This document shows, one piece after another, positions 1 through 64,000 of a stretch of DNA of 64,000 nt (positions within the stretch are counted from its first letter, which is position 1; each line of letters starts with the position of its first letter). Made by a program: the position numbers and the translations under genes. The DNA is taken from assembly GCA_965112735.1 (NCBI GenBank), contig OZ218953.1, positions 5,146,001 through 5,210,000 of the forward strand. Direction: 5' to 3'. This DNA comes from Phaeosaccion multiseriatum (lineage: Eukaryota > Protista > Ochrophyta, other classes). The notes below the pieces were generated by a model that was not told the DNA's origin, ran no database searches, and saw nothing but the letters and a program-made list of their open reading frames with translations.

Positions 1-3000
1 CAGCAGTTGGTGGTTCAGTCGTCCGACTCTTCTTGCGTCGCCAACCCCAACCCCGGCAACTTCACCCTCACCATGGAGACGGCGAACGGGCGCAGCGAGA
101 CCACCGGACTCTTGGCGGTGGATGCTTCGGCCAGCGCGGTGGCAGAGGCTCTTTCCTCCCTCTCCAACTTAGGGGGTGGCGCCGTGCGTGTGACGAGGGC
201 CGACCACTCCTCCTATGCTGACTTCGACGCGACCGGCGTCATGACCAACGAGCTGAAGCTAGCCTACCTGCTTCACTTCGACCATGTCCAGGAGGACCTG
301 GTGGAGGTCGTTCCCACGGTCTCAGGATGTGCCGACGTGAGTGTGACAGAGGTAGTGGCCGGCAAGGGCAGCGAGGAAGCCGCCCTGCTCCGAGTCATCC
401 CCGGCCCTCGCCCCGCCACTGCGCCCGGGAACATCTCTCTCACCATCATCAGCCCCTCTGAGCTTGGGGTGACTTGGGAGGCGCCCGCCTACGGCAACTG
501 GGGCTACGGTTTCGCTAAGTACTTTGTCCAGTGGGACAAGGCGTACACCTTCGATAGAAGTGTGGTGGTGGACGGAGGGAATGTCACCTACTCCAAGGCT
601 GGTCGCTTCTCTGCAGTGACGAGCGACTTGAGCTACCAAATCTCGGGCCTGGAGGAAGGGACGGAGTACTTTGTCCGCGTGTCTGCCTTCAACGGCAACT
701 CTTCTTCCTCCTCCTCATCCTCATCCTTCAACGTTACCTCCTTGGGCTACGGCAATGCGCTGGCCTCCGTGCCGTCCACTGCCATCCCCTCGGCACAGGT
801 GCCTTACAAGCCGAACATGGTGACGATGCGCCTCAGCGAGCCTGCCTTTGTGCACCCGGACAGCCCTGGAGATATCCCTGACCAACTCGACATCTCTTGG
901 AGCCGGCCTACACTTGATAGTGCGACGCAGCTCTTTGACACGACGGATGGTGGGGACACAATTTCCCACTACCGCTTGGAGTGGTCCGAGAGAAGCGACT
1001 TTGCGGCACAGAACGGGAGCTTCGATGTACGGGCGGTGACGAGCAACGGCACGGCCGCAAGCTGCCATGTGAGCAACTGCAGCTTCCCGCTAGGCGCGGA
1101 GGTGCAATCACTAAGTGTGTACAGTGGAGATAGCTTTGCCCTTGCGGGAGGAGCTTATCGATTGACGTATACCAATTCGGCTCTCAGCGTTTCGGAGGAG
1201 ACGGAGTGCCTGAACTACAACGCCGAGTACAGCGATGTTCGATCGGCGCTGGAGGGCATCACCAACAGCACGGTGCTCGTGTCCAGGGAGGCCATCACCT
1301 CCCCGGGCCTAGGCTACAAGTACCTGCTCACCTTCGTCGGCGGCGCGGTGCGAGGCAATGTTGAGCAAGTGTCCGTCTCGGATATCGGCGGCAGCGGCAG
1401 TTGGTCATCCAACAGCAGCAGCAACAGCAGCAGTTGGTCATACAGCACATGCTCCTCCTGGAGCGTGCAGTCCAGTACCAACGTCACGTCCAACACCACC
1501 AGCCAACAGGTGGTCACCGAGACTGCCATTGATGGAGGATTCCTCAACCCCGGGACAGAATACTTCGTCCGAGCCTCGGCCATCAACTCTGTAGGCGTTG
1601 GGGAGGCAGAGGCCGCTGTCGGAGATGCGGTGGACTGCGCGGACGGGGACTCGGAAACCTGTGCCCCTCGCAGCCCCCCCGGGGAGGCGCAAAACGTGCT
1701 TGTGTATGCCCACCCCGACGACGGAGACGCTCTCCTTGTGACTTGGGAGGACGTGGACACGGACAATGGAGGCGAGGTGACGGGCTTCATCGTGGAGTAC
1801 GCTTCGGAAGACGAGGTGCTTGCCAGTTGGGCCACCTTCGGAAATGAAACCGTCGGGGCTGCACGTCGATCGGCGACCATCTACCCGTCTGCCAACATGT
1901 CCACAAGCGCTACTTGTGGTATAGAGTACACCGTTCGAGTACGTGCTGTGAACGATCAAGGACTGAGCCCTCCCTCCTGGTACGGAGAGGTGGGGTACGA
2001 GGGCTTCACTGTCGCCGTTGCCACGTGCCCGCTGGGGATTGAAGACTGCGACGAGGGGAGCAACAGCACCACGATTGTACCCCGCCGTGTGCCTCGACAG
2101 CCCGACCTTGATGTGCCCATGTCCATCTCTACGCTCAGCACCAACAGTTTCACTTCTTCTTCCCTGCTCGTCACGTTCGGCGCCAATTCGGCGGACGTCA
2201 ACGGTAGCAGCAACAGCTCCTACGCCATTTGTGGTGCCAACCGAGTGGGAACCTTCAAGGTTGAGTGGGACACCTCTCCGTCCTTTAACAGCCTCGGCAA
2301 CAAACCCCTGAGCTACAACGCCACCACGGAAACCAGTCCAGAGGTCCTGGTCTCTGCCGACGAGACGGAGGCAAGCTACAACATCACCGGGCTCACTCAA
2401 GGCACTACTTACTACATCCGAGTAACGGGCAAGAACACGCTTGGCTATGGAGCGTCCTCGGACTACCAAGACGCTACCCCTATGACCTCCAGTGATCCTC
2501 CCAGCTACCCTACCACTCTTCGGCAGCTGGACGAGCAGGACTACGACACCGCCTTCCGCGGACGCAGCCTGGAGGTGGCATGGACGGCGCCCAAGGCCAA
2601 CGCGGATTACAATGACTACCACGGGCAGGGCGGCAGTGCGGTCTCCGCCTATCTGTTGGAGTGGGGTGCGCAGAGCTTCGACAACTACAACCACACCGTC
2701 ATGACGCTCGAGCTCAGCTGCTCCGGGGGAGGCACTCCGGAAGGCGTTTACAGACTGTCGCACGATACCACCAACTCGTCCCTGTCGCCTGTGGAAGGCG
2801 CGTTCCTCTCCACGGAGATCCGAGTGGAGGCGGAGTCTTGGGAGCTGCTCACGGCGCTGGAGAACGTTCCCAGCATCGGTACAGTGGACGTGACTCGCAA
2901 CCTCACTGGCACTGGAAACTTTACCTACGAGATTGAGTTCACCAGCGAGGTGGGCAGCGTGCCCCCCCTGGAGGTGTACGATGTTTCCGCTCTGTCGTGC

Positions 3001-6000
3001 AGCGACGGAAGCAATGCTTCTGTAACCGTCGACACATGGCCTGGCGCCTTACCCAACGGGAGTGCCTACGACTCCGTCATCATCCCTGTGGAGGCCTCGG
3101 ACGGTTCGGACTTTACCCATGTCATCACCGACCTCGTACCGGGCACCGTCTACTACGCTCGAGTCAGCGCCTACAACACGCTTGGCTTCGGTGCCAGGCG
3201 CCTCGCACAGCCCTCGGGAGATAGCGCCACTTCTACCGGAGGAATGCGCGTGCCCTTCCAGGTCCCCGACGCACCCATCAGTCCTTACTACAGCGCAGGG
3301 CTGCCCTCGCTGGCCTTGGAGGGCCCCTCCTCCCTTCGCGTGGCGTTCGGCGCTCCAGAGTACGACGGAGGTGACCGCATCACAAAGTTCCAAGTGGAGT
3401 GGGACACGTCGCCTTCCTTCGACGTGGCCGCTTCGACGGCCGCAGTGGATGCCACCACCACACTGTGCTCTGCTTGTGTAACGGGCTTTAGCTTGGACGA
3501 CTTGACGTTGTCCGTCAACGGCACTGATCTCTTTGGCAAGCTCAACAGCGGAAACCGAATCCTCGTGGGCAGCTACTACGTCTTTACCGTGAGCGACAAT
3601 GTGCAGCTCGACGCTACCACCATTATGGTGGAGTCGTCGGGCCACAACGCCCTCACTGACCTCGAGGGGCCCATGAAACTGGAACTGTATTCCAACGAGT
3701 ACACCATCACAGATCTGACGGCAGGCTCCCTCTACTTCGTTCGTGTCTTTGCCAAGAATCAAATGAAGGGGTGGAGTGCCGCTTCCTTCACCTCGCCTCT
3801 CACAATGGTACCACACGGGGCTCCGGCGGCGCCCACTCAGCTGTCCGTCGGACTCGCCGGCCCATATGCTCTCAACGTGACATGGGCTTCGGCGCTTACC
3901 GCTGGCGACGTTGTGCGTACGTACCTGGTGGAGGTGTACACGGCCAGCCTCACCACCAGTCAGTCGGGCAGCATCTTTGGCCAGGCAGAGGTACAGACGG
4001 TGGCCGTGTTAGGCAATGGAGGTACATTTACGCTGGCCTTTGGGGAGGACGACGTGGCTTTGCCCGGGACGGTAAGCGTGGCCAACGGCAACGATTACCT
4101 CACCAGCACGGAAGATCTCACGGCGGTACTGAGGCGAGGTGACCGCATCTCCGTAGGGGGGTATGCGTACGTGGTGCACGCCTACGCTACCTACAACAGC
4201 ACGCATCTGCCCCTCGCCAAGGCGCCTACCAATGCAGTGACCGTGCCCACCGACCTCGGCACTGTGGAGCTCAGCGAAGGGTTCGAAGGCTTCACGGCCT
4301 CCAACCTCACCGCCTATCGAGTGGCCACCACCCCGGCCATTGCCTACGACGCGACGGCGGACGATGTGGAGCGCGTGTTGGAAACCTTGTCTAGCGTTGG
4401 CGACGTCGACGTGAGTCGAGACAAAATCACAGCTGGCGGGTATGTGTGGAGCGTCACTTTCGCCTCATCCACAGCGGTGTCGGCGGGCGACCAACCCTTG
4501 CTCGTGGGCAACGGTCGGCTGCTGGGCAACGGTACATCCGACAGCAACAACTACATTACCGTTACGGAAAGCTTGGTGGGCATCGAGCCCGACAACTATC
4601 TCGCCTATACGCTGGATGCCCCTCAGACCTCGCTCTTGGTGGACGGGCTCCAAACTGGCACTGAGTACTACGTGAGGGTTTCCGCGGCGAGCGACGTGGG
4701 CTACGGCGCCTCCTCGGTGTCGGGACCCCATGCTCCCAAGGGGGTGCCTGGAACCCTGGGCGCTGTGCAGCTGTCCCGTGTAGACATGAACCACGTAGAA
4801 ATCGAGTACGATCAAGACGCACCGGACAATGGGGCGGCTGTGGAGTCGGTTTTGGTGGAGTGGGACGTGTCGAGCTCGTTCGACAGCGACAACAAGCGCA
4901 GTCTGACGGTTACACCGAACCACCTTCTCCAAGCTGTGCGCACCAATCTTTGGGAAAGCGGGTGGACGCCATCCTCCGCCTTCTCTCTCTCCCTCTTTGA
5001 CTTCCGCGGGGCCTTTACGCAGCGTCTCGGTGGGATGGACGCCGACGGTCTCTACACCTACGTCTCCGTGGAGGAAGGAGGCAGCAACCTCACGAGAGTG
5101 ACCCCCAATGTCACCTTGGGTATGGGTTCAGCAGAGCTCTTCCACGGCGTCGCCAGGGGAGGCTTTGTGTCTGTGGGGGGGCAAGAGTTTAGCATCTGTT
5201 TGGATGGAGAGGCGGCATATAGTGCCACCGAGCTGTCTCTCTGCGACGCCGATGACCCTTGGCAGCAGGCGTACTACAACGCCACCACCAGCAAGTACGA
5301 CAACTCGCAGACACAAATCCCGGCCTATGTGCTCGACACGGCGGCAGGGAGCGTGTTAGGAGTGACGCTTGGCGACTCCTCCCTCTCCCTTTACGGTTAC
5401 GACGGCAACCTCAACAGCACAGCCAACAACCTCACCTCTGTGCTCTCTCGCGGTGATTACATTAAGCTTGGCCACCCTGAGATGGGCCGTACCTTCCGCC
5501 TCTGCACCGACGTCAGTGCGTCTAACCTCACATTGGGCCTGTGCGACCCCAACACCAATGGGGATAGCGATACCCCTGTGAGTGTGCTGGAGGGAGATGT
5601 GATGCGCTCTACATACGAGATCCAGGCTGTCACAATTGGCGCATCGGTAGCTTCGAATGCGGTCAACGCCTCCTTTGGCTTCCGCCTGGAGTGGGGCGAC
5701 TATGTCAGCGGAGAGACTGAGGCCGGCGGAGACGCGGGTTGCCTCTTGTACGGCGCCAGTGCCTCTGCGCTGGAGACAGAGCTTGAAGCCCTCGCTGCGA
5801 TTGACGACGTGAGCGTGACTCTTACCAACACGTCGGATGCCAGCTTCACCAACCTCACGTACAGCATCACCTTCACAGGAGACAAGGTGGCGGGCGGTGT
5901 GCCTCTGGTGCTTGTGTCGGACATGGGGACAAACGGTTGCGACGGAGACAACTCCACAGCCGTTACATCCTCTGTCACCGCACAGTACAGTTACACCCCC

Positions 6001-9000
6001 GTGTACAAGGTTCAAACCACGCAAGACATCCCTTACGATGCATCTGCCGCCGACGTCAAGGCCGCACTCGAGGGGCTCACGGGCGTTTGTTCGGTGGATG
6101 TGGACAGAGGCGTCAATGGCAACGGCTTCCAGTGGCTTGTCACCTTCGCCAGCAGTGACTCGGAGTCGGAGTCGGAGTACCAACAGCAGCAGATGCTTCG
6201 TGCGATGCGTGCCAACGGGGTTCAGCTCGACGCGATGGCAACCTACGTCGAGCCAGATGTCAGCGTGGTGGGAGTGGGGCGAGACTTACTCTACACCAAC
6301 ATGTCAGGGGTGCCGTACTACGTCCGTGCCTCCGCCCTCAACAGCGTAGGCCTCGGACCCTCGAAGGCGAGCTCTCCAATCAGCCTGCAGCCGGCCCCTC
6401 AGCTGCCATCCGCGGTGCGCAGGTCCAGTGTCTCTGTGGTTTCCGACTCCGAGGTGCGAGTAGAGTGGGAACCCCCTCAGCAAGACGGCGGGGCGGAGGT
6501 AACAGAGTACCTGCTTGAGTGGGACACATCCAAGACGTTCGACTCCGGTTCGGATGGTAACCCACGGGGCTCCGCTGTGGTGTACGCAGAGGACTCCGAG
6601 GAAGTCATGGACGTACAGACCCTTCGCTTCTCTGTGGACGGGGATGCCTATGTCGCAGGCAGCTTCAGCCTGGTGTTCGCCGGCCAGACCACGGGCGAGA
6701 TTGCCTACGACGCTACTGCGGAGACGGTAGAGGACGAGCTGAATGCCCTCTGCACTGTAGGAGAGGTGTTCGTTACACGAAACTTGGGCCCTGCTTCCGG
6801 CGGGCACTCCTGGATGGTGACCTTTGCGAACATGGCATACACTGGCAGTCAGCAGAACCCCACCACCAGCGCTTTGCAGACCAGTTACGGACACAAGCTC
6901 AGCGCTGTGGGGGACCATCTGCTGGTGTGTGACTCTGCCGCACGGGAGAATTGTGTTGGCGACGGCGCGAGGACGAGTCTGGTTGTGGAGTCCAAGCAGG
7001 AAGTGCAGCGTCTTCGTTGCGAGACGAGCGCGAGCGAGTTTAGCATCTCCTACATGGGACAGAGTACTGCAAACATCACCACTTCAAGCGGGTATTCTGT
7101 AACCGCCATCGAGGACGCGTTGGAGGCGCTGAGCAACTTGGGCGACGTAACCGTCGAGCTCAGCAACGGCGCTTCGGCACTCACCTGCACAGGAGAGTAC
7201 ATCATCGTCACCTTCTCCACGGCGCTGGGAGACGTCCCTCCTCTGTCCAGCAGTCAGGATGGAGACTTCGAGCAAGTCGTTCAGGGCTCGGCTCAAACCA
7301 CCGTAGGACGTATGCCTTACTCCTACCTCATTGACTCAGTATCTTCTGCCTCTTCTCCTTGGTACGTTCGTGTGGCTGCCTTCTCGAGTATCGGGTACGG
7401 GGAGTGGCAGCTCGCCTCACAGGACGATAGAACGAGCGTGTCGCCCAGCCAAGCCGCACCGCAGATGGCACTGGACGTGAGTGCGGCCGTGGCGAGCGAA
7501 AGCACGGTATGGGTGTCGTGGAGTCAGCCGGAGAGCACGGGTGGCGACGACGTTGACTACTTTGTGGTGCAGTGGGACACCCTCGACACCTTTGACAGCA
7601 CCTGCGGGGATGGACCGGAAGTTCAGACCCTCACCATTGCTTCGGAGGATCTACTGGACGCGAGTAATGCCTTCAACATTAGCGTCAATGGGCTTGAAAT
7701 CGCGTCTTGTATGGCCTGGAACAGCTCTGCCAGTACTCTTGAAGCAGCTTTCCAGGACGCCTCCTCCGCACTGGGACTCGTGACGGTCACACAGGGTGGC
7801 GACGGCTCCAGCGTGTGGTCATACGGCGTGTCCTACAGCGTTACCTTCAACTACAACAGCACGGACGAGGCGCTGCCCGACTGGCCCGAGATGGTGGTGG
7901 CGCAGTGCGAGGGTGGAGCGGGCAGCATGAATCTGACGGTTACCACGGTGGCCGACGGAACCACGGGTGCCTCTTCCGACTGCCAGGCCGGCTCTCTCAC
8001 CGCCTTTGGACAAGCCAAGGTAACTGAAGCCGACGCCTTGGCCATGGCCGCAGCGATGGCAGCAGATGGAGACACGACGGCTACAGACTATGCATACATG
8101 ATGACAGGACTCGATCCCCGAGACTCATACCACGTTCGCGTGGCGGCGGTCAACGGTTACGGGCAGGGCTCCTTCAAGCGGGCCGAGGAGGCGGTTGTCC
8201 CCTACGCCACCCCCACGCCACCTCGCAACACAACTGCCTCCGCCCTTACGACGGGGGGTGTGCGAGTGGACTTTGCCCTGCCGGAGGACTATCGAGTGGA
8301 GGGCAGCAACGGAGCCACAGTGGAAGGCTATCGGGTGAGCTTGTTCTCGCGAGTGAATGAGGTGCAGACAGTCTCTCTCTACGGCAAGCCCTCTAGTGGC
8401 AGCTACCAGCTGAGCATGGGCAATGCCTCCACATGGTGCATTGACGCAAGTGCGTCTGCCGATGACGTGGCCCTTGCTCTCGCTGTCCTCCCGCTGGTGG
8501 ACGGAGTCACTGTCAGCAGCGGCAGCAGCAGCAGCAGCAATTCTAGCAGCAACTCCAGCAGCAGCAGCAGCACAGACTACACGGTAACATTCGACGGCCC
8601 TGATCTCTGCAATGGCGACATGCCCGAGCTGGGAGCGAGCGTCTGCGCCACTCTAGGAGGAGGAGACGTGTCTTCTTCGTACTACTACGTTGACGTTACG
8701 ACCGTTACGGAGGGTGTGGCCGGCGCCGTGCGACCTGTGGTGACTGTCTCCATAACCGCGTCTTCTTCCTCCTCTTCCGTTTCGGGCTTCTTTGTGCTCT
8801 CCTACGGTTACGACTCCGCCCCCCTGAGTCTAGCACTGGGTGGGGAGGACTCCGCAGCTTCGGGAGGGGTGCTTGTCTATGTGGCGGCCGGGTCCAAGGT
8901 TGTCTACTCCACAGCAGATCTATCCCACTATCTCAATGCGGGGGACAGCGTGAGCATTGACGGCGTGCCAGTGGTGGTGGCGGGAGACTTCTTCTGCGAC

Positions 9001-12000
9001 AATGAAGGTGTCACAAACGGTGACGACTACCCCTGCACCTTTACGTTGGAGTCTTACCACCCCTCCGGAGCCAGCGACATACTCATCTATGGCGCTGCCA
9101 ACTCGCTCGGGCAGGGAGACGTAGCCGAGGGAGACACAAGCGTGCTCACCAACTGGGACCTAACCAGTCTGGTGCAGGCTGGGGAAGGAGTGGTGGTATA
9201 CGACCCTACAGATGGCAGTGTCATGGAGGTGTCTGTCGACAGCCTCTCCTCCTCCGAGCTCACCCTGGCCTCGGCCTATACCGGCGGAGACAATGTGCGT
9301 GTGAGCTTGATGGCCAAGAACCGCGTGTTGCTCGCTGCCGATGCCACCGCTGCTGAGATGGCGGATGCTCTCTACGAGGGGTGGGGGATGGCAGTGGACG
9401 TCTCCAGGGTAGGACCTGCCGCGGATGGCAGCTTGGTGTGGGAGGTGACCTTCACGGACCACTCCGGGCCCCTCACCGCCCCCTTCAGTGTTGATGTCTC
9501 GGGCTCAACCGCTCGCTACGTCGAGGCCTCCTGCAGCGGCAGTGGAGGAGCAGGCTTTAGTGGAACGTATGCTGCCACCGGTGGAATGTACGGAGGCCGG
9601 GCAGAGTACACGGCGCTCAGTCTGCCGTACTCTATGCTCTTCAATGACACCACCTCTTCTTGGGCCATTGTGAGTACGGACAATGTCGCCGTCGCCAGCG
9701 GAAACCCAACCGCCAGCATGGTACCGGCCAACATTAGCGACTGCACGCTCACCACAGGAGCAAGCAGCGGCGGTGCCCTGCTCACCCTCCTGGAGGGCGG
9801 CGACGTTTCGGTGGAGGTAACGCAGACCGGGACAGCTCCGATCCTCACTTCACCCGTGCGCTCCTTGCTCAGCAAGAGCGGGGGCGCGGAGGTGCAGGTG
9901 ATTTCCCTCACAGCGGATGCGGACAGTCTGGACGGGACCTTCGAGGTTGACTTTGGGGGGGCAGGGGGCTTTGAGGCAGACTGGGATATGAGTGCCGCTG
10001 ACATGGAACTCCGTCTGGAGGAGTTGCCCACCGTGGGAGATGTAACCGTCACCAGGACTCCAGCCTCTGCGGTCAATGCAACGGCCCACGGCTTCTCCTG
10101 GTTCGTGACCTTCAGCAGCATGCCGGGTAATGTGAATCAGCTCTACGTCGACGGTAACTCGACGGCCGTACCTCTCGCCGGTAGCGGTGTGGAGCTGACG
10201 GTTACGGAATTGATCCGCGGGCAAGAGCTGACCTTCTCCGCCGAGTTTGAGGGTGTCCCTGAGGCGACTTACCACGCACACGTGGCCACATACAGCTCGG
10301 CCGGAGAGGGAGAGGCTACCCTTGTCAAGCCCCTCACGGTGTCCGCCAAGCGAACCGTTCCTGCACCGATCATCAAGTCGGTGACGGCGCTCTCGGCAAG
10401 CCAGTTGGAGGTCGCGTATGACCACCATGTGGACTCGGGAGAGACCGCGACCACCGACCTGGTGCTCGAGTGGACTACGGACGACGACTTTGGCGACGGC
10501 GTGATGAAGAAGGTGATGGTCACCAACACGGCAGGTAGCAACGACACAGAGGGCTTCTTCCGCCTCCAGCTGGGCGGTCGATACACGCACAAACTTCTGT
10601 TTGATGCCTCTGCTGCTGATGTACAAGAGGCCCTTGAGGAGCTGTCCACCGTGGGAGAAGTCGAGGTGCAGCGGTTGGTTGACCAGGCGGGTGACGGGTA
10701 CACGTGGGTGATCGCCTTCCCCGATGCTGTGGGCCCCATGCCCAAGGCGGGCTACGGTTGTCTGGACTGCGTGGTGTCGACCAACGGCTCCATGTCCTCC
10801 AACTCCAACGACTCTACATTTGCGCTTGACATGGACCTCACAGATGTCATCTATGTCGGTGATCGCTTCACTCTGGAGTACGTGTCCGACGGCAACAGCA
10901 GTAGCAACAGCAGTTGGTCATACAGCAGCAGTGGCAGCAGCGACTTGGACACGGAAGACGGGTGCTACCTTCGTGTGGAGGAGGTGTCCGCAAACAGCAT
11001 CACCTACACGCCTCGACCGGGCTGCAACGCCAGTGTCGACTTTGCCAACGCCACTATGGCCATCAAATTCAGCGACCCCCTTGGCCTGAGTGTCGAGTCG
11101 GTCAACTTGCGATCCGTCAGCGATGACGGCGTGCTCTCTACTTTCGTGGTGGAGGAGCTGGCAGGCGCCTACCCGGCCGTGTACGGCACTCTCCCTCTGT
11201 CGGCAGAGGAGGATTGCGGGGACATTGTTGTCACCGACTCTGCCCCTCTACAGCGACTCACCCTGGCCGCCAATGACTCCGTTGTAACGGCAGGCAGCTA
11301 CCGCTTGGAGCTGGATGGACTTCTCACCGACTGCCTTGCCTACAACGCCACTCCAGCAGAGGTGGAGGCTGCTCTCGCGGGTCTGCCGAACGTTGATCAA
11401 GTGTCGGTTTCGGGGCGTATCTTCCTGGAGAATGGGGCCTACTATCCCGTCTCGGAGGCCAACAAGATCACGGACTTGTTCGGTTACGACATGCTCATTC
11501 GCTTCTGGGGCAGCTACCAAGGCAGCGCCTCTGCTTGGCCGCTCCTTCGAGTGCCACCTGCTTGGTTCGGAGTGGACAATGGCGACGCCCTGGCCTGCGA
11601 GGCCTTTGAAGGAGGCAACGCACACAGTGCCAGTGTGGTGGGCATCCTCTCCAAGGGGGCTTGCGTGGAGGGTAACACTGCCTCCCAGGTTATCCTGGCC
11701 GAGGCAGAGAGTGACCTAGGCGGCAGCTTCTCGCTACTGTACAAGGGCGATGTGCTGTCGCTTGATGCCGTGCCCTTGGACAGCACCGCAGCTGAGATGG
11801 AAGCTCTGCTGGCCGACGCCATCAACGCCACCGTTACAGAATACGCCTACGGTACCTACGGAAAGGCCTGGGAGGTGACCTTTGACGACAGCATGGGAGG
11901 GCCTCAGGACCGACTGGCGCCGTGCGATCGCTTCACGACTGGAGACAATTCCGTTGTGGGTGTATTTGAGTCAGTCACGATTACCACCTCGGCCGATGTG

Positions 12001-15000
12001 CACTCTCGAGACGACCTCTCGGGTCACTTTAGACTCCGCCTGGGGCATGAAGTAACGGACAAGATTGCGGTGGGTGCCTCAAACGGTCGCGTGGCGGAGG
12101 CCTTGCACAAGCTCTCTGGTGTGGGCAAGGTGATCCTCGCCACCCCTCTCAAGGCGGTGGGGGCTGTGCCCATCGGCTCGGTTGTGGCGGTCAACGGCTC
12201 GTCGCAGGTGTCCGCCGCCGGAGACCTCTCCAAGAGCGTTTCACCCGGCGATGTGTGGATCTTCAGCGAGGAGGCAAGCACGCCTGCCTACTACTCGGTT
12301 TCCGATTTGGTGTATGACAACAGCACCAACAGCTCGACGCTCGTGACGCTAAATCGCACGGTGCTGTTGGACGGCAACTATTCGGCGGAGGTAGGGGAGG
12401 TGGCGATGGCAACCAAAGCTCTACCCGGCTCTCTGTTCATGGAGAGCCCGGTGAGTCTGATGTACAGCTTTCCTGCCAGCGAGGACGAGGCCGCCTCCAT
12501 TCAGCTCAGCTCGGGCGGGGTGAGTGCCCTCAACCTGACCCTCAACAGCTCTATTACCCTCGAGGGAGCGGTCTATACCGTGATGGACTACGCCTCCGAT
12601 ACCGTGACGCTCGACAGAGACTACGAAGGAACTGCGGTGAGCAACGGAGACGTTAGCATCAAGGTGTACCTACCTGAGATGACCGCATACTACACGCAAG
12701 ACCTGTCGGCCTGGATCAGCGCGGGGGACACGCTTTGGGTGGAGAATGGATCCGGCGATGTGGACGAAGTAACGGTTGTGAGCATGGGTGCAGACAGCGG
12801 GTGGAACACCAGCTCTCTCGTGCTCTCCGGTGTCTTTACGAGCGACTACCCCTCCGGCACGACGGCCTTTGTGTCCAGCAACGGTTACACGTACCACCTT
12901 GTCTTCAAGGAGGCCATGAGCGCCGACCTGACTGGACTACAGGTGGAAGTGGAAGACGACTTCCTGGGCAGTGGCGCGAGGGTAGAGGTCCGTCGCCCGG
13001 CTGGTGTGGCGGCTCGCACCGTCTCGCTGGGCTCTCCCCCGGAGGTTCAGACAGTCGCGCTGAGAGCGAGTAAGATATACTGGGCGAACGTCAACGCGGC
13101 CAACAACAAGACATGGACTCTGTCTGTGTGGGGTGAGGAGACGGAGGAGTTGGTGTGGGGTGCGTCTGCCGAGACGGTGCAGATGGCACTGGAAGGCCTC
13201 TCTGCGGTGGAGCATGTCGAGGTGGAGCGCAGTGGAGACGGAGAGAGCGCGGAGTTTTTCTACGGTTACATTTACACGCTTCACTTCTGGGGAGTGTACG
13301 CCAGTGCAAACCTCCCCGAGTTGGTGGTACAGGAACAAATGGCAGGCACGGTGGCCGTTGTGGACACCGTGCGAGAGGGTTCGGCAGCCGGCAACACTGA
13401 CCACCTCTCCTCACTCAAGCAAGACACATCCTACGCCCTGCGTCTGCGTGTAAAGAATGGCCTCGCCTCGGACATTGTAACCGCCTCTACGGCCGCCGTC
13501 GGAGTCGTACCTTCCGCTCCCACCGCCCTCGAGCTGGGAGCGTGCCACTACGGGGAGGATGAGGTGGCGGTCGAGTGGCAGCCGCCCTTCTCCGACGGTG
13601 GACAGCAAGTGGATGCGTACCGGCTGGAGTGGGACTCCTCGCCACTCTTCTCCGATGCCTCGGCTGACTACGGCACTGACTACTTGGGCGTGGTGCATGA
13701 GGTACAGGAGGTGGTGGTCAACTTCCGGAGCGGCGACTCTGTGACCACCCGGGCAGGCACGTGGACACTCAGCTGGGGCGGCATGCAAACCGCTCAACTC
13801 GCCTGGGACATTTCGGCGGAAGGGCTTGAGTACGCCATTCATGGTATCTCTGGCGCAGTGGACATTGGACACAATCCCGTCGCGGTGACTCGTGTTCCAT
13901 ACCGTAACGGTTACAAGTTTACTGTGCGCTTCATGGCCTGGCGCGGCAACCTCGCCCTTATGGAGCCCGACTTTACGCTGTTGTTTGGCGACGACCCGAG
14001 TGTGACTGTAGTGGAGGCCGTGGCGGGGCAGGCGGACATCCACCCTGGGGACTTTACTTTGGAGGTACAGAGTGTGAGCATCGAGGCCAACAGTAAGGTG
14101 AATGGGTCCTTCACGCTCTCCTTCGAGGGCCGTGAGACCGAGCTCATTGCTCACGACGAGGGCGCGGAGAGCTTCAAGTCCAAGCTGGAGGCGCTGTCTT
14201 CAATCCACTGCGGCGATGTGGAACGGGTGCTACTGGATGAGGACCTGGAAACCTACGCCTGGAGAGTGTCGTTGGCCTGGCTCAAGGATGAGCTTGTGCC
14301 GGGGGCGGGTCGGCTTGGTCTGTTGGTGGTGGAGAACGAGAGTGGATTGAGTGGCAACAGCGTGGCCGTTCGGGTGAGCGAGATGATCGAGGGCACCAAC
14401 CCCTTGACTTACTCCATCACCGGACTCACAGCTGGCGAGACGTACTACGCACGGGTGGTGGCCCACAACAGTCGCGGCTTCGGTGAATACGGTTACACCA
14501 CTTCTGGCGTCCCACGAGCACAGAGTGAGGCCCCGCAAAACGCCACCCTCGCCATTGCCTCAGGTAGCAGCTTGCTTGCCACGTGGTCGCCGCCGGCCTC
14601 CGACGGCGGATCGGCGGTTACAGGTTACCGAGTCGAGGTGTCTACCGCTGCTGGAGTGAGTGAGGTACAAATGATCACCACGTCAGCCAAGAAGGGTGTG
14701 AGTGAGGTGCAGAGGCTGTCTGTGCGAGCCGACGACAACAACTTGGGCGGGTACTTTACCATCGCATTGGAAGGCTACACCACGGGCAACATTGCCTGGA
14801 ATGCCGGGGCGACGGGCACGGACTCCGTGAAAGAGAAGCTCGAGCGCCTGCCCGCCATTGGAGAAGTTGACGTGGAGCAAGACTACAGCAGGAGGGCAGT
14901 GTCAGGACTGTTGGTGGATGTCATGGAGGGTGCGAACAATGCCACTGCGAGCAACGCCTCCACGGTCCTGCCCAGTCAGGTGCTTGCCGAGAACGATATC

Positions 15001-18000
15001 ATTTTTGTGGCTGGCTACCGAGCCCGCGTCAAGGGCTTCAGCAGCGATGGCACTACCGTTCTCTTCGGTTCCCTCTCCAACTACCTCACGGAGGACTTGT
15101 TCGACGAAGGAGACGGAGCAGAGGGCGTGATTGTGGAAAAGTGGGCCTACGGTTACGAGTACCTCATCACCTTCACCAGCTACAACGGCGACCCTCCTCT
15201 GCTGGAGCCCTCCCCCAGCGATGGTTGGGCGGGCACCAACCCCACCCTCGACGTTGCCCAGGTTTCTCGCGGCCTACAACCCATCAGCGGCACCTTCCGA
15301 GCGGCCTACGAGGGCGAGAAGACTCGCCCTTTACCGCACGACATCTCAGCTGAAGCCCTGGAGGCTGCCCTTGAGGGACTGGCCACCGTGAGTGACCTCA
15401 GCGTGACCAAGGTTGTCAACGGTTACGGTTTCAACTGGATCGTGACGTTTGTGGGCGAGCCGGGCGACGTGGAGATGCTGAGCGTGGACGGAAGCGGCCT
15501 CACGGGACCCTCTGCGTCTGTGAGTGTTTCCGTGGGACAAGTAGGCGAGCTCGCTGACGGGTACGCCGCCGTCGATGTGAGCGCCTCTACACAGGAGTAC
15601 CTGCTTAGCGATCTCATCCTCGGCACCCCATACTGGGTGCAAATTCGCGCCATGAATGCTGAGGGCCTCAGTCCGGCAGTGATGACAGCCCCGGCCAAGC
15701 TGGCCCCCATGCAGGCGCCCGGGGCTCCGGAGGACGTCGAGCTCATTGTCATGTCAGATTCGATGCTCAAGGCTGTGTGGGAAGCCCCCACCACTGACGG
15801 AGGACAGGCAGTGACCCAGTACCGAGTAGAGTGGGACGTCTCTGCCGACTTTGCCAACATTGCCACGTCTGGGTTCTACCACGAGATGCGGGTGCCATCT
15901 TCCGACGTGGATGGAACTGCCACCACGGGTCCTTTCTACTACAACATTGTACTACCTGCGAGCAGCTCGAGGTTCGCCCGTTACGTGCGCGTCAAGGCGA
16001 GCAACAGTTACAAGTGGAGCGACTATGCCTACTCCGTTCCTGCCAGCGCTAGCCCGACTCGACGCCCTCCGGGTGTCGTGCAGAACCCCATGCTGACGGT
16101 AACGAGTGGTGTGGGTCTTCTCGTCGAGTGGGAGGCGCCGTCCACCGAGCTGACGGTGTACGGCGGGGACGGAGGCAGCAGCCTAGAGGAGTACCTGGTC
16201 GAGTGGGATACTTCGGCAAAGTTCGACAGCCCAGCCCGCAGAGCCGTGGTGCCGCAGAGCCAATTGAGCCACCTCATCGGCGGTAGGGACCTTATGACTG
16301 GGGAGGAGAGCACCGAGCTGGAGCCGGGGGTGACGTACTACACTCGGGTGAGTGCGTACAACTCGCTCGGGTACAGCGCCACGGCAGCCACGGAGCCCCT
16401 CTCGGCCACCACGGAAGATCAGATTCCGACGGCGGCAGCGATGCTGGGCGCCTCGACGGTGGGAGCGCAGAGTGTGATGGGCATGTTTGACACGCCCTCA
16501 AGGGACGGAGGAGAGACACTGACCAAGTACAGGCTAGAGTGGGACACGGATGAAGACTTTGCTCACATCAACGGCACGAGTCGCTCAGGGGGGTGGGCCG
16601 ACGTGCCACTGGTGCAGGAGGTGGCGAGTTTTGCCCTGTCGAGCACGGTGCAGCAGGAGGAGCAGTGGGTGATTGCAAGTGTGGAGGTGACCAACGAGAA
16701 GCAAACGGTACGCACGCAGGTGACGGGGGTGGACGAGGTGCAGCTTATCGTCACCTCGGCAGATGCCGTTCAGCCCAACGTTCAGACCATCACCACCTAC
16801 GCCAGCGATTTCGACGAGGTGCAAGAGATTGTGCTTGATGCGGACGATGTGGACGAGTGGCAGTACGTCTACTCGGAAACCGAAGAGGTGTATGAGGTGC
16901 AGGTGTTGACGGTTTCAGCCACCCGCGTCAACGAGGTGCAGCAGCTTACGGTGACCTTGACGGGCAACACGACGGACGGAGGGCAGGATCTCATCGATGC
17001 CGCCAACGCTTACGTAACGGTTGAGTTTGAGCTCGATAGCACCAACATGGACTGGGCGTGCGTCAAAACCACGGAAACCTCGGATGCGGTGGAGGCCTTC
17101 AACGACACTGACGGGTCTTACCTCCGTACGGCGCTCGAATCCCTCAGCAACTTGGACAATGTAACGGTCGAAACCGCCGGGTGGGCGCTGGTGACCAATG
17201 ACGGCTCCACAGGAGAGGTGGAGATGGTGTATAACATTACCTTCGATGGCGACTGCACGAGAGGCAATGTACCCACCGGGGACTTCGTGGTGGACACGTG
17301 TTCCACAGCCACGGACCCCTCCGGGAAGCTGGCTTCTGTGGGGTGCGCTCTCAGTGTCATCACGGAGGGCAACGAGCCGTCGGGCTCCTTCTATCTCACC
17401 TACCACTGCGAGGCGACTCGCTACGAGGGGGTGGGCAACATGACTGCCTCGAGCGATGTGCTGTCTCTTCTCAACAGCACCGCCACACCGATGGTTGGCG
17501 ACACGATGCGCGTGAATGACTTGGGCCTGAGTGAGCTCAACACGGATTGGAGCTACTTCCTCGTGGAGAGCGTGGAGGCCATTTCTTCCACAGACTTTGA
17601 TGTGACTGTGGACAGCGCATGGACGGGCAGCGACGGAGCCTTCCTTGTGCAGTTTGGTGACTTCTACTCCGACCCTTCCAGCTCCTACGGCGTGTCTTCC
17701 TCCTGCCTCACAGCGGATCCGGACTTCACCAACAACCCTCTTGACTACAAAGCAACCGCGGCGGAGCTGGAGGAGGAGCTACAAGGTCTGGCGCAGCTCA
17801 ACAGCACGGCAGGCTGTCTCGGCGTGGTGAGGGACGACATCCCTGCAGGCACGCTCATTGACTTTGGCGGGGCATCGGGTGCAGTGGAGGTGATTGGTTA
17901 CACCTACAACCTGACCTTCTACTGCAGCAACGGGAATGTGCCGACGATGGCATGCAACGCCTCGGGTACGAGTCCTCTCACCGCCACCAACGCCGACATG

Positions 18001-21000
18001 GACGCGCTCACCGCCCCCGAGGGGAAGCAGTGCCAGATTACGCAAGAGCTAGACGGCGCTATCCTCAATGGGACGTTCGAGCTCGGTATGACCTGGCCTA
18101 TTAAACAGGAGGGCACTCCGGAGCTGCTCAACTACACCACAGGGGACATGGACTGGCGTGTGTCGGCAGCGGACCTTGCTACTGCGATGGAGAACGTGAA
18201 GGACGAGGATGGCAACCGAGTGTTTGGCTCGGTCAGCGTGGATCGCTCTGTCTATTGGCCCAACGGCGACTACAAGTGGTCAGGGCAGTACGTGTGGAGC
18301 GTCACCTTCGACTCCCGACCGGGAGATGTACCAGAGATGCTTGTCAATAGCTCTCTCTCCAACAACCGCGGCGGGGCCACCAATGTAACTGTCCGCACCG
18401 ATCGGCAAGGCAATGAGATTGACGGAGGATTTGGACTTACCTTCTGCGACACGAACGATGTGTGCACGTCGACAAACTCGAGCTACTTTGGTGCCTATCT
18501 GAGTGAAGACGAGATGCGGTTCGAGATGAGCAGAGCCTTCTTCTCGATGGGCTCGGGCTGGGCCAATGTAACCGACGGAGCCGCGAACATCACCCTCACC
18601 TACAACACTACAGACAACGCCACCACGACGATCGATGCTCCTGTGGAGGTGACGTACTGGATGCTCCTCGACGGCAACTACTACCTGGTCGACGGTGTCA
18701 ACGGTACACAGGCCACGCTCGACTCGGATGTGAATGTGGATGCAGACGGGCTCTACGATATTGAGTACGGCATTACCGCGGTTTCCGTGTCGAGAGCCGG
18801 CCCCACCCAGGCCATGGGCTACACATGGGAGATTACGTTCAACAACAAGACGGTGGGAGGGGATCAATCCACCTTAACTTCCGAGTCGCAGAGCTTGACA
18901 GGGACGGGCGTCGACCTCAACATCGACGAGATCCAGCAGGGCAACCAGATAACGGGCACCTTTACTCTCGCTTACAACGGCGAGACGACCGTCGAGATCC
19001 CTTACGACGCTGACGCAGCTGCAGTGGAGAGCGCGCTCAATAGTTTGTCGAGCATCTACCCTTCGCAGGTTGAAGTAACCAGGAGCGCGGAGGCGACGGT
19101 GGACACGCAGCAGCAGGTGCTGGGCTACACATGGACGGTTACTTTCGATTCGGCCACCTGGCACGACCCCACTGACCATGACAGTAGCGAGAGCTACATT
19201 GACGGTAACTGGAATGGAGCAGCGGTGGACTGGGAGTCGACATGGGAGACCACGGGAGAGGGCCGCTTCAGCAGGGCCTGGGGACGCAACGTGGGCAAGC
19301 TCTTGGCCATGGAGTGTTCTTCGGACGGGCTGGGAACCACACGATTGGACGGGTCAGAAGATTGTGCGGTGGCCATTGTGGAAGAGGGAAGTAACCCGTT
19401 GGGCGGCTCCTTCACTATAAGCCTGGACACCAGAGGGCATGCGGTCATGTCTGCTGACGCCCTCTGCACCACAGGGGACATTGCCCATAATGCGTGGGCC
19501 TCGGCGGCCGAATCGGATGGGGATGGTACCTCCCTGGAGGAGATATTGGAGGCAACGGACTGCGTGGGCGACGTGGAGGTGTCGCGTTACGACGTTAACT
19601 TGGGAGGCAACAACGGGGGTTACGCTTGGTTGGTCACGTTTGTGCGCGATGCGGACAGCCCGTGTCAACAGTACGATGACGACACAGGGGAGTGCAATGC
19701 GCCCGGAGATGTGCCCAAGTTCAACTCCAACCTTACGGATACTTCGGACCTCCTGGGCACCAGCATGCGCAACGCCGACTCGACGACCGATCAGGGTGTG
19801 GTGACACTCCTCGATGTGAGTGATGGCAACGTGTCTGCCCCTGGTGTGGCGTCTGTGCACGTGATGCGCGTGTATGATTTGGCCTACGCTGCTTCGGACC
19901 GCTTCGACAATGAGCCCAAGTTCCTGCTTGAGCTGGGCGGCAACGTCAGCACCACTTGCTTGCCTTGGAACGTTAGTGCTACAGATCTGGCAACGGCTTT
20001 GGAGGAGGCGTCGCCCGAGTACGCCGCTGGAGTGGTGGTGACGCGAAGCATCCCTCCTGACGACGAGATCTGGGGCCTGCCTTCCACGTCGGCGCCCAAC
20101 GGGTACTCGTGGACCATTCACTACGTGGGCTACGAAGGACCAGTCCCGGAACTTTCCTTCCAGGCCAGGGACACAGGCTGTACCACCAACGGCACCGCCG
20201 CGGACTTTGTTGACTTCCAGCGAGTCGACGCGGTGGTCAAGGTGAACGGCACTTCCTCTCCTTTGACCTGCGACAGCGAGGGTTGCGTGGACGGGGTGGT
20301 GCTACGCGGAAACTTTACAGCGTGGTACATTGATGGCGACGACGACACTGGGGCAGGTTGCAACAACACGTACATCTTGCCTTGGAACGCAGAGACGAGC
20401 GAGGTGGAGGCGTCCATTGAGGCGTGCGGCAACAACTCTCGGCAAGTCGATGTGTCTCGCACTGTTCTGGACAAGTACGGCTCGGTGGAGTGGGTGGTGA
20501 CGTTTACCCAGAACCCTGGCGAGACCCCCCCGGGTGCCGGAGATGTAGATACCATGACCGTCGAGCAAAATCTGGCGGGTGTGGGCGGCTACGCTTCGCA
20601 GCCAACCGTTACAGAAACTCTCAAGGGCTCCACCTCCCTCAGTGGTACGTACAACCTTGACTACGACTCTACAGATGGCGACCGCCAGCTCAGCTTTGAA
20701 GAGTCCGCCGAACGTATAATGCGTAAGCTTGAGGAGATGAGCACGGTCTCCGAGGTGCACGTGGAGAGAGAGGAGTACCCCAGCAACTCCACCGGTGGGT
20801 GGGGAGCGATGGCAGTGGACGCGGGCACTCAGGGCGGTTACGTGTGGAAGGTGCGCTTCCTCAGTGTACCTGGGACGTACGGAGGCGAGACCTTCCCCGC
20901 CGGATCGGGAGACGTTGATGCACTCGTACCGGACAGCAGTCTGGCAGGAACGGGTGCGGCGGTGGTGGTAGAGACGGTGACGGAGGGTAGCGACGAGATG

Positions 21001-24000
21001 TCAGGCAAATTCTCACTCTCTTTGGACGGACAGACCACAGAGCTCATCAGTTACACGGCCGATGCGACTGCAGTGGAGGCGGTGTTGGAGGACCTGAGCA
21101 ATGTTGGTGCCGTGAGTGTTGACTTTGATTACTACACCGCCGAGCGCATCCCTGGAGTGTCTGTCTATGTCGGGCGAGACGCCTCAGGGGCCACGCTGGA
21201 GGTGAGCGGTACAGACAGGAAGCTGCGCAATTACCTCGCTGCGGGCACCCTGCTTCGACTTGGAGGGCAGGACGTTGAGTCGTCAGGCAGTCTGAGCGGG
21301 ACCAACGGAGAGACACTACTCGACGAGCCAGGAGGCGTGGGGCACATGGTGGACGTGGTGAGCGGGTCTCCCCTCGTGACCACGGACACCGAGCTGAGCG
21401 ATAGCGTGGTTGCCGGCATGGAGGTTCGCCTGGCCGGCGATGTGTACTCGGTTCGTCGCACAGGGGTGGAGGTGCAGAAGCTGACGCTGCTCTCGGGGAG
21501 TGGGGGCGGGCAATACAAGCTCGCCTTCACGCACAACGGCTTGCTCAACGCCACCACTGAGTGTCTGGACTTTGATGCGAGCGCAGCGGTGCTGGATGCG
21601 GCGCTCGAGGCCTTGACCAACATCGGCACCGACCAAGTGGTGGTGACGCGGACGGGAGCCGACACCAAGGGTCGACCGTACACGCACAGCATCTACTTTG
21701 AGGGCAGTGACGTGCATGGAGATGTCAATGAGCTGGTGGCTACGCCTTGCTCGGGCAGTGAGGACGTGGAGCTGAGCGTGCAGACGGTGGTGCAAGGCGG
21801 GGGCGTGGAGGTGCAGCGTTTAACCCTCGCCACCGACGCGGGCTACATTGTGGGGGAGCACTTTACGCTGAGCCTAGGGGGAGGAGCAGGCGGTGCCAAC
21901 TACACCAACGACACGACGGGATGCTTGGAGTGGGGCATGGAGGCGACTGATCTGGCCGCGCAGCTGTCTGCCCTTCCCAGCTTGAGCCAGTGGGAGGTGG
22001 AGTCTCTGTCTCTCAACCTGACAGAGCTCTATCTGTCGCCCTCCGCCACCGTGCCGCTCTCCAATGGCACTTTCGTCCAAGGCCGTCTCTCTGCCGGAGA
22101 CGTTATCACTGTGCAGGGCAGTAAGAAGGAGGGAGCCACTTACACGGTCGATGAAGTGGACGAGGACGGTGCCTTCATCGTCCTCACCGAGACACTCTTC
22201 GCCTCTGCGTCAGCCAGTGGAGAGGCCAAGGTCACACTACAGCTATTGGATGCAGTCCAAGTGCAGAGAGAGGGGACGGGCAAGTCCGTGGTGGAGGTGC
22301 AAACCCTCTCCGTCACTGCGTCTAGTGCCATCTCGCCCCTCTCGGACCAGGACCAGGACGGGCTCTTCCGTCTGAGCTGGACGCACGACTCGGAAAGCTT
22401 GCTCACCGAGTGCCTACCCTACGGCGCGTCTGCCGCCACGGTGCAAGCGGCTCTAAACGGCTTCCTACTGGACCTCAACAACGACGGATTGGTGGACGAG
22501 GAGGATCAAGACCACATCATTGTGACCCGTGAAGGGGACGCCTCTGCTGAGTACGGTTACGGCTATGAGTACACCTTCACCTTCAAGGGTGTAGCGGGTA
22601 TCTCGTCAGTGGTTGGTGACGTCAATGAGCTACAAGTGGTCGATGTTGGTGCGGCGAACGGCTGCTCTGACATCGGTGGCATGGAGACGGAGATTAGCGG
22701 GCTGACGGCGGTTACGAGCGACCTATCCAGCACAATTGTCCCATCCTCCGACGCCAGCTCCATCCTCGTGCCCGGCGATCGAATCCGGATCAGCACCAGC
22801 GAGGACCCGTTCCGCGTGTACACCGTGGAGAGAACGGTCGGTAGCGAGGCGGTGTACCTCACGGAGCTTTTCCAGAAGAACATGACGGACACGGATTCGA
22901 ATGCTACCATCACTCTGGTGGCGGACGGGCTTCCGGCCTTTTCTATGCTCACCTCTGCGAATGGGCAGGCAGCCTTCACCTACGACATTATGTTTGTGCA
23001 TCCTTGGCTCGCCGGGGTGGACGAGCTGGTGGTGGGTAACGAAGGGGAGGGAGAGTGCCAGAGCGGAGACCACACCGACTCCGACGCCGACGAGTGGACG
23101 TTCTACGCGGGTATGCGCAGAGACGTAAAGGTGGCGACGCTGAGCGAAGGCGGCTCCGATGCGATCCTCTCGCTCATGCTGGAGAGTTCGGTGGAAGCGG
23201 GTGGAGTGCCGGCGGACGCGTCCTTCCGCCTCTTCGTTGCCTACGATGGGGCCTACCAGCGACTGCTTTGTGGGGACTGGAACACGTCGGCAGAGGACTT
23301 GGAGATGGCCTTTGAGAGCGTGCTGGGGGTGGAGCCTTCGTCCGGTCAGGTGATGGTGGAGGTGGAGGGCTACGGCAATGTGTCTTCCAACTACGGCAAC
23401 ACACTGCGTGCCACGCTCAGCGGTGACCTCTTGGCTGGAGACGTAGACGTGCAGCTTCTTCGCTCCCGCTACAATGCGGACGGTGACATTGTCACCGATA
23501 TGCCCGTCATCTTCTCCGGTCTGGGAGAGGGTGATGACGTGTCGTTCACAGCCAACATGAGCGCTAATGCCTCTGCCACTGTCAGTGATGCCGTCATTGT
23601 TGCTTCCTACGCGGAGGCAGACAGCGGCAGCGGCAATTCAACGGTGCTACACTACAGCATCAATGCTACCATGTGGGCCATCTCCGACGGCAGCGCCACG
23701 GAGGTGAACCTTTCCGGAAACTTTACGAACACGGATACACCCTTCAACGTGTCTCTGACGGCCGACTTGGGCGTGGAAGTGGTGGTGACGTTCAACGACG
23801 CCGATGGGCTGGTCATTGGGGACGAGTACACACTCCTGCTCTCTTCTTGTGGACTGACCGACCCCATCCCGTACGGAGCGAGTGTCAGCCTCGACCTGGT
23901 GGCGGGGAGCGCGCAGCAGAAGCAGCTGACTTTGGACCGCCCCTACGAAGGCAGTGAATCTACCTCTCAAGAGGCCTACCTGGTGCCACAAACGTTCCGA

Positions 24001-27000
24001 GTGAGAGAGGCGGGTACGGAGGTACAGACCATCATTGTGCAAGACTCAGGCGACAGCGTGTGGGCCAACGGGGACCCTCAATACCGCCTTACATGGGGAA
24101 GCGGAAACACCACCGACTGCCTGGACTGGGATGCACTCGATTGGGAGGTGGAGGAGGCGCTGGAGACTGTGGGTCTGGAGGGACTGACGGTGACGCGTCG
24201 GGAAGACTCCACCTTCGCCCCCAACGGTTACATCTACTCCATCTACTTCTCCAGCGAGGCGTACGACGCTTCCGATGTGGCCGACCCGTACACCCTCAGC
24301 GATGGGGACGGAGGAGGAGGGCTGAATGTGAGCTATGCTGGCTGCAGTGCTGCCTTTGAGGCGGACTCGGGGGAGACGGTGACCTTGGCCACTGTGGTGC
24401 AGGGCAGCAGCGATGGAGGCATCTTTACGGATGAGTGGGTACCCCTTGCCGAGACGAGCGACAGTACCGTCTCGGCGCGATTCCTGGGAGGAGACGGGAC
24501 CAAAGCCCTTTCTATCTACCGTGTGACGGGTCATCTCTACACCGTGAGCTTCGACAGCAACCTCGGAGATGTGGATGCATTGGTGCCTGGGGTGGAGTCA
24601 CTGAGTGGTACCGATGCGGCAGTGACGGTGTTCGAAGAGGAGCTGCTGGAAGGCTACCTGCCCACAGGGTTCGTGGCGGAGGGCTTGCAAACGGGTCTAC
24701 CCTACCATCTGCGCGTGTCGGTGGCCAACAGCCTGGGCTACGCGGAGTACAGTAGTGATACAGTCGTCGCCAAGGCAGCTTCCGCCCCTTCTGCACCCGG
24801 CTCGCTGGAGGTGGAAGAGGCGTTACACGAGGACGAGGTGCAAGCGATTACGGTGGCGGCGACCCATATCGACGAGGTGCAGGTGATTCGCACCTCCGCG
24901 CCGTACATTACGGATGTCCAGCTCGTGACCACCAGCGCCGAGGAAGACGAGCTCGTGCGAGGGTCCTTTGCGCTCAACTTCCCGGAGGTTCAGCGCGTAA
25001 CGGTCGGCGCTTCTGCCATGTTCGACAATGGCAGTTACGCACTTGTCTACACCAAGCACGTGTTGAGCGGCAACGCCCTGACGCCCACCAACGAGACCTC
25101 CGTGTGCCTGGCCTGGGACGCTACTGCAGCGGACGTGGAGAGTGCGCTGGAAGACCTGACCTACATTGATGATGTGGCGGTGGTACGCAGCGGCGACGCG
25201 TCAGACAGCTCCGACTACGGCTACCACTACGACATTAGCTTCATCGGACTGGAGGTGGTGGGCAACGTTGAAATGCTCTCCGTGAGCAACGACTCTTCCC
25301 TGTGCACTGGCCTCAGCGCTGTGGGCGGAGGGTCGACTTTCGTCCGCGTGGTACAGACCAGCGCTGCCGGAGGAGCCGTTGGTACTGCCACCGCTGTTCA
25401 GCGTGTGAGCCTCTCTTCGGAGGTGGAGCTCACCAGTGGCGTGGGCGCCTACCGACTGGCGCTGACGTTGTCCAACTCGTCGACGGAGGTGGCGCTAGAG
25501 ACGTCTTGCATCGCGTGGGACGCTGAGGCAGGGGACATGGAGGAGGCATTGGAGGGGCTTGCCGTGGTGGACAGCGTACACGTTACGCGCGAGGACAAGG
25601 CTTCTTCTTCTGATTCCGATTCCGATTCTGCTTCTTTGGGTTCGGGCTACACGTGGAGTATCTTCTTTGACGGAAACGCCATGTACGACTCTGACATGGA
25701 CGTGGCGATGGAGGCCAACCTCACAGCGTGCAGCGAGTTTAGCACCACCATTGACGAGGTGCTCACCCCCATCACGGACAACAGCACCTACTCCTACTCC
25801 TTCTCTGTGTCTCTCTTGCAGAGTGGAGGGCTAGATTTGGATTACAACGCCCCTGCTTCAGACCTGACCGAGCAACTGGGCCTGCTGCCTGGCGTGGAGT
25901 CACCACTCATCATCTACGAGGGTGCACCGGACGAGCAGGAGGGACAGTCGTGGACCATGTCTTTCGGTGGCAACGACGGAGATGTGCCCCAGATGGTGTG
26001 TCTATCAGACACATCCTCCTCGGGCGACTTTGTCGGGGAGTGCGAGGTGGTTACTTTGGTGGAGGGCAACGAAATCGGAGGCTTCTTCTACCTCAACGAC
26101 ACGGATGGCATCGCCAGCGACGCCTCTGCCTCCGACATGGCCGCCGCCCTCGAGGCTTCCGGCTTGGGCGAGGTGAGTGTGAGCAGAGAGACCACGGACG
26201 CACGTGGAGGCTACGCCTGGAGCATCACCTTCTTCGACTATGAGGGAGACGTGCCCGCGCTCGCAGCGGACTCGGATATGAGTGGTTTCGACGTCGAGAT
26301 TACCACGAGTGAGGCGGTCAAGGGGAACGCTCTTGGGGGAACCTTTTCGATGGCACTCAACGGTTACGTAACGGGCGACTTGGCGAGCGACATTAGCGCG
26401 GAGGACCTCCAAACGGCACTGGAGGGACTCGATACAGTGGGTATGGTGGATGTGGAGCGGAGCGCGCTCTCGAGCGAGGGTGGCAGCACTTACCTTGTTA
26501 CCTTCCGCGACACCATCAACCCCGGGGATGTTACGGCCTTGGAGGCAGACTACAGTGAGACACTGACCGGAGAGGGCGCGGTGGTGCTGGTGAGAGAGGT
26601 GATCAAGGGAAGTGAGGCAGTGGGGACCATGGCCAAGCTCAGCTTCGAGGCTCCTAAGCAATGCTCCACCACCAAGGTGGAGCTTGGCGACTGCGGAGAG
26701 CCAGTGGAGTACTACCTCGTGGAGTGGGACACGAGCGATACCTTCAGTTCAGCGGCGCTGCGCTCACAGGTACTCAACGACACGGATCTTCTCTACCGCG
26801 TGCAGCGTGTCACCACCACGGCAGACAGCGTCATGTCGGGCACCTTCCAACTCAGTCTGGGCGGTCAGACCACGCAGAGCATCAATGCCAATGCCTCCAG
26901 CGAGGAGTTGCGAGTGGCTTTGGAGGCCCTTCCCTCGGTCATTACCACCCTGGACGTGAGCAGAGACTACTCCATGTACATTTGGGAAGGACACCTCGTA

Positions 27001-30000
27001 CGCGTGACGTATGGTGGGCAGTCCATTGAGCTCTACGGCAACGCTACGGACAATGCCCTTGCGGCCTGTGAGTTGATTCGCTTGGATGACGAATGGTACC
27101 GGGTCGACGATTCGTACGACAGTGAGTCCAGCACCGTGAGTCTGGCCCAGGTGCACGACTGCAGCGTGGCCAAGAGCTACGAAGGGTCATCGGGTACCGC
27201 GGTGGTGGAACGGTGGGCAAACGGTTACGAATGGAGCGTCACCTTTGCGTCCGCCGCGGAGCCCTTGCAGCTGCTGCAGAGCCCCATGCCCAAACTCTAC
27301 CCGGAGGACAGCAGCGTGTTGTACATTCGGGGCGCCAACTGTGACGGCTGCTTCTACCTCCCGGATCTGACCATGGGAGAGACGTACTACGTTCGCACGC
27401 AGGCCTACAATGAGTTCGGTGGAAGCCCCCTGGGGACCGCCAGCTCTGGCGACGGCGTGATGGAGGTGGTGCCCAACCAGGTGCCCTTCGCTCCTGAGGA
27501 TGTGAGCGTTACGGTGGTGAGCGGTAGCAAGCTAGAGGCGTTCTTCTGCGAGCCTCTCATCTCTTCCGACGACGTTTGGGGCTTCCGCGTCCAGTGGGAC
27601 GATGTGAGCTCCTTCGCCAACGCCACCTACAACGACGATGCGGGTTGTACGAGCGTGGGCTACGGTAGCTGTGTGGTGTCGGGTAGCGCGATTGCGGGCG
27701 AGTGCCCCTACTCGCTTGTTCTCTCGGACCTAACGGAGGATCAATTGTACTACGTGCGCGTGTCGGCGTTGGGTGAGGTAGATGCGCAAGCGGTGAGTCC
27801 CACAGGCGATCCGATCGACAACACAAATTGGAGCGGCACCATCGAGGCCACTCCTACGGATCAGCCTCCGAGCGCTCCTGGCACCATCTACCTCTATGTG
27901 CTGGACGGAAGCACACTCCAGGTACAACTGGCGGCGTCGACGGAGAGCGGAGGCAGCAATATTACGAGTTATGTGTTTGAGGTCGACACGGTGTCGACTT
28001 TCTCATCCGGGAGCCTAATGCAGACAGAAGTGGCCGCAGAGGATTTGTCGGAGCTGTACCTTGGCGGCGACTTGGTGTACAACATTGGTAACCTCACAGC
28101 TGGCGTATACTACTATGTGCAAGTCTCGGCTCAGAGTTCCATTGGAGGCAGCGATGCCACTCCGGCCTACAACAACCCAGTGGCGCCCACACAGCTCCCG
28201 GACCCGCCCACCAACGGAGAGGTGGAGGCAGTGGTGGTGGGTCTTGATGAGTTCAACACCGATCTGAGCGTTACATGGGCTGCCCCGGAGGACAATGGGG
28301 GCTCTCCGACGACGGGCTACCGAGTCGAGTGGTGGGAGAGGGACACGTACCGCGAGGAGGTGCAGATTGTGCGAATGACGTGGGACGACAACGACGAGCC
28401 GTCCAGTACCTTCCGTCTGTACTTTGACGGAGTGAGTACCAATGTCGGGCTGGATGCGGATGTCAGTGAGGTGAATCTACGCGACGCCCTCATGAACATC
28501 AACTCCAACACCACCTTCCCGATTGGCCATGTAACCGTCAACCGAAGCACCATCAACGGCGACGAGGGCTACGTCCACACCATTACGTTCAAGGATCAGG
28601 TCTCCAACCCCGGAGACCAGCCACCCATCCTGGCGGCGGACACTTTCGAAGGTTCAGCGAGCATGCGAGTGTACGAGTTGTACAGCGGTATCCGCGCAGG
28701 AGGAGCTCCTGAGATTCAAATCATTCGCTCCTCTGGCAGCGGCACGGGACTGCGCAACGCGTCCGATGTGGACGATGCGGTGGTCAAGGGGTTCTGGAGG
28801 GTTCAGTTTGCGGCCAGCAACTTTAGCACCTATGTGAGTGCCAGTGCGACGGCCGAGGAGGTGGAGGCCATGTGCCAGGGCCTGTCCACCATGGGGGACG
28901 TGGATGTGTCGCGGGAAACCAACGACGAGAATGGCTTCGACTGGGCCATCACCTTCACCTCACCCGTGGGAGATCGCGGAGGGATCGAGGTGGACGACGC
29001 CTTCCTGTGGACGTCCAACGACGATGCGGCCATTGTCGTCTACGATGGTGACAACGAAATCTCGTCCACGGATGGCAGCTTGGTGTGCAGCGGGTGCCAG
29101 GTGGGAGAGACGCCCATGGGCTACAACTACGCTGACCTGTCGGCAGATGAGCTTGCCTACACTATCACCGGGCTGACCACCGGCGTAGTGTATGAGGTGA
29201 TGGTGTCTGCAATGAACAAACACGGTCAAGGGGAACGCCTCTCGGCCAGCGGCGGCATTGAGCCACCCCTCGCCGTGCCGAGCGCCCCCACCAATGTGAC
29301 AGTGGATGTGAAGCCTTACAACGAGACGGTTGGCGACGGCATTGGCGACAGTCAGCGCCTGTTGGTGAGCTACGGAGCTCCGTTGTCCGACGGCGGCTCT
29401 GCGGTTACGTCGTACCTGGTGGAGCTGGACCCCACACCGACGTTCGACGACCCCATCAGTGAGGTGTTTGAGTGCCCCAACGCACCCGCCTACGCCACTT
29501 GGGTCATTGAGACGAACACCAACGCCACCATCACGGGGGGATACTTTGAGCTGGAGCTCACCAAGGGAGGCTTTGCGCTAGTGACCGATCTCATCCCTTA
29601 CAATGCCAAGTCATTGGCGGAGCAGGAGACTCCGGACCAGATTAGCACGGCGAGTGGCGTCATGTGCGAGAACGACGCCGGGGACAACGACGACGTGTGC
29701 CCTGACGACAGACGGGAGGCGAGCGGCTCTCTCCAGTCCAAGCTCAATGTGCTGGACACGCTGGACGATGGCGTGTTGGTTTCGCGCCAAGGGTTGGGCA
29801 GTGGGCAGTACCGCTGGACGGTCACCTTCCTCGACGTTGGCGACGACTTTGAGTTTGAGAGCACCACCACGCGCAACTACCTCAACACTACGGTGGGGGG
29901 GCAGACTTCCGTCACCGCCACCAAGATTCAGACCGGAGTGGACTATGGAGAGTGTAGTGGTGACATGATCATGCCCACGGAGGGCGGCCTGGTCAAGGGA

Positions 30001-31134
30001 CAGAACTACTACGCGAGGGTGTTTGCCTACAATGCCATTGGCTTCAGCAGCGGCCAGTCGGCCCCAGACCCTGCCAAACCGGCCACCACGCCGGGGCGAC
30101 CCACCTCGGTCTCTCTGGAGGTGTATGACGCAACCAGTCTGCAGGTGGTCTTCTCACCGCCCACGGACGACGGAGGAGATACCATCACCACGTACATGGT
30201 GGAGTGGGCAACGTCTGCTTCGTTCAGCGACTCGGAGACAGACAGCAGTCTGGTGACCATTCTCAGCGGCGGGGCGCCCTTCTACAAGGTGATTACGGGA
30301 CTCACAACTGGCACTCCGTACTACGTGCGCGTGTCGGCGATGAACAGCGTGGGCTACGGAGCGACGCAGAGCTCGAGCCCAAGCTTCCAGCACCCGTACC
30401 AGGAGCCTTCCGCCCCCACGGACGTTACGTTGGGCGTTACATCAGACACCATGCTCACGGTGAGCTTCTTCCCCCCCGAGAGCGAGGGAGGAGACGATAT
30501 CAGCACGTACCTGGTCGAGTGGGACGTCTCGAGCACGTTCAACACACTCACGGGATCGCCGCATCAGGGCAGCGCCCGCGTCAACGCTACCGAAGAGGCC
30601 TACACCATTCAGTACCTCTCCACAAGCACACGCTACTTTGTGCGGGTGAGCGCCGAGAACAACGCGGGAACGGGTGTGGCACGAGTCTCCAGCCCGAGCT
30701 CGGCCTTCCCCAGCCAGCAGGCGCCGGGCAAAGCGGTGGGAGTGTCGCTGACCAATGGAACGAGCAGCGGAGACATGATTGTGACCTGGGACTTCCCCAT
30801 CATTCCCAACCACGGAATGCCTTGCTACGGAACAGTGGACAACCCAACGGTTTGCCCGACCCCCATTGGCGGGGTGTATGCAGGCAGCGACGGAGGGGAC
30901 GACATTTACGAGTACCGTCTGCAGTGGGCCACCACGGATGACTTTGCCACTTCGGATTCGTCCCTCGGCTACGTGGACACCTCCAACACCACCTACACGG
31001 TGTCGAGCCTCACAACTGGACTGGAGTACTACTTCCGCGTGGCAGCAAGGAACACCATTGGGTATGCGGAGTTCTGTGAGGAGACGGGCAACACGTGTGC
31101 GGACGGCACGCAGATTAGCTCTGTCATGGGATGA
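1..31134 (+). CDS. Giant (>10,375 aa, 5'-truncated) FN3 / 'EVQ'-repeat extracellular protein (titin-like only by size and FN3 content)
   Basis: Frame +1 is open from base 1 to TGA at 31132-31134. About 25 FN3 C-terminal signatures (L.pGt.Y.vRV.A.N..G) with matching N-halves (V.W..P..dGG..V..Y.VEWD). About 45 repeats of EVQ.v....gG.F.L...g..T..i.ydA.a..v..aLe.L..vg.V.V.r....w.vtF....Gd...l. About 15-18 repeats of DL...l..GD.i.v. Visibly D/E/S/T/G-rich and K/R-poor, with many N-x-S/T sequons and scattered Cys. The listed TTG start at 7 is not a real start. Confidence 0.93.
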   Translation, partial: QQLVVQSSDSSCVANPNPGNFTLTMETANGRSETTGLLAVDASASAVAEALSSLSNLGGGAVRVTRADHSSYADFDATGVMTNELKLAYLLHFDHVQEDLVEVVPTVSGCADVSVTEVVAGKGSEEAALLRVIPGPRPATAPGNISLTIISPSELGVTWEAPAYGNWGYGFAKYFVQWDKAYTFDRSVVVDGGNVTYSKAGRFSAVTSDLSYQISGLEEGTEYFVRVSAFNGNSSSSSSSSSFNVTSLGYGNALASVPSTAIPSAQVPYKPNMVTMRLSEPAFVHPDSPGDIPDQLDISWSRPTLDSATQLFDTTDGGDTISHYRLEWSERSDFAAQNGSFDVRAVTSNGTAASCHVSNCSFPLGAEVQSLSVYSGDSFALAGGAYRLTYTNSALSVSEETECLNYNAEYSDVRSALEGITNSTVLVSREAITSPGLGYKYLLTFVGGAVRGNVEQVSVSDIGGSGSWSSNSSSNSSSWSYSTCSSWSVQSSTNVTSNTTSQQVVTETAIDGGFLNPGTEYFVRASAINSVGVGEAEAAVGDAVDCADGDSETCAPRSPPGEAQNVLVYAHPDDGDALLVTWEDVDTDNGGEVTGFIVEYASEDEVLASWATFGNETVGAARRSATIYPSANMSTSATCGIEYTVRVRAVNDQGLSPPSWYGEVGYEGFTVAVATCPLGIEDCDEGSNSTTIVPRRVPRQPDLDVPMSISTLSTNSFTSSSLLVTFGANSADVNGSSNSSYAICGANRVGTFKVEWDTSPSFNSLGNKPLSYNATTETSPEVLVSADETEASYNITGLTQGTTYYIRVTGKNTLGYGASSDYQDATPMTSSDPPSYPTTLRQLDEQDYDTAFRGRSLEVAWTAPKANADYNDYHGQGGSAVSAYLLEWGAQSFDNYNHTVMTLELSCSGGGTPEGVYRLSHDTTNSSLSPVEGAFLSTEIRVEAESWELLTALENVPSIGTVDVTRNLTGTGNFTYEIEFTSEVGSVPPLEVYDVSALSCSDGSNASVTVDTWPGALPNGSAYDSVIIPVEASDGSDFTHVITDLVPGTVYYARVSAYNTLGFGARRLAQPSGDSATSTGGMRVPFQVPDAPISPYYSAGLPSLALEGPSSLRVAFGAPEYDGGDRITKFQVEWDTSPSFDVAASTAAVDATTTLCSACVTGFSLDDLTLSVNGTDLFGKLNSGNRILVGSYYVFTVSDNVQLDATTIMVESSGHNALTDLEGPMKLELYSNEYTITDLTAGSLYFVRVFAKNQMKGWSAASFTSPLTMVPHGAPAAPTQLSVGLAGPYALNVTWASALTAGDVVRTYLVEVYTASLTTSQSGSIFGQAEVQTVAVLGNGGTFTLAFGEDDVALPGTVSVANGNDYLTSTEDLTAVLRRGDRISVGGYAYVVHAYATYNSTHLPLAKAPTNAVTVPTDLGTVELSEGFEGFTASNLTAYRVATTPAIAYDATADDVERVLETLSSVGDVDVSRDKITAGGYVWSVTFASSTAVSAGDQPLLVGNGRLLGNGTSDSNNYITVTESLVGIEPDNYLAYTLDAPQTSLLVDGLQTGTEYYVRVSAASDVGYGASSVSGPHAPKGVPGTLGAVQLSRVDMNHVEIEYDQDAPDNGAAVESVLVEWDVSSSFDSDNKRSLTVTPNHLLQAVRTNLWESGWTPSSAFSLSLFDFRGAFTQRLGGMDADGLYTYVSVEEGGSNLTRVTPNVTLGMGSAELFHGVARGGFVSVGGQEFSICLDGEAAYSATELSLCDADDPWQQAYYNATTSKYDNSQTQIPAYVLDTAAGSVLGVTLGDSSLSLYGYDGNLNSTANNLTSVLSRGDYIKLGHPEMGRTFRLCTDVSASNLTLGLCDPNTNGDSDTPVSVLEGDVMRSTYEIQAVTIGASVASNAVNASFGFRLEWGDYVSGETEAGGDAGCLLYGASASALETELEALAAIDDVSVTLTNTSDASFTNLTYSITFTGDKVAGGVPLVLVSDMGTNGCDGDNSTAVTSSVTAQYSYTPVYKVQTTQDIPYDASAADVKAALEGLTGVCSVDVDRGVNGNGFQWLVTFASSDSESESEYQQQQMLRAMRANGVQLDAMATYVEPDVSVVGVGRDLLYTNMSGVPYYVRASALNSVGLGPSKASSPISLQPAPQLPSAVRRSSVSVVSDSEVRVEWEPPQQDGGAEVTEYLLEWDTSKTFDSGSDGNPRGSAVVYAEDSEEVMDVQTLRFSVDGDAYVAGSFSLVFAGQTTGEIAYDATAETVEDELNALCTVGEVFVTRNLGPASGGHSWMVTFANMAYTGSQQNPTTSALQTSYGHKLSAVGDHLLVCDSAARENCVGDGARTSLVVESKQEVQRLRCETSASEFSISYMGQSTANITTSSGYSVTAIEDALEALSNLGDVTVELSNGASALTCTGEYIIVTFSTALGDVPPLSSSQDGDFEQVVQGSAQTTVGRMPYSYLIDSVSSASSPWYVRVAAFSSIGYGEWQLASQDDRTSVSPSQAAPQMALDVSAAVASESTVWVSWSQPESTGGDDVDYFVVQWDTLDTFDSTCGDGPEVQTLTIASEDLLDASNAFNISVNGLEIASCMAWNSSASTLEAAFQDASSALGLVTVTQGGDGSSVWSYGVSYSVTFNYNSTDEALPDWPEMVVAQCEGGAGSMNLTVTTVADGTTGASSDCQAGSLTAFGQAKVTEADALAMAAAMAADGDTTATDYAYMMTGLDPRDSYHVRVAAVNGYGQGSFKRAEEAVVPYATPTPPRNTTASALTTGGVRVDFALPEDYRVEGSNGATVEGYRVSLFSRVNEVQTVSLYGKPSSGSYQLSMGNASTWCIDASASADDVALALAVLPLVDGVTVSSGSSSSSNSSSNSSSSSSTDYTVTFDGPDLCNGDMPELGASVCATLGGGDVSSSYYYVDVTTVTEGVAGAVRPVVTVSITASSSSSSVSGFFVLSYGYDSAPLSLALGGEDSAASGGVLVYVAAGSKVVYSTADLSHYLNAGDSVSIDGVPVVVAGDFFCDNEGVTNGDDYPCTFTLESYHPSGASDILIYGAANSLGQGDVAEGDTSVLTNWDLTSLVQAGEGVVVYDPTDGSVMEVSVDSLSSSELTLASAYTGGDNVRVSLMAKNRVLLAADATAAEMADALYEGWGMAVDVSRVGPAADGSLVWEVTFTDHSGPLTAPFSVDVSGSTARYVEASCSGSGGAGFSGTYAATGGMYGGRAEYTALSLPYSMLFNDTTSSWAIVSTDNVAVASGNPTASMVPANISDCTLTTGASSGGALLTLLEGGDVSVEVTQTGTAPILTSPVRSLLSKSGGAEVQVISLTADADSLDGTFEVDFGGAGGFEADWDMSAADMELRLEELPTVGDVTVTRTPASAVNATAHGFSWFVTFSSMPGNVNQLYVDGNSTAVPLAGSGVELTVTELIRGQELTFSAEFEGVPEATYHAHVATYSSAGEGEATLVKPLTVSAKRTVPAPIIKSVTALSASQLEVAYDHHVDSGETATTDLVLEWTTDDDFGDGVMKKVMVTNTAGSNDTEGFFRLQLGGRYTHKLLFDASAADVQEALEELSTVGEVEVQRLVDQAGDGYTWVIAFPDAVGPMPKAGYGCLDCVVSTNGSMSSNSNDSTFALDMDLTDVIYVGDRFTLEYVSDGNSSSNSSWSYSSSGSSDLDTEDGCYLRVEEVSANSITYTPRPGCNASVDFANATMAIKFSDPLGLSVESVNLRSVSDDGVLSTFVVEELAGAYPAVYGTLPLSAEEDCGDIVVTDSAPLQRLTLAANDSVVTAGSYRLELDGLLTDCLAYNATPAEVEAALAGLPNVDQVSVSGRIFLENGAYYPVSEANKITDLFGYDMLIRFWGSYQGSASAWPLLRVPPAWFGVDNGDALACEAFEGGNAHSASVVGILSKGACVEGNTASQVILAEAESDLGGSFSLLYKGDVLSLDAVPLDSTAAEMEALLADAINATVTEYAYGTYGKAWEVTFDDSMGGPQDRLAPCDRFTTGDNSVVGVFESVTITTSADVHSRDDLSGHFRLRLGHEVTDKIAVGASNGRVAEALHKLSGVGKVILATPLKAVGAVPIGSVVAVNGSSQVSAAGDLSKSVSPGDVWIFSEEASTPAYYSVSDLVYDNSTNSSTLVTLNRTVLLDGNYSAEVGEVAMATKALPGSLFMESPVSLMYSFPASEDEAASIQLSSGGVSALNLTLNSSITLEGAVYTVMDYASDTVTLDRDYEGTAVSNGDVSIKVYLPEMTAYYTQDLSAWISAGDTLWVENGSGDVDEVTVVSMGADSGWNTSSLVLSGVFTSDYPSGTTAFVSSNGYTYHLVFKEAMSADLTGLQVEVEDDFLGSGARVEVRRPAGVAARTVSLGSPPEVQTVALRASKIYWANVNAANNKTWTLSVWGEETEELVWGASAETVQMALEGLSAVEHVEVERSGDGESAEFFYGYIYTLHFWGVYASANLPELVVQEQMAGTVAVVDTVREGSAAGNTDHLSSLKQDTSYALRLRVKNGLASDIVTASTAAVGVVPSAPTALELGACHYGEDEVAVEWQPPFSDGGQQVDAYRLEWDSSPLFSDASADYGTDYLGVVHEVQEVVVNFRSGDSVTTRAGTWTLSWGGMQTAQLAWDISAEGLEYAIHGISGAVDIGHNPVAVTRVPYRNGYKFTVRFMAWRGNLALMEPDFTLLFGDDPSVTVVEAVAGQADIHPGDFTLEVQSVSIEANSKVNGSFTLSFEGRETELIAHDEGAESFKSKLEALSSIHCGDVERVLLDEDLETYAWRVSLAWLKDELVPGAGRLGLLVVENESGLSGNSVAVRVSEMIEGTNPLTYSITGLTAGETYYARVVAHNSRGFGEYGYTTSGVPRAQSEAPQNATLAIASGSSLLATWSPPASDGGSAVTGYRVEVSTAAGVSEVQMITTSAKKGVSEVQRLSVRADDNNLGGYFTIALEGYTTGNIAWNAGATGTDSVKEKLERLPAIGEVDVEQDYSRRAVSGLLVDVMEGANNATASNASTVLPSQVLAENDIIFVAGYRARVKGFSSDGTTVLFGSLSNYLTEDLFDEGDGAEGVIVEKWAYGYEYLITFTSYNGDPPLLEPSPSDGWAGTNPTLDVAQVSRGLQPISGTFRAAYEGEKTRPLPHDISAEALEAALEGLATVSDLSVTKVVNGYGFNWIVTFVGEPGDVEMLSVDGSGLTGPSASVSVSVGQVGELADGYAAVDVSASTQEYLLSDLILGTPYWVQIRAMNAEGLSPAVMTAPAKLAPMQAPGAPEDVELIVMSDSMLKAVWEAPTTDGGQAVTQYRVEWDVSADFANIATSGFYHEMRVPSSDVDGTATTGPFYYNIVLPASSSRFARYVRVKASNSYKWSDYAYSVPASASPTRRPPGVVQNPMLTVTSGVGLLVEWEAPSTELTVYGGDGGSSLEEYLVEWDTSAKFDSPARRAVVPQSQLSHLIGGRDLMTGEESTELEPGVTYYTRVSAYNSLGYSATAATEPLSATTEDQIPTAAAMLGASTVGAQSVMGMFDTPSRDGGETLTKYRLEWDTDEDFAHINGTSRSGGWADVPLVQEVASFALSSTVQQEEQWVIASVEVTNEKQTVRTQVTGVDEVQLIVTSADAVQPNVQTITTYASDFDEVQEIVLDADDVDEWQYVYSETEEVYEVQVLTVSATRVNEVQQLTVTLTGNTTDGGQDLIDAANAYVTVEFELDSTNMDWACVKTTETSDAVEAFNDTDGSYLRTALESLSNLDNVTVETAGWALVTNDGSTGEVEMVYNITFDGDCTRGNVPTGDFVVDTCSTATDPSGKLASVGCALSVITEGNEPSGSFYLTYHCEATRYEGVGNMTASSDVLSLLNSTATPMVGDTMRVNDLGLSELNTDWSYFLVESVEAISSTDFDVTVDSAWTGSDGAFLVQFGDFYSDPSSSYGVSSSCLTADPDFTNNPLDYKATAAELEEELQGLAQLNSTAGCLGVVRDDIPAGTLIDFGGASGAVEVIGYTYNLTFYCSNGNVPTMACNASGTSPLTATNADMDALTAPEGKQCQITQELDGAILNGTFELGMTWPIKQEGTPELLNYTTGDMDWRVSAADLATAMENVKDEDGNRVFGSVSVDRSVYWPNGDYKWSGQYVWSVTFDSRPGDVPEMLVNSSLSNNRGGATNVTVRTDRQGNEIDGGFGLTFCDTNDVCTSTNSSYFGAYLSEDEMRFEMSRAFFSMGSGWANVTDGAANITLTYNTTDNATTTIDAPVEVTYWMLLDGNYYLVDGVNGTQATLDSDVNVDADGLYDIEYGITAVSVSRAGPTQAMGYTWEITFNNKTVGGDQSTLTSESQSLTGTGVDLNIDEIQQGNQITGTFTLAYNGETTVEIPYDADAAAVESALNSLSSIYPSQVEVTRSAEATVDTQQQVLGYTWTVTFDSATWHDPTDHDSSESYIDGNWNGAAVDWESTWETTGEGRFSRAWGRNVGKLLAMECSSDGLGTTRLDGSEDCAVAIVEEGSNPLGGSFTISLDTRGHAVMSADALCTTGDIAHNAWASAAESDGDGTSLEEILEATDCVGDVEVSRYDVNLGGNNGGYAWLVTFVRDADSPCQQYDDDTGECNAPGDVPKFNSNLTDTSDLLGTSMRNADSTTDQGVVTLLDVSDGNVSAPGVASVHVMRVYDLAYAASDRFDNEPKFLLELGGNVSTTCLPWNVSATDLATALEEASPEYAAGVVVTRSIPPDDEIWGLPSTSAPNGYSWTIHYVGYEGPVPELSFQARDTGCTTNGTAADFVDFQRVDAVVKVNGTSSPLTCDSEGCVDGVVLRGNFTAWYIDGDDDTGAGCNNTYILPWNAETSEVEASIEACGNNSRQVDVSRTVLDKYGSVEWVVTFTQNPGETPPGAGDVDTMTVEQNLAGVGGYASQPTVTETLKGSTSLSGTYNLDYDSTDGDRQLSFEESAERIMRKLEEMSTVSEVHVEREEYPSNSTGGWGAMAVDAGTQGGYVWKVRFLSVPGTYGGETFPAGSGDVDALVPDSSLAGTGAAVVVETVTEGSDEMSGKFSLSLDGQTTELISYTADATAVEAVLEDLSNVGAVSVDFDYYTAERIPGVSVYVGRDASGATLEVSGTDRKLRNYLAAGTLLRLGGQDVESSGSLSGTNGETLLDEPGGVGHMVDVVSGSPLVTTDTELSDSVVAGMEVRLAGDVYSVRRTGVEVQKLTLLSGSGGGQYKLAFTHNGLLNATTECLDFDASAAVLDAALEALTNIGTDQVVVTRTGADTKGRPYTHSIYFEGSDVHGDVNELVATPCSGSEDVELSVQTVVQGGGVEVQRLTLATDAGYIVGEHFTLSLGGGAGGANYTNDTTGCLEWGMEATDLAAQLSALPSLSQWEVESLSLNLTELYLSPSATVPLSNGTFVQGRLSAGDVITVQGSKKEGATYTVDEVDEDGAFIVLTETLFASASASGEAKVTLQLLDAVQVQREGTGKSVVEVQTLSVTASSAISPLSDQDQDGLFRLSWTHDSESLLTECLPYGASAATVQAALNGFLLDLNNDGLVDEEDQDHIIVTREGDASAEYGYGYEYTFTFKGVAGISSVVGDVNELQVVDVGAANGCSDIGGMETEISGLTAVTSDLSSTIVPSSDASSILVPGDRIRISTSEDPFRVYTVERTVGSEAVYLTELFQKNMTDTDSNATITLVADGLPAFSMLTSANGQAAFTYDIMFVHPWLAGVDELVVGNEGEGECQSGDHTDSDADEWTFYAGMRRDVKVATLSEGGSDAILSLMLESSVEAGGVPADASFRLFVAYDGAYQRLLCGDWNTSAEDLEMAFESVLGVEPSSGQVMVEVEGYGNVSSNYGNTLRATLSGDLLAGDVDVQLLRSRYNADGDIVTDMPVIFSGLGEGDDVSFTANMSANASATVSDAVIVASYAEADSGSGNSTVLHYSINATMWAISDGSATEVNLSGNFTNTDTPFNVSLTADLGVEVVVTFNDADGLVIGDEYTLLLSSCGLTDPIPYGASVSLDLVAGSAQQKQLTLDRPYEGSESTSQEAYLVPQTFRVREAGTEVQTIIVQDSGDSVWANGDPQYRLTWGSGNTTDCLDWDALDWEVEEALETVGLEGLTVTRREDSTFAPNGYIYSIYFSSEAYDASDVADPYTLSDGDGGGGLNVSYAGCSAAFEADSGETVTLATVVQGSSDGGIFTDEWVPLAETSDSTVSARFLGGDGTKALSIYRVTGHLYTVSFDSNLGDVDALVPGVESLSGTDAAVTVFEEELLEGYLPTGFVAEGLQTGLPYHLRVSVANSLGYAEYSSDTVVAKAASAPSAPGSLEVEEALHEDEVQAITVAATHIDEVQVIRTSAPYITDVQLVTTSAEEDELVRGSFALNFPEVQRVTVGASAMFDNGSYALVYTKHVLSGNALTPTNETSVCLAWDATAADVESALEDLTYIDDVAVVRSGDASDSSDYGYHYDISFIGLEVVGNVEMLSVSNDSSLCTGLSAVGGGSTFVRVVQTSAAGGAVGTATAVQRVSLSSEVELTSGVGAYRLALTLSNSSTEVALETSCIAWDAEAGDMEEALEGLAVVDSVHVTREDKASSSDSDSDSASLGSGYTWSIFFDGNAMYDSDMDVAMEANLTACSEFSTTIDEVLTPITDNSTYSYSFSVSLLQSGGLDLDYNAPASDLTEQLGLLPGVESPLIIYEGAPDEQEGQSWTMSFGGNDGDVPQMVCLSDTSSSGDFVGECEVVTLVEGNEIGGFFYLNDTDGIASDASASDMAAALEASGLGEVSVSRETTDARGGYAWSITFFDYEGDVPALAADSDMSGFDVEITTSEAVKGNALGGTFSMALNGYVTGDLASDISAEDLQTALEGLDTVGMVDVERSALSSEGGSTYLVTFRDTINPGDVTALEADYSETLTGEGAVVLVREVIKGSEAVGTMAKLSFEAPKQCSTTKVELGDCGEPVEYYLVEWDTSDTFSSAALRSQVLNDTDLLYRVQRVTTTADSVMSGTFQLSLGGQTTQSINANASSEELRVALEALPSVITTLDVSRDYSMYIWEGHLVRVTYGGQSIELYGNATDNALAACELIRLDDEWYRVDDSYDSESSTVSLAQVHDCSVAKSYEGSSGTAVVERWANGYEWSVTFASAAEPLQLLQSPMPKLYPEDSSVLYIRGANCDGCFYLPDLTMGETYYVRTQAYNEFGGSPLGTASSGDGVMEVVPNQVPFAPEDVSVTVVSGSKLEAFFCEPLISSDDVWGFRVQWDDVSSFANATYNDDAGCTSVGYGSCVVSGSAIAGECPYSLVLSDLTEDQLYYVRVSALGEVDAQAVSPTGDPIDNTNWSGTIEATPTDQPPSAPGTIYLYVLDGSTLQVQLAASTESGGSNITSYVFEVDTVSTFSSGSLMQTEVAAEDLSELYLGGDLVYNIGNLTAGVYYYVQVSAQSSIGGSDATPAYNNPVAPTQLPDPPTNGEVEAVVVGLDEFNTDLSVTWAAPEDNGGSPTTGYRVEWWERDTYREEVQIVRMTWDDNDEPSSTFRLYFDGVSTNVGLDADVSEVNLRDALMNINSNTTFPIGHVTVNRSTINGDEGYVHTITFKDQVSNPGDQPPILAADTFEGSASMRVYELYSGIRAGGAPEIQIIRSSGSGTGLRNASDVDDAVVKGFWRVQFAASNFSTYVSASATAEEVEAMCQGLSTMGDVDVSRETNDENGFDWAITFTSPVGDRGGIEVDDAFLWTSNDDAAIVVYDGDNEISSTDGSLVCSGCQVGETPMGYNYADLSADELAYTITGLTTGVVYEVMVSAMNKHGQGERLSASGGIEPPLAVPSAPTNVTVDVKPYNETVGDGIGDSQRLLVSYGAPLSDGGSAVTSYLVELDPTPTFDDPISEVFECPNAPAYATWVIETNTNATITGGYFELELTKGGFALVTDLIPYNAKSLAEQETPDQISTASGVMCENDAGDNDDVCPDDRREASGSLQSKLNVLDTLDDGVLVSRQGLGSGQYRWTVTFLDVGDDFEFESTTTRNYLNTTVGGQTSVTATKIQTGVDYGECSGDMIMPTEGGLVKGQNYYARVFAYNAIGFSSGQSAPDPAKPATTPGRPTSVSLEVYDATSLQVVFSPPTDDGGDTITTYMVEWATSASFSDSETDSSLVTILSGGAPFYKVITGLTTGTPYYVRVSAMNSVGYGATQSSSPSFQHPYQEPSAPTDVTLGVTSDTMLTVSFFPPESEGGDDISTYLVEWDVSSTFNTLTGSPHQGSARVNATEEAYTIQYLSTSTRYFVRVSAENNAGTGVARVSSPSSAFPSQQAPGKAVGVSLTNGTSSGDMIVTWDFPIIPNHGMPCYGTVDNPTVCPTPIGGVYAGSDGGDDIYEYRLQWATTDDFATSDSSLGYVDTSNTTYTVSSLTTGLEYYFRVAARNTIGYAEFCEETGNTCADGTQISSVMG

Positions 31135-31169
31135 GTGACGGAGGAGTGAAGGGAGGAGGAGGGAAGGAG

Positions 31170-31210
31170 AGAGAGAGTGTGTATGTTAGAGTGGGAGAGA
31201 GATAAAAGAA

Positions 31211-31247
<37 letters not shown>

Positions 31248-31270
31248 ATATGTGTGAGTGAGAGAGAGAG
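31170..31270. repeat. (GA)n/(GT)n microsatellites just downstream of the giant ORF
   Basis: gagagagag and tgtgtgtgtg runs directly after the stop codon. Confidence 0.85.
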
Positions 31271-32234
31271 TTTATATATGTATTGCTGAGAGAGAGACAA
31301 GAAAAAAGACGATGGAGACAAGAAAGCGAAAGAAAGGCTGGTCAGTCAGTCAGTGACAGAGGACAACAGGGCGGTGAGAACATTATTCTCGGCCGACCGA
31401 CGAGCCAACAAGAAAAAGAAAAGGAAAAGGAGATTGGAGAAACGACCAGACAACAACCACTGCGCCATCAGCGAGGCAGTGGGCAGAGAGAGAGAGGTGG
31501 CATTCGGCACGACCTACCGGCGGAGAGGAAGAGGAGAAGGGGAGAGGGGCTTGTGAACTCGAAAAAGTGTCCGACATTTCGAGGTCGCAATGCATGCTTC
31601 TGATGCTTCCTCCTCCCCGTTTGTGGTTGTGCATGCATCCTACGCGGCGACATGATATAGCCCCAGGGGGGGGGAGCCTTTCGCTCACCAACCACTGGGG
31701 CGACAAAACCGAAAAGAGAGAAGTGGGTTCAATGCTTTTTGTGACGTACGATCGACAAAGAAAAGAGAGATGGGGAGTGAGGGAGGTGTGATGATTGAAG
31801 GGTTGACGAGCTCGAACCAACCTCTTTCTTGCAAGCCGCCGCGTTGAGTAGTCCGAGCTCAAGGCGGCAGAAATTGCACGAGGAGGGTGGGGTGGGGGAG
31901 TCAGCTCGTTTGGACCACCTCTTATTGCCGAGAACGAGAGAGAAGAGAGAGAGAGAGACAGAGAGAAGATAGAGAGAGCGCGCATCAAGGAGTTTTGGAC
32001 AACATTTGAAGGCCTTCAGCTCTTGGGGGCAGTCCAATGCCTCGAGAATGAATCCTTCCTGTGCCAGTTACACGACTTACATATTATTATATAATTATAC
32101 ATACAAGTTTTCCTACACCTATTGCACTTGACTATTATTCTTATTAGCCACGGCCCTGTTATAAAGGCGGAGGATGGACACGAAAAAAAAGGCAGCAGGT
32201 CACAACTCACGCACACGTACAAGACGACGAAGCG

Positions 32235-33030
32235 TCAGCAGTCGTAGTCGTCGTCCTCGACCTCCGCCTCGTCAAGCACAGCACGGTCAGCAGTTGGCAA
32301 TACAGCGGCGGCTGCTTCTTCCCCTCCTATTTTCTCCCGCCTCGCGCTACTGCCGACTGCAGCCTCGTCCACTGTTGCTGATCCTCGTGCTGCTCCTCCT
32401 TCTCCTCCTTCCAATGGCACTACCCCGCCCTCAGTCTTTGGACTGCCTTGCTTTCCGGAGATTGAATCTGCGGCACCGTCACCCCCCGGGCCCTGCTCCT
32501 TCGCTTCGCTCTTGGGCGTCGGCCGAGCCCTCTTTCTCCCACCACCACCTGCTACTACCGCTGCTGCTCCAGGTCCTGAAGCGCCCTCTGACTCCATTCC
32601 TGCCGGCTTCGAGCTGCTTGTATCCACGGTGCCGCCCCCCCCTCTCGACATGTCGCTTGATGTCGTTTTCACCAGGTCCCTGAGAAAATCGTATCTGTCG
32701 ATACGGTCGACGGCTTTTTTTCTGCAGTAAGTCGTCATGCGAGCACAGGATTTACGCACACACGGAAGAGGGTGGCGAGAACCATTAGATGTGAGTAGTT
32801 GGATAATACTAGCAAGTCAACAGAGTTCTTGCAGCAAGTAAGAGAGAGAGAAAGGGGAGAGAAATCAACTTGTACGCACATGTCTTTCGGCTCCAGGAGG
32901 AGGGTTTTCTGCGCTTCCTTGCTCCGCTTCCTCGATTGGTCCTGTGCGCCCCTACTGGCCGCCGCTCCTTTGTGTCCTGCCGCTCCAACGCCCGTCTCCC
33001 CTCCCTGTTCTCCCCGTCCTCCCTGGGCTA

Positions 33031-33070
<40 letters not shown>

Positions 33071-33627
33071 GTCGCCCACGAGTCTGGCAATAAACATCTC
33101 CGTACATTTTGCTGGCGTCGGCGCGACGCAGTCAAACGAGAGAAGCCACCGGGTCCGCAGTGAGAAAGAGCCAGAAGTAGGGGCAGAAAGGGGGGAGTGT
33201 CGGTGGTGAGGGTGGGGAGGGTGACAGCGAAGTGTGTTGAGCAGCAAGCGAGGGAGGAGTAGGGAGACGGGGCCAAAGGCTGAGAGCACTCCAGGTCTAG
33301 CCTGAAACAAGGCTGCAAACCCTCCCTCTTTGGGGGGGGGGTGGGCCCTTTTGCTCACCAACGGCAGACAACGTGTCCTGTCGGATTCGGCCAAAGCCTT
33401 CGTCCTCGATGGCTATTTGCTTGATACACGTCTGGAAAGAAGCGAAAGGTATCAGAGGGGAGGCGGAGAGCGAGACGTAAGGCCCAGAGAGCAGGAGGAA
33501 ATCGGAAGACGAAGCCCAGGGAAAGGAGAAGGAGGCCCCTTCTCCTCCATCTTCTTTGCATGTGCGGATACTGGCTTACCGACGAGATAAGACTCTTGCC
33601 CGGGCTCTTTCCCTTGGGCTTCGCCAT
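32235..33627 (-). CDS. Histone-fold protein, NC2alpha (DRAP1/Bur6) / NF-YC / DPB3-like, 4 exons
   Basis: GT-AG introns join in frame (last intron 32722-32879) to give MAKPKGKSPGKSLISS|TCIKQIAIEDEGFGRIRQDTLSAV|AKCTEMFIARLVGDT...EPKD|IKKAVDRIDRYDFLRDLV. This matches the H2A-like fold pattern IKKIM..DE.VG.I......vsKa.ElF...L and the C-terminal FDFL.D.V motif. Low-complexity acidic tail. Confidence 0.75.
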
Positions 33628-34026
33628 CAACTCCCGGCTTATATACTGTAGGTTTGTTTCTAGTTTGAAGGGGGGGGGGACGAGATTTCGCCGTGCAAGC
33701 GCACGGTGGCGGCAGTCTGGAGACTAAGGTGGATAGAACTCTCTACGTCTCGCTTGCTTGCTTGTACTTGCAATTGATGATGGAAGGAAAAAGCAATCAT
33801 TATATTACGGAAGGAAGCCATGAAGTGCCATCGCCAAACTGAAACGGAAACTGATTTTGCTCTCGAGCCCCACACGCTTTCAAGGCGCTTTCTCTCGTCT
33901 TTTGCGCAGCAAGGAGGAGGTGGGGCTCCCATAATGCCCTCCCCACTCTCTCTCGAGGGAGCAGAGGAGGGAAAAGCGAATACGAGAAGCAGCAGCAGCA
34001 GCAGTGGTAGCAAAAGTAGGAGGGGC

Positions 34027-37000
34027 ATGAAAAAGAGCGGGGACTCAGGCCAGATTGCAGACGGCAGCGCTGCGCTGCTCCTCTTTGTTCTCGCTAGTAG
34101 TTCCCTTTTACACTCCAGCTCTGGCTTCCACCAGTTAGTACCATTTCGAGGCACTGATGGAAGTCACTCTCATGGCTGCAGCACCAACGACAGGACCAGC
34201 CATCTTCACCGCAAGTCAGGAGCAGCATCAGGAAGGACCATTGGGCGTACTGATACTCGAGGGACCGTTAGAGACCGATGGAGGCTGATGGCCACGACGG
34301 ATGTGGGGGGGGCGGATGGGGGCGACCCTGCAGGAGGAGGAGCAGCGGTAGCAGAAGTAGCACGAGAAGCAGGAGGACCTAGCTCAAAGAAAGGACCAAG
34401 GAGGGGAACAGGAGGAGGTAGCGGACGGGCAAGCCGAGGAGGAAGGGGAAGAGGGAGAGGGGGAAGCGGAAGAGGAAGAGGAGCGAGTGGAAACCGAGGG
34501 AGAGCAGCGAGTGGAGGCCGAGGCAGCGGAAGCGGAAGAGGGAATAGAAGAGTAACAAGGGAAGGGCGGCAAGTATGGGATCGGCGTACGAGCCATACGC
34601 TTTGTGCAAAGCTCAAGATGCTGGCGACGGAGAAGGCAGGGCCAAAGAAAGTGAAGGAGCTCATTGCGCAGGTGCAGGCCAAGGGATATACCCTAACGAC
34701 CTGGGACTACAACGCCGCCTTCACTGCACTAGGCGCGTCGGGTCACGCCGGCGAGGTCAGGAAGCTCTTTGCAAAGATGATGACCAGCGAGGAGAGGACG
34801 AAACCGACCACCTACACATATGGCGTTCTCGTCGCAGCCCACCGAGAAGCAGCTGGCCCGGAGAGCAGCAAGGCAGACGCCGCCATGTACTTGTTGAAGA
34901 TGATGCAAGAAGAGGCCCGTGATGCTCCGTGGTTGCACGGTTCCATGTACACCGATGTGATTGCAGCGTGCGCGGAGGAGGGTGCGTCCAAGCTCCCTGA
35001 GGCTTTGCGTGTTATAGAGAGCATGTGGGCTGAGGTCGACAAGGAGCAGGAGACGAGGGAGAGGCAGAGGCAGACGGACTTGGCCAACTACGCAAAGATG
35101 CTCGAAGCGAAGGCAGCTGCCGCCAAGGAGGGGAAAGAAGTAGAAGTTGTCGAGGAGGATGAGGCGCAGGCGGCGAAAAGGGAGCGCAAGAGACTCAAAC
35201 AGTTGGAGAAGAGGAAGTTGGATAGGGACCGAAAGAGGAAGGAGAAACAGGACAAGAAGGGGGGGAAGAGAGTGCCGGTGAAGAGGGTGGTGGGGCCTGT
35301 CAAGCCCAACGCGATGCACTACAACGCAGCCATTCAGGGGTGCTGTGCAGCGGGGCAGATCGACGTGGGCGTGCAGGTGAGTGGAGCAGGGCGAGGTACG
35401 GTCAATCAGGCATGCATTTTGCTGTGGCGGGCTCTGTTCTTGTGCATGCATTCATCACTTGAGTTTATTCCTTTCTCCGCTCCCTCACGCATATGCCCTC
35501 CTTCCCCACATGCATATATGCTTACGTACATACATACATACATACACACACATACATACATACATACATACACACACATACATACATACATACATACATA
35601 CATACATACATACATCAAACATACATATACATACATACATACATACACAGCTCATCAAAGCCATGAAGGAGAAGGGCGTTGAGCCTGACGGCGTGAGCTA
35701 CGGACAAATCATCTACGCTTGTCTGGAGCGCGAAATGCCAACAAAGGCGATGGAGGTGGCGGAAGAGATGCTGGCCGAGGGCAAGGGAGGCATGTCAATG
35801 AAGGCGGAATGGGACCCTGTGGAACGGACTTATTCGCCACCGGAGCCTAGGCCTAGTTTCTTCGGTTACAACGCTGCCATCTCGGCCGCGGGTAAGGCGG
35901 GTCAGGGGAAGCGAGCACTAGAGTTTGTCGCTGACATGTGGGCGCAAGGCCTGGAGCCCAGCAGGGTGTGCTACTGCACCGCTATGGATGCGTTAGGCCG
36001 GGCAGGCAAGTGTGATGCTGCCGTCAAGCTGCTGCGAGACATGCAGGAGAGGGCGTCGCAGCAGGGCGCCAAGAGAAGGGTAGAGATCGCCAGGACCACA
36101 CCCAACCACGCGGCCATTGAGGAGGGACTCATCGCCTTTGTGCCGGATGTGAATTGCTACAACACGGCAATGCAGACCTGTGCCAACGCGGGCGAGTACG
36201 GCATGGCATTGGAGCTGCTGGGGGAGATGCAGGAGAAGAAAATGGCCCCCGATGTGTGGTCCTTCGTCACCGCCCTCAAGGCGTTTGGCAGGGTCAAGTC
36301 GATGCAGCAGCAGCGCTCCGCCGCTGCCAGTCTCCTGGAGAAGCTGTGGGAGGCCTTCAACGCCTCTGGGCAGAAGCCTGACGTGAGAATCTTCACCGCC
36401 AGCATTGCGTGCTGTAACACTTTTAAGGACTTCGAGGGAGCCATGAGACTAAGAAGAGAGATGAAGGCGGTGGGGGTGACGCCCACTGTAGTGACGTACG
36501 GTGCGCTGCTCAACGCTTGTGCCATTGGGGGCAGGGGGGACGAGGCGGTGGTGCTGCTGAAAGAGATGGACGACGCAGGCATCAAGCCGAACGAGATTTG
36601 CTACAACTCGGCAATTGTGGCCTCGGGCCTCTGGCGCGATGTGGACTTGATCACGGCACTATTTACGGCCTGCCAAGCCCAAGGGATGGCGGACACCAGG
36701 AACTACTGCGCTGCCATTACTGCGTACGGCAGGGCCGGGCACCACCTCCTGGCTCTGGACGTGTTGGAGGAATTGCGAGCAGAGAGCAAGAGACAAAAGG
36801 AGGAGGGTGACCGCAGCAGCAGTGAGGGAGGAGGAAGGAGTGGAGCAGCAGCAGGCGGTGGTACCCGTGGCGGGATGCGGTCAAAGTCACAGCTGGTGGC
36901 CTCCAAGTGGAGCTACAACTGCGCCATTGACGCATGCTGTCAGGCGGGGGCCCACGAAAAGGCCATCTTTGTGCTCAAGTACATGGCAGATGGTGGCGCT

Positions 37001-37393
37001 CCGCCGGACTTTGTCTCTTACAACACCATCATCAACAGCCTTCAGCTCAACGGCCTCTACGATAGGGCCGCGGGACTCCAGAAGGAGATGAAGAGCAAGG
37101 GGCTACGAGAGGTTGTGAGAGGAGCAGCCAGGCCACCACGGACCGGACCCTTTGTGGTAGAGGAGGAGGACTTTAGCCTGGCTGCTGCTGCAGCCTCTGC
37201 CACCATGCGCAATGATGGAGGAGAGGGGGGGGGGAGGGGTAGTGGAGGGAGAGGGAGAGGAGGAGGGAGGGGGAGAGGGAGAGGGGGAGCAGGGGGAGGG
37301 GGCCGCGACTACCAGTGGGATTCGGAGTGGCAAGACCCCTTAGAGATGGAGGGGGAGGACGAAGCATTGGCCTTTTTGGCGGGGATGACCTGA
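34027..37393 (+). CDS. Pentatricopeptide repeat (PPR) protein, probably plastid-targeted, 2 exons (intron 35377-35650)
   Basis: At least 10 35-aa repeats, e.g. PTVVTYGALLNACAIGGRGDEAVVLLKEMDDAGIKPNEICYNSAI and PDVNCYNTAMQTCANAGEYGMALELLGEMQEKKM. The GTGAGT...CAG intron joins ORFs 33820+ and 35381+ in frame. The N-terminus from ATG 34027 has a hydrophobic stretch followed by SSG-F (ASAFAP-like). In-frame upstream ATGs exist (33820), so the start is uncertain. Confidence 0.9.
35526..35648. repeat. (TACA)n microsatellite in the PPR intron
   Basis: tacatacatacatac... directly upstream of the acceptor at 35650. Confidence 0.9.
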
Positions 37394-37809
37394 GCACTCA
37401 GGCTGAGCTGTCAGGGAGGGAGGGAGGGAGGAGGGGGAGGGATCTAGGGCAGAGGGGGGCGGGCGCTGGTGGGGGTTTTGGTACAGGAGCGAGCGAGTGA
37501 GCGAGCGGGGGGCACAGCTGTGTAGGGGGAGGAGGAGGAGGAGGAGGAGGAGGAGGAGGAGGAGGAGGAGGAGGAGGAAGAAGAAGAAGGAAGGAAGGAA
37601 GGAAGGCGCGCCAGGAGGTTAGAAACTCGATTTAGGGGAAATTACAAATGTACCGTGGCATAGGACATATCCCCCCCTCTCAGGGCAATCCATTTTTAAT
37701 CTTCCTCTCCTCAACTCTACTCTGGAGATGCCGAAAAGCCGAAAAGGGTATGTACAGATCGCGGTATGGGCCGCTTTGTGGGTGCGTGCGAGCGTGCGAG
37801 CCCGTGTCG

Positions 37810-40275
37810 TCATACCCCGAGGGAAGCACCCGCACCCGGACCCTCGACTTCTGAGTCCGCAGCTGCTGTATCACCAACTGCTGTTGCTTCTGCCCCCGCT
37901 GCTTGCTCCGGCTCTACCACAACTGCCGCAGCTGCTGTATCACCAACTGCTGCTGCTGCTGCTTCTACCCCCGCGGCTTGCTCGGACTCTACCACCGCGG
38001 CTGCATTTTGTTGCCTCCGACTGTGGCCGCGTCCAACGGCCTGAATCTTGACAGCCGCCTCCAATCGCCGAGCCGCGAACCAAAGCAACCTCTGCCTCCG
38101 TTCGAGGCGCATGCGAGTGCTCATCCCTCTGAATCGGCACTGAATCACCGCCGCATTCGCATCCCGTAGGCTGTCTTCCACCGACCGCCAGCGCTTGCTG
38201 TTCTCGTACTGCCTATATGCCCTCGCTATGGTGCAAGCCGCTGCACCGGCAAGATTGGTCTGTCGGGTGGACCATCGCCGCCTGGCCTCATTCCTGCCCA
38301 AGTAGCCCCGGACCAGCGATGTTATCTGGGCAGCAAGTAACAGGCGCAACATCGGGGCGAGGGCGAAGATGTGAGTGAGTGAGTGAGTGAGTGAGTGAGC
38401 GAGGAGGTGACACGACACAAGACCAGACAGGCATGAGGGAGTGATACAGCAGGGGGAAGGCCTGTTGGGGGGTGTTAAATGCACTCATAGAGAGAGGGAG
38501 AAAGGGGAAGAAAGGAGGGGGGGAGGGAGGCAGGGAGAGAGAGGAAGAGAGAGAGAGAGAGAGAGCGAGGGAGGGAGCAAGAGAGAGAGCGCGCGCGAGA
38601 GAAACGATGGAGAGAGCGCGAGAGAGAGAAAGGGAAGCAGAGCGTGCGAAGCCAATGCGAGAAACATCGCCCCACCTGCGTGGCGGCTGCGTCCTCAAGT
38701 GCCCTCTTCTTACGGTTCCCTGCTCGCCGGAACAGTCCACGCGATAGCGGCTTGCCGTTTAGATCCAAACCGGGTACAGTGGGAAGGCTCGCCCTAGTTC
38801 AGCACAAGCAAACAAACAAGCAAACAAAGAGAAGCAACAAAGCTTGACGTAAGTACTGCACCGAAAAGGTGATGATGACGAAAATAGTCTCCACTCGGAA
38901 ACAGCTGCTGTGTGTGTGTGCTTGTGTGCGCCTCGCCTCCGTCTCCGTCTCCGTCTCCCTCTCTCTCACCTGCTGAGCGCCCTCTGCAAATCCGCGAGGA
39001 GTCTCTGATTCTCCTCCTCCTGAAGTGGTGCCAGAGCACGCAGACAGAGAAGGAGAAGGGCGCTTTGCGTAAGCAGAGATGGGCAGATGCTAGATAGAAA
39101 GTAGATACAACCTATCAGAGCTCTCCGTACAGGTGATCAGTAGCCCTTGTAGAGCTGTAGAGAGGTAGAGCGGCTTGGGTGGTGTACCCACTTTAGAAGC
39201 CCTAAGCTCCTGAGGACCGCCATCTGCCACCATCTCATCCACAGAGGGGGCACCTACGGGCCTTGTATGGTGTGCTCACTCGCCCCTCCCCCCTCCCCTC
39301 ACTCACCTTGGTCACCACTCTTCTTTGCCGGGGCCGCTTGGGTCGAGGCCTGCCCAAGTACCCTCGAAAATTTGCCTACAACAGACACATGCAAACCAGG
39401 GAAGGTGAAGGGGAGAGGAAGGGGACGGAAGTGATTGATAGAGGCATCAGCAGACAGAACGGACTTCATAACCGAAGCGGAGAAGGAAGGGAAAACAAAA
39501 AAAGAGTGCCACACCCCAACCAGGTGTAGACTCGATTCCTTATAGATCAGAAGGTGAGGCTTCAAGTTACATGTCCATCCTCCTCCTCCCCCTCCTCCCC
39601 CTCCTCCTCCTCCTCCTCCTCCTCCTCCTCCTCCTCCTCCTCTCCCGTTCCCCTCATCTTCTCCAGCAAACGCAAATTGGACGGGTACGACGTACGTAAG
39701 GACTGGTGCTCTCAAGTGCATCAACCCATCCTGTCTGTACGACGGTTGGTAGTACATGTACGAACCTGTATGAGGGTAGCTGCGAAAGTCTCCAGCTGCA
39801 CACGGTCCTCCCTCTCTTGGGTAAGTCTCTCTATGAAGTTGCTCTGCTCCACCATGAGCTCTTTGTTGCGCTTGTGCCGAGACACCAGCGCCCGCCTGTG
39901 GTGTGGTCAGTGGTCATTGGTCGGTCCGTTGTCGGTGGTGGTCGGTGATGGGTCGATCGGGACAGACAGGCCAGTAAAGCTGAGCAGGATACCAACCTCC
40001 CTCTCAAGTCATGGTAAGTCAGTCGGTCATTCAGTCGGCCAGTCAGTCAATCGTCGCACCATCTCTCTCGAGTCAAGGCCCACACACATGCCCTTCCCCT
40101 GCCTCCCCCCCGCGCACGCACCCACGCACCTCGCTGCCACGCCCGTCAGAGCCGCCGGGTTGACTTGTGCGTGAATGGCGTTATCGGAGTCGTAAATCTG
40201 GGCGTACGGTAAGTGGCACTGAATTCGCCGCCGCTCGCCATTCCGGAGAGCGCCGAGCGGCAGAGACTGCGTAGC

Positions 40276-40320
<45 letters not shown>

Positions 40321-41273
40321 AAGAGTAGCGACAAGCGACAAGAGCAACAGAGGAAGGAGGCGAGACACGGGAGCCAGCAGCAAACCCGAGGGAGAGGTAG
40401 CAAAGCCCATCAAGCACGGTGTCAGAGAGAGGAGGAGCGGTGTGTTACGGCGAGGGCGTGCACAGGGCTGCCTTTAGTGGAGGAGAAGAGGGAGGAGGAG
40501 GGATAAGCGGAGACGAGACGGTCTCAGAGTCGCGCCAAGTCCAGAGTCCGCCGGTGCTTGTCCGATGTCTGAGTCAGTCTGCTGGCCGTGCCTCAAGAGG
40601 TAAAGGGAGGTCAGCATGTGTGTGTGAGTTGTATCAGTGTGGTCCCCTAACAGCAAGATTTCACTCACACCCTCTTCTAAATGCATACCTTCTGCAGGTT
40701 GGCGTCGCAGACTTTAGTGGTGTTGGTGGTGGACATGACGTCCACGGTAGTGGTCCGGCTACCGTAAATGTACAGCGTTGGAGAAATAGGTAGCTCTCGT
40801 CTGCTCGAAAACAGTAGAGAAATGAGAGACAAGAGGGGGGGGGGAGTCGGAGCTTAGCCTCACGCGATGCGCTGGGAGCAGCGGCTGGAGCAGCGTAGAG
40901 TTGGACAGGCACACGAATAATGAGCCTGGCGAGGGTCAACCTCCCACTCTTTGTCTGTAGGTACGCCGGCTGCGACGAGAACGTGCTTGCTTACTCACCT
41001 CGTTGGCACCAGCAAGAGGTCTTTGTGGGCGCTGAACGCCAAAGCATCTGACTGCTCAGGTAACTCAGCTGCCGCATCCTTCTCCTCTGAGCCTTCTCCC
41101 TCTGGTATGTCATGCCCTTCCTCCGTTTGTACGTCTTTGGACTCTTCTCTCCCAACCAGAAGGGCAGACGGGGTAGCACATGCTAATGCCTCCTCTGCAG
41201 CACCGCTCCTTGGTCCTTCTCGCCCCCCCACGATCAGAGGCGACACATCCTGACCCGCATTCACCACCTCCAT
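37810..41273 (-). CDS. IQ-motif (calmodulin-binding) protein, about 8 exons
   Basis: Exons join in frame across GT-AG introns and rebuild IQ motifs split by introns: AATLIQ|ANFRGYLGR and AATQ|ITSLVRGYLGR. Also AAVIQCRFRGMSTR and AAVKIQAVGRGHSRR. The C-terminus has two imperfect tandem repeats (VVESEQAAGVEA...VGDTAAA). The start ATG at 41273 is inferred. Confidence 0.72.
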
Positions 41274-41588
41274 CTCCTTGTGCGGGCCGGTTACCGAAAG
41301 AGATTTCTTCCCCTCCCACCTCGACCCTTTTCCCCTAAAATGGTGGGTCCTATCTGAGAAGCTTCCAGCATCCTTGTCGCCGCATGGAGATGGGTACGTA
41401 TAGACCAGAAGACGCAAAGCTTACTGTCATTGTCGAGAGCTCTCCAAGCTCTCCTCTCTTCCTCTTCTCTCTCCTCCCTCTGATTCCCTCTCTCCGAGTT
41501 TCCGTTAGGGGGCAGGCGAGCTGAAACTGATACCAAAGAAGTAGAGTAAGTCACAGAAGCCTTCAGACGACTCAGACAAGATCAAGCG

Positions 41589-44500
41589 ATGGCGAAGAAG
41601 GTGTTGGTTATGGTGGGGGGGGCACTGTGCTTCTGCTCCACTGGCCGGGGTTTCATGCTCCAGCCAGTGGCAGTGCCCCACTCATGTGCAAGGTGAGTGT
41701 GCGGCACTTTGCTCGGTCCCATCTTCTCCCCTCGCGTCCCTTTTGATGCTGGCACTGGTTGTTGCTTTCCTCTCCGCGTTCGCTCTCTCCTGCTTGTCTC
41801 CTTCCTCCTTACGCCAGTAGCCGAGATCGCCCGCGCGGAGGAGGCGCGGTGCGTACCCAAAGCCCGCTCTGCTCGCCTCCCTCACCCCGTGCCCCTCCGT
41901 CCTCCCTCGTGCTAAGCGCGAAGCGTAAGTCGCTCGTCAACGAGCTCACGTAAGTACGCCTCGGCGTCGCAATTGTGGCCTCGGGCATCCGTGGTGTCTT
42001 TCCGGGCATCCGTGTGCTGCAGTCAGTCAAGCTTAATTGACATGAGCTTAACATGAGTGTCCTTTACTCGGCTCGAGGTGAAAGTCCCTTGCTTCAACCT
42101 TTCCCTCTCGTGACTCCACCTTTCTTTTTCCTCCCACCGCAGGGACGATATGGAGCCAGTCAGTGGGAAAGAAGGAGGAGAGGCCGAAGGAGAAGAGGAG
42201 GAGGAAGAGGGAGAGGGAGAGGCCCCACAAATCTTTGGAACCGACAGGTGCGTGCATACATACGCTGTATACTCGGCCCCAGGCGAGGTTTCTCTGGCAC
42301 CTGGCTTCTGGGCCGTAGCCACCTCCTGGCTTCGGGCTTCTGGCTTCTCAGGCTGGGAGAAAACAAGAAATTAAGGGGGGGGGGGGCTCGCTGCTGGCCT
42401 GCTGGCTTCTGAAGCCGCAGGCCCAGCCCCTGGCTTCTTGCTTTCGGCCGCAGGCCGCCTCTGGCTTCTGCTTATCGGGGGGCAGAGAACCCTCGCCTGG
42501 AGCCGAGTAATACCCATGAGGAGGAACAAGCTGGGAAAGAAATATATAAGGGATTAAATAGAGGTCTGGGTAGAGCAGGAGATCATAGTGAGCAGAAACT
42601 AATACTCTCCCCCCTCCCCCCTCCCTCCCTGTCTCTTCCCTCGGCGTTCACTCTCGCTCTTGCGCAGATTACTGGCGGAGGCCAAGACGCCTTGGCGATC
42701 GGTGAGTCGTGGACGGACGAGAGGGACAGGAGGACGGGAGGGAGGGTGGCAGGAAGAACGCTCTTCTCTTGAAAGATACGGGTGACCAAATTAACGACTC
42801 CCTCCCTCCCTCCCTCCCTCCCTCCCTCCCTCACGTGTTCCCGGTGCTTGCCCCCTTCCTCTTTGTCGCCATCACCAGATTCGTATCTTCGTATTTAGCG
42901 CCTTTGGGCTGTCGTCCCTCGTTGGCGGACTCACCGCCGCGACTCAGCTGGCAGCTTCTATAGCGAAGCAGCCTGATGCCTTGCCCCTTCAACAGTGCCT
43001 CATCAACGTTGCGGTTGACGTTGGCGTCTTTGCGACGTCTGTGTTCGCAGTCAACTTCGAAGTGTGAGTATTCACTGATCAGCTACCTGCATGGACTACC
43101 ACAGTGCGTGTTGCCTCGTTCTTGCTCACCTTCCGCAGCTGTTCTCTGAAGACGGGGTGGAGAGCCTGAGTGGGAGACCACAGTCAAGGGCTAAGCTGAG
43201 TGCGGGCGTTTGTCTCCTATGTTGCCGGCTTTGTCCCTCCCTTCTTCTTCTTTTATGTTGAGTACTCTGTGTGTGAGCAGCTATCCAACCTGCTTGGTGC
43301 TCTCGGCTGCTGCTTCGAAGCTTACGCCTCGCTCCTGTATGTATGCGCCCAACCGAACAATACCGACCAACCAAGCAACCACTAGCCACCCACCCAACCA
43401 ACGAACCCAACGCACCCCAACCAACTACACAGTCAAGCGAAGAAGATGGTGGAGGAGACCACTGCCCGCGCACGGGAGACGAAGAAGAAGGTCGAGGCCA
43501 CAAAGGTCACAAGCGACGTCAACCAGATGCGAGTGGCAGAGCTTGAGAAGGTGAGAGAAAGAGAGGAGAGAGAGGAGGGGGGGTCGCTGAGGCGGGAGTG
43601 AAAGAACGAAAGTGGGGGAGTGAGTGGAGTGGAGTTGAGTGGAGTTAATAGTCTTGTGTTGAAGTCTTAACCCTCTTCCAAAAATTTCAGACCACACAGG
43701 CTCATTCTTGTTGGCTCGTTGCACACATTCTCACGGAAGAAACGGAAGAAAAGAAGGGCGTCCCCACCCTCCCCTCCATCCATGCCACCATGTAACCCAT
43801 ACCCTATGCCCCATACCGCATCGTTTCAACCGTCGCATTCATTTGAATTTCAGTGCTTTGTGCAGCTGAACCTGGACAAGGAGACCAAAAAGGTGGTGGC
43901 GCTTGGCGAATTGATGAAGGGGGCCAAGCAAGATGTTGTCCTCGTGGTTGGAACTCCGGTGAGTGAGTGAGTGGGTGGGTGAGTGAGTGAGTGAGTGAGT
44001 GAGTGAGTGAGTGAGTGAGTGGGTGAGTGAGTGAGTGAGTGAGTGAGTGAGTGAGTGAATGAGTGAGTGAGTAAGTGAGTGAGTGAGTGAGTGAGTGAGT
44101 GAGTGGGTGAGTGAGTGGGTGGGTGAGTGAGGGAGTGAGGGAGTGAGTGAGTGAGTGGGTGGGTGAGTAAGTGAGTGAGTGAGTGAGTGAGTGAGTGAGT
44201 GAGTGGGTGAGTGAGTGGGTGGGTGAGTGAGGGAGTGAGGGAGTGAGTGAGTGAGTGGGTGGGTGAGTAAGTGAGGGCCTATAGACTAGGGCATGGCGGG
44301 TGGTGGTGCCGCGTGTCAGACCGGTCTGATTCGGTCTGACTGGGGCAGGCTGGGAAGCAACCAAAACCCGAGGCAAATGAAGGAGTTGAGGTTTGGGCTC
44401 CCCTCGGCTCTATTGTCGGCTCGCCCCGTCCTTCCGTGGTGTGTTTTGTGTCCTTCTTTTGGCCATGGTCGCATGGGGTTCCGTGTGTTTGTATGTGTGT

Positions 44501-44993
44501 ATGTATATGTGATGTGATGTTGTCCTCTCTCGGCACACCTGCCCCGTCGCCCTCACCCTCACCCTCCTCTCGTCTCTCCGCGTGCTGTGCGCCCCCACCC
44601 ACTCACTCACCCCGCCGCAAGACCTACGTTGATGACTGCATTTTGCAAGCCATGACGGGCGACGACAACCCCTTTGTCAATCGCAACTTGATCGCAGTGC
44701 CCGTTACCATGGACTTCACATCCACCTCTGCCGCCGCGAGTGATAAAGGATTTGCCTTACCCGGGCTGCCGGGAGGAAGGCCCAAGTACTTCCAAGGCTA
44801 TGTGGCAGAGCCGGACGATATTAACCCCTTCCGACAAATTATGGAAGGCGAGTTTCAGGACGCGGAACGGCAGGGGGTAACCAACGCTCGGGAAGAAGGC
44901 CTCATCATCTCTCTGAGCCGCAAGGGCAAGATTTTGAGAAGGGGTCTGGGTCAACCGAAGTGGGATGTAATCAAGGGGGATTTCTCCGTTTGA
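41589..44993 (+). CDS. LPA1: LPA1-like (Low PSII Accumulation 1, DUF3493) thylakoid protein, 8 exons
   Basis: Spliced product includes RLLAEAKTPWRS|IRIFVFSAFGLSSLVGG...INVAVDVGVFA (DUF3493 with two TM helices) and C-terminal LIISLSRKGKILRRGLGQPKWDVI, matching the LPA1 C-terminal I.l...G.v.r.G.G.P.W motif. N-terminus MAKKVLVMVGGALCFCSTGRG-FML is a bipartite plastid presequence. All introns checked are in phase. Confidence 0.82.
42270..42509. mobile_element. MITE-like element (about 240 bp) in an LPA1 intron
   Basis: 27-nt terminal inverted repeats with 2 mismatches: TACTCGGCCCCAGGCGAGGTTTCTCTG ... CAGAGAACCCTCGCCTGGAGCCGAGTA. TA at both ends. No coding capacity. Internal CTGGCTTC repeats. Confidence 0.72.
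43959..44275 (+). repeat. (GTGA)n microsatellite beginning at a 5' splice site, with a 100-nt higher-order duplication
   Basis: The array starts at donor GTGAGT (43959). The variant block at 44101-44175 recurs at 44201-44275. Confidence 0.92.
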
Positions 44994-45255
44994 GTCAGCG
45001 AGCCCCGGAATGAAGCGAATGAAGCCGCACCCGTACGAGGTGGGGGCGGTGGGTGAGCAGTGGTGTCGTGAGTAGTGGGGACAGAGCTTGGCATGGCGCC
45101 GGACAGCGAGGGAGGAGGAGGGGACTTTATTAGACTCTTTTGGCAAAGATGCTTTCTTTTTTATTGGGGCAAGAGGTGTGTTTTTTGAGTAGTCATTTTC
45201 TAGAGTAGAACATTAGACAGAGGAAAGAGGAATGTCGTTTTAGAGTAGTCGTTTC

Positions 45256-46053
45256 TTAGAGTAGAACCGCAACGATCACAGCCGTGGCCGCTGCAGCGAG
45301 GAATGTTGATGCGGCCGAAAACTGCTGCGAAGAAGCGTTATCGAGGCCATCAACTGGAGTAACACGGTCCTCGCACCCAGGGATACTAGTTATATCAGTG
45401 CCCAATCCGAAGCCGAACCCCGAGCAAAACTTGTCGGGAAAGTCCATCATGGCATCCTCTACTTCTGTCAGCAACGGTTCGCATAGGGCACTCCCCGCCC
45501 CATCGTTGATCTCCTCACACAGCCGAATCCTAATGGTTGCCTGCTCCGTGTCACGATCGAGAGCCAGCTTGGCGTAAAGGGTATCGCATACTTGGTCCTT
45601 TTCTGTGGCTCCTGGCTCCACTGCAAAGTAGTCCTTCATCGCATTGTAGCAGGAGCTCTCTGAGTCTTCGCAGTCGTACACAGTCCCATCGATCGTGATG
45701 GTATCTTTGAGCGCTGGAGCACCCGTAGCTGAGTCTTCGAAGAAATTGCCTTCGCTGACACCCAATCCTAGCTTCACGCTCGAAGATGCCAAGCTTCCAA
45801 ATCGTAAGGCGTTCACAAACCCATTCGTCGTGTCGCATACAGGGCTGGGATCTATGGAACTAATCGTATTTGGGTACTCGCTGAGGCAGTCCTCGTTGGC
45901 AGTAGACCAGGCCACTATAGTTTCATCAATCTTGCCGTACGCCTTGCAATCAGCCTCGTCGTTTCCATCAAATGCACAGGCGTCACAGTCTTGACTCTGT
46001 ACAGCGCCAAGGGATCCGAGAAAGCTCAGTAGAAGCACCAAGTGTTTCGCCAT
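45256..46053 (-). CDS. Uncharacterised secreted, probably GPI-anchored Cys-rich protein (265 aa, intronless)
   Basis: MAKHLVLLLSFLGSLGAVQS signal peptide, 12 Cys, acidic. C-terminal small residues (NASS) followed by a hydrophobic tail FLAAAATAVIVAVLL-stop. The upstream extension in the ORF track (to 46500) looks non-coding. Confidence 0.78.
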   Translation of the reverse strand: MAKHLVLLLSFLGSLGAVQSQDCDACAFDGNDEADCKAYGKIDETIVAWSTANEDCLSEYPNTISSIDPSPVCDTTNGFVNALRFGSLASSSVKLGLGVSEGNFFEDSATGAPALKDTITIDGTVYDCEDSESSCYNAMKDYFAVEPGATEKDQVCDTLYAKLALDRDTEQATIRIRLCEEINDGAGSALCEPLLTEVEDAMMDFPDKFCSGFGFGLGTDITSIPGCEDRVTPVDGLDNASSQQFSAASTFLAAAATAVIVAVLL

Positions 46054-46419
46054 GATTGGCCAGCTCCTATCTAGACACCTACGTACACGAAGTCCAAGTT
46101 GCCTTGTCGCTGGTCTGTCGCTGGCGTTGTTGCACGAAGGTCTCTGCGTGAGGTAAACAAAACTCGGAATAGATCCGGGAAAATAATAAATTGAAGTGCC
46201 ATCCGGAATGCCGCCATGAAATTCACAGATTATACCACCAACATGTGGAGCTGTCGTGCTGATTTTTCTGCTTTCGTTTCGCGTCTTTTTTCCCTTCGTT
46301 CTCCGCGGTCTTAATTGGCCTTCGTTGTGGGCTGGGCTGGGAAAATGATTTGGTGCGCTTGGTTGGGGAAGGCAGGAGAGGACTGCCGATTCTCCTGCTC
46401 CAGAGCCTGAGACTCTCCA

Positions 46420-47563
46420 ATGAAACCGCCGGAGGAGGAAAGGGGGGAGGAGGATGGTGGGGGTGGAGGAGAAGATGGGGGTGATGAAGACAGAGTACAA
46501 GATGGCGATATGCAGTCATTTCTATCTGCCACAGTGAAGCAGGAGGAAAGCAGCTTAGGAGGAAAAGAGGGTGGGGTAGAAAGGCATGAAGACGATGGAG
46601 GCGAGGAAGATGGCGACCAACATCAGCAGCTCTTTCGGAAGGACTCTTTGCTCCTCAAAGAGGCAGCCGCCTTCCTCGACATGCTTCGAGGTGAAGAGGA
46701 GAAAGAGCTTCACCAGAGGGGCGGCGAAAGCGCCCGGCGACATATCATAGAGGAGGATCGGGAGCAGACAGCAAGGACCATGCAGAACTATCTCCGGGCC
46801 AGGGCTGAGCACAACAGGGAAACGACGAAGCGCATCCACCCCCCTTCTTCCTGGACGGAGGACAATCCGATCCAGCTCCTTCCTCCTAAGGAGCTGGACA
46901 CGACGGATGCGAGGTGCGGATAAACGCACACGGCTGGGATGGGAGGCACGGGACAGGGAAGAGAGGGCGAGGCGTCACCTCCACCTCAAAAATAGTTTTT
47001 GCTTTGCTTCATACTCATGGGAGAGAAAAAGGAAAGGAACCATACTCTGTCTTTGCGGAGACACTTATACTGCCTCCCCGCGACATTCATGCTGCCTCTT
47101 CTCTCCTCTCCTCCCCTCCCCCCATCCCCCTGGAACGACACATGTGCGCACTGCAGTCTCCCTGCCCGGTCGGGGCCGAAGCGGTTCGACCCTATGGGCT
47201 TTGAGGAAGGAGGAGGCCTCCGTCGACCCATCTTCTATCGCAGTCCGTTCCTGACGTGTGCGCTCTGCAACAGTGTCACCTTTGTAGACGCTGCCGCTCT
47301 CCGATCCTGCATCGATCTCCGAGGGCTCGTCGATGACGCTCACATGCCCAAAGAAACGCTCCCACCCTGCAGCGGCTGTGGAGACACTACGGCACTCCGC
47401 GTGGGGGCAGAAGACTTGCTGCAATTCATTGCGGGGAGCAAGAGAGGTGAGCTCGTTTGCGATGCGATGCCGTGAGTAAGCAAGATTGATTGATGCTGTT
47501 TCAGAGGAGCAGGCCCGAGCAATGGGGTGTGGGTGGGGCCTACTACCCTCGCGCTGGTCTGAA

Positions 47564-47599
<36 letters not shown>

Positions 47600-48042
47600 T
47601 GCATGTCTGTCCTTTCCTGCACTGCTTTCTTTCTTCGTCAATCATTCACACCTCCCCCGCCGGCTTCGCCCGCGCCCCCCTCCGCCTTGGGTCTCTTGGC
47701 GGCCTTTTATTTGCTTTCTGCTTCTGCTGCTTGCGCGGAATGTCTGTATGTGTGTGCGTGAACTAAACAGAGATACTGGAGCGGCGAAGGAGGGAGCTGC
47801 GAGCCGCCCGCGTGTTGCAGAGGGAGTACCGAGCCTACCTGCACATTAGCTACGCCAAGGCCCAGTACAAGAGGCTGCTGGCAGACCACCTGCTGCACTA
47901 CCGCTGCGCGTTGGTGATACAGGCCATTGGCAGGGGCCGGTTGGGGCGCAGGACGAGAGAGGCAGAGAAGTCTCTCAAAGTGTTGAGGGGGGCGCACGAG
48001 AGGCTCATTCAGTACGCCGTGCACGGGTACCCGGGCCGGAAG

Positions 48043-48102
<60 letters not shown>

Positions 48103-50273
48103 TGTGTATGTGGTGTGTGTGGTGTGTGTGTGGTGTGTGTGCGTGTGTGTATGTGTGCGTGTGTATGTGTGTGTGTGTGGTGTATGTGTCGTGTGTGTAT
48201 GTCGTGCATGTGTGTTTCGCCATCACCTCATCGGATCTCCTCTTGCCTCACTTGCCCAGCTTCCCATTTCAATTTCAGCTTCAGTTTATTAGCCTACATT
48301 CCTCCCCTTCTCTCCCCTCCTTAATCCACCCCTTCCTCCCCCCCCCCTCGTCAGCTGTTCTGGTACAAGACTCAGGGAGAGGTCAACCAACTCTTCCTCG
48401 ACTACAGAGAGCTCGTGCAGCGAACTGGGTATAGGCCGGCGAGGCTGGTCGTGGAGCAAAACATTATCGATGTGAGTCAGCCCCTCTCCTCTCCTCTTTT
48501 TCTCTCTTCTCTTGTCTTGTCCCCCTCACTCTGGGCCTGCTGTGTACTGCGCTGGCACGCCCCCCCCCCCCCCCTTATCGTGTGATGCGCTGACACGCCC
48601 TCCTCCCCTCCCCCCCTTGCTCTGGTGTTGTTGCTGTTGCTGCTGTATCACCACTTTCGATTTCTCAGATGGCGTTGCGCGTTCTTGAGCGTCAGGCGGA
48701 GCTCGCCTCCAAGATTCAGGCCCGGTGGAGGGGACTCTTGGTGCGCAAGTACATCGCCACCTACCGACTTGAGCTCATGCGGGTGCGTGAGAAGCACCAG
48801 CACCACCAGCAGCAGCAGCAGGAGGAGGAGGGGGGGGTCTGCCTGTCTGCCTGCCTGTCTAACATCGCAATATCCCCCCTCCCACACACGCGCACACACC
48901 ACCCCTATCCTATCTCCATTCGTGCATACCTCGACATCAACAGGTCCGAGAACATCGTGTTGCCATGACCTTCCGCTTACAGCGCTTCTACCGCGGCCAC
49001 CGAGACCGCAAACAACCCGTGAGGAAGCGACTCGATCTCTGGAAGACGTCCGTTCTCACAGAGTATCGTAAGTCAGCAAAGGAGAAAGCCGATGGACGGA
49101 GAACCGGGGCCCAGGATGAGCTTCTTCGTGCCCGCTATCGGCACGACAGGGCAACCGAGTTCACGGCACGCAGTATTGGGTTTGTGAACCCCAAGTTGGC
49201 GGGGGGGCAGAAGATGAAGGCGTTTCACGAGAGCCCGTACGGATCCGACCGTGTGACGCAGCTGATGGAGGCGCATGTACAAGGGGTGCGTAAGGCGATG
49301 AATGATGAGGCTGGCGCCGATGCCAAGAGGAGGGAGAGAGCGGACTACGTCTTTAGCCGGAAGGTGAGGGGCGAGGAGAGGGGAGGAAGGAAGCGAGGGA
49401 GGAAGCGAGGGAAGGAGGGAGGGAGGGAGAGAGCAAACAACCAGAGTGGTGCGCTACCCTGTGAGAAACGTATGTTTCTTCTTCCTCAAAACTCCTCCTC
49501 CTCCTCCCCCTCCTCCTCATCCTGCTCCTCCTCCCCCTCCTCTCCTCCTCCTCTTTCTCCTCCTCCTCCTTCTTCTTCTTCTTCTCCTCCTCCTGCTCCT
49601 CCTCCGCCTCCTCTCTTCCTTTTGGCCCCTCGCAGCAAGACGACCCTACGCTCAGTCTGTACTACGAAGACGAGCGGCGAGAGAGAAACCGCCTCATCAT
49701 TGAGCAGCTCACCACCAAGGTACGTACGTTCCTCCACGTTAGGGGGAGAAAACGAAAGGCAACAATTCCATTCCACCCCGATTATGAGCTCGATGATAGG
49801 GGGGGGGGGGGGGACACGAACAGCAACCTTCAAATCGCGCTCCCGTCCCCTCGCCCATGGTCACAATCTATCCACCAATCAAGGTGTCGAGGCCGTGCAA
49901 GAAGCAGCTCCTGAAGGACTTGAAGAGTCACAATGCACGCGCCCGCAGCACCGGCCAGGGCTACGCCTATCCAGAGTGAGTGAGGGGTAACGCGGAGTGA
50001 GGTGTTTTTTAGTCCCTTGCTTCTTTATTCCCCTCTCTTTCTCTCTCTCTCTCCCATTCCGCTCATTTCCCTCCCACCCACCCTTCCCCGCCCCACTCCA
50101 CCGCGCCACCCCTTTTACCCTCCCCTGCCTGTATCACCAACTGCCGCAGAGAGGTGTACCAGAGAGACCTGTCGTACCTCAAGGAGTGCGACGACCCCTC
50201 CGACGTGCAGAACCTCATCAACTTGGCCAAGGCGTCTCAAACAAGCAGTAGCAGCAGCAGCAGCAAGCGGTAG
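46420..50273 (+). CDS. IQ-motif protein with a CxxC...CxxC putative zinc ribbon, about 9 exons
   Basis: In-phase exons give TCALCNS...PPCSGCG, then AARVLQREYRAYL, ALVIQAIGRGRLGR, ASKIQARWRGLLVR and TFRLQRFYRG. Ends at TAG 50271-50273. Confidence 0.72.
48045..48215. repeat. (GT)n microsatellite at an exon/intron boundary
   Basis: Pure then degenerate gtgtgt run directly after codons PGRKK. Confidence 0.9.
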
Positions 50274-50541
50274 CAGCACGAGCCGCAAGCAATGGCGAAA
50301 AGCCGACACAAGAGACAGAGATAGAGAGGTGTAAGAGAGGAAAGATCGCTAGCTCTTGCTCCGGTTGTGTATACGCAGTTTACTGTAACGAAATAAGTAT
50401 GTACAGTTCTCATTTGGGGTGTTATCCTCTAGACTCCTCCGTCTCCGGAAACGTGCATGGGATTCTCGATATTGGTCGGATTCAGTAAACTGGAAGGCCC
50501 CTCTCCTCCCTCTCCTTCTCTCCTTCTCTCTCCCTCTCTCT

Positions 50542-52896
50542 CTACATGAGCGGAAGGCCGCTCGCATCGCACGAGTACACTGCGTTCAGCTGAGCGGATA
50601 CCGCCGCCACCTTGCCTGGCCAGGAGCAGCTTGGCTTGCAGCAGTCCTGTCAGAGGGAGTTGGTGATACAGAGGAAGGATGGAAGGGAGGGAGGGAAGGG
50701 AGAGGATCAGAGGGAGGAAGTCCAGTCCACGGTGGGTGTAGGCTGCACAGCGAGGAGTCAGGGAGGAGTCACAGATCGACCAACCTGCATGGTGGTGGTG
50801 TAACCGTTGTTCGTGTACTCGAGGCTCGGAGAGGCGCGGGGTAGGTCTGTGTCGTCGGTTCGAGCCATGCCTGCGTGGTGAGTAGGGAGGATGTGGGCAA
50901 GTGCTAGGGTGAGACAGGCGAGGAGCAGCGACAAGGCAGGCCAGGCAGGCAGCGGGAGGGAGGGAGGGCGTTGAACCATGTTGGGCCTTGCACACACACA
51001 CACACGGTTGCTCACCCGTTACCCTCGTGAGCGTCTCTGGACATCGGATTCGCGCGTAGGACACTTCAAAGTTACTGTGCCAGCCTTGCGAAAGCGCTTG
51101 CTTGCAAGCCCTTATGAGGGTGGAGTCCTTGTAGTTCCCTATCTCCCTGCAGAGAGGAGTTGCGAAGGAGAGGTGAGGGGAGAGGTTAGGTAGTTTGGTT
51201 GGCATTCGTCGGCGAGCATACGCTGGGCAATCCACCTCTCAAATAAGGGGAGAGAGAGAGACAGAGAGACAGAGGGGGCGAGAGAAAGAGAGAGATTCAG
51301 AGAGATACGCAGTGAGAGGGGGAAAGAGCGAGAGAGAGAGACACCGAGAGAGTGCGATAGAGATATACACACAGTGAGAGAAGGATACAAAGACAGACGC
51401 GCGCAACCCGCTTACTCTGTGGAGAGAGCATCGCATTCATCCACGCTGTGTGCTCCTCCGGTGAAGCACGATCCCCCGGGGGCCCAGGCGGCCGTAGTGC
51501 CTGCAAACATGCCGTGTGGGGCATTGGAGCACGTGCCGCAGCCCGAGGAAGCGGCGCAGTCCCCAGAGCAGGCGTTGAACAGACCCAAACCGCCTGGGAA
51601 GAGAGGGAGGGTGGGAGGGCGGATCGTAAGGGGGGTGAGAGAGAAGATAGAGAGAGAGACGCACACAGAGAGAGAGAACAGGAGAGAGAGAGAGAGCAGA
51701 GAGAGCGATAGAGAGACAGGGAGAGAGGCAGTGGGTGGCTCTTTCAATTGAAGGGAAGGTGGGTAAGAGAGGGAAGTACGCAAGCAGACGTATCAGGCAA
51801 AAAGCAGGGAATTTGCAACCGGTTTCGCTGTTTGAGAGAGAGAGCGGGACGAAGAAACACGTGCAACCCAGTGTAAGCCCCCCACCCACACACACACACT
51901 CTCTCCCTCTCTCTCTCCTCACCTCCGGCAACGTGAATGTCGAACTGCCCCTGAGACACATCTGAGCCTGAGTTGACGGCTTGCACAATCCACAACCTGT
52001 CAGGGTGTCCGTCCGGGTCCTCGGCCTTTAATTGGTAGCATGTACCACATTCAGCGTCACTGCCCAGGCCCGCTACCGCATACACCGCCCAGTGGTTCCC
52101 GTCCATCTCTGCTGCAAACTTCATATCGGGGGTGAGAAGCAGAGTCGAGGGGCAGGCGAAGGAGGTTGCTCCCTCAGTACCCCCCCCTCCACAAGCGCTT
52201 TCCCCATCCTTGATATAGGCGGCAGAGGAGAATGGAGCGTAAATGCCCAAGTAGCCCTGAATCCAAGATCCCCAAGACCACAGAGGGATGGGCCGGGCGG
52301 GGGGCTGCTCTGGGATCATCACACTGGCCCCAGGAGGCGCCACAGGGGGAGGACGAGGAGGGGGCGTGGGGGGTGCTGTTGTTTCGGCCTGTGTTGGGCT
52401 CGGTGTGGGAGGTGGAGTGGCGTCGGGGTCCGGTACGCATTGACTGTACCACTCGTTGCCGTACTGGTTGGGCAGGGCAACAGCGAGAGAGACGAGGAGG
52501 GACAGGGAGGATTAGGGAGAAGGGATGGATCCGGGGGTTTGGTGAGAAGGACGGGAGTCGTAATGGAGCACGGGTAAGCCACGCTGCACCCACCTGACAC
52601 ATGTCGCCTTGCTCGCAGCAGAGAGCCCCAGTCCATCCAACCCCCCCACACTTCTGCCACCGCTCATTGCATGCGAGTATGGGGTCCGCTCCAACTGACG
52701 GTGAAGAGGTTGCCTCTTCTTCTCCTGCCCCTCCCGTCGTCTGAGGAGCTGCTTCTCCTTCTGTAGTCTGAGGACCTGTTTCTCCTCCAGTCGTCTGAGG
52801 ACCTGCTTCTCCTCCAGTCGTCTCAGGAGCTCCTGTCTGCAGGAGAAGGACCAAGCAAGTGACTATTGCCTTGAGACCTTGCTTCATTTTACTCAT
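50542..52896 (-). CDS. Secreted CBM1 + glycoside hydrolase family 45 endoglucanase, circularly permuted, 6 exons
   Basis: Exons 52896-52594, 52463-51923, 51593-51416, 51146-51016, 50870-50785 and 50646-50542 are all GT-AG and in phase. CBM1: CNERWQKCGGVGWTGALCCEQGDMCQ|YGNEWYSQC. Pro/Thr linker. GH45 motifs CGTCYQL, IVQAVNSGSDVSQGQFDIHVAGGGLGLFNAC, CPETLTRVTG and terminal TTTMQDCCKPSCSWPGK. Confidence 0.9.
52730..52830 (-). repeat. 27-nt coding tandem repeat (P[EQ]TT[GE]GE[AT]G, about 4 copies) upstream of the CBM1
   Basis: PETTGGEAG PQTTGGETG PQTTEGEAA PQTTGGAG. Confidence 0.8.
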
Positions 52897-53150
52897 CTAG
52901 CAAAGGACAAGAGCTGAACCATGTGCTGTGAGAGGGAAGAGGGTGAGAGAAGAAAAAACAGAAAAACTGAAACTGTCAAAAAAAAAAGTGAAAAATAACA
53001 AATAACCTTGACCCGCTGTGTGCGAGGCTTGGCAGAGCAGCCTTGGCCCTCATCAATTGCCTTATTACATGGCTTTCCCCCAGAACCTGGAACCTGGAAC
53101 TTGGCCGGCTGGCGCCGGCCAGAACCTATTCAAGTTGTTAACAGTGTTCT

Positions 53151-54507
53151 CTAGGGGGGAAAGAGAAAGGCCTGCAGGTTGCACTTGTGGCCGCAGCCCG
53201 AGGGGCACACCAGCTGGTAGGTAAACCACTCCACATAACAGGCCATGTGGCCCCCGTGACTGCAAGCAGGGCACGACACGTACAAGCCTCGCACCGGCTG
53301 CTCGCAGAGGGAGCAGCGGCTGAGCACGGACGAGCACTTGCGGCAGCGGTGACTGGGGCCCGAGGGGGCGCGGCAGGAGGAGCAGTTGACGTGGACACTG
53401 GTGCTGCTCTTATTGAAGGCTCGAACGAATTCGTCGTCCGAGCTTTGGATAAGCTCATTGGCCTCCTGTGTGGAGGGGAGAGGGGAGAGGGGAGAGGGGA
53501 GATAAAATAGTCAGGAGAAGGACGAGGGGGGGAGACAAAGAGTGAAGAGAAGGGACAAGCTCCGACACACATGGAGGAGGAAGGAAGACACACCACAAAT
53601 ACCCCAATCAGCCGCCCGCAAGGCGCTGAGCGTGTGAGTTTCCTCCACTCTAAACTCCACTCCACTCCACTCCACTCCACATCATACTCTGTTGTGTCCA
53701 CTCCCTCCTTCCCTCCCTCCGTCCCTCCCTGCCTGCCTGCCTGCCTCACCTTCCACAGCTCGAGCTTGTGCAGCTGCTCAATGTAGGCGCAAAACCACTC
53801 CCTCACAAGGTTGGACTCCAGGCCCAGGGTAACGTTCCAATCGATCGGCGGCGGCGGCTCACACGCAACCCCCTTGCTCCTAACCCTCAACCCCCTCCCC
53901 CCCATCCTCTCACTCCTCCTTTGCTCCCCCCCCCCCTCCTCCTCCTCCTCCTCCTCCTCCTCCTCCTCCTTCGCCTGCGTCTCCCTGAGCCAGGCTTGCA
54001 CCACCTTACACACCCCCACGCAGTGCTGCACATCTCCCTCCTCCGCAGCGGCCTCCAGGAACTCTCTAATAGTGTCCCTCCACAGCCACCCCACAGCGAG
54101 ACCCCGACCCCGGGGGGCTGAAAAGGAAGTTGAAGTTGAAGTTGAGGTTGGGTTTGAGCCCCTTTCCCCCTCAGGATCTAGTCCAGCCTCCCGCTGCTGC
54201 TGCTGCTGCTGCTGTTGCCGCCCTTTGCCTCTTCGCTGTGGTGACTTCGGCGGTGATCGCAAAACCCCTACGGTGCCCTTACCCAAGCCGCCACCAGGAA
54301 GAGAGCCCACCCCTCCCCCCGCCCCTCCTCCTCCTGCTGCTGCTGCTGCTCCCGCTCCTGCTACTCCTGCTGCCACTGCTGCCGCTGCTGCTACCGCCGC
54401 CGCTGCTGCTGCCGCTGGTGCACTACCTGTAGACCGGGTCTGCGGATGGGGGTTGTGGTGTGCACGAGAGGCCGAAGCTACACCCGCCCCCCCCCCCCCC
54501 CCTCCTC

Positions 54508-54541
<34 letters not shown>

Positions 54542-55978
54542 GTCATCTTTTTCCTCCAAGAGCGCCATCGCGTCACCAACTGTAAACTGCCCTGAGCTCT
54601 GCTTGTCCAGTGCCTGCTGCTGCTCTCCTCCATTGCCGGCTTCCCCCTCCTTCTTTCCTCCTCGACCTGTTGTGTCCATCAGCCCCTGCCCAGTCCCAGC
54701 CGATGAAAGAAGGTGTCTCTCCTGTATCCTTGGGGTGGGCGCGGCGCCATCAAGCAGCACCTGAGGCCCGTCGGGAGAGAGAGAGAGATAGAGACAGAGA
54801 GAGAGAGAGAGAGACAGACAGAGAGACAGAGAGACAGACAGACAGAAAGGGGCTCACCATACTTTCACTTTTAGGCAAACATTCGTGATCGGATGGCACT
54901 TAAGGGTTTCATCCAAGAGGGGGGAAGGGGGAAACGTGGGTCCAATAATTTGAAACTGAAACTGAAACTGAAACTGTATCGTACCTGCAGCAGACGCCAC
55001 ATATGACATACCCTCAGCAGCCCACAGCTGAGGGCAGCGTGTGCGTTGTTCGCGCACATTTGAAAGACAGGGGCTCCTGACAACAGATAGCGCTGGGCCA
55101 AGTAGGGGACACAGAGAGGGTGAAAACCGCCAGCAAAGCTCGCCCCGTCCCCCGGAAACAAGCCCCCCCCCCCCCCCCACTCCCACATGCCGCCTCTCCT
55201 CCTCCTCCTCTTACTCCTCCCCTCAACCCCGTCTCCACCGACGATCCCGACAAGGGCCCTCCTTGCTGTTGCCCCTGCTGCCCCGCCGCTAAGTCGTAGA
55301 GATTGCACATTTGGAGGGTCGCAGGAGGGGGGTGCGGCGAGAGGAGGGGGGTGCCCATCATTTCCGGAAAGCTGCTCTTCTTCCCCTGTATACCGAGGGG
55401 CTGATGAGGATAAAGCTGCGTGCCTCCTCCTTCACCTCCTCCTTCGCTCCCTCCTCCTCCTCCTCCTCCTCCTTCCCCTCCCTCTCCTCCTACCTCTCCT
55501 CCCTCCTCCCCTCCTCCACCACCTCCTTCGCCTTCTCCTCCATCGAGCTTGGGCGAGTAGGGGCAGGGGAAAGGGAGGAAGGAGTACGTACACACCGTGT
55601 GGAGGGAAACAGCGGGGTGAAGACGAAAATAGACAGCGATGTATATAAGCATGTAACATACGTAAAGTCCACGCAAAGTGGTAAGAGACGATTTCTTCTT
55701 TGGGAGGTTGACGACATGTAAAGGGTAGAGAAGAAGGGAGGGGTTTTCCGAGCGAGAGAGAGGGAGGGAGGGACAGAGGGAGAGAGAAAGAAAGGAACAC
55801 AAAGAAAGGGAGGAGGCCCGAGAGAGAGAGAGACCGGAGAGAAAAGACCGATACAGAGACACAGAGAGAGAGACAATGATATGGAGAGAGGGAGAAACAG
55901 ACAGAGAGAGAGCGCGGGAGACAGACAGAGATCGACACAGGACAGAGAGAACAAAGAGAGAGGGAGAGAGAGAGAGAG

Positions 55979-56027
<49 letters not shown>

Positions 56028-59000
56028 CACTCACCCGAAAGACGCTTTGGTCCGGATGGTGGGGTGCCCCGCCCTCGTGGTGGTGATGGTCTTTGGCGGA
56101 AGAAGAGGAGCCGTCCCCGCCGGCCCCCAGCCCAATTAAGTCACCCAACTGCTCCATCATCGAGGGGGACTTGTATCCGGTATCCGGGCTAAAGGGTATG
56201 GGGGGCGGTGGTGAGAGATGGTGGTTGTACTGCTGTGACGATGACGACGACGGCGGGTGGGAATAGGAACCGGCAATCGGGACAAGGGGGGGCGTCGTAG
56301 TTGTGCTCGTGCCAGGGAGAAGGCCTCCCTCTCCCGCATGTCCCTCTCCTCCTCCTGCTCCTGCTCCTCCTCCTCCCCCTCCTCCTCCTTCATCCCCTCT
56401 GCCTCCTCCTCCTTCACCCCCTCCTCCTCCTCCTCCTCCTCGTCCTCCTCCTCCTCCCTCACCAATGGCACCATTTGCACCCAATCGGCTGTCATCCTGT
56501 CGCCGCTCCCCCCCTCCTCTCACTCCTCCTCCTCCTCCTCCTCCTCCTCCTCCTCCTCCCTCCTGCCCACCCTCGGTCTCTTCCCCTGCCCCTCCTCCTC
56601 TCTTTGCTCCTCCGCCGTTCCCCTGATGGCTGTCTTGGGCACCTGAGAGGAAAAAGGAGGACAGAAAGAGAGGTATAGAGAAGAGACAGAGAGAGGAAGA
56701 GAGAGAGAGAGGGAGAGACAGAGCGACAGAGACAGAGAGAGGACGAGAGAGAGGGAGAGAGACAGAGAGGAAGAGAGAGGGGGAGAGAGAGACAGAGAGG
56801 AAGAGAGAGGGAGAGAGACAGAGAGAGGAAGAGAGAGAGGGAGAGAGACAGAGAGAGGACGAGAGAGAGGAAGAGAGAGAGGGAGAGAGAGAGCACACCC
56901 ACGGCATAACGAACAACGGAGAAATGTTACCATACCGAGGTCAATCAACTGTAACTGAAAAAACCTCCTTCCCTTGTTTCGTACCGCTATCTTGATGCGC
57001 TTGTTTGTTGACGTGGGCCTGCTGCTGAGAGTCCCCAGCGTATTGTTGGTGGTGGCTGTGGTGGCTGTGATGGTAGTGACCCGCCTTGGGCTTCGCAGGA
57101 AGAGGGCTGCTCTGTTCATCCTCCCTCGCTCCTCCCGTCCCAGCCCCGGCGACCGAGGAGTGGAGTGACGTCAGACGGTCGTGTATGTAGACGATATCTC
57201 CATTCGCCCCAAACGCCAAAGCGCAGGGGCTCACGCTCTTGCCAGGCAAAAAGGCGTATTTGAGTGCATGTAGCCGGAGGCAGGCGTCTTTTGAGCAAGA
57301 CATGAGGTGTTGCCAGCCGTATGTTTGGCTCCCCTCCTCCCCCATCCCGGACTGTTGTTCGGAGGCTTCGTCTTGTTGATCGAGAGGGGAGGAGAGCGGC
57401 GGGGACAGGTTGTAGTCTCCTTCCTTGCCTGTCGCGGCAGATCCGGTACTCACTCCGGGAGATCCCTTTGAACAGAGCAAGATGGGTATGGGTTGTGTTG
57501 TCGTGAGTAAGCTTGACCAACGAGGGAGAGAGAGACAACCTTGACCGACCTCGGAGGTGACTATGTGCCCGCAAGCCCCACACACACACAGAGAGAGACG
57601 CGCACACATGCACACACACACACTCTCTCTCACACACACACATGAGCGCACGCACGCACGCACACACACACGAACGCACGCACACACACACACACACCAA
57701 CCTTCTCCTCTTCGTCCTCGTCCTCCACAAGCAGCTGAGGACAGGGGTTGTCCATCCACGCCACGCCGGAGCAGAAGGAGTCATTTTCGCCCCCTTCGAG
57801 CACGGCCAAAGGAATGTAGGGCTGCGCGATGTCGTACACGGTGACGGTGGAGTCCGCCGTCATGGCTGCTCCAACAATGTGGAGGTCGAAAGTGGGGCGC
57901 CATTTGATGCGACCCAGGGGGGTGGTGCAGAACCTTTTTGTTTTGTTTTGATTTTGCGTGGAGGGGGGGGGAGGGAGAGAGGGAGGGAGGGAAGGAGGAA
58001 GGCGAGGAAGGCGAGGGAGGGAAGGAGGAAGGCGAGGAAGGCGAAGGAGGGAGGGAGAGAGGGGGGGAGGGAGGGAGGGAGGGAAGAAGGAGTGTGAAGA
58101 TCAAGTTTCTTTCCGCATCGAGAGAAAAACAACCTCCTCCTCCTCCTCCTCCTCCTCCTCCTCCTGCCTACTTACATGGTGTACGTTGCACTCGCGCCTG
58201 CCACCGCGCACACCCCCCCGCTCCCCGCCTGCAAGGCCAACTTGCCACCCCCGCTGCCGCTGCTCATACCCAGGGAAGACACGTCCCACACCTGACACCA
58301 GGTACGGAGAGCAGCAGAATCGTAAAGAGACGCGAGGAGGAGAGGGAGGAGGCGGGGAGGAGGAGGAGGAGGAGGAGGAGGAGGAAGAGGAGGAGGAAAA
58401 GGAGGAGGAGGAGGAGGAGGAGGAGGAGGAGGAGGAGGAGGAGGAGGAGGAGGACGAGGAGGAGGAGGAGGAGGAGGAGGAGGAGGAGGAGGAGGAGGAG
58501 GAGGAGGAGGAGGAGGAGGAGGAGGAGGAGGAGGAGGAGGAGGAGGAGGAGGAGGAGGAGGAGGAGGAGGAGGAGGAGGAGGAGGAGGAGGAGGAGGAGG
58601 AGGAGGAGGGGGGGGGGAGGAGGAGAAGCAGACTTGGTGTGTGTACTCTCATCTCTGACGTAAATCTCTACTACGACTGCTGCTCCTTCTCCTCCTCCTT
58701 CTCTCCTCGTCCCGTCTCTCTCTCACCTTGATGGTTCTGTCTCGCGAGCCTGTCGCGAGAACGCCTTCCCACTGAGGGTGCCAGTCCACAGCCTAGGAGG
58801 GAGGGAGGGAGGGAGGGAGGGAGGGAGGGAGAGAAAGCCACACCGTGAGAAAAGGCAAGTGTGGCGACTGCAACACACGTCTTGACAGTAGCCACAGTGT
58901 GCGCCCCTTGCCTCACCATTGCTGCTTGGCCGTGGGCAATGAGCTTGACCTCGGGTTGCTTCGTCATCCGCCGATCCCAAAGCATGAGCTGTCCACTCTC

Positions 59001-60265
59001 CAGCACAGAGGCGAATCGGTGCGTGTGAAAGGGACTAAATTGGACGTCTCGAATACCCTCGCTACCGGCGCGAAACACCGCAACGCAAGAATGATTGCGG
59101 CCTCGCTTGTCCCACAATTTCACGATGCTGTCCTGGGCCCCACTTAGAGAAGGAAGAGAGAAGGAGGATAACGGAGGATATCGGAGGAGCGGGGGTGGAC
59201 GGGCGAGGGATGAAGGTGGTTGGGAAGTTGGAAGAAAATACCGTATGCAAGCATCTCCCTTCTCCAGTCGCACCCCTTTTCTTCTCCTCATGCAGCTGCG
59301 GGGCACACAACGGCAGCCACGACTCACCTCAGCAGCACATTTGGCTCTGTTGGGTGCCAGTTGATGCGATTGACGGTGCGCTCGTGACCCATGAGCACTT
59401 TCTCGCTCTTTAGGCCTCCCAGCGACATGCGGTTGAGCAGCGCTCCCACCGCTGCGGGCACGAGAGGATTATCCCACCCCACCCCGACAACAAGTATTGG
59501 GCAAGTATTGGGGCGAGAAGGAAGAGACAGACAAGAGAGATAGAAGAGAACAACAACGGGAATTTGAGAGGAGTTACCACTCGTATTCATCTTCTACAGC
59601 AGCCGCAGCAGTACCAGATCGCACCCCTGGACTCTCCCTTGCGTCTCACCGAGGCTTTGTCTGAAGCCTGTTCGCTCTCCAGAACGACCCAACTCTTCCC
59701 CTCTTCCAGCTCCCCCTCCCCCAGCTCCTTTTCCGCCCGTCCCCCCCTCCAGGTCGTCGGTATGGGCGAGGTAGTTCATATCCCAGAGAATGACGCTCCC
59801 GTTTTGCATCCCGGCGGCTACGAGCCCACCCTCATGAGCCCACGCCACATCCGTGACACTGCTGCTCTTGACGCCCTTGCCCGACGTGAGCTTGAGGGTA
59901 GTCTTGTCCACCAGGCCGCTCTTCGTCACGCTAATCACCTTCATCACATCTCGCCCTCCCACCGCTATGTGGCGCCCATCTGGCGAGGCAGAGAGGGAGT
60001 GGAGCGGGGAGCCAATGTTGAGGGATGCCACCACCCCGTCGCGACCAGGAGCTCCTCTCCCAACTGGAGAAGCAGCAGCAGGAGAAGCAGCAGCAGCAGC
60101 AGCAGCAGCCCCATCGGTGGCGCCCGATGGATCCACCATGGCCGCCGATGCGTCCTTATCCCCCCCCCCCTCTCCTCTTTCTCTCGGCGATCTTGGGGGA
60201 GAGGGGGTCGGCGATTTCCTATTACTATTAGGCAGCTCCAATTTTCGCGTGCGAGCATTCGGCAT
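53151..60265 (-). CDS. WDR24: GATOR2/SEACAT subunit WDR24 (Sea2), multi-exon
   Basis: N-terminal WD40s (SLSASPDGRHIAVGGRDVMKV; GHERTVNRINWHPTEPNVLLSGAQDSIVKLWD; EGIRDVQFSPFHTHRFASVLESGQLMLWDRR). C-terminal EEGDVQHCV...EWFCAYIEQLHKLELW and zinc-finger/RING C(SS)C...CSLCEQPVRGLYVSCPACSHGGHMACYVEWF...CPSGCGHKC. The low-complexity middle exons are not fully resolved. Confidence 0.88.
58357..58608. repeat. About 250-nt (GAG)n/(CTC)n trinucleotide tract in a WDR24 intron
   Basis: Near-perfect gaggaggag run. It reads as a polypyrimidine tract on the transcribed strand upstream of the acceptor near 58292. Confidence 0.95.
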
Positions 60266-60380
60266 GGATGGAGTGGATGGTGGATGGTGTGGATCGATCA
60301 AACGCTAGCGAACTGAAGCAGAGGCGGACAATATTACAAGGTCCACCTTCCTTGGATCCTTGTGCGCGTGAATTAATGGA

Positions 60381-61916
60381 TTAGGTCTTGTCTTTGCTTC
60401 CCGTAGCAACGCCAGAGTCGGACACGGAGGCCTCGAAGAACCTCCTCTTCCTGTCCCTCTCTGCCCTTGCCTCATCCGACTCGATCACGCTGTCTGCGCT
60501 CAGCAGCTTGGCCACCCGCCGCATCGTGAAGCTCAGTCTCACGCTTCCATTGCCTCTACTGCTGCTGCTGCGGCTGCTGCTGCTGCTACAGCTACTGCTG
60601 CTGCTACTTCCGTCTCTGTGGCCAGTTACCATCAACTCCTGCTCCTCCTGCTCCTCCTCCTTCCCCCCATCCACACTGGCTTGAATGAGGCCAACGCCAG
60701 GGCCAGCATCAGCGCCAGCATCAGTGCCAGCATCATCATCTGCTGCTCTTGCCTGGGAGTACGGTAAGATGCCGTGCCAGTAGTCCGAGTACGCCTCTCC
60801 GGTGAACACAAGCAGGCTGCGATGCTCCAGGAGCACGGACAAGGAAGCCTGCTTCTCCGCCGCCGCAGCATTATTGCCATGTCTCCCTCCTCCTCCTCCT
60901 CCTCCTTCCGCGGCCTCTGCGGAGGGCCAAAAGTGCAGCGTGGCCGAAGCGCCCAGAGACAGAATGGCCACACACGGCTCGTACAAAGGACCGTCCTTGT
61001 GCGCGCTGATGCCCTGCCCGTTGCGGTACTCGTTCAGGAGAATGTGATTGGGTGGGCCAATGCCCGAGCCAATGCCCGAGCCAGAGCCTGTGTCAGAGGA
61101 GGTTAAGGCTGCGTCTGCGGGGAAGACCTGACGGTCTGCGAGTAGACGCAGTAGCTCCGACAGGCAATGAGGTATGGGCTCCGGAACTTGAGGAGGTGCA
61201 AGAAAGATTATGGGGGGGAGAAGCAAACAACAAATCAGGCGAGGGTTGGGCTGGCTCCACATTATGTGTTGGTCAGTAGGTCAGTAACCGCGCCCCCGAA
61301 GTAGGCGATGAGCTACTTTCCTCCCTATCTTCGCCACCCCCCCTTCATACTCACCCATTCCATCAGGGCTCGGGTAGCCGCCGACGACCTGAAGTCGTCG
61401 ATTGTGAAGGTCTTTCCACTCTCTCTTGCGGCTCGTGTCCCCACTGCCAAAGTGGTCGTCGTTTTCGGTTGTAGCGTAGGTTGCGGTCTGCAGCTCCATA
61501 GCGTCTCTTTCCGTGACAAAGTTCGGTACCAGATACACTCCTTCAATGCACGTTTGCTCATCCCCTTCCTCGCCACCACTCCTCCGCACGGCAAAGCGTT
61601 CCAGCGGAAGAGGGCTTCGCGGTGTGGAGAAGGACACCGTTTCGGTTCCTCCGACGGAGCTGCTGCTGCTGCTGCTGCCACTCTTAGATTCGCTCCGCTT
61701 TGCACGCATTTTCCTTCTCTCCTGCGCGAGGAGAACTTTAAAATCTATCGCGGTGCTCAAGCCATTATCATCCATAGCTGCCCCCCCCCTGAAGGACGAC
61801 GCCGCTCCTCTACCAACCCCCGCTTCACTGGGAGCGAGCCGAAGCAAAGTCAAGAGCAGGAGTGGCAATAGTCGGCCAGGCTTATCCTCCATGAAGACCG
61901 GGGGGACTATGCGCAT
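60381..61916 (-). CDS. ALKBH6: AlkB-family 2OG-Fe(II) dioxygenase, ALKBH6-like, 2 exons
   Basis: VYLVPNFVTE, WKDLHNRRLQVVGG, PNHILLNEYRNGQGISAHKDGPLYEPCVAILSLG (HxD), RSLLVFTGEAYSDYWHGI (distal H) and RLSFTMRRV (RxxxxxR). The intron joins GM-V-PEP in phase. Start codon uncertain (61916, 61893 or further downstream). Confidence 0.85.
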
Positions 61917-62118
61917 ATGCGGGAATCATCCCCCCCCCCCCCGCTTTCCCCGTTGGTACTGTACTCCATTCACAGCTGGCGGGCCCTCCAAGCTCCCCTC
62001 TCCCCTTTTCTCTCCTCCTCTTCTTCAAGGAAGGGGTCCAAGTCGCCTCAGATTAACTAGTAGGAGGGTGTATCTCACCGAGGATACGAAGCTGGAAGGC
62101 AGCACCGGAATAGACAAG

Positions 62119-64000
62119 ATGGATGGATGTCCTTGTCAGCCAAGGAGAAGGAGGAGAAGGAGGGGTGGTGGGCACTTGTCAGTGCTTACCTGTGCCCTAC
62201 TCCTCGCTGCTGCGGCAGCACCAGCGCTCGCATGGAGCTCAGGAGGGTCGTTCCTACAGTCCCACCGCCACACCCGCCTCTCCCAGCAGTGTAGAGCACG
62301 AGCACGACAAGGAGGTGCACGATGTGCAAGGCCGACATCTCTCTCGATGAAGTTCCAGCAGCTGGAAGACCTGAAGGAAGGCGTGATTAAGAATGACCCA
62401 GAGTGGCAGTTCTTTGACGTGGCCAAGATTAACGTCAAGGGGGGGGACGGAGGAGATGGCTGTGTGGCTTTTCGAAGAGAAAAGGGCATTGCCTTCGGAG
62501 GGCCCAGTGGGGGCTCAGGAGGAGACGGAGGCTCCATCATCCTCAGATGCGATAAGCGCCAGAACACCCTGTCGTCAGTGCGGAACAAGGTGCACCACAA
62601 AGCAACCAAGGGACAGACAGGACAGGTGGGTAGGTGTGGACGTTTTTGCCCTGACTCGCTGCTTCCATGTCATGACAAGGTTTGGGTGGTGCTTGACTCA
62701 CTGCTTCCATTGTACCTGCCTTCTATTGATGTAAATATATACTCATGAGATAGATGCCACAGCTTTGGGTCCCAATTCTTTCTCAGTTTCGTTTCGTCTT
62801 TCTTGTCCCCTCGCCTTTCCCACAATGGTGAAGTAGCCCCCCCCCTAATACCACCGCCACCACCACCACCACCACCACCACCACCACCACCGCCTCCTCG
62901 TCCTCCTCCTCGTCCTCCTCCTCCTCCTCCTCCGCCTCCTCCCCAACCTCACAACCAAAAAACCGCAGGGCAAAAGTCGACACGGCACCGCAGGCAAAGG
63001 CGTCGTCGTAACGTGCCCCCCAGGCACCGTTGTAAGGGACGAGGAGGGCAACCTCTGCGGCGAGCTCAAGGAAGAGGGGCAAGAGATGGTGGTGGCCAAG
63101 GGGGGGAGAGGGGGGAGGGGAAACGAGGCATTCAAGACCAGCAGAAACATCGCACCCAAGCTGGGGGAGGTGGGGGAGCCGGGAGCGGAGCGATGGTTGA
63201 ACCTCGAGCTGAAGCTCATTGCCGACGTTGGGCTTGTGGGGGTGCCAAATGCGGGTAAGTCAGTAAGTCAGTAAGTCAGTGATGAAGCGTGTAAGGGAGA
63301 CGAGTGATTTGAATTGAACGAATTATTACACACGCATCCGATGGTGTTGTGTAAATAAGAGTGAGAGACTACAGAACCAACTTCCTTTTCTTTCTTTCGT
63401 TCTCTCTGGTTTTGGTTGCGTACTGTTTTCTCTTCCATTTCCCTTCTCCCTTTCCCCGCGACACCGACATGCATTCATTCAGTCAATTCTTTCATTCATT
63501 CATTCATTCATTCCATGTCTTCCCATGTATGTCGGGCGCTGTCTGTTCTCTGTTGCTTCTCTCCTCTTCCACCCCCTCCCCCTCCTCCCCTTTCTCCTCC
63601 TCGTCCTCCTCCTCCTCGTCCTTCTCCTCGTCCTCCTCCTCGTCGCTCGGTAGGCAAGAGCACTCTGCTCGGGGCTATCAGTAACGCACGCCCAAAGATT
63701 GCAGACTACCCCTTCACCACCGTTACTCCTAATCTCGGCGTTTGTGACTCCCGGGAAATCATGAACGAGGGAGAAGGCGTGGTGCTCGCAGACATCCCCG
63801 GCTTGCTGGAGGGGTGAGTAGGATAGTCAGTCCCTTGAGTCCCTTGTGAGTGGCTTGGCGTACAGTGCCTTCCTTTGCCTTGCCTTTGCTTTGCATTGCT
63901 ATATATTCTGCGCGCCTCGTGAACGTCATGCCCTTGCCCTTTCCTTTTCTTTGCTGTCATCGTGGTTCCCCCTCCGGCTGTCTTCCGGACGAAGCGTTAG
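62119..64000 (+). CDS. obgE: Obg/CgtA GTPase, probably plastid-targeted, 3'-truncated, at least 3 exons in the window
   Basis: [25 protein letters not shown] (Obg fold), [18 protein letters not shown]|KSTLL (G1), [10 protein letters not shown] (G2), [10 protein letters not shown] (G3). Presequence [17 protein letters not shown]. Confidence 0.93.

What the first reader, a model, noticed from the sequence alone, without database searches (positions are those of the whole stretch)
1..31134. A single 31-kb exon encoding >10,375 aa in a genome whose other genes are riddled with introns
Seen: no stop codon and no microsatellite intron in 31 kb, and the frame is still open at the window edge. Most neighbouring genes have short exons separated by repeat-filled introns. 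The repeats are highly diverged at protein level, so this is not a recent tandem amplification or collapsed assembly. Inference: a >1 MDa acidic, glycosylated, extracellular structural or adhesion protein (cell covering, hair or scaffold). The lack of introns could reflect selection on a giant transcript, retroposition or horizontal origin.
Basis: partly seen in the sequence, partly recalled or inferred. Interest (0 to 1): 0.75.

Follow-up and report, generated by a model that had tools for sequence, protein, structure and literature searches.

The report
Giant 38-kb exon, secreted algal protein
The stop-free 31 kb is real and is part of a 38.4-kb last exon of a three-exon gene for a 17,429-residue secreted, sugar-binding-type protein found across stramenopiles; such huge exons are normal for this gene family but stand out in a genome whose other long genes carry about four introns per kilobase.

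Summary
Observation confirmed and extended. The frame 1..31134 has no stop. It continues 7.2 kb upstream of the window, giving one exon of 38,379 nt (12,792 codons).

Every stretch of 20 or more residues in that exon aligns to homologous proteins of other species. Coding periodicity never lapses and there are no microsatellites, so it hides no intron.

The gene is not intronless. Two short host-type introns (294 and 194 nt) lie further upstream. The first is in frame and stop-free, so an ORF scan cannot see it.

The full product is 17,429 aa (about 1.8 MDa, pI 4.05). It has a signal peptide and no membrane anchor. It holds about 39 FN3 domains, about 80 copies of a ~100-aa domain absent from Pfam and homologous to the CTE-like domains of mycobacteriophage Bxb1 virion proteins, three PA14 domains and filamin repeats.

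Collinear orthologues occur in brown-alga relatives, raphidophytes, xanthophytes and oomycetes. Most environmental relatives also have 10-28 kb uninterrupted frames.

Retroposition and recent horizontal transfer are not supported. The giant exon is most simply an ancestral family trait that survived in an intron-dense genome.

The scan has noted this stretch before from other angles (domain nesting), and other giant genes in this genome.

The parts
1..31131 (+). In-window part (10,377 codons) of the terminal exon 3. The whole exon is G000:C4:5138756-5177134 (window -7244..31134): 38,379 nt, 12,792 codons plus the stop.
   Evidence: ORF. Upstream extension and splice acceptor. GC3 is 0.70-0.79 in every 1.5-kb window. 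No non-coding island at 240-nt resolution. 12,770 of 12,792 residues align to long homologue HSPs, with no unaligned run of 20 aa or more.
31132..31134 (+). TGA stop, the true C-terminus of the protein.
   Evidence: The orthologue P0106 (Tribonema minus) ends within one residue of this stop, and P0093, P0165 and P0169 end within about nine residues. Downstream sequence shows no coding periodicity. The next + strand gene is an unrelated PPR protein.
421..720 (+). Example of a contiguous FN3 domain.
   Evidence: Pfam PF00041. Best stretch is aa 141-240 of window:1-15000; whole-piece E 5.5e-70.
14527..15705 (+). One FN3 domain interrupted after its first strands by two U (CTE-like) units. It begins with two stacked 'EVQ' strands.
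   Evidence: My FN3 and U HMM half-matches flank each other here. Single-sequence AF2 of this piece failed at pLDDT 33, so the 3-D topology is not shown.
26293..26607 (+). Reference copy of the ~100-aa U repeat (CTE-like domain), an alpha/beta unit.
   Evidence: First row of alignment A1. AF2 model pLDDT 85, pTM 0.79. VIA-align Z 12.0, 11.0 and 9.6 to Bxb1 gp23, the Bxb1 capsid protein C-terminus and Patience gp22. Profile against PDB sequences: E 2.5e-31 to Bxb1 gp23. No Pfam family.
30409..30696 (+). One of the four tandem C-terminal FN3 domains.
   Evidence: Pfam PF00041. Best stretch is aa 637-732 of window:28501-31131; E 2.9e-36.
31135..33819 (.). 3' flank (3' UTR and intergenic DNA). It is rich in microsatellites and shows no coding periodicity.
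   Evidence: TRF rows for (TG)n, (GA)n and (CTG)n. GC3-GC2 is about 0 in all frames. No exon-like hydrophobic tail was seen.

Best explanation
The window holds the last 31.1 kb of a 38,379-nt terminal exon of a three-exon nuclear gene on G000:C4.

Gene structure:
- Exon 1: 5124357-5132954.
- Intron 1: 294 nt.
- Exon 2: 5133249-5138561.
- Intron 2: 194 nt.
- Exon 3: 5138756-5177134.

The gene encodes a 17,429-aa, highly acidic, secreted modular protein. After the signal peptide comes a backbone of about 39 FN3 domains. Many of them are split by inserted arms of a ~100-aa alpha/beta domain homologous to the CTE-like domains of mycobacteriophage Bxb1 virion proteins (about 80 copies). There are also three PA14 lectin-type domains and filamin/Ig repeats, and no membrane anchor.

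Shown:
- The gene structure.
- The absence of hidden introns in exon 3.
- The domain content.
- Vertical, collinear conservation in ochrophyte algae and oomycetes.
- Very long uninterrupted frames as the rule in relatives.

Inferred:
- The protein works outside the cell as a long, glycosylated, glycan-binding scaffold or adhesive of the cell covering.
- The giant exon is an ancestral, intron-poor state of this family that persisted, probably through selection against interrupting it. Meanwhile the rest of this genome acquired about 4 introns per kb of coding sequence. Splicing by intron definition, with short introns, sets no upper limit on exon length.
For: Gene structure:
- ORF and chance.
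- Upstream extension.
- Intron 2 has GTGAGT...CAG ends, is phase 0, and lies inside one U domain. HMM positions 9-32 end exon 2 and positions 34-94 start exon 3.
- Four orthologues bridge that junction with no indel, or a single residue of difference.
- Intron 1 was found as the only 20-aa-or-longer stretch that no homologue covers. It has GTAGGT...CAG ends and is CT-rich.
- The N-terminus is supported by the Thraustotheca 'secreted protein' P0018, which aligns from its residue 18.
- The C-terminus is shared with orthologues.

Protein:
- Signal peptide and lack of any other hydrophobic segment.
- Pfam FN3, PA14, GLEYA and filamin.
- PA14 matches the Clostridium RsgI3 PA14 domain at E 8e-42.
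- U domain evidence.

Host origin and family pattern:
- Host-like codon use.
- Orthologue taxa.
- Ten metagenomic relatives have uninterrupted frames of 10-28 kb running into the conserved C-terminus or through the whole fetched stretch.
- A paralogue on C8 has 9.8- and 18.2-kb open frames.
- Host intron density.
Against: There are no RNA or protein data for this organism, so transcription, splicing and secretion are all inferred. Expression of the family rests only on transcriptome-derived homologues (P0003 from MMETSP).

The function is inferred from domain types alone. The role of the phage CTE-like domain was not stated in the papers I could read.

Why introns are absent is not explained mechanistically. 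Other FN3-array genes in this genome tolerate many introns.

About 40% of the sequence is not covered by my FN3 and U HMMs, and a few 140-300-aa blocks have no assigned fold.

The homologue-coverage test could miss an intron shorter than about 60 nt.
Confidence: 0.75

Rival explanations
1. Secondary, 3'-biased intron loss. The gene once carried many introns like its neighbours and lost them through recombination with a reverse-transcribed mRNA, leaving only 5' introns.
For: Both surviving introns lie in the first 27% of the coding sequence, and the 3' 73% has none. That is the classical signature of cDNA-mediated intron loss (established knowledge, from memory).
Against: The 5' 13.9 kb is also nearly intron-free: 2 introns against about 60 expected at the dynein density. 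Most environmental relatives and oomycete orthologues also have 10-28 kb uninterrupted frames, so the intron-poor state looks ancestral. A 38-kb cDNA tract would be extraordinary.
Confidence: 0.15
2. Retroposed or horizontally acquired gene. It is intron-poor because it arrived recently as cDNA or from an intron-poor donor.
For: Extreme intron poverty in an intron-dense genome. Two of its domain types have their closest solved relatives in bacteria and phages.
Against: It contains two host-type introns, one inside a domain. No poly(A) follows the stop. GC3 and codon use match the neighbours. The best collinear orthologues are related ochrophyte algae at 44-53% identity, with oomycetes more distant, as expected for vertical descent. 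Paralogues exist in the same genome.
Confidence: 0.04
3. The 31 kb is not really one exon. It hides in-frame, stop-free introns like the one found upstream.
For: Such an intron exists in this very gene: 294 nt, in frame, with no stop. Twenty-five GT[GA]AGT strings occur within exon 3.
Against: The same three tests that expose the upstream intron are negative across exon 3. First, there is no unaligned run of 20 aa or more against homologues. Second, only isolated low-periodicity windows occur, and all of them encode recognisable domains. Third, in the in-window 31 kb, no TRF row other than three with periods that are multiples of three and one 24-nt row of period 11. The upstream 7.2 kb of the exon was not scanned with TRF. 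The longest insertion relative to any orthologue is 20 aa.
Confidence: 0.04
4. Component of the stramenopile flagellar hairs (mastigonemes) rather than of the cell covering.
For: The family occurs in both oomycetes and ochrophytes, and in the wall-less flagellate Heterosigma. These share flagellar hairs (my knowledge). The U profile gives a weak, nearly full-length match (E 0.31) to a chain named OCM6 in PDB entry 9ufe.
Against: The match is not significant. I could not confirm what OCM6 is. A 3,333-aa piece of this protein, L005 (most of exon 1 and part of exon 2), hits no 9ufe chain at E <= 0.001. The Phytophthora mastigoneme proteins named in the literature I read are EGF-domain proteins.
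Confidence: 0.08

Closest known systems
Oomycete and algal orthologues annotated only as 'hypothetical', 'FN3 domain-containing', 'secreted protein' or 'similar to titin'. Examples: Aphanomyces astaci RHY82099.1, Albugo laibachii CCA13958.1, Thraustotheca clavata AIG55740.1, Tribonema minus KAG5186906.1 and KAG5186910.1, Phaeothamnion CAM9130727.1, Choristocarpus CAM9165015.1.
   Same: Collinear domain order, 32-53% identity over thousands of residues, the same C-terminus in the algal orthologues and the same N-terminus in Thraustotheca, and very long uninterrupted frames.
   Different: All database entries are fragments or are shorter than 8,000 aa. None has been characterised. The oomycete hosts are intron-poor (my knowledge), so a giant exon is unremarkable there. 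Here the host is intron-dense.
Giant repeat-coding exons of animal structural and surface proteins (MUC16 ~21.7 kb, TTN ~17 kb; sizes from memory).
   Same: One huge exon encodes an array of extracellular or structural repeats, in a genome where genes normally have many introns.
   Different: This exon is longer (38.4 kb). It encodes folded, strongly diverged domains (28% identity) rather than low-complexity or near-identical repeats. The surrounding intron density is far higher.
CTE / CTE-like domains of mycobacteriophage Bxb1 virion proteins (gp23 'tail tip cage' in PDB 9d93; major capsid protein in 9d9w; tail tube gp19) and phage Patience gp22 (8giu).
   Same: The U repeat is homologous to them. 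The profile gives E 2.5e-31 to gp23. The structural match has Z 12.0, rmsd 2.5 A over 98 residues at 22% identity. gp23 also shows several N-terminal halves followed by C-terminal halves, the same stacked order seen here. The name 'CTE-like' comes from PMC13252515.
   Different: Those are one to three copies on a phage particle. Here there are about 80 copies in a eukaryotic secreted protein, inserted into FN3 loops. The biochemical role of the domain is not established in what I could read.
Bacterial giant adhesins and fungal PA14/GLEYA adhesins (RTX ice-binding adhesin type; yeast Flo/Epa; my knowledge).
   Same: A long acidic array of beta-sandwich 'extender' domains combined with PA14-type sugar-binding modules. 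This points to a surface-adhesion logic.
   Different: It has a eukaryotic signal peptide in place of type I secretion signals. No RTX repeats, GPI signal or wall anchor were found. The PA14 domains are internal, not terminal.

Membership tests
Fibronectin type III array proteins (Pfam PF00041) | Significant matches to the FN3 profile above the gathering score. | tested here: met
   E 5.5e-70, 7.6e-30, 2.9e-36 and 3.6e-53 on different pieces. My own HMM finds 54 hits, 39 of them with an N-terminal start.
PA14 / GLEYA carbohydrate-binding domain (PF07691, PF10528) | A profile match above cut-off, and similarity to solved PA14 domains. | tested here: met
   Three copies, at E 1.3e-22, 3.2e-10 and 4.6e-23, plus GLEYA at 2.7e-09. 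E 8.4e-42 to the RsgI3 PA14 domain, PDB 6qe7. Sugar binding itself was not tested.
Bxb1 CTE-like domain family | Sequence and fold homology to the solved phage domain. | tested here: met
   Profile E 2.5e-31. VIA-align Z 12.0, 11.0 and 9.6, well above the next matches at Z about 6. The AF2 model has pLDDT 85. The domain is absent from Pfam-A.
Secreted protein (classical ER route) | An N-terminal signal peptide and no transmembrane segment or anchor. | tested here: met
   The N-terminus has a hydrophobic core followed by a small-residue cleavage motif. The maximum Kyte-Doolittle 19-residue mean is 2.58 at residue 9. The only other window above 2.0 lies in the translated intron 1, and none occurs in exon 3. 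No dedicated signal-peptide or GPI predictor was available.
Processed retrogene | No introns, a poly(A) remnant, and an intron-bearing parent copy. | tested here: not met
   Two spliceosomal introns are present. No poly(A) follows the stop. No closer parent copy exists in the genome; the paralogues are distinct genes.
Recent horizontal transfer | Deviant composition or codon use, and nearest relatives outside the host lineage. | tested here: not met
   GC3 is 0.74 against 0.72 in the neighbouring PPR gene and 0.57-0.66 in two other neighbouring ORFs; RSCU r = 0.77. The nearest relatives are ochrophyte algae.
Mucin-type giant exon | Pro/Thr/Ser-rich low-complexity tandem repeats. | tested here: not met
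   The composition is S 11%, T 9% and P 3.8%, with folded FN3 and U domains throughout. Only four short tandem-repeat rows occur in 31 kb.
   Homologue coverage, periodicity and repeat tests are all negative. The upstream in-frame intron served as a positive control. Direct RNA evidence is not available.

The most novel reading that the evidence does not exclude
This genome, which looks like the alga reported to have undergone a lineage-specific burst of short C/T-rich intron gain, has a small class of giant secreted repeat-protein genes that the burst almost completely spared. This gene has 2 introns where about 220 would be expected. If so, these genes are a natural control for finding what directs or forbids intron gain: insertion bias of the intron-generating process, expression state, or selection that scales with transcript length. 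In addition, the conserved 17-kaa protein would be an undescribed core component of the stramenopile cell surface, built on a phage-like domain.
Probability: 0.3. Interest if true: 0.7.

Novelty: new variant of a known kind. Interest (0 to 1): 0.5.

Why it matters
A 38.4-kb coding exon is longer than the largest human exons I know of (from memory). It sits in a genome whose dynein genes have an intron roughly every 230 nt of coding sequence. The contrast is extreme and can be quantified.

The gene also shows that an open frame is not proof of an exon, because one of its introns is in frame and stop-free.

The protein belongs to a stramenopile-wide family of giant secreted proteins. Nobody has characterised this family, and databases hold it only as fragments.

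Its main repeat is a domain missing from Pfam, although a profile finds it in about 15,600 cluster representatives. The only solved relatives of that repeat are on mycobacteriophage particles.

None of this is a new principle. Giant exons for giant repeat proteins are known, and relatives share the trait.

Tried and rejected
- **The look-up of encoding contigs:** Gene structures of the named orthologues (Tribonema, Choristocarpus, Phaeothamnion) could therefore not be read. I used protein length against contig length, and metagenomic loci, instead.
- **Single-sequence AF2 of the split FN3 with two U units:** pLDDT 33, uninformative. The nested 3-D topology proposed by other readers was therefore not tested here.
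- **Foldseek against PDB:** only marginal E-values, best 1.7e-3. VIA-align and a sequence profile settled the homology.
- **Literature searches:** searches for the largest known exons, for this protein family and for OCM6 or mastigoneme structures found nothing usable. The Bxb1 structure paper itself is not in the library.
- **A further 3' exon carrying a membrane anchor:** rejected. Orthologues end within a few residues of this stop (P0106 within one), and the downstream 2.7 kb shows no coding signal.
- **Assembly collapse or recent amplification:** rejected.
- **Spliced model:** the three exons were searched separately, by reference. The joined protein was not built or sent to any tool, and only its length was summed.
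- **Organism identity:** it fits Chrysoparadoxa australica by intron style, but this was not proven.
Full report
**1. The observation**

The window is G000:C4:5146001-5210000, + strand, in a 67-Mb assembly of 22 contigs.
- The ORF listing reports a + strand ORF at 7..31134 of 10,375 aa.
- Reading from base 1 gives 10,377 codons and one terminal TGA.
- The other sense frames of the same DNA carry 319 and 383 stops per about 12,790 codons, so the chance probability of such a frame is about e^-356.
- Tandem Repeats Finder lists four rows in 1..31134 and 112 rows in 31135..64000. Of the four, three have periods that are multiples of three and one is a 24-nt row of period 11.
- Internal protein repeats share a median of 28% identity, at most 51%.
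- The gene has no DNA self-match of 100 nt or more.

The stretch is neither a collapsed assembly nor a young amplification.

**2. Extent of the exon and of the gene**

I fetched 40 kb upstream from the same contig.

*Intron 2.* The frame stays open to window -7301. There a pyrimidine tract and CAG acceptor (last base -7245) follow a (GT)n-rich stretch that begins with GTGAGT at -7438. This gives a 194-nt, phase-0 intron.

Upstream of it, a second frame is open for 4,867 codons. It begins with an ATG followed by a typical signal peptide.

*Evidence that these are one gene:*
- The intron lies inside a single copy of the main repeat. My HMM matches positions 9-32 at the end of the upstream exon and positions 34-94 at the start of the downstream one.
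- Four homologues from other organisms (P0054, P0036, P0006, P0030) align to both flanks, with no residues missing or added at the junction, or a single residue of difference in P0036.

*Intron 1.* When aligning orthologues I found that Phaeothamnion and Tribonema proteins skip about 95 residues of the upstream frame. The DNA there is a 294-nt GTAGGT...CAG intron full of GA and CT runs. It happens to be in frame and free of stops.

*Gene model:*

| Part | G000:C4 coordinates | Size |
|---|---|---|
| Exon 1 | 5124357-5132954 | 2,866 codons |
| Intron 1 | 5132955-5133248 | 294 nt |
| Exon 2 | 5133249-5138561 | 1,771 codons |
| Intron 2 | 5138562-5138755 | 194 nt |
| Exon 3 | 5138756-5177134 | 12,792 codons plus stop; 38,379 nt |

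The product is 17,429 aa. I summed the lengths only. The joined protein was not built or submitted anywhere, and every search was done exon by exon, by reference.

*The two ends of the protein:*
- C-terminus: the Tribonema orthologue P0106 ends within one residue of this stop, and three Heterosigma-type proteins (P0093, P0165, P0169) end within about nine residues. The 2.7 kb downstream has no coding periodicity. The next gene is an unrelated PPR protein.
- N-terminus: the Thraustotheca 'secreted protein' aligns from its residue 18 to residue 32 here.

**3. Is exon 3 really free of introns?**

The in-frame intron upstream shows that an open frame proves nothing, so I applied three tests and used that intron as a positive control.
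- *Homologue coverage.* I counted residues aligned in HSPs of at least 400 columns to the 164 homologous proteins then held. In exon 3, 12,770 of 12,792 residues are covered and no run of 20 or more is left uncovered. In the upstream frame the only such run is intron 1.
- *Coding periodicity (GC3 minus GC2 in 240-nt windows).* Five consecutive windows collapse over intron 1. In exon 3 only five windows of 636 are low, four of them isolated and two adjacent, and each encodes recognisable FN3 or repeat sequence.
- *Microsatellites.* They fill both introns and every neighbouring gene, but are absent from the in-window 31 kb of exon 3. The upstream 7.2 kb of the exon was not scanned with TRF.

The longest insertion relative to any orthologue is 20 aa. 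An intron of typical size for this genome (about 180-590 nt) is therefore excluded. Only RNA can give final proof.

**4. The genomic background**

- The 327-aa AAA_6 domain of dynein heavy chains is found in 88 separate pieces, spread over about 17 genes. That is roughly four introns per kb of coding sequence.
- At that density, exon 3 would carry about 160 introns and the whole gene about 220. It has two.
- Other FN3-array genes in the same genome are interrupted, with open frames of 143-1,527 aa. A repeat architecture alone therefore does not keep introns out.
- Very long exons are nevertheless not unique to this gene. A paralogue on contig 8 has open frames of 3,263 and 6,075 codons, and another on contig 14 has frames of 2,060 and 2,641.
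- Earlier notes of this scan, which I did not check, describe a six-exon 1.24-MDa receptor gene and a fibre gene of about 200 repeat units in one frame.
- Giant exons thus seem to belong to a small class of giant secreted or surface repeat-protein genes.
- The introns here are short and C/T- or G/T-rich. [quoted passage not shown] This genome fits that description. I could not confirm its identity.

**5. What the protein is**

- *Known domains.* Pfam finds FN3 throughout, three PA14 domains (one also matching GLEYA) and filamin repeats. The first PA14 matches the PA14 domain of Clostridium RsgI3 at E 8e-42.
- *The unrecognised repeat.* About 80 further units of about 100 aa are not recognised by Pfam. 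An alignment of 35 copies (A1) gave a confident AF2 model (pLDDT 85, pTM 0.79): a small alpha/beta unit with one helix.
- *Solved relatives of that repeat.*
[quoted passage not shown] The next matches have Z about 6.
  - The sequence profile alone finds gp23 at E 2.5e-31.
  - A later paper calls these 'CTE-like domains' (PMC13252515).
- *Spread of the repeat.* The same profile finds about 15,600 cluster representatives among 1.84 billion proteins, many of them 2,000-7,800 aa long.
- *Split FN3 domains.* About 18 of about 39 FN3 domains are split. An N-terminal half is followed by one or more of these units and then by the C-terminal half. In places several 'EVQ' first strands are stacked before an equal number of domain bodies. 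gp23 shows the same order, with three N-terminal halves and then C-terminal halves. Other readers of this scan called this bottle-brush or Russian-doll nesting. I could not test the 3-D topology, because the single-sequence fold failed.
- *Bulk properties.* The pI is 4.05 and the three exons together come to about 1.84 MDa. The two open frames as analysed, which still include the translated intron 1, hold 247 N-glycosylation sequons. There is no hydrophobic segment apart from the signal peptide and the translated intron.

**6. Relatives**

*Collinear orthologous fragments that tile most of the length:*

| Organism | Protein | Region covered | Identity |
|---|---|---|---|
| Phaeothamnion | P0050 | residues 77-1345 of exon 1 | 53% |
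| Phaeothamnion | P0036 | exon 1 residue 2304 to exon 3 residue 1823 | about 44% |
| Choristocarpus | P0020 | exon 3 residues 3604-8112 | 46% |
| Heterosigma type | P0169 | exon 3 residues 9231-12784 | 46% |
| Tribonema | P0054, P0106 | both sides of the exon 2/3 junction, and the C-terminus | 40-44% |

- Oomycete proteins from Aphanomyces and Thraustotheca align at about 31-37% identity. Phytophthora and Albugo proteins carry the same repeat but were not among the collinear alignments I examined.
- The database names are 'hypothetical', 'FN3 domain-containing', 'secreted protein' and 'similar to titin'.
- One homologue is an MMETSP transcript of 7,479 aa, so at least one member of the family is expressed as a very long mRNA.
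- Several models fill their contigs almost entirely. Examples are 4,264 aa on 13.6 kb in Phaeothamnion, 3,908 aa on 12.0 kb in Phytophthora and 7,447 aa on 23.5 kb in a Logan assembly.
- Among 51 metagenomic loci fetched with an alignment of C-terminal orthologues (A2), ten have uninterrupted frames of 10-28 kb that reach the conserved C-terminus or run through the whole fetched stretch. Seven, including six of the best-matching loci, show one to three breaks.
- Huge exons are therefore the family norm, and a few lineages have added a few introns.

**7. Explanation and rivals**

*Most likely reading.* This is a vertically inherited, ancestrally intron-poor gene for a secreted, glycosylated, glycan-binding scaffold or adhesive of the stramenopile cell surface. 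It kept its giant exon while the host genome filled with short introns.

*Rivals rejected or weakened:*
- Retroposition and recent horizontal transfer are contradicted by the two host-type introns, host-like codon use, the taxonomy of the orthologues and the presence of paralogues.
- Secondary 3'-biased intron loss fits the 5' position of both introns. It is weakened by the intron poverty of the 5' part and by the uninterrupted frames in relatives.

*Lead not settled.* A flagellar-hair role is a speculative lead. It rests on the taxonomic spread and on a non-significant match to a PDB chain named OCM6.

*Open question.* The sequence does not say why this gene class escapes introns. Selection against error-prone splicing of a 52-kb message, or a bias of the intron-generating process, are the candidates.

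**8. Verdict**

It is wrong about intronlessness of the gene, retroposition and horizontal origin.
- The case is a striking and well-defined example of a known phenomenon (giant exons for giant repeat proteins) in an unusually intron-dense host. It involves an uncharacterised, widely conserved protein family built on a phage-like domain.

Noticed in passing
G000:C4:5132955-5133248 (window -13045..-12752, upstream of the window; in locus L005): A 294-nt GT...AG intron that is in frame and contains no stop codon. Its GA/CT-rich sequence simply reads through, so ORF scans merge two exons into a 4,867-codon frame. It sits inside a filamin repeat just after the first PA14 domain. It was detected only because orthologues skip it and coding periodicity collapses there.
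   Followed up: yes
window 26293-26607 and about 80 other copies; alignment A1: The main ~100-aa repeat has no Pfam family, yet a profile finds about 15,600 cluster representatives. It is homologous to the CTE-like domains of mycobacteriophage Bxb1 (gp23, capsid and tail-tube C-termini). In gp23 the profile matches three N-terminal halves and then C-terminal halves, the same stacked order as in this protein.
   Followed up: partly
PDB entry 9ufe, chain FA 'OCM6': There is a weak but nearly full-length match of the repeat profile (E 0.31, profile positions 9-93) to a 723-aa chain called OCM6. If OCM stands for an Ochromonas mastigoneme protein, the domain may occur in stramenopile flagellar hairs. 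I found no paper to confirm this.
   Followed up: partly
G000:C8:688247-715793 (loci L008-L011): A paralogous giant gene carries the same repeat and has open frames of 3,263 and 6,075 codons (9.8 and 18.2 kb). Another lies at C14:1888310-1900844, with frames of 2,060, 1,152 and 2,641 codons.
   Followed up: partly
about 17 dynein heavy-chain loci, e.g. G000:C3:790961-794239 and C7:3324698-3328410: The 327-aa AAA_6 domain is split into up to nine exon pieces per gene, with gaps of about 180-590 nt. That is about four introns per kb of coding sequence, an unusually high density.
   Followed up: partly
window 33820-37393 (+): The neighbouring PPR-repeat gene is read from two overlapping open frames. 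An (ACAT)n microsatellite at 35508-35647 lies in the overlap and is probably its intron.
   Followed up: no
L005 aa 2138-2274 (exon 1, G000:C4 about 5132414-5132824): The first PA14 domain is unusually close (E 8.4e-42) to the PA14 domain of the Clostridium anti-sigma factor RsgI3 (PDB 6qe7).
   Followed up: no
metagenome loci L013 (GC 0.68), L017, L021, L022, L049, L053, L058: Some environmental relatives of the C-terminal 2,277 aa are broken into two to four frames, whereas most are uninterrupted. These may be lineages that gained a few introns, or they may hold frameshift errors.
   Followed up: no
exon 3 residues 4077-4290, 5317-5497, 6024-6165, 6464-6769, 9975-10142 and 10246-10428 (window about 4985-24040): Blocks of 140-300 aa are matched by neither my FN3 nor my repeat HMM, nor by Pfam. 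They are conserved in orthologues, so they are probably further unrecognised domains or very diverged copies.
   Followed up: no

Follow-up and report, generated by a model that had tools for sequence, protein, structure and literature searches.

The present analysis reveals, in a window of 64,000 nucleotides (the whole stretch of DNA that was analysed), what is very probably a recursive insertion of EVQ domains, which would form one lateral arm of a giant, probably secreted protein with a 'bottle-brush' layout in a stramenopile alga. Judging from the predicted models, the most likely arrangement is that nine domains are nested one within another inside a split FN3 domain. In silico, the parts, their order, their counts, the one-to-one dependence of strands and bodies in reverse order, and conservation all support this reading. 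A single ORF spans positions 7..31134 of the window and is more than 10,375 aa long (10,377-aa translation within the window). The protein is probably secreted or extracellular, since the ORF translation holds 154 N-glycosylation sequons and 111 cysteines, together with suggestive domain types; its N-terminus lies beyond the window. The sequencing runs found to contain the sequence are of about genome size.

FN3 domains linked in a row would make up the backbone of the protein, and many of them hold EVQ-domain inserts in the loop after strand C. For the FN3 domain studied here, the N-half (strands A to C/C', 16456..16605, aa 5486-5535; all features are on the + strand) covers positions 3 to about 48 of an FN3 profile built from the giant protein's own FN3 domains, and the C-half (strands E to G, 24655..24774, aa 8219-8258) covers positions 55-90. 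Membership in FN3 by sequence is indicated by the match to both profile halves in the correct order. Their motifs, SVMGMF...DTDEDF at nt 16471-16560 and GLQTGLPYHLRVSVANSLG at nt 24682-24738, occur once each, which together with the profile confirms the initial annotation, where the N-half had been placed upstream of nine strands and the C-half at the far end. It had further claimed that no other FN3 motif lies between them, and the same profile indeed gave zero matches across aa 5575-8181. Across this stretch, Pfam fn3 (PF00041) scored E=2.3e-12, and its best match fell on the intact FN3 domain next to the split one. We propose, from the sequence, that the two halves, ~2,700 aa apart, re-close into one fold, a seven-stranded sandwich. 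Along the whole protein, matches to the N-half and to the C-half take turns with hardly an exception; EVQ inserts split about half of its FN3 domains, and besides the domain studied here about 15 are interrupted at this loop.

The inserted EVQ domain is an alpha/beta domain of ~110 residues, composed of β1 (EVQxLxL), β2 (GxFxL), β3, a helix, β4, β5 (YxWxVTF), GDVP, β6 and β7, and about 51 copies were found in the ORF with a domain profile. Inside the split FN3, nine 'EVQ' strand motifs at nt 16615-16953 (the first strands, s1-s9) precede all the bodies (b1-b9) that would complete them. The stack has spacings of 13, 13, 13, 14, 13, 13, 13 and 13 residues under a 12-column strand matrix, which yielded just 2-4 matches across the 10,377-aa translation when the sequence was shuffled. 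The eight lone first strands s1-s8 (16612..16926, aa 5538-5642, 13-14 residue pitch) have their E positions in the strand matrix at aa 5540, 5553, 5566, 5579, 5593, 5606, 5619 and 5632. They are followed by the innermost contiguous domain, d9, made of strand 9 and body 9 (16927..17370, aa 5643-5790, domain profile positions 1-100), of which model residues 108-255 align as a single domain.

Downstream of d9, eight bodies begin at β2, immediately past the terminal G of the preceding body, and their start motifs (nt 17368, 18055, 18409, 18940, 19387, 20293, 20626 and 20986) are each unique. Body 8 (17371..18057, aa 5791-6019) starts at GSFYL right after the terminal G of d9 and carries a small inserted beta-barrel at about aa 5805-5890, which in the model (residues 270-355) gives Z 6-8.5 against barrels of the phage tail-tube, Dit and EF-Tu-domain-II types. 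Body 7 (18058..18411, aa 6020-6137) covers profile positions 7-109, and in body 6 (18412..18942, aa 6138-6314) the helix is followed by an additional inserted segment. Body 5 (18943..19389, aa 6315-6463, profile positions 15-83) and body 4 (19390..19827, aa 6464-6609, positions 7-99) come next. Bodies 4 and 3 are separated by a side domain that is complete but whose first strand, HVMRVYDLAYAAS, is degenerate (19828..20295, aa 6610-6765, positions 3-102). Body 3 (20296..20628, aa 6766-6876, positions 24-109) has GVVLRGNFTA as its β2 and is followed by body 2 (20629..20988, aa 6877-6996, positions 8-109).

Body 1 is itself divided into an N-part (β2 to β4, 20989..21138, aa 6997-7046, profile positions 8-61) and a C-part (β5-β7, 24508..24654, aa 8170-8218, positions 64-105), in agreement with the earlier claim that the last body is split by ~1,100 aa. 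The insert of ~1,120 aa in its β4-β5 loop (21139..24507, from profile hits and the token map) contains five more EVQ domains, starting at aa 7157, 7270, 7432, about 7725 and 8007, and has GD-rich motifs resembling those of the barrel segment of body 8. Each of the nine strand motifs and eight body starts listed in the initial annotation was found once and as placed. Its title had spoken of nine strand-less bodies, where we count eight; its text, with eight bodies plus one contiguous with strand 9, was right. Lone strands and strand-less bodies thus stand at 8:8 in this FN3. When every strand and body core within it is counted, the matrix gives 13 and the profile 14; two degenerate strands (aa 6620 and about 7725) and the body 5 core missed by the profile, added by eye, bring the counts to 15 and 15.

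All structural evidence comes from AlphaFold2 (AF2) models. In construct 1 (aa 5536-6606, s1-s9 with b9-b4; mean pLDDT 83), s4-s9 formed strands with pLDDT 81-95, and residues 1-40 (s1-s3) were below 50, without secondary structure. In construct 2 (aa 5536-6137, s1-s9 with b9-b7; mean pLDDT 83.5, pTM 0.77), the values for s7-s9 were 91-96, and residues 1-76 (s1-s6) were unstructured at 35-53. In other words, exactly s4-s9 were ordered when bodies 9-4 were present and exactly s7-s9 when bodies 9-7 were present, as expected from the reverse-order pairing suggested earlier. Specifically, strand 4 reached pLDDT 81 in construct 1 only, the one that includes body 4, and s3 was disordered in both constructs, each of which is without its partner body 3. 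The alignment depth across the stack was equal for ordered and disordered strands.

Structural alignment of the models with VIA-align points in the same direction. For 9d9w_Aa, the 90-aa domain falls on s7 plus b7 of the model (range 83..601; rmsd 2.2-2.3, 87 residues, Z 9.2-9.6); 8giu_1, 9khy_a and 9cb9_A align to 69-71..777-778, or s6 plus b6; and 9d93_Ma (gp23) aligns to 54..932, approximately s5 plus b5, with both ends overrun by ~4 residues (rmsd 2.8, Z 12.8). The pairs s7+b7, s6+b6 and s5+b5 each match one contiguous reference domain. Both the truncations and these phage-domain alignments across strand and body support the earlier view that the insertion point of each domain lies behind strand 1 of the domain before it. 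Equal numbers (8 and 8) and the reverse order seen in two truncations amount to a bracket-like matching. The order and disorder in the models and the alignment ranges suggest direct strand-body contacts; for the s8-b8 and s4-b4 pairs, it is the truncation titration that makes pairing probable, and s1-s3 are proposed to pair with b1-b3.

One could argue that the stack is a separate element, such as a 13-residue beta-meander, a solenoid or an extended linker, and that the bodies are complete alone, for example by using the final strand of the body before them instead of strand 1. Bodies without strand 1 still score well on the domain profile, and the last strand of a preceding body (e.g., VVVETVTEG) is patterned like an EVQ strand. 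However, a self-contained sheet would be independent of the bodies, whereas s4-s6 were ordered only with bodies 6-4 and s1-s3 never were. Furthermore, single phage domains span a strand and its distant body, and the 8:8 balance here is accompanied by a token map that fits 1:1 and 3:3 in the protein's two smaller clusters (one body start of the 3:3 cluster was missed by the profile). The AF2 models contained no sheet or solenoid made of the nine motifs themselves, which was the outcome that the initial annotation had named in advance as contradicting its proposal. Therefore, this explanation appears very unlikely. A different concern is that the nesting is a modelling artefact and the protein truly a linear tandem array in which neighbours swap strands locally, as AF2 may dock strands that lack a partner at open sheet edges, and the stack is covered by about 26 sequences in the shallow alignments. 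Yet local exchange cannot consume eight consecutive strands ahead of all bodies, the boundaries fell at exactly the predicted strands in two independent constructs, and the stack is free of indels in the 26 aligned family sequences, which makes an artefact hardly credible.

The nine-strand stack is found in 34 of 161 family proteins, and a metagenomic relative, P0012, has 14 stacked strands. Named relatives are oomycete proteins from Phytophthora, Aphanomyces and Albugo and a fragment from the alga Phaeothamnion. Ten relatives have both 7 or more detected strands in a stack and an FN3 match further downstream. In nine of them the stack begins no more than ~50 residues after an FN3 N-half (the gap is about 150 in the tenth), and the next FN3 match past the stack is a C-half, 1,738-2,566 aa on. 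Bracket matching in homologues, which had been suggested as a check, gave totals of 339 for lone strands and 369 for strand-less bodies over 62 proteins (r=0.66); these automatic counts carry noise, since divergent bodies escape detection and fragmentary sequences are common, and the outliers are explained by truncated sequences.

The lone strands might instead fill bodies of other molecules in trans, a runaway domain swap that would polymerise or cross-link the protein into a matrix. Strand and body are separated by up to about 2,680 residues, and large separation in general would favour swapping; moreover, the domain family is present in assemblies, i.e., in phage virions and, weakly, in mastigoneme proteins. 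On the other hand, strand and body counts balance inside each FN3-delimited segment, the linkers are of a few residues, as a cis hairpin-loop insertion requires, and the monomer AF2 models are confident. Complementation in trans is thus improbable. There is a similarly slim chance that stacks and bodies close in cis yet also exchange between molecules, producing a non-covalent extracellular network or hair. If true, this intermolecular exchange would be the eukaryotic equivalent of donor-strand assembly in pili, with multiple strands involved.

In the favoured recursive insertion in cis, the FN3 loop would house domain 1, whose β1-β2 hairpin would in turn house domain 2, and so onward to domain 9; as a consequence, the chain would first lay down nine first strands, one per level, of 13 residues each. 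It would then complete domain 9 at the tip and return via bodies 8 to 1, each returning body closing on its own outgoing strand, with the FN3 fold finished last. The chain would cross each inter-level junction twice, and both ends of the arm would be at its base. Branches would arise at the side domain between bodies 4 and 3, at the level 8 barrel, at the level 6 extra segment and at the β4-β5 loop of level 1, the last with five domains in ~1,120 aa. Nine levels of 13 residues at ~0.33 nm per residue suggest an arm length of about 35-40 nm. The arm or stalk is probably rigid, its folding may proceed from tip to base, and its role could be structural or adhesive, as a branched extracellular arm.

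For aa 5001-8667, Pfam returned only fn3-type families (E <= 0.01) and NCBIfam zero matches, and the Atlas clusters for the ~110-aa repeat are labelled 'hypothetical protein', mostly without a Pfam family. The EVQ domain is homologous to gp23 of mycobacteriophage Bxb1, the tail tip cage/Dit protein (PDB 9d93). In a search of PDB sequences with a profile made from 15 canonical EVQ domains, 9d93_Ma was matched with E=6.4e-25 over three repeats, and 9d9w_Aa with E=7.6e-4. Run on gp23, a profile of our own reached E 1e-11 to 1e-14 for each repeat. The fold matches to the models gave VIA-align Z values of 12.7-12.8 for 9d93_Ma, 9.2-9.6 for 9d9w_Aa and 8.4-8.7 for 8giu_1. Both gp23 and the C-terminal domain of the Bxb1 major capsid protein (PDB 9d9w) belong to the family of the EVQ repeat; the match to gp23 includes EVQ, GGTFTL and NASxxDLxxAL motifs, and its identity with the models is 22-26%. 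The sequence order of gp23 (N1 N2 N3 C3 C2 C1) indicates that this protein, too, is nested, and we found no paper describing this nesting. In contrast to the arm, gp23 is a phage virion protein without an FN3 host and is only three-deep, with insertion at the β4-β5 loop, so that its outgoing halves are half-domains of ~58 residues, not single strands.

Chains that run out to a tip and back are known from other systems. In flagellin and FliD, the chain goes out through D0-D1-D2-D3 to the tip and returns, the basal domains being built from N- and C-terminal segments; FliD and flagellar chains were among the structural matches to our models. These proteins have three to four levels of unlike domains and polymerising helical basal domains, and recursion of one family is absent from them. 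Integrin beta (PSI > hybrid > beta-I) and the pneumococcal pilus adhesin RrgA (D1 > D2 > D3) are extracellular nested domains that carry a head on a two-pass stalk, but have two to three levels of unrelated domain types. In chaperone-usher pili, an Ig-like pilin lacks its C-terminal G strand; once the chaperone has been exchanged, the N-terminal extension of the next subunit fills the place in trans. As in the arm, the gap in a beta domain is closed by a strand that does not neighbour it in sequence. We nevertheless rejected donor-strand complementation in the pilus sense: here it is strand 1 that is lacking, the fold is of the alpha/beta and not the Ig-like type (DSSP), and the donor lies in cis, on the same chain with balanced counts. 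The comparison with pili drawn in the initial annotation is thus a loose analogy only, and the arm is better described by ordinary discontinuous domains formed by insertion.

Recursive insertion has been known up to six levels, in Si3 of the cyanobacterial RNA polymerase beta' subunit (rpoC2; AFDB A2C6T1) (PMC13114784). The hybrid motifs of Si3 resemble the arm in that one small beta-rich family is nested in itself in an A1-B1-C-B2-A2 pattern with branching nodes (PMC13114784). Whereas Si3 has six levels and 8-10 domains in an intracellular enzyme (PMC13114784), the arm would have nine levels plus the FN3 host, in another domain family and apparently outside the cell. Unlike in Si3, every insertion in the arm is at the β1-β2 hairpin, which reduces the outgoing halves to bare 13-residue strands. 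The earlier remark that no description of this was known for the family calls for qualification, given these six levels (PMC13114784) and the three-deep sequence order of gp23; the depth and the strand-only form proposed here would be more extreme. With ten levels, the arm would be the deepest protein-domain nesting among the descriptions that we found.

Tubular mastigoneme proteins of stramenopiles (PDB 9ufe, OCM5) come from the same eukaryotic lineage as the alga. They differ from the giant protein in being ~366 aa long, with apparently one EVQ-like domain and neither FN3 nor a strand stack. The 9ufe chains 'Tubular mastigoneme protein' and OCM5 matched the EVQ profile marginally (E=0.006 and 0.09); the E=0.006 match, though weak, extends over profile positions 2-100 and includes the strand and helix motifs of the EVQ domain.

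The region from 7 to 31134 of the window on the plus strand is one open reading frame of 10,375 codons, open at the left edge of the window; G+C content is ~60% along the whole window. An iterated profile seeded with one repeat detected ~51 copies of the ~109-residue EVQ domain, an alpha/beta repeat whose elements follow the order b1 (EVQxLxL), b2 (GxFxL), b3, helix (SAxDLExAL), b4, b5 (YxWxVTF), GDVP, b6, b7, and a final G. A second profile, built from the FN3 domains of the protein itself, gave ~39 matches, many of them to an N-half or a C-half alone. FN3 is also the sole Pfam match in aa 5001-8667, a stretch with zero NCBIfam matches. The two halves alternate almost perfectly along the giant protein, and EVQ domains, singly or in groups, interrupt roughly half of the FN3 domains after strand C. 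Therefore, the split FN3 at aa 5486-8258 is the extreme case of a protein-wide plan. The sole gap in the alternation lies at window positions 8040-9890 (aa about 2715-3296), where no N-half was detected between the C-halves at ~aa 2715 and ~aa 3431; a degenerate copy may be present there. Toward its C-terminal end, the protein carries a series of intact FN3 domains, and no hydrophobic segment resembling a membrane anchor was seen in the final 420 residues.

Every motif quoted in the initial annotation for this split FN3 was found exactly once and in the place assigned to it. The nine first strands have E positions that run from 5540 to 5645 and lie 13, 13, 13, 14, 13, 13, 13, and 13 residues apart. 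They were detected with an ungapped matrix checked against shuffles, after a 12-residue strand HMM had been dropped as too weak; the matrix gave nine matches within 120 residues here, as against two to four per whole shuffled protein. Body limits were set by the conserved terminal G. On the plus strand, strand 9 and body 9 form one contiguous domain (aa 5643-5790), followed by body 8 (aa 5791-6019), body 7 (aa 6020-6137), body 6 (aa 6138-6314), body 5 (aa 6315-6463), body 4 (aa 6464-6609), an additional complete domain with a degenerate first strand (aa 6610-6765), body 3 (aa 6766-6876), body 2 (aa 6877-6996), and the N-part of body 1 (aa 6997-7046). The C-part of body 1 (about aa 8170-8218) precedes the FN3 C-half (aa 8219-8258), and the interval between the two parts contains five more EVQ domains. 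The nine strand-less bodies announced earlier are thus eight strand-less bodies plus one that is contiguous with strand 9. Lone strands and strand-less bodies balance at 8:8. Across the whole split FN3, first strands and body cores number 15 each, with two degenerate strands added by eye, as well as the body 5 core, which the profile had missed.

A phmmer search of 1.84 billion representatives with aa 5486-6685 as the query yielded 1,050 hits at E<1e-3, many of them collinear end to end. Alignments for structure modeling were made from collinear pieces only. A first MAFFT alignment of 114 homologue pieces had assigned numerous short fragments to a wrong repeat; these were removed and the result was re-checked. 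The first AlphaFold2 construct (aa 5536-6606; model residue 1 is aa 5536) contained all nine strands and bodies 9-4 only. Its mean pLDDT was 83; strands 4-9 formed beta strands with pLDDT 81-95, and residues 1-40, which hold strands 1-3, had pLDDT <50 and no secondary structure. Before the second construct was run, we predicted that removal of bodies 6-4 would cost exactly strands 4-6 their order. In this construct (aa 5536-6137; nine strands and bodies 9-7; mean pLDDT 83.5, pTM 0.77), residues 1-76 were unstructured (pLDDT 35-53) and strands 7-9 were retained at pLDDT 91-96. Removing three bodies had shifted the order/disorder boundary by three strands, as expected if the strands pair one-to-one with the bodies in reverse order. 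A self-contained sheet or solenoid formed by the nine strands, the outcome that the initial annotation had named as fatal to the pairing, would not predict this shift. Alignment depth is uniform over the strand stack; therefore, the boundary is not due to depth.

As a stand-in for strand-body contacts in the models, we used the ranges covered in structural alignments. A contiguous domain of ~90 residues in the Bxb1 capsid protein (9d9w_Aa) aligns to model residues 83..601 in both models, which corresponds to strand 7 with body 7. The matches to 8giu_1, 9khy_a, and 9cb9_A span 69-71..777-778, the range of strand 6 and body 6, and 9d93_Ma aligns to 54..932, approximately strand 5 plus body 5 with ~4 residues over at either end. 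The innermost domain was aligned as a contiguous range, 108..255. Whole-model Foldseek searches against the PDB gave low-TM multi-domain matches only, and AFDB cluster matches comprised family members plus EGF, TIG, and FliD proteins. The best-supported reading, for which all structural evidence is predicted and covers strands 4-9 with bodies 9-4, has the domains inserted recursively at the b1-b2 hairpin to form a nine-level, two-pass, branched arm from one FN3 loop.

Both ends of such an arm would return to that single loop. From the 13-residue pitch, each level would add ~4.3 nm, for a total of about 35-40 nm, and the two chain connections at each junction may be expected to stiffen it. Since the tip holds the sole contiguous domain, the arm would be expected to fold tip first and base last, following the emergence of the bodies.

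In a set of 161 family proteins, stacks of 2 (53 times), 3 (34), 4 (17), 9 (34), and 14 (once) strands were counted. The 14-strand stack, judged genuine and with the same 13-residue pitch, belongs to a JGI metagenome protein of 7,591 aa (P0012, aa 234-416); downstream of it lies a long bracket-like series with nests of 3, 4, and 6. No indel interrupts the nine-stack across 26 aligned family sequences. We compared 10 relatives in which seven or more stacked strands and, farther downstream, an FN3 match had been detected. In nine of these, the stack begins no more than ~50 residues after the FN3 N-half (~150 in the remaining one); FN3 resumes with a C-half 1,738-2,566 aa further on, and the bracket strings resemble that of the P. 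multiseriatum arm. In 62 proteins, 339 lone strands and 369 strand-less bodies were counted (r=0.66), the outliers being sequences that end just past a stack or start after one. Counts per FN3-delimited segment were correlated and noisy. A permutation test of bracket order, scored by a depth that never turns negative, had no discriminating power because divergent bodies often escape detection.

Named relatives were found in Phytophthora cactorum, P. idaei, Aphanomyces astaci, Albugo laibachii (annotated 'similar to titin'), and Phaeothamnion. The closest, with 59-60% identity, is a fragment of an ochrophyte protein (Phaeothamnion confervicola) in which the smaller nests of the window are retained. 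One of these, at window positions 14554-15702, has two strands and two bodies within one FN3. In a second small nest (24781-26616), the stretch between FN3 domains contains three extra strands, two complete domains, and three strand-less bodies. The module is shared by oomycetes and an ochrophyte alga and therefore probably predates their split.

Flagellin, integrin beta, and RrgA have out-and-back layouts shallower than the arm. The likeness to pilus donor-strand complementation drawn in the initial annotation extends to the idea of a non-adjacent strand alone, the defining features of that mechanism being absent here. Among the 48,551 insertion events of one survey, the deepest nesting had six levels, reached by recursive insertion of one domain family in Si3, a region of cyanobacterial RNA polymerase (PMC13114784). 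Recursive insertion as such was already on record, which tempers the remark in the initial annotation that no description was known for this family. In contrast to the six levels of Si3, the arm is predicted to have ten including its FN3 host, and one relative stacks 14 strands. As modeled, the arm is an extreme new form of recursive insertion, in a domain family without a name. It would show that first strands can be buried up to ~2,680 residues from the rest of their domain. It would also be a natural test case for tip-to-base folding order and contact-order limits, and a possible template for designed rigid two-pass rods and branched scaffolds.

PDB sequences were searched with a profile made from 15 canonical EVQ copies (for example, window positions 21466-21798). 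The profile matched mycobacteriophage Bxb1 gp23, the tail tip cage/Dit protein (9d93, E=6.4e-25), the Bxb1 major capsid protein (9d9w, E=7.6e-4), a 'Tubular mastigoneme protein' (9ufe_BA, E=0.006, over almost the entire profile), and OCM5 (9ufe_EA, E=0.09). The EVQ models agree in fold with the phage domains (Z up to 12.8, 22-26% identity). With the EVQ-domain profile, gp23 (Bxb1 gene 23, L001:6928-8985) reads N1 N2 N3 C3 C2 C1, that is, three b1-b4 half-domains followed by three b5-b7 halves. Judged by sequence order, gp23, whose structure is solved, would be a three-level self-nest of the EVQ family at the b4-b5 loop (residues 269-608). This insertion site is also used in the giant protein, by the 1,120-aa branch of body 1 and by the domain at aa 4902-5091. 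A literature search found no paper on gp23 nesting; a phage Douge paper deals with another gp23 and was set aside. The weak mastigoneme match hints that stramenopile flagellar-hair proteins share the EVQ domain. Literature searches for the mastigoneme structure behind 9ufe and for nested adhesins gave nothing usable. The unnamed family joins actinophage virion proteins with a stramenopile-wide giant protein of oomycete pathogens and algae and, by a weaker link, with flagellar-hair proteins, and it provides an entry point to a major, uncharacterised and probably surface-located protein.

We infer a role as an extracellular structural or adhesive scaffold because of the glycosylation sequons, the FN3 backbone, and the presence of the EVQ domain at the surface of phage virions and, by a weak match, in flagellar-hair proteins. 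The translation contains 154 N-x-S/T sequons and 111 cysteines. FN3 giants are unmentioned in two papers on Phytophthora zoospores. A search for sequencing runs returned runs of unknown kind only, with contig sets about genome-sized, and no RNA evidence. A conserved E/Q is present in strand 1 of the EVQ domain; it prompted the idea of an intramolecular ester or isopeptide bond, for which we make no claim. Within body 8, an ~85-residue beta-barrel (window positions 17413-17670; aa 5805-5890; model residues 270-355) resembles the barrels of phage tail-tube proteins, Dit, and EF-Tu domain II (Z 6-8.5). Motifs of the 'GDxIxV...YxV' type, GD-rich like this barrel, reappear in the 1,120-aa branch (21139-24507).

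Follow-up and report, generated by a model that had tools for sequence, protein, structure and literature searches.

Evidence for a circularly permuted GH45 domain in an intron-bearing algal gene, with relatives in bacteria, giant viruses and a sponge

A minus-strand gene in the window (the whole 64-kb stretch of algal DNA that was analysed) raises the question of whether a GH45 endoglucanase domain can be encoded with its N-terminal segment at the C-terminus, or whether this order arises only from the way in which the exons have been joined. The original prediction held that the protein carries a CBM1 and a linker, that the GH45 core follows with no DCCK motif before it, and that the segment bearing the catalytic base Asp lies in a final exon which is reached only after splicing. 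Joined in frame, the six exons of this gene (52896..50542) form a coding sequence of 1344 nt for a protein of 447 aa, and all five introns are of the GT..AG type. The exons are as follows.

52594..52896, minus strand: exon 1, which opens with the start codon and an N-terminus that is hydrophobic and signal-like, followed by four repeats rich in Thr and Gly (P[EQ]TTGGE..) and by CBM1 positions 1-23
51923..52463, minus strand: exon 2, with the end of the CBM1 (YGNEWYSQC), a Pro/Thr linker, the family-specific N-terminal stretch PLWSW and, as far as QFDIHVAGG, the opening half of the permuted GH45 core
51416..51593, minus strand: exon 3, with GGLGLFNAC and the Cys-rich loop region of the core
51016..51146, minus strand: exon 4, with a helical part and RCPETLTRVTG, equivalent to the canonical QCPxEL..TG near the old C-terminus
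50785..50870, minus strand: exon 5, which carries MARTDD, formerly the C-terminal end, then a ~17-residue connector and, in GYTTTMQ, the first part of the moved strand
50542..50646, minus strand: exon 6, with the segment moved from the GH45 N-terminus, DCCKPSCSWPGK...VYSCDASG, and with the stop codon at 50544-50542

Read through these exons, the core runs from ESACGGGG..FACP through CGTCYQL and VQAVNSGSDVSQGQFDIHVAGG/GLGLFNAC to RCPETLTRVTG/MARTDD, where a slash marks an exon junction, and the short connector then leads to GYTTTMQ/DCCKPSCSWPGK..VYSCDASG and the stop. The codon of the acid Asp (QFDI) lies at 51941-51939 in exon 2, with a third Asp (GSDVS) just upstream, and the codon of the base Asp (DCCKPSC) lies at 50646-50644 in the last exon, so that both catalytic residues are kept where they had been placed. 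Upstream of the core, the window protein indeed has no D-C-C-K motif; instead, ~40 residues containing the base Asp and four Cys stand after the connector, much as had been proposed. The CBM1 and the linker are likewise present. On exon 1 alone, the Pfam CBM_1 profile scores 23.7 bits, above its cut-off of 20.6, and covers profile positions 1-23 of 29, while the rest of the module (..N.WYSQC) opens exon 2; the module is therefore a CBM1 that is split by intron 1. The hydrophobic N-terminus reads as a signal peptide, and the 447-aa protein is predicted to be secreted.

If the domain is permuted, a profile of the canonical family should match it in pieces that are out of order, and this is what was found with the Pfam GH45 profile (PF02015), as the original prediction had anticipated. 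The exon-2 piece matches profile positions 44-135 (E 9.5e-4, 19.6 bits) and the 34-aa exon-6 piece matches the earlier positions 9-37 (E 1.5e-4, 22.2 bits), each of the two taken separately scoring below the Pfam cut-off of 27 bits. Sequences of solved structures give the same order: exon 2 matches residues 73-143 of PDB entry 5H4U, and a 32-aa part of exon 6 (query 50551-50646) matches residues 10-39 of solved GH45 chains with a best E-value of 2.6e-5. In a relative without introns, P0001, residues 1-270 correspond to profile positions 40-213 (E 2.5e-11) and residues 271-318 to positions 2-38, with a Pfam GH45 score of 44.3 bits.

Profile-profile comparison extends this result to the group as a whole. 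A profile built from 63 permuted members (A1) matches solved GH45 chains at E-values of ~1e-21 in three out-of-order stretches, with A1 272-311 matching chain 2-36, A1 92-158 matching chain 73-135 and A1 215-258 matching chain 162-206. When A1 was compared to 45 canonical bacterial GH45 domains with hhalign, its positions ~50-246 aligned to canonical positions 41-225 (probability 99.6%) and its positions 273-318 to canonical positions 2-43 (probability 92.8%). The E-values of the window pieces, the score of P0001 and the matches of A1 to solved chains all place the domain in GH45. Its segments do not follow the canonical order, however, as the core comes first and the base-Asp segment last, and this reversal sets the clade apart, as a permuted variant, from the ordinary members of the family. 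The out-of-order matches indicate that the chain was opened ~30-35 residues after the base Asp and that the old termini were joined. Taken together, these comparisons make circular permutation of a GH45 domain almost certain.

We then asked who else carries this order. When the exon-2 half served as the query of an exhaustive phmmer search, 32 cluster representatives were retrieved, and every full-length relative among them has the QFD[IV] acid motif first and D-C-C-K-P-S/A-C ~30-45 residues from its C-terminus. A second search, with P0001 as the query, added ~60 more, all permuted but one distant canonical protein from Fibromonadaceae. A search for other proteins with a C-terminal DCCKPSC had been suggested at the outset; with the viral and bacterial loci described below, ~100 relatives carry the permuted order in uninterrupted ORFs. 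As such, the permutation is not an artefact of splicing, and the window gene is not unique but belongs to a widespread permuted clade. One retrieved sequence, P0010 (1934 aa, 25 phmmer stretches), was rejected as an unrelated repeat protein.

The relatives come from cells and viruses alike. P0002 adjoins ABC-transporter genes in a bacterial-looking NCBI assembly, and P0001 is present twice on a 588-kb contig. P0065 is a nuclear gene on a sponge contig of 1 Mb, flanked by filamin and STT3 genes, and its product is annotated as 'Glycoside hydrolase family 45 protein [Oopsacas minuta]'. Several members adjoin NCLDV major-capsid genes or sit in dense giant-virus-like contigs. A scan of IMG/VR yielded 17 full-length copies, nearly all in giant-virus bins and all of them single ORFs with the permuted order, and a GH5 cellulase adjoins viral copies. 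No match was found in BFVD, which covers viral proteins in UniProt.

When bacteria were scanned with a single genome for each species, 64 loci emerged, from Fibrobacterota (Fibrobacter, Chitinispirillaceae) and Myxococcota (Polyangia, Polyangiaceae, Anaeromyxobacter, Sorangium), colinear through the C-terminal segment; 11 of these were aligned and inspected, and 14 were placed in the tree. In the 11 inspected loci the permuted domain forms the C-terminus of multidomain proteins of 440-800 aa and ends with ..VTGC.L..(connector)..TTTMQDCCKP[ST]CAW..FYSCD.NG.P. Five bacterial members were searched against Pfam GH45: three score 26.9-28.4 bits, around the cut-off of 27, and two have no GH45 match. 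Neither NCBIfam nor PHROGs holds a model for the permuted GH45, and a full-text literature search, which most subscription journals lay outside, found no paper combining GH45 or double-psi barrel endoglucanase with circular permutation. The clade is apparently undescribed.

The residues on which catalysis depends in GH45 are conserved throughout. Across an alignment of 98 permuted sequences, neither the acid nor the base Asp ever varies (98/98), and the third Asp is present in 94/98. The window protein has all three, with the proton-donor Asp in its ..FD.. loop and the base Asp in D-C-C-K-P-S-C, along with the full set of 16 family Cys, four of which lie in the moved segment.

To see how such a chain might fold, an AlphaFold2 model was made with A1 for P0001, which is ~45-51% identical to the window protein. 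The model is confident throughout (mean pLDDT 93.3, pTM 0.89) and especially so in the C-terminal segment, where pLDDT reaches 96-98 and strands lie at 274-281 and 299-304. All of its top ten Foldseek matches in the PDB are subfamily-A GH45 enzymes, and this relative is predicted to have the six-stranded double-psi barrel of that subfamily. Aligned to subfamily-A GH45 structures with VIA-align, the P0001 model gives Z-scores of 12.5-14.2 with rmsd 2.6-2.9 Å over 162-174 residues, whereas subfamily B and C GH45 enzymes, expansins and MltA give Z-scores of at most 4.4.

The alignment to subfamily A runs from 44/48 to 260/269 of the model and from ~25/38 to 207/214 of the solved chain. Outside this sequential alignment lie the first 25-37 residues of the chain and the last ~50 of the P0001 model, as a permutation predicts; the superposition that had been proposed as a check therefore leaves out exactly the permuted pieces. 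From this model of a relative, we infer that the C-terminal segment would take the place of the canonical N-terminal segment and that both Asp would lie in one active site. Among solved structures in the PDB and the models in BFVD, no example of the permuted order was found.

In the window protein, the old C-terminus (..CP..L..TG..R.DD) would be joined through the connector to the old N-terminus (TTTMQ-DCCKPSC-W...VYSC). Since the old termini are joined and the chain is opened elsewhere, the base-Asp strand and its four disulfide Cys would be made last. The folded domain would most likely rebuild the ordinary six-stranded double-psi barrel of GH45 together with its groove, and it would cut beta-1,4-glucan by the usual inverting mechanism, with the QFD Asp serving as proton donor and the DCC Asp as base, while the CBM1 would target the enzyme to cellulose. 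The residues before the base read TTMQ-D here where canonical enzymes have TRYW-D, and contacts with the substrate may therefore differ.

The closest known systems are the subfamily-A GH45 enzymes of Humicola insolens (EGV/Cel45A; 2ENG/3ENG/4ENG), Melanocarpus albomyces (20K; 1OA7/1L8F), Thielavia terrestris (5GLX), Neurospora crassa (6MVI) and Cryptopygus antarcticus (5H4U). The permuted clade shares with them the fold, as judged on P0001, and the motifs DCCKPSC.W (base), C.CY.L, VQ..N.G.D....FD (acid) and CP..L..TG..R.DD, and they are often fused to a CBM1 through a linker, as is the window protein. In contrast, canonical residues ~2-40 come last in the permuted clade, after a connector of ~17-45 residues. 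The clade also differs in having an extra conserved N-terminal stretch, P.LW.W, in reducing the CC.C triplet to C..C and in replacing RYW with TMQ before the base Asp, and its eukaryotic and viral members have lost the Cys of TGC.

By sequence, the closest canonical proteins are bacterial (Cellvibrio-type CBM2-CBM10-GH45 proteins and P0100 from Fibromonadaceae), and these share the acid loop DV..GQFDI..GGG. Unlike the permuted proteins, they carry the base motif ~116 residues before the acid motif, and they are set apart by a branch with 100/99 support. Natural circular permutation occurs in other glycoside hydrolase families as well: GH70 glucansucrases are permuted with respect to GH13, and the GH16 lichenase of Fibrobacter succinogenes with respect to that of Bacillus. 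As in those cases, relocation of the termini has left fold and catalytic residues intact across an entire natural clade, although the folds and families concerned are different ones.

With this evidence in hand, the reading that an intact nuclear gene with introns encodes a secreted, modular glycoside hydrolase, with a CBM1, a linker and a permuted, subfamily-A-like GH45 domain that would act by the usual inverting mechanism, can be regarded as very likely. It has to be weighed against the possibility that the gene model is wrong, such that exon 6 is a chance or fossil GH45 fragment, or opens a second domain, while the protein itself ends earlier without a base. The exon joins were predicted from genomic sequence, and intron 5 has the less common donor GTTGGT. 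Four sequencing-read runs contain 98-99% of the sampled words, those of the introns among them, and therefore look like genomic DNA. Nevertheless, each splice junction rebuilds a motif that is unbroken in intronless relatives, for example TTTMQ/DCCKPSC and RVTG/MARTDD. At the junction of exons 5 and 6, splicing restores TTTMQDCCKPSC exactly, a sequence that runs unbroken in dozens of intronless relatives, and the exon 3 junction aligns without a gap to their GAGGFGIYDAC motif. All five junctions are gap-free in the family alignment, the spliced protein aligns end to end with the intronless relatives, and the frame of exon 6 stays open to a stop where relatives also end. Moreover, a tblastn search with the gene model found no other GH45 piece in the 64-kb window, which indicates that exon 6 does not open a second, downstream domain, one of the outcomes that would have told against the original prediction. 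A faulty gene model is accordingly very improbable.

An intact gene could still encode something other than a cellulase, either a non-hydrolytic, expansin- or loosenin-like wall loosener or an enzyme acting on a non-cellulose glycan, in which case the GH45 fold would persist without endoglucanase activity. The loss of the canonical aromatic residues before the base Asp is in keeping with such a change, and other double-psi barrel proteins (expansins, cerato-platanins) do appear as weak structural neighbours of the P0001 model. The invariance of the catalytic Asp and the near-invariance of the third argue the other way, however, as does the fact that every structural neighbour with a Z-score above 12 is an active subfamily-A endoglucanase, against a Z-score of only ~3 for expansin-like folds; the CBM1 fusion and the GH5 cellulase beside viral copies also fit a cellulose substrate. 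We therefore consider a loss or change of activity unlikely, and an active inverting beta-1,4-endoglucanase the probable product, judging from the conserved residues and the modelled fold. The many relatives in giant-virus genomes raise a separate question, namely whether the window gene is a recent viral insertion rather than a gene of the host. This is very unlikely, given its five spliceosomal introns, its CBM1 fusion, its host-like GC content of ~58% and its neighbours, which are ordinary cellular genes with no viral hallmark. In the trees, moreover, neither viral clade includes the window protein, which is placed with moderate support (94/88) as the sister group of the sponge clade, and it is no more than 45-47% identical to anything else.

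The outgroup of the phylogenetic trees was made up of bacterial canonical GH45 only, its domains put into the permuted order in silico solely for the purpose of alignment. All permuted sequences fall on one side of a branch with 100/99 support and all canonical ones on the other. Within the permuted part there are a Myxococcota/Fibrobacterota clade, two giant-virus clades, a small group of P0002, P0102 and P0003, and an Oopsacas-containing clade, of which the window protein is the moderately supported sister mentioned above (86/68 in another tree); the rest of the backbone is not resolved. A single permutation event with subsequent horizontal spread would fit this topology. Given such a backbone and an outgroup that contains bacterial sequences only, a single origin is to be read as compatible with the tree and no more. 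More tentatively, one ancient permutation may have founded a distinct, unnamed GH45 subfamily that moved among cellulolytic bacteria, giant viruses and eukaryotes (sponges, algae) and whose C-terminal base strand alters substrate contacts or regulation.

As a possible trace of tandem duplication, the P.LW.W stretch was considered as a relic of the old N-terminal segment and rejected, as hhalign of the N-terminal against the C-terminal segment gave a probability of 0.2%; in the comparison to canonical GH45, the first 25 canonical columns were those of lowest confidence. Among the relatives and canonical bacterial GH45 proteins examined, none has a DCC motif at both ends.

The permuted proteins bear on how cellulases are counted. 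Profile-based CAZyme annotation catches only part of them, and since profiles miss permuted GH45, the numbers of cellulases recorded for Fibrobacterota, Myxococcota, giant viruses and marine eukaryotes are probably too low. As the clade spans bacteria, giant viruses, a sponge and an alga, it may be a useful marker of the horizontal transfer of wall-degrading enzymes. The position of viral copies beside GH5 cellulases suggests that they help to attack the walls or scales of hosts, and the alga gains a predicted secreted, CBM1-targeted glucanase that may serve in wall or scale remodelling or in feeding.

The permuted domain is also a natural test of how far a double-psi barrel tolerates the moving of its base strand and four disulfide Cys. 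The lineage of P0003 and P0038 has lost the first Cys of the moved segment together with the Cys that follows the acid loop. Such a joint loss is what a retained disulfide between segment and core would predict, and it offers a hint, and only a hint, that the bond is kept, since P0003 and P0038 represent a single event and L014, a GVMAG copy, has lost the first moved Cys but has kept the Cys after the acid loop.

Aligning the permuted GH45 proteins of 11 bacterial loci (among L031-L089) with the window protein and its nearest relative, P0001, separated the bacterial members from the eukaryotic and viral ones at several positions. The bacterial permuted members retain the canonical CC.C triplet as well as the Cys of the ..TGC.. 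motif, and they lack the third Asp, that of GSDV, which lies just upstream of the QFD Asp of the acid loop in the window protein. In contrast, the eukaryotic and viral permuted members keep this third Asp and read C..C in place of CC.C and TG[ILM] in place of TGC. As both of these substitutions occur in the eukaryotic and viral members, two Cys have therefore been lost together. A permuted member of 370 aa from a JGI metagenome (P0003/P0038) is missing two Cys, the first of the moved segment and the one that follows the acid loop, and carries an additional Cys-rich C-terminal module beyond the moved segment.

The first two ESM Atlas clusters listed are from Myxococcota, carry the name "Cellulase family protein", and have 62 and 67 members, with Pfam GH45 annotated in 0-18% of members. 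Their structural alignment spans the entire permuted model of P0001, C-terminal segment included, and these clusters probably represent the bacterial permuted clade, mostly without annotation.

One permuted GH45 gene (L062) comes from a MAG labeled as bacterial:

NZGS01000127.1, 1181-2317: permuted GH45, "Rhodospirillaceae bacterium MED674" MAG

In the tree, it falls within giant-virus clade 2 beside P0108, a permuted relative whose contig bears an NCLDV capsid gene. The L062 contig is probably a giant-virus fragment that was mis-binned into a bacterial MAG. On two other contigs, both giant-virus-like, a GH5 cellulase gene adjoins the permuted GH45 gene or stands two genes off, which suggests a viral cellulase pair:

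L006:4885-5829: GH5 cellulase gene (PF00150), permuted GH45 neighborhood
L028:8555-9511: GH5 cellulase gene (PF00150), permuted GH45 neighborhood

Among the ORFs neighboring the window GH45 gene, domain matches revealed no viral hallmark gene. Two of these ORFs, and a repeat array in the GH45 gene itself, are as follows:

60381-61262, minus strand: ORF with 2OG-Fe(II) oxygenase domain (E 2.9e-12)
61513-62748, plus strand: ORF with GTP1/OBG domain (E 1.4e-23)
52740-52860, minus strand: four imperfect copies of a Thr/Gly-rich 9-residue unit, P[EQ]TTGGE.G, at the protein N-terminus

The repeats lie between the signal-like segment and the CBM1 and may form an O-glycosylated spacer. At the other end of the gene, window positions 50498-50548 comprise its last two codons and a GA-rich stretch directly past the stop codon.
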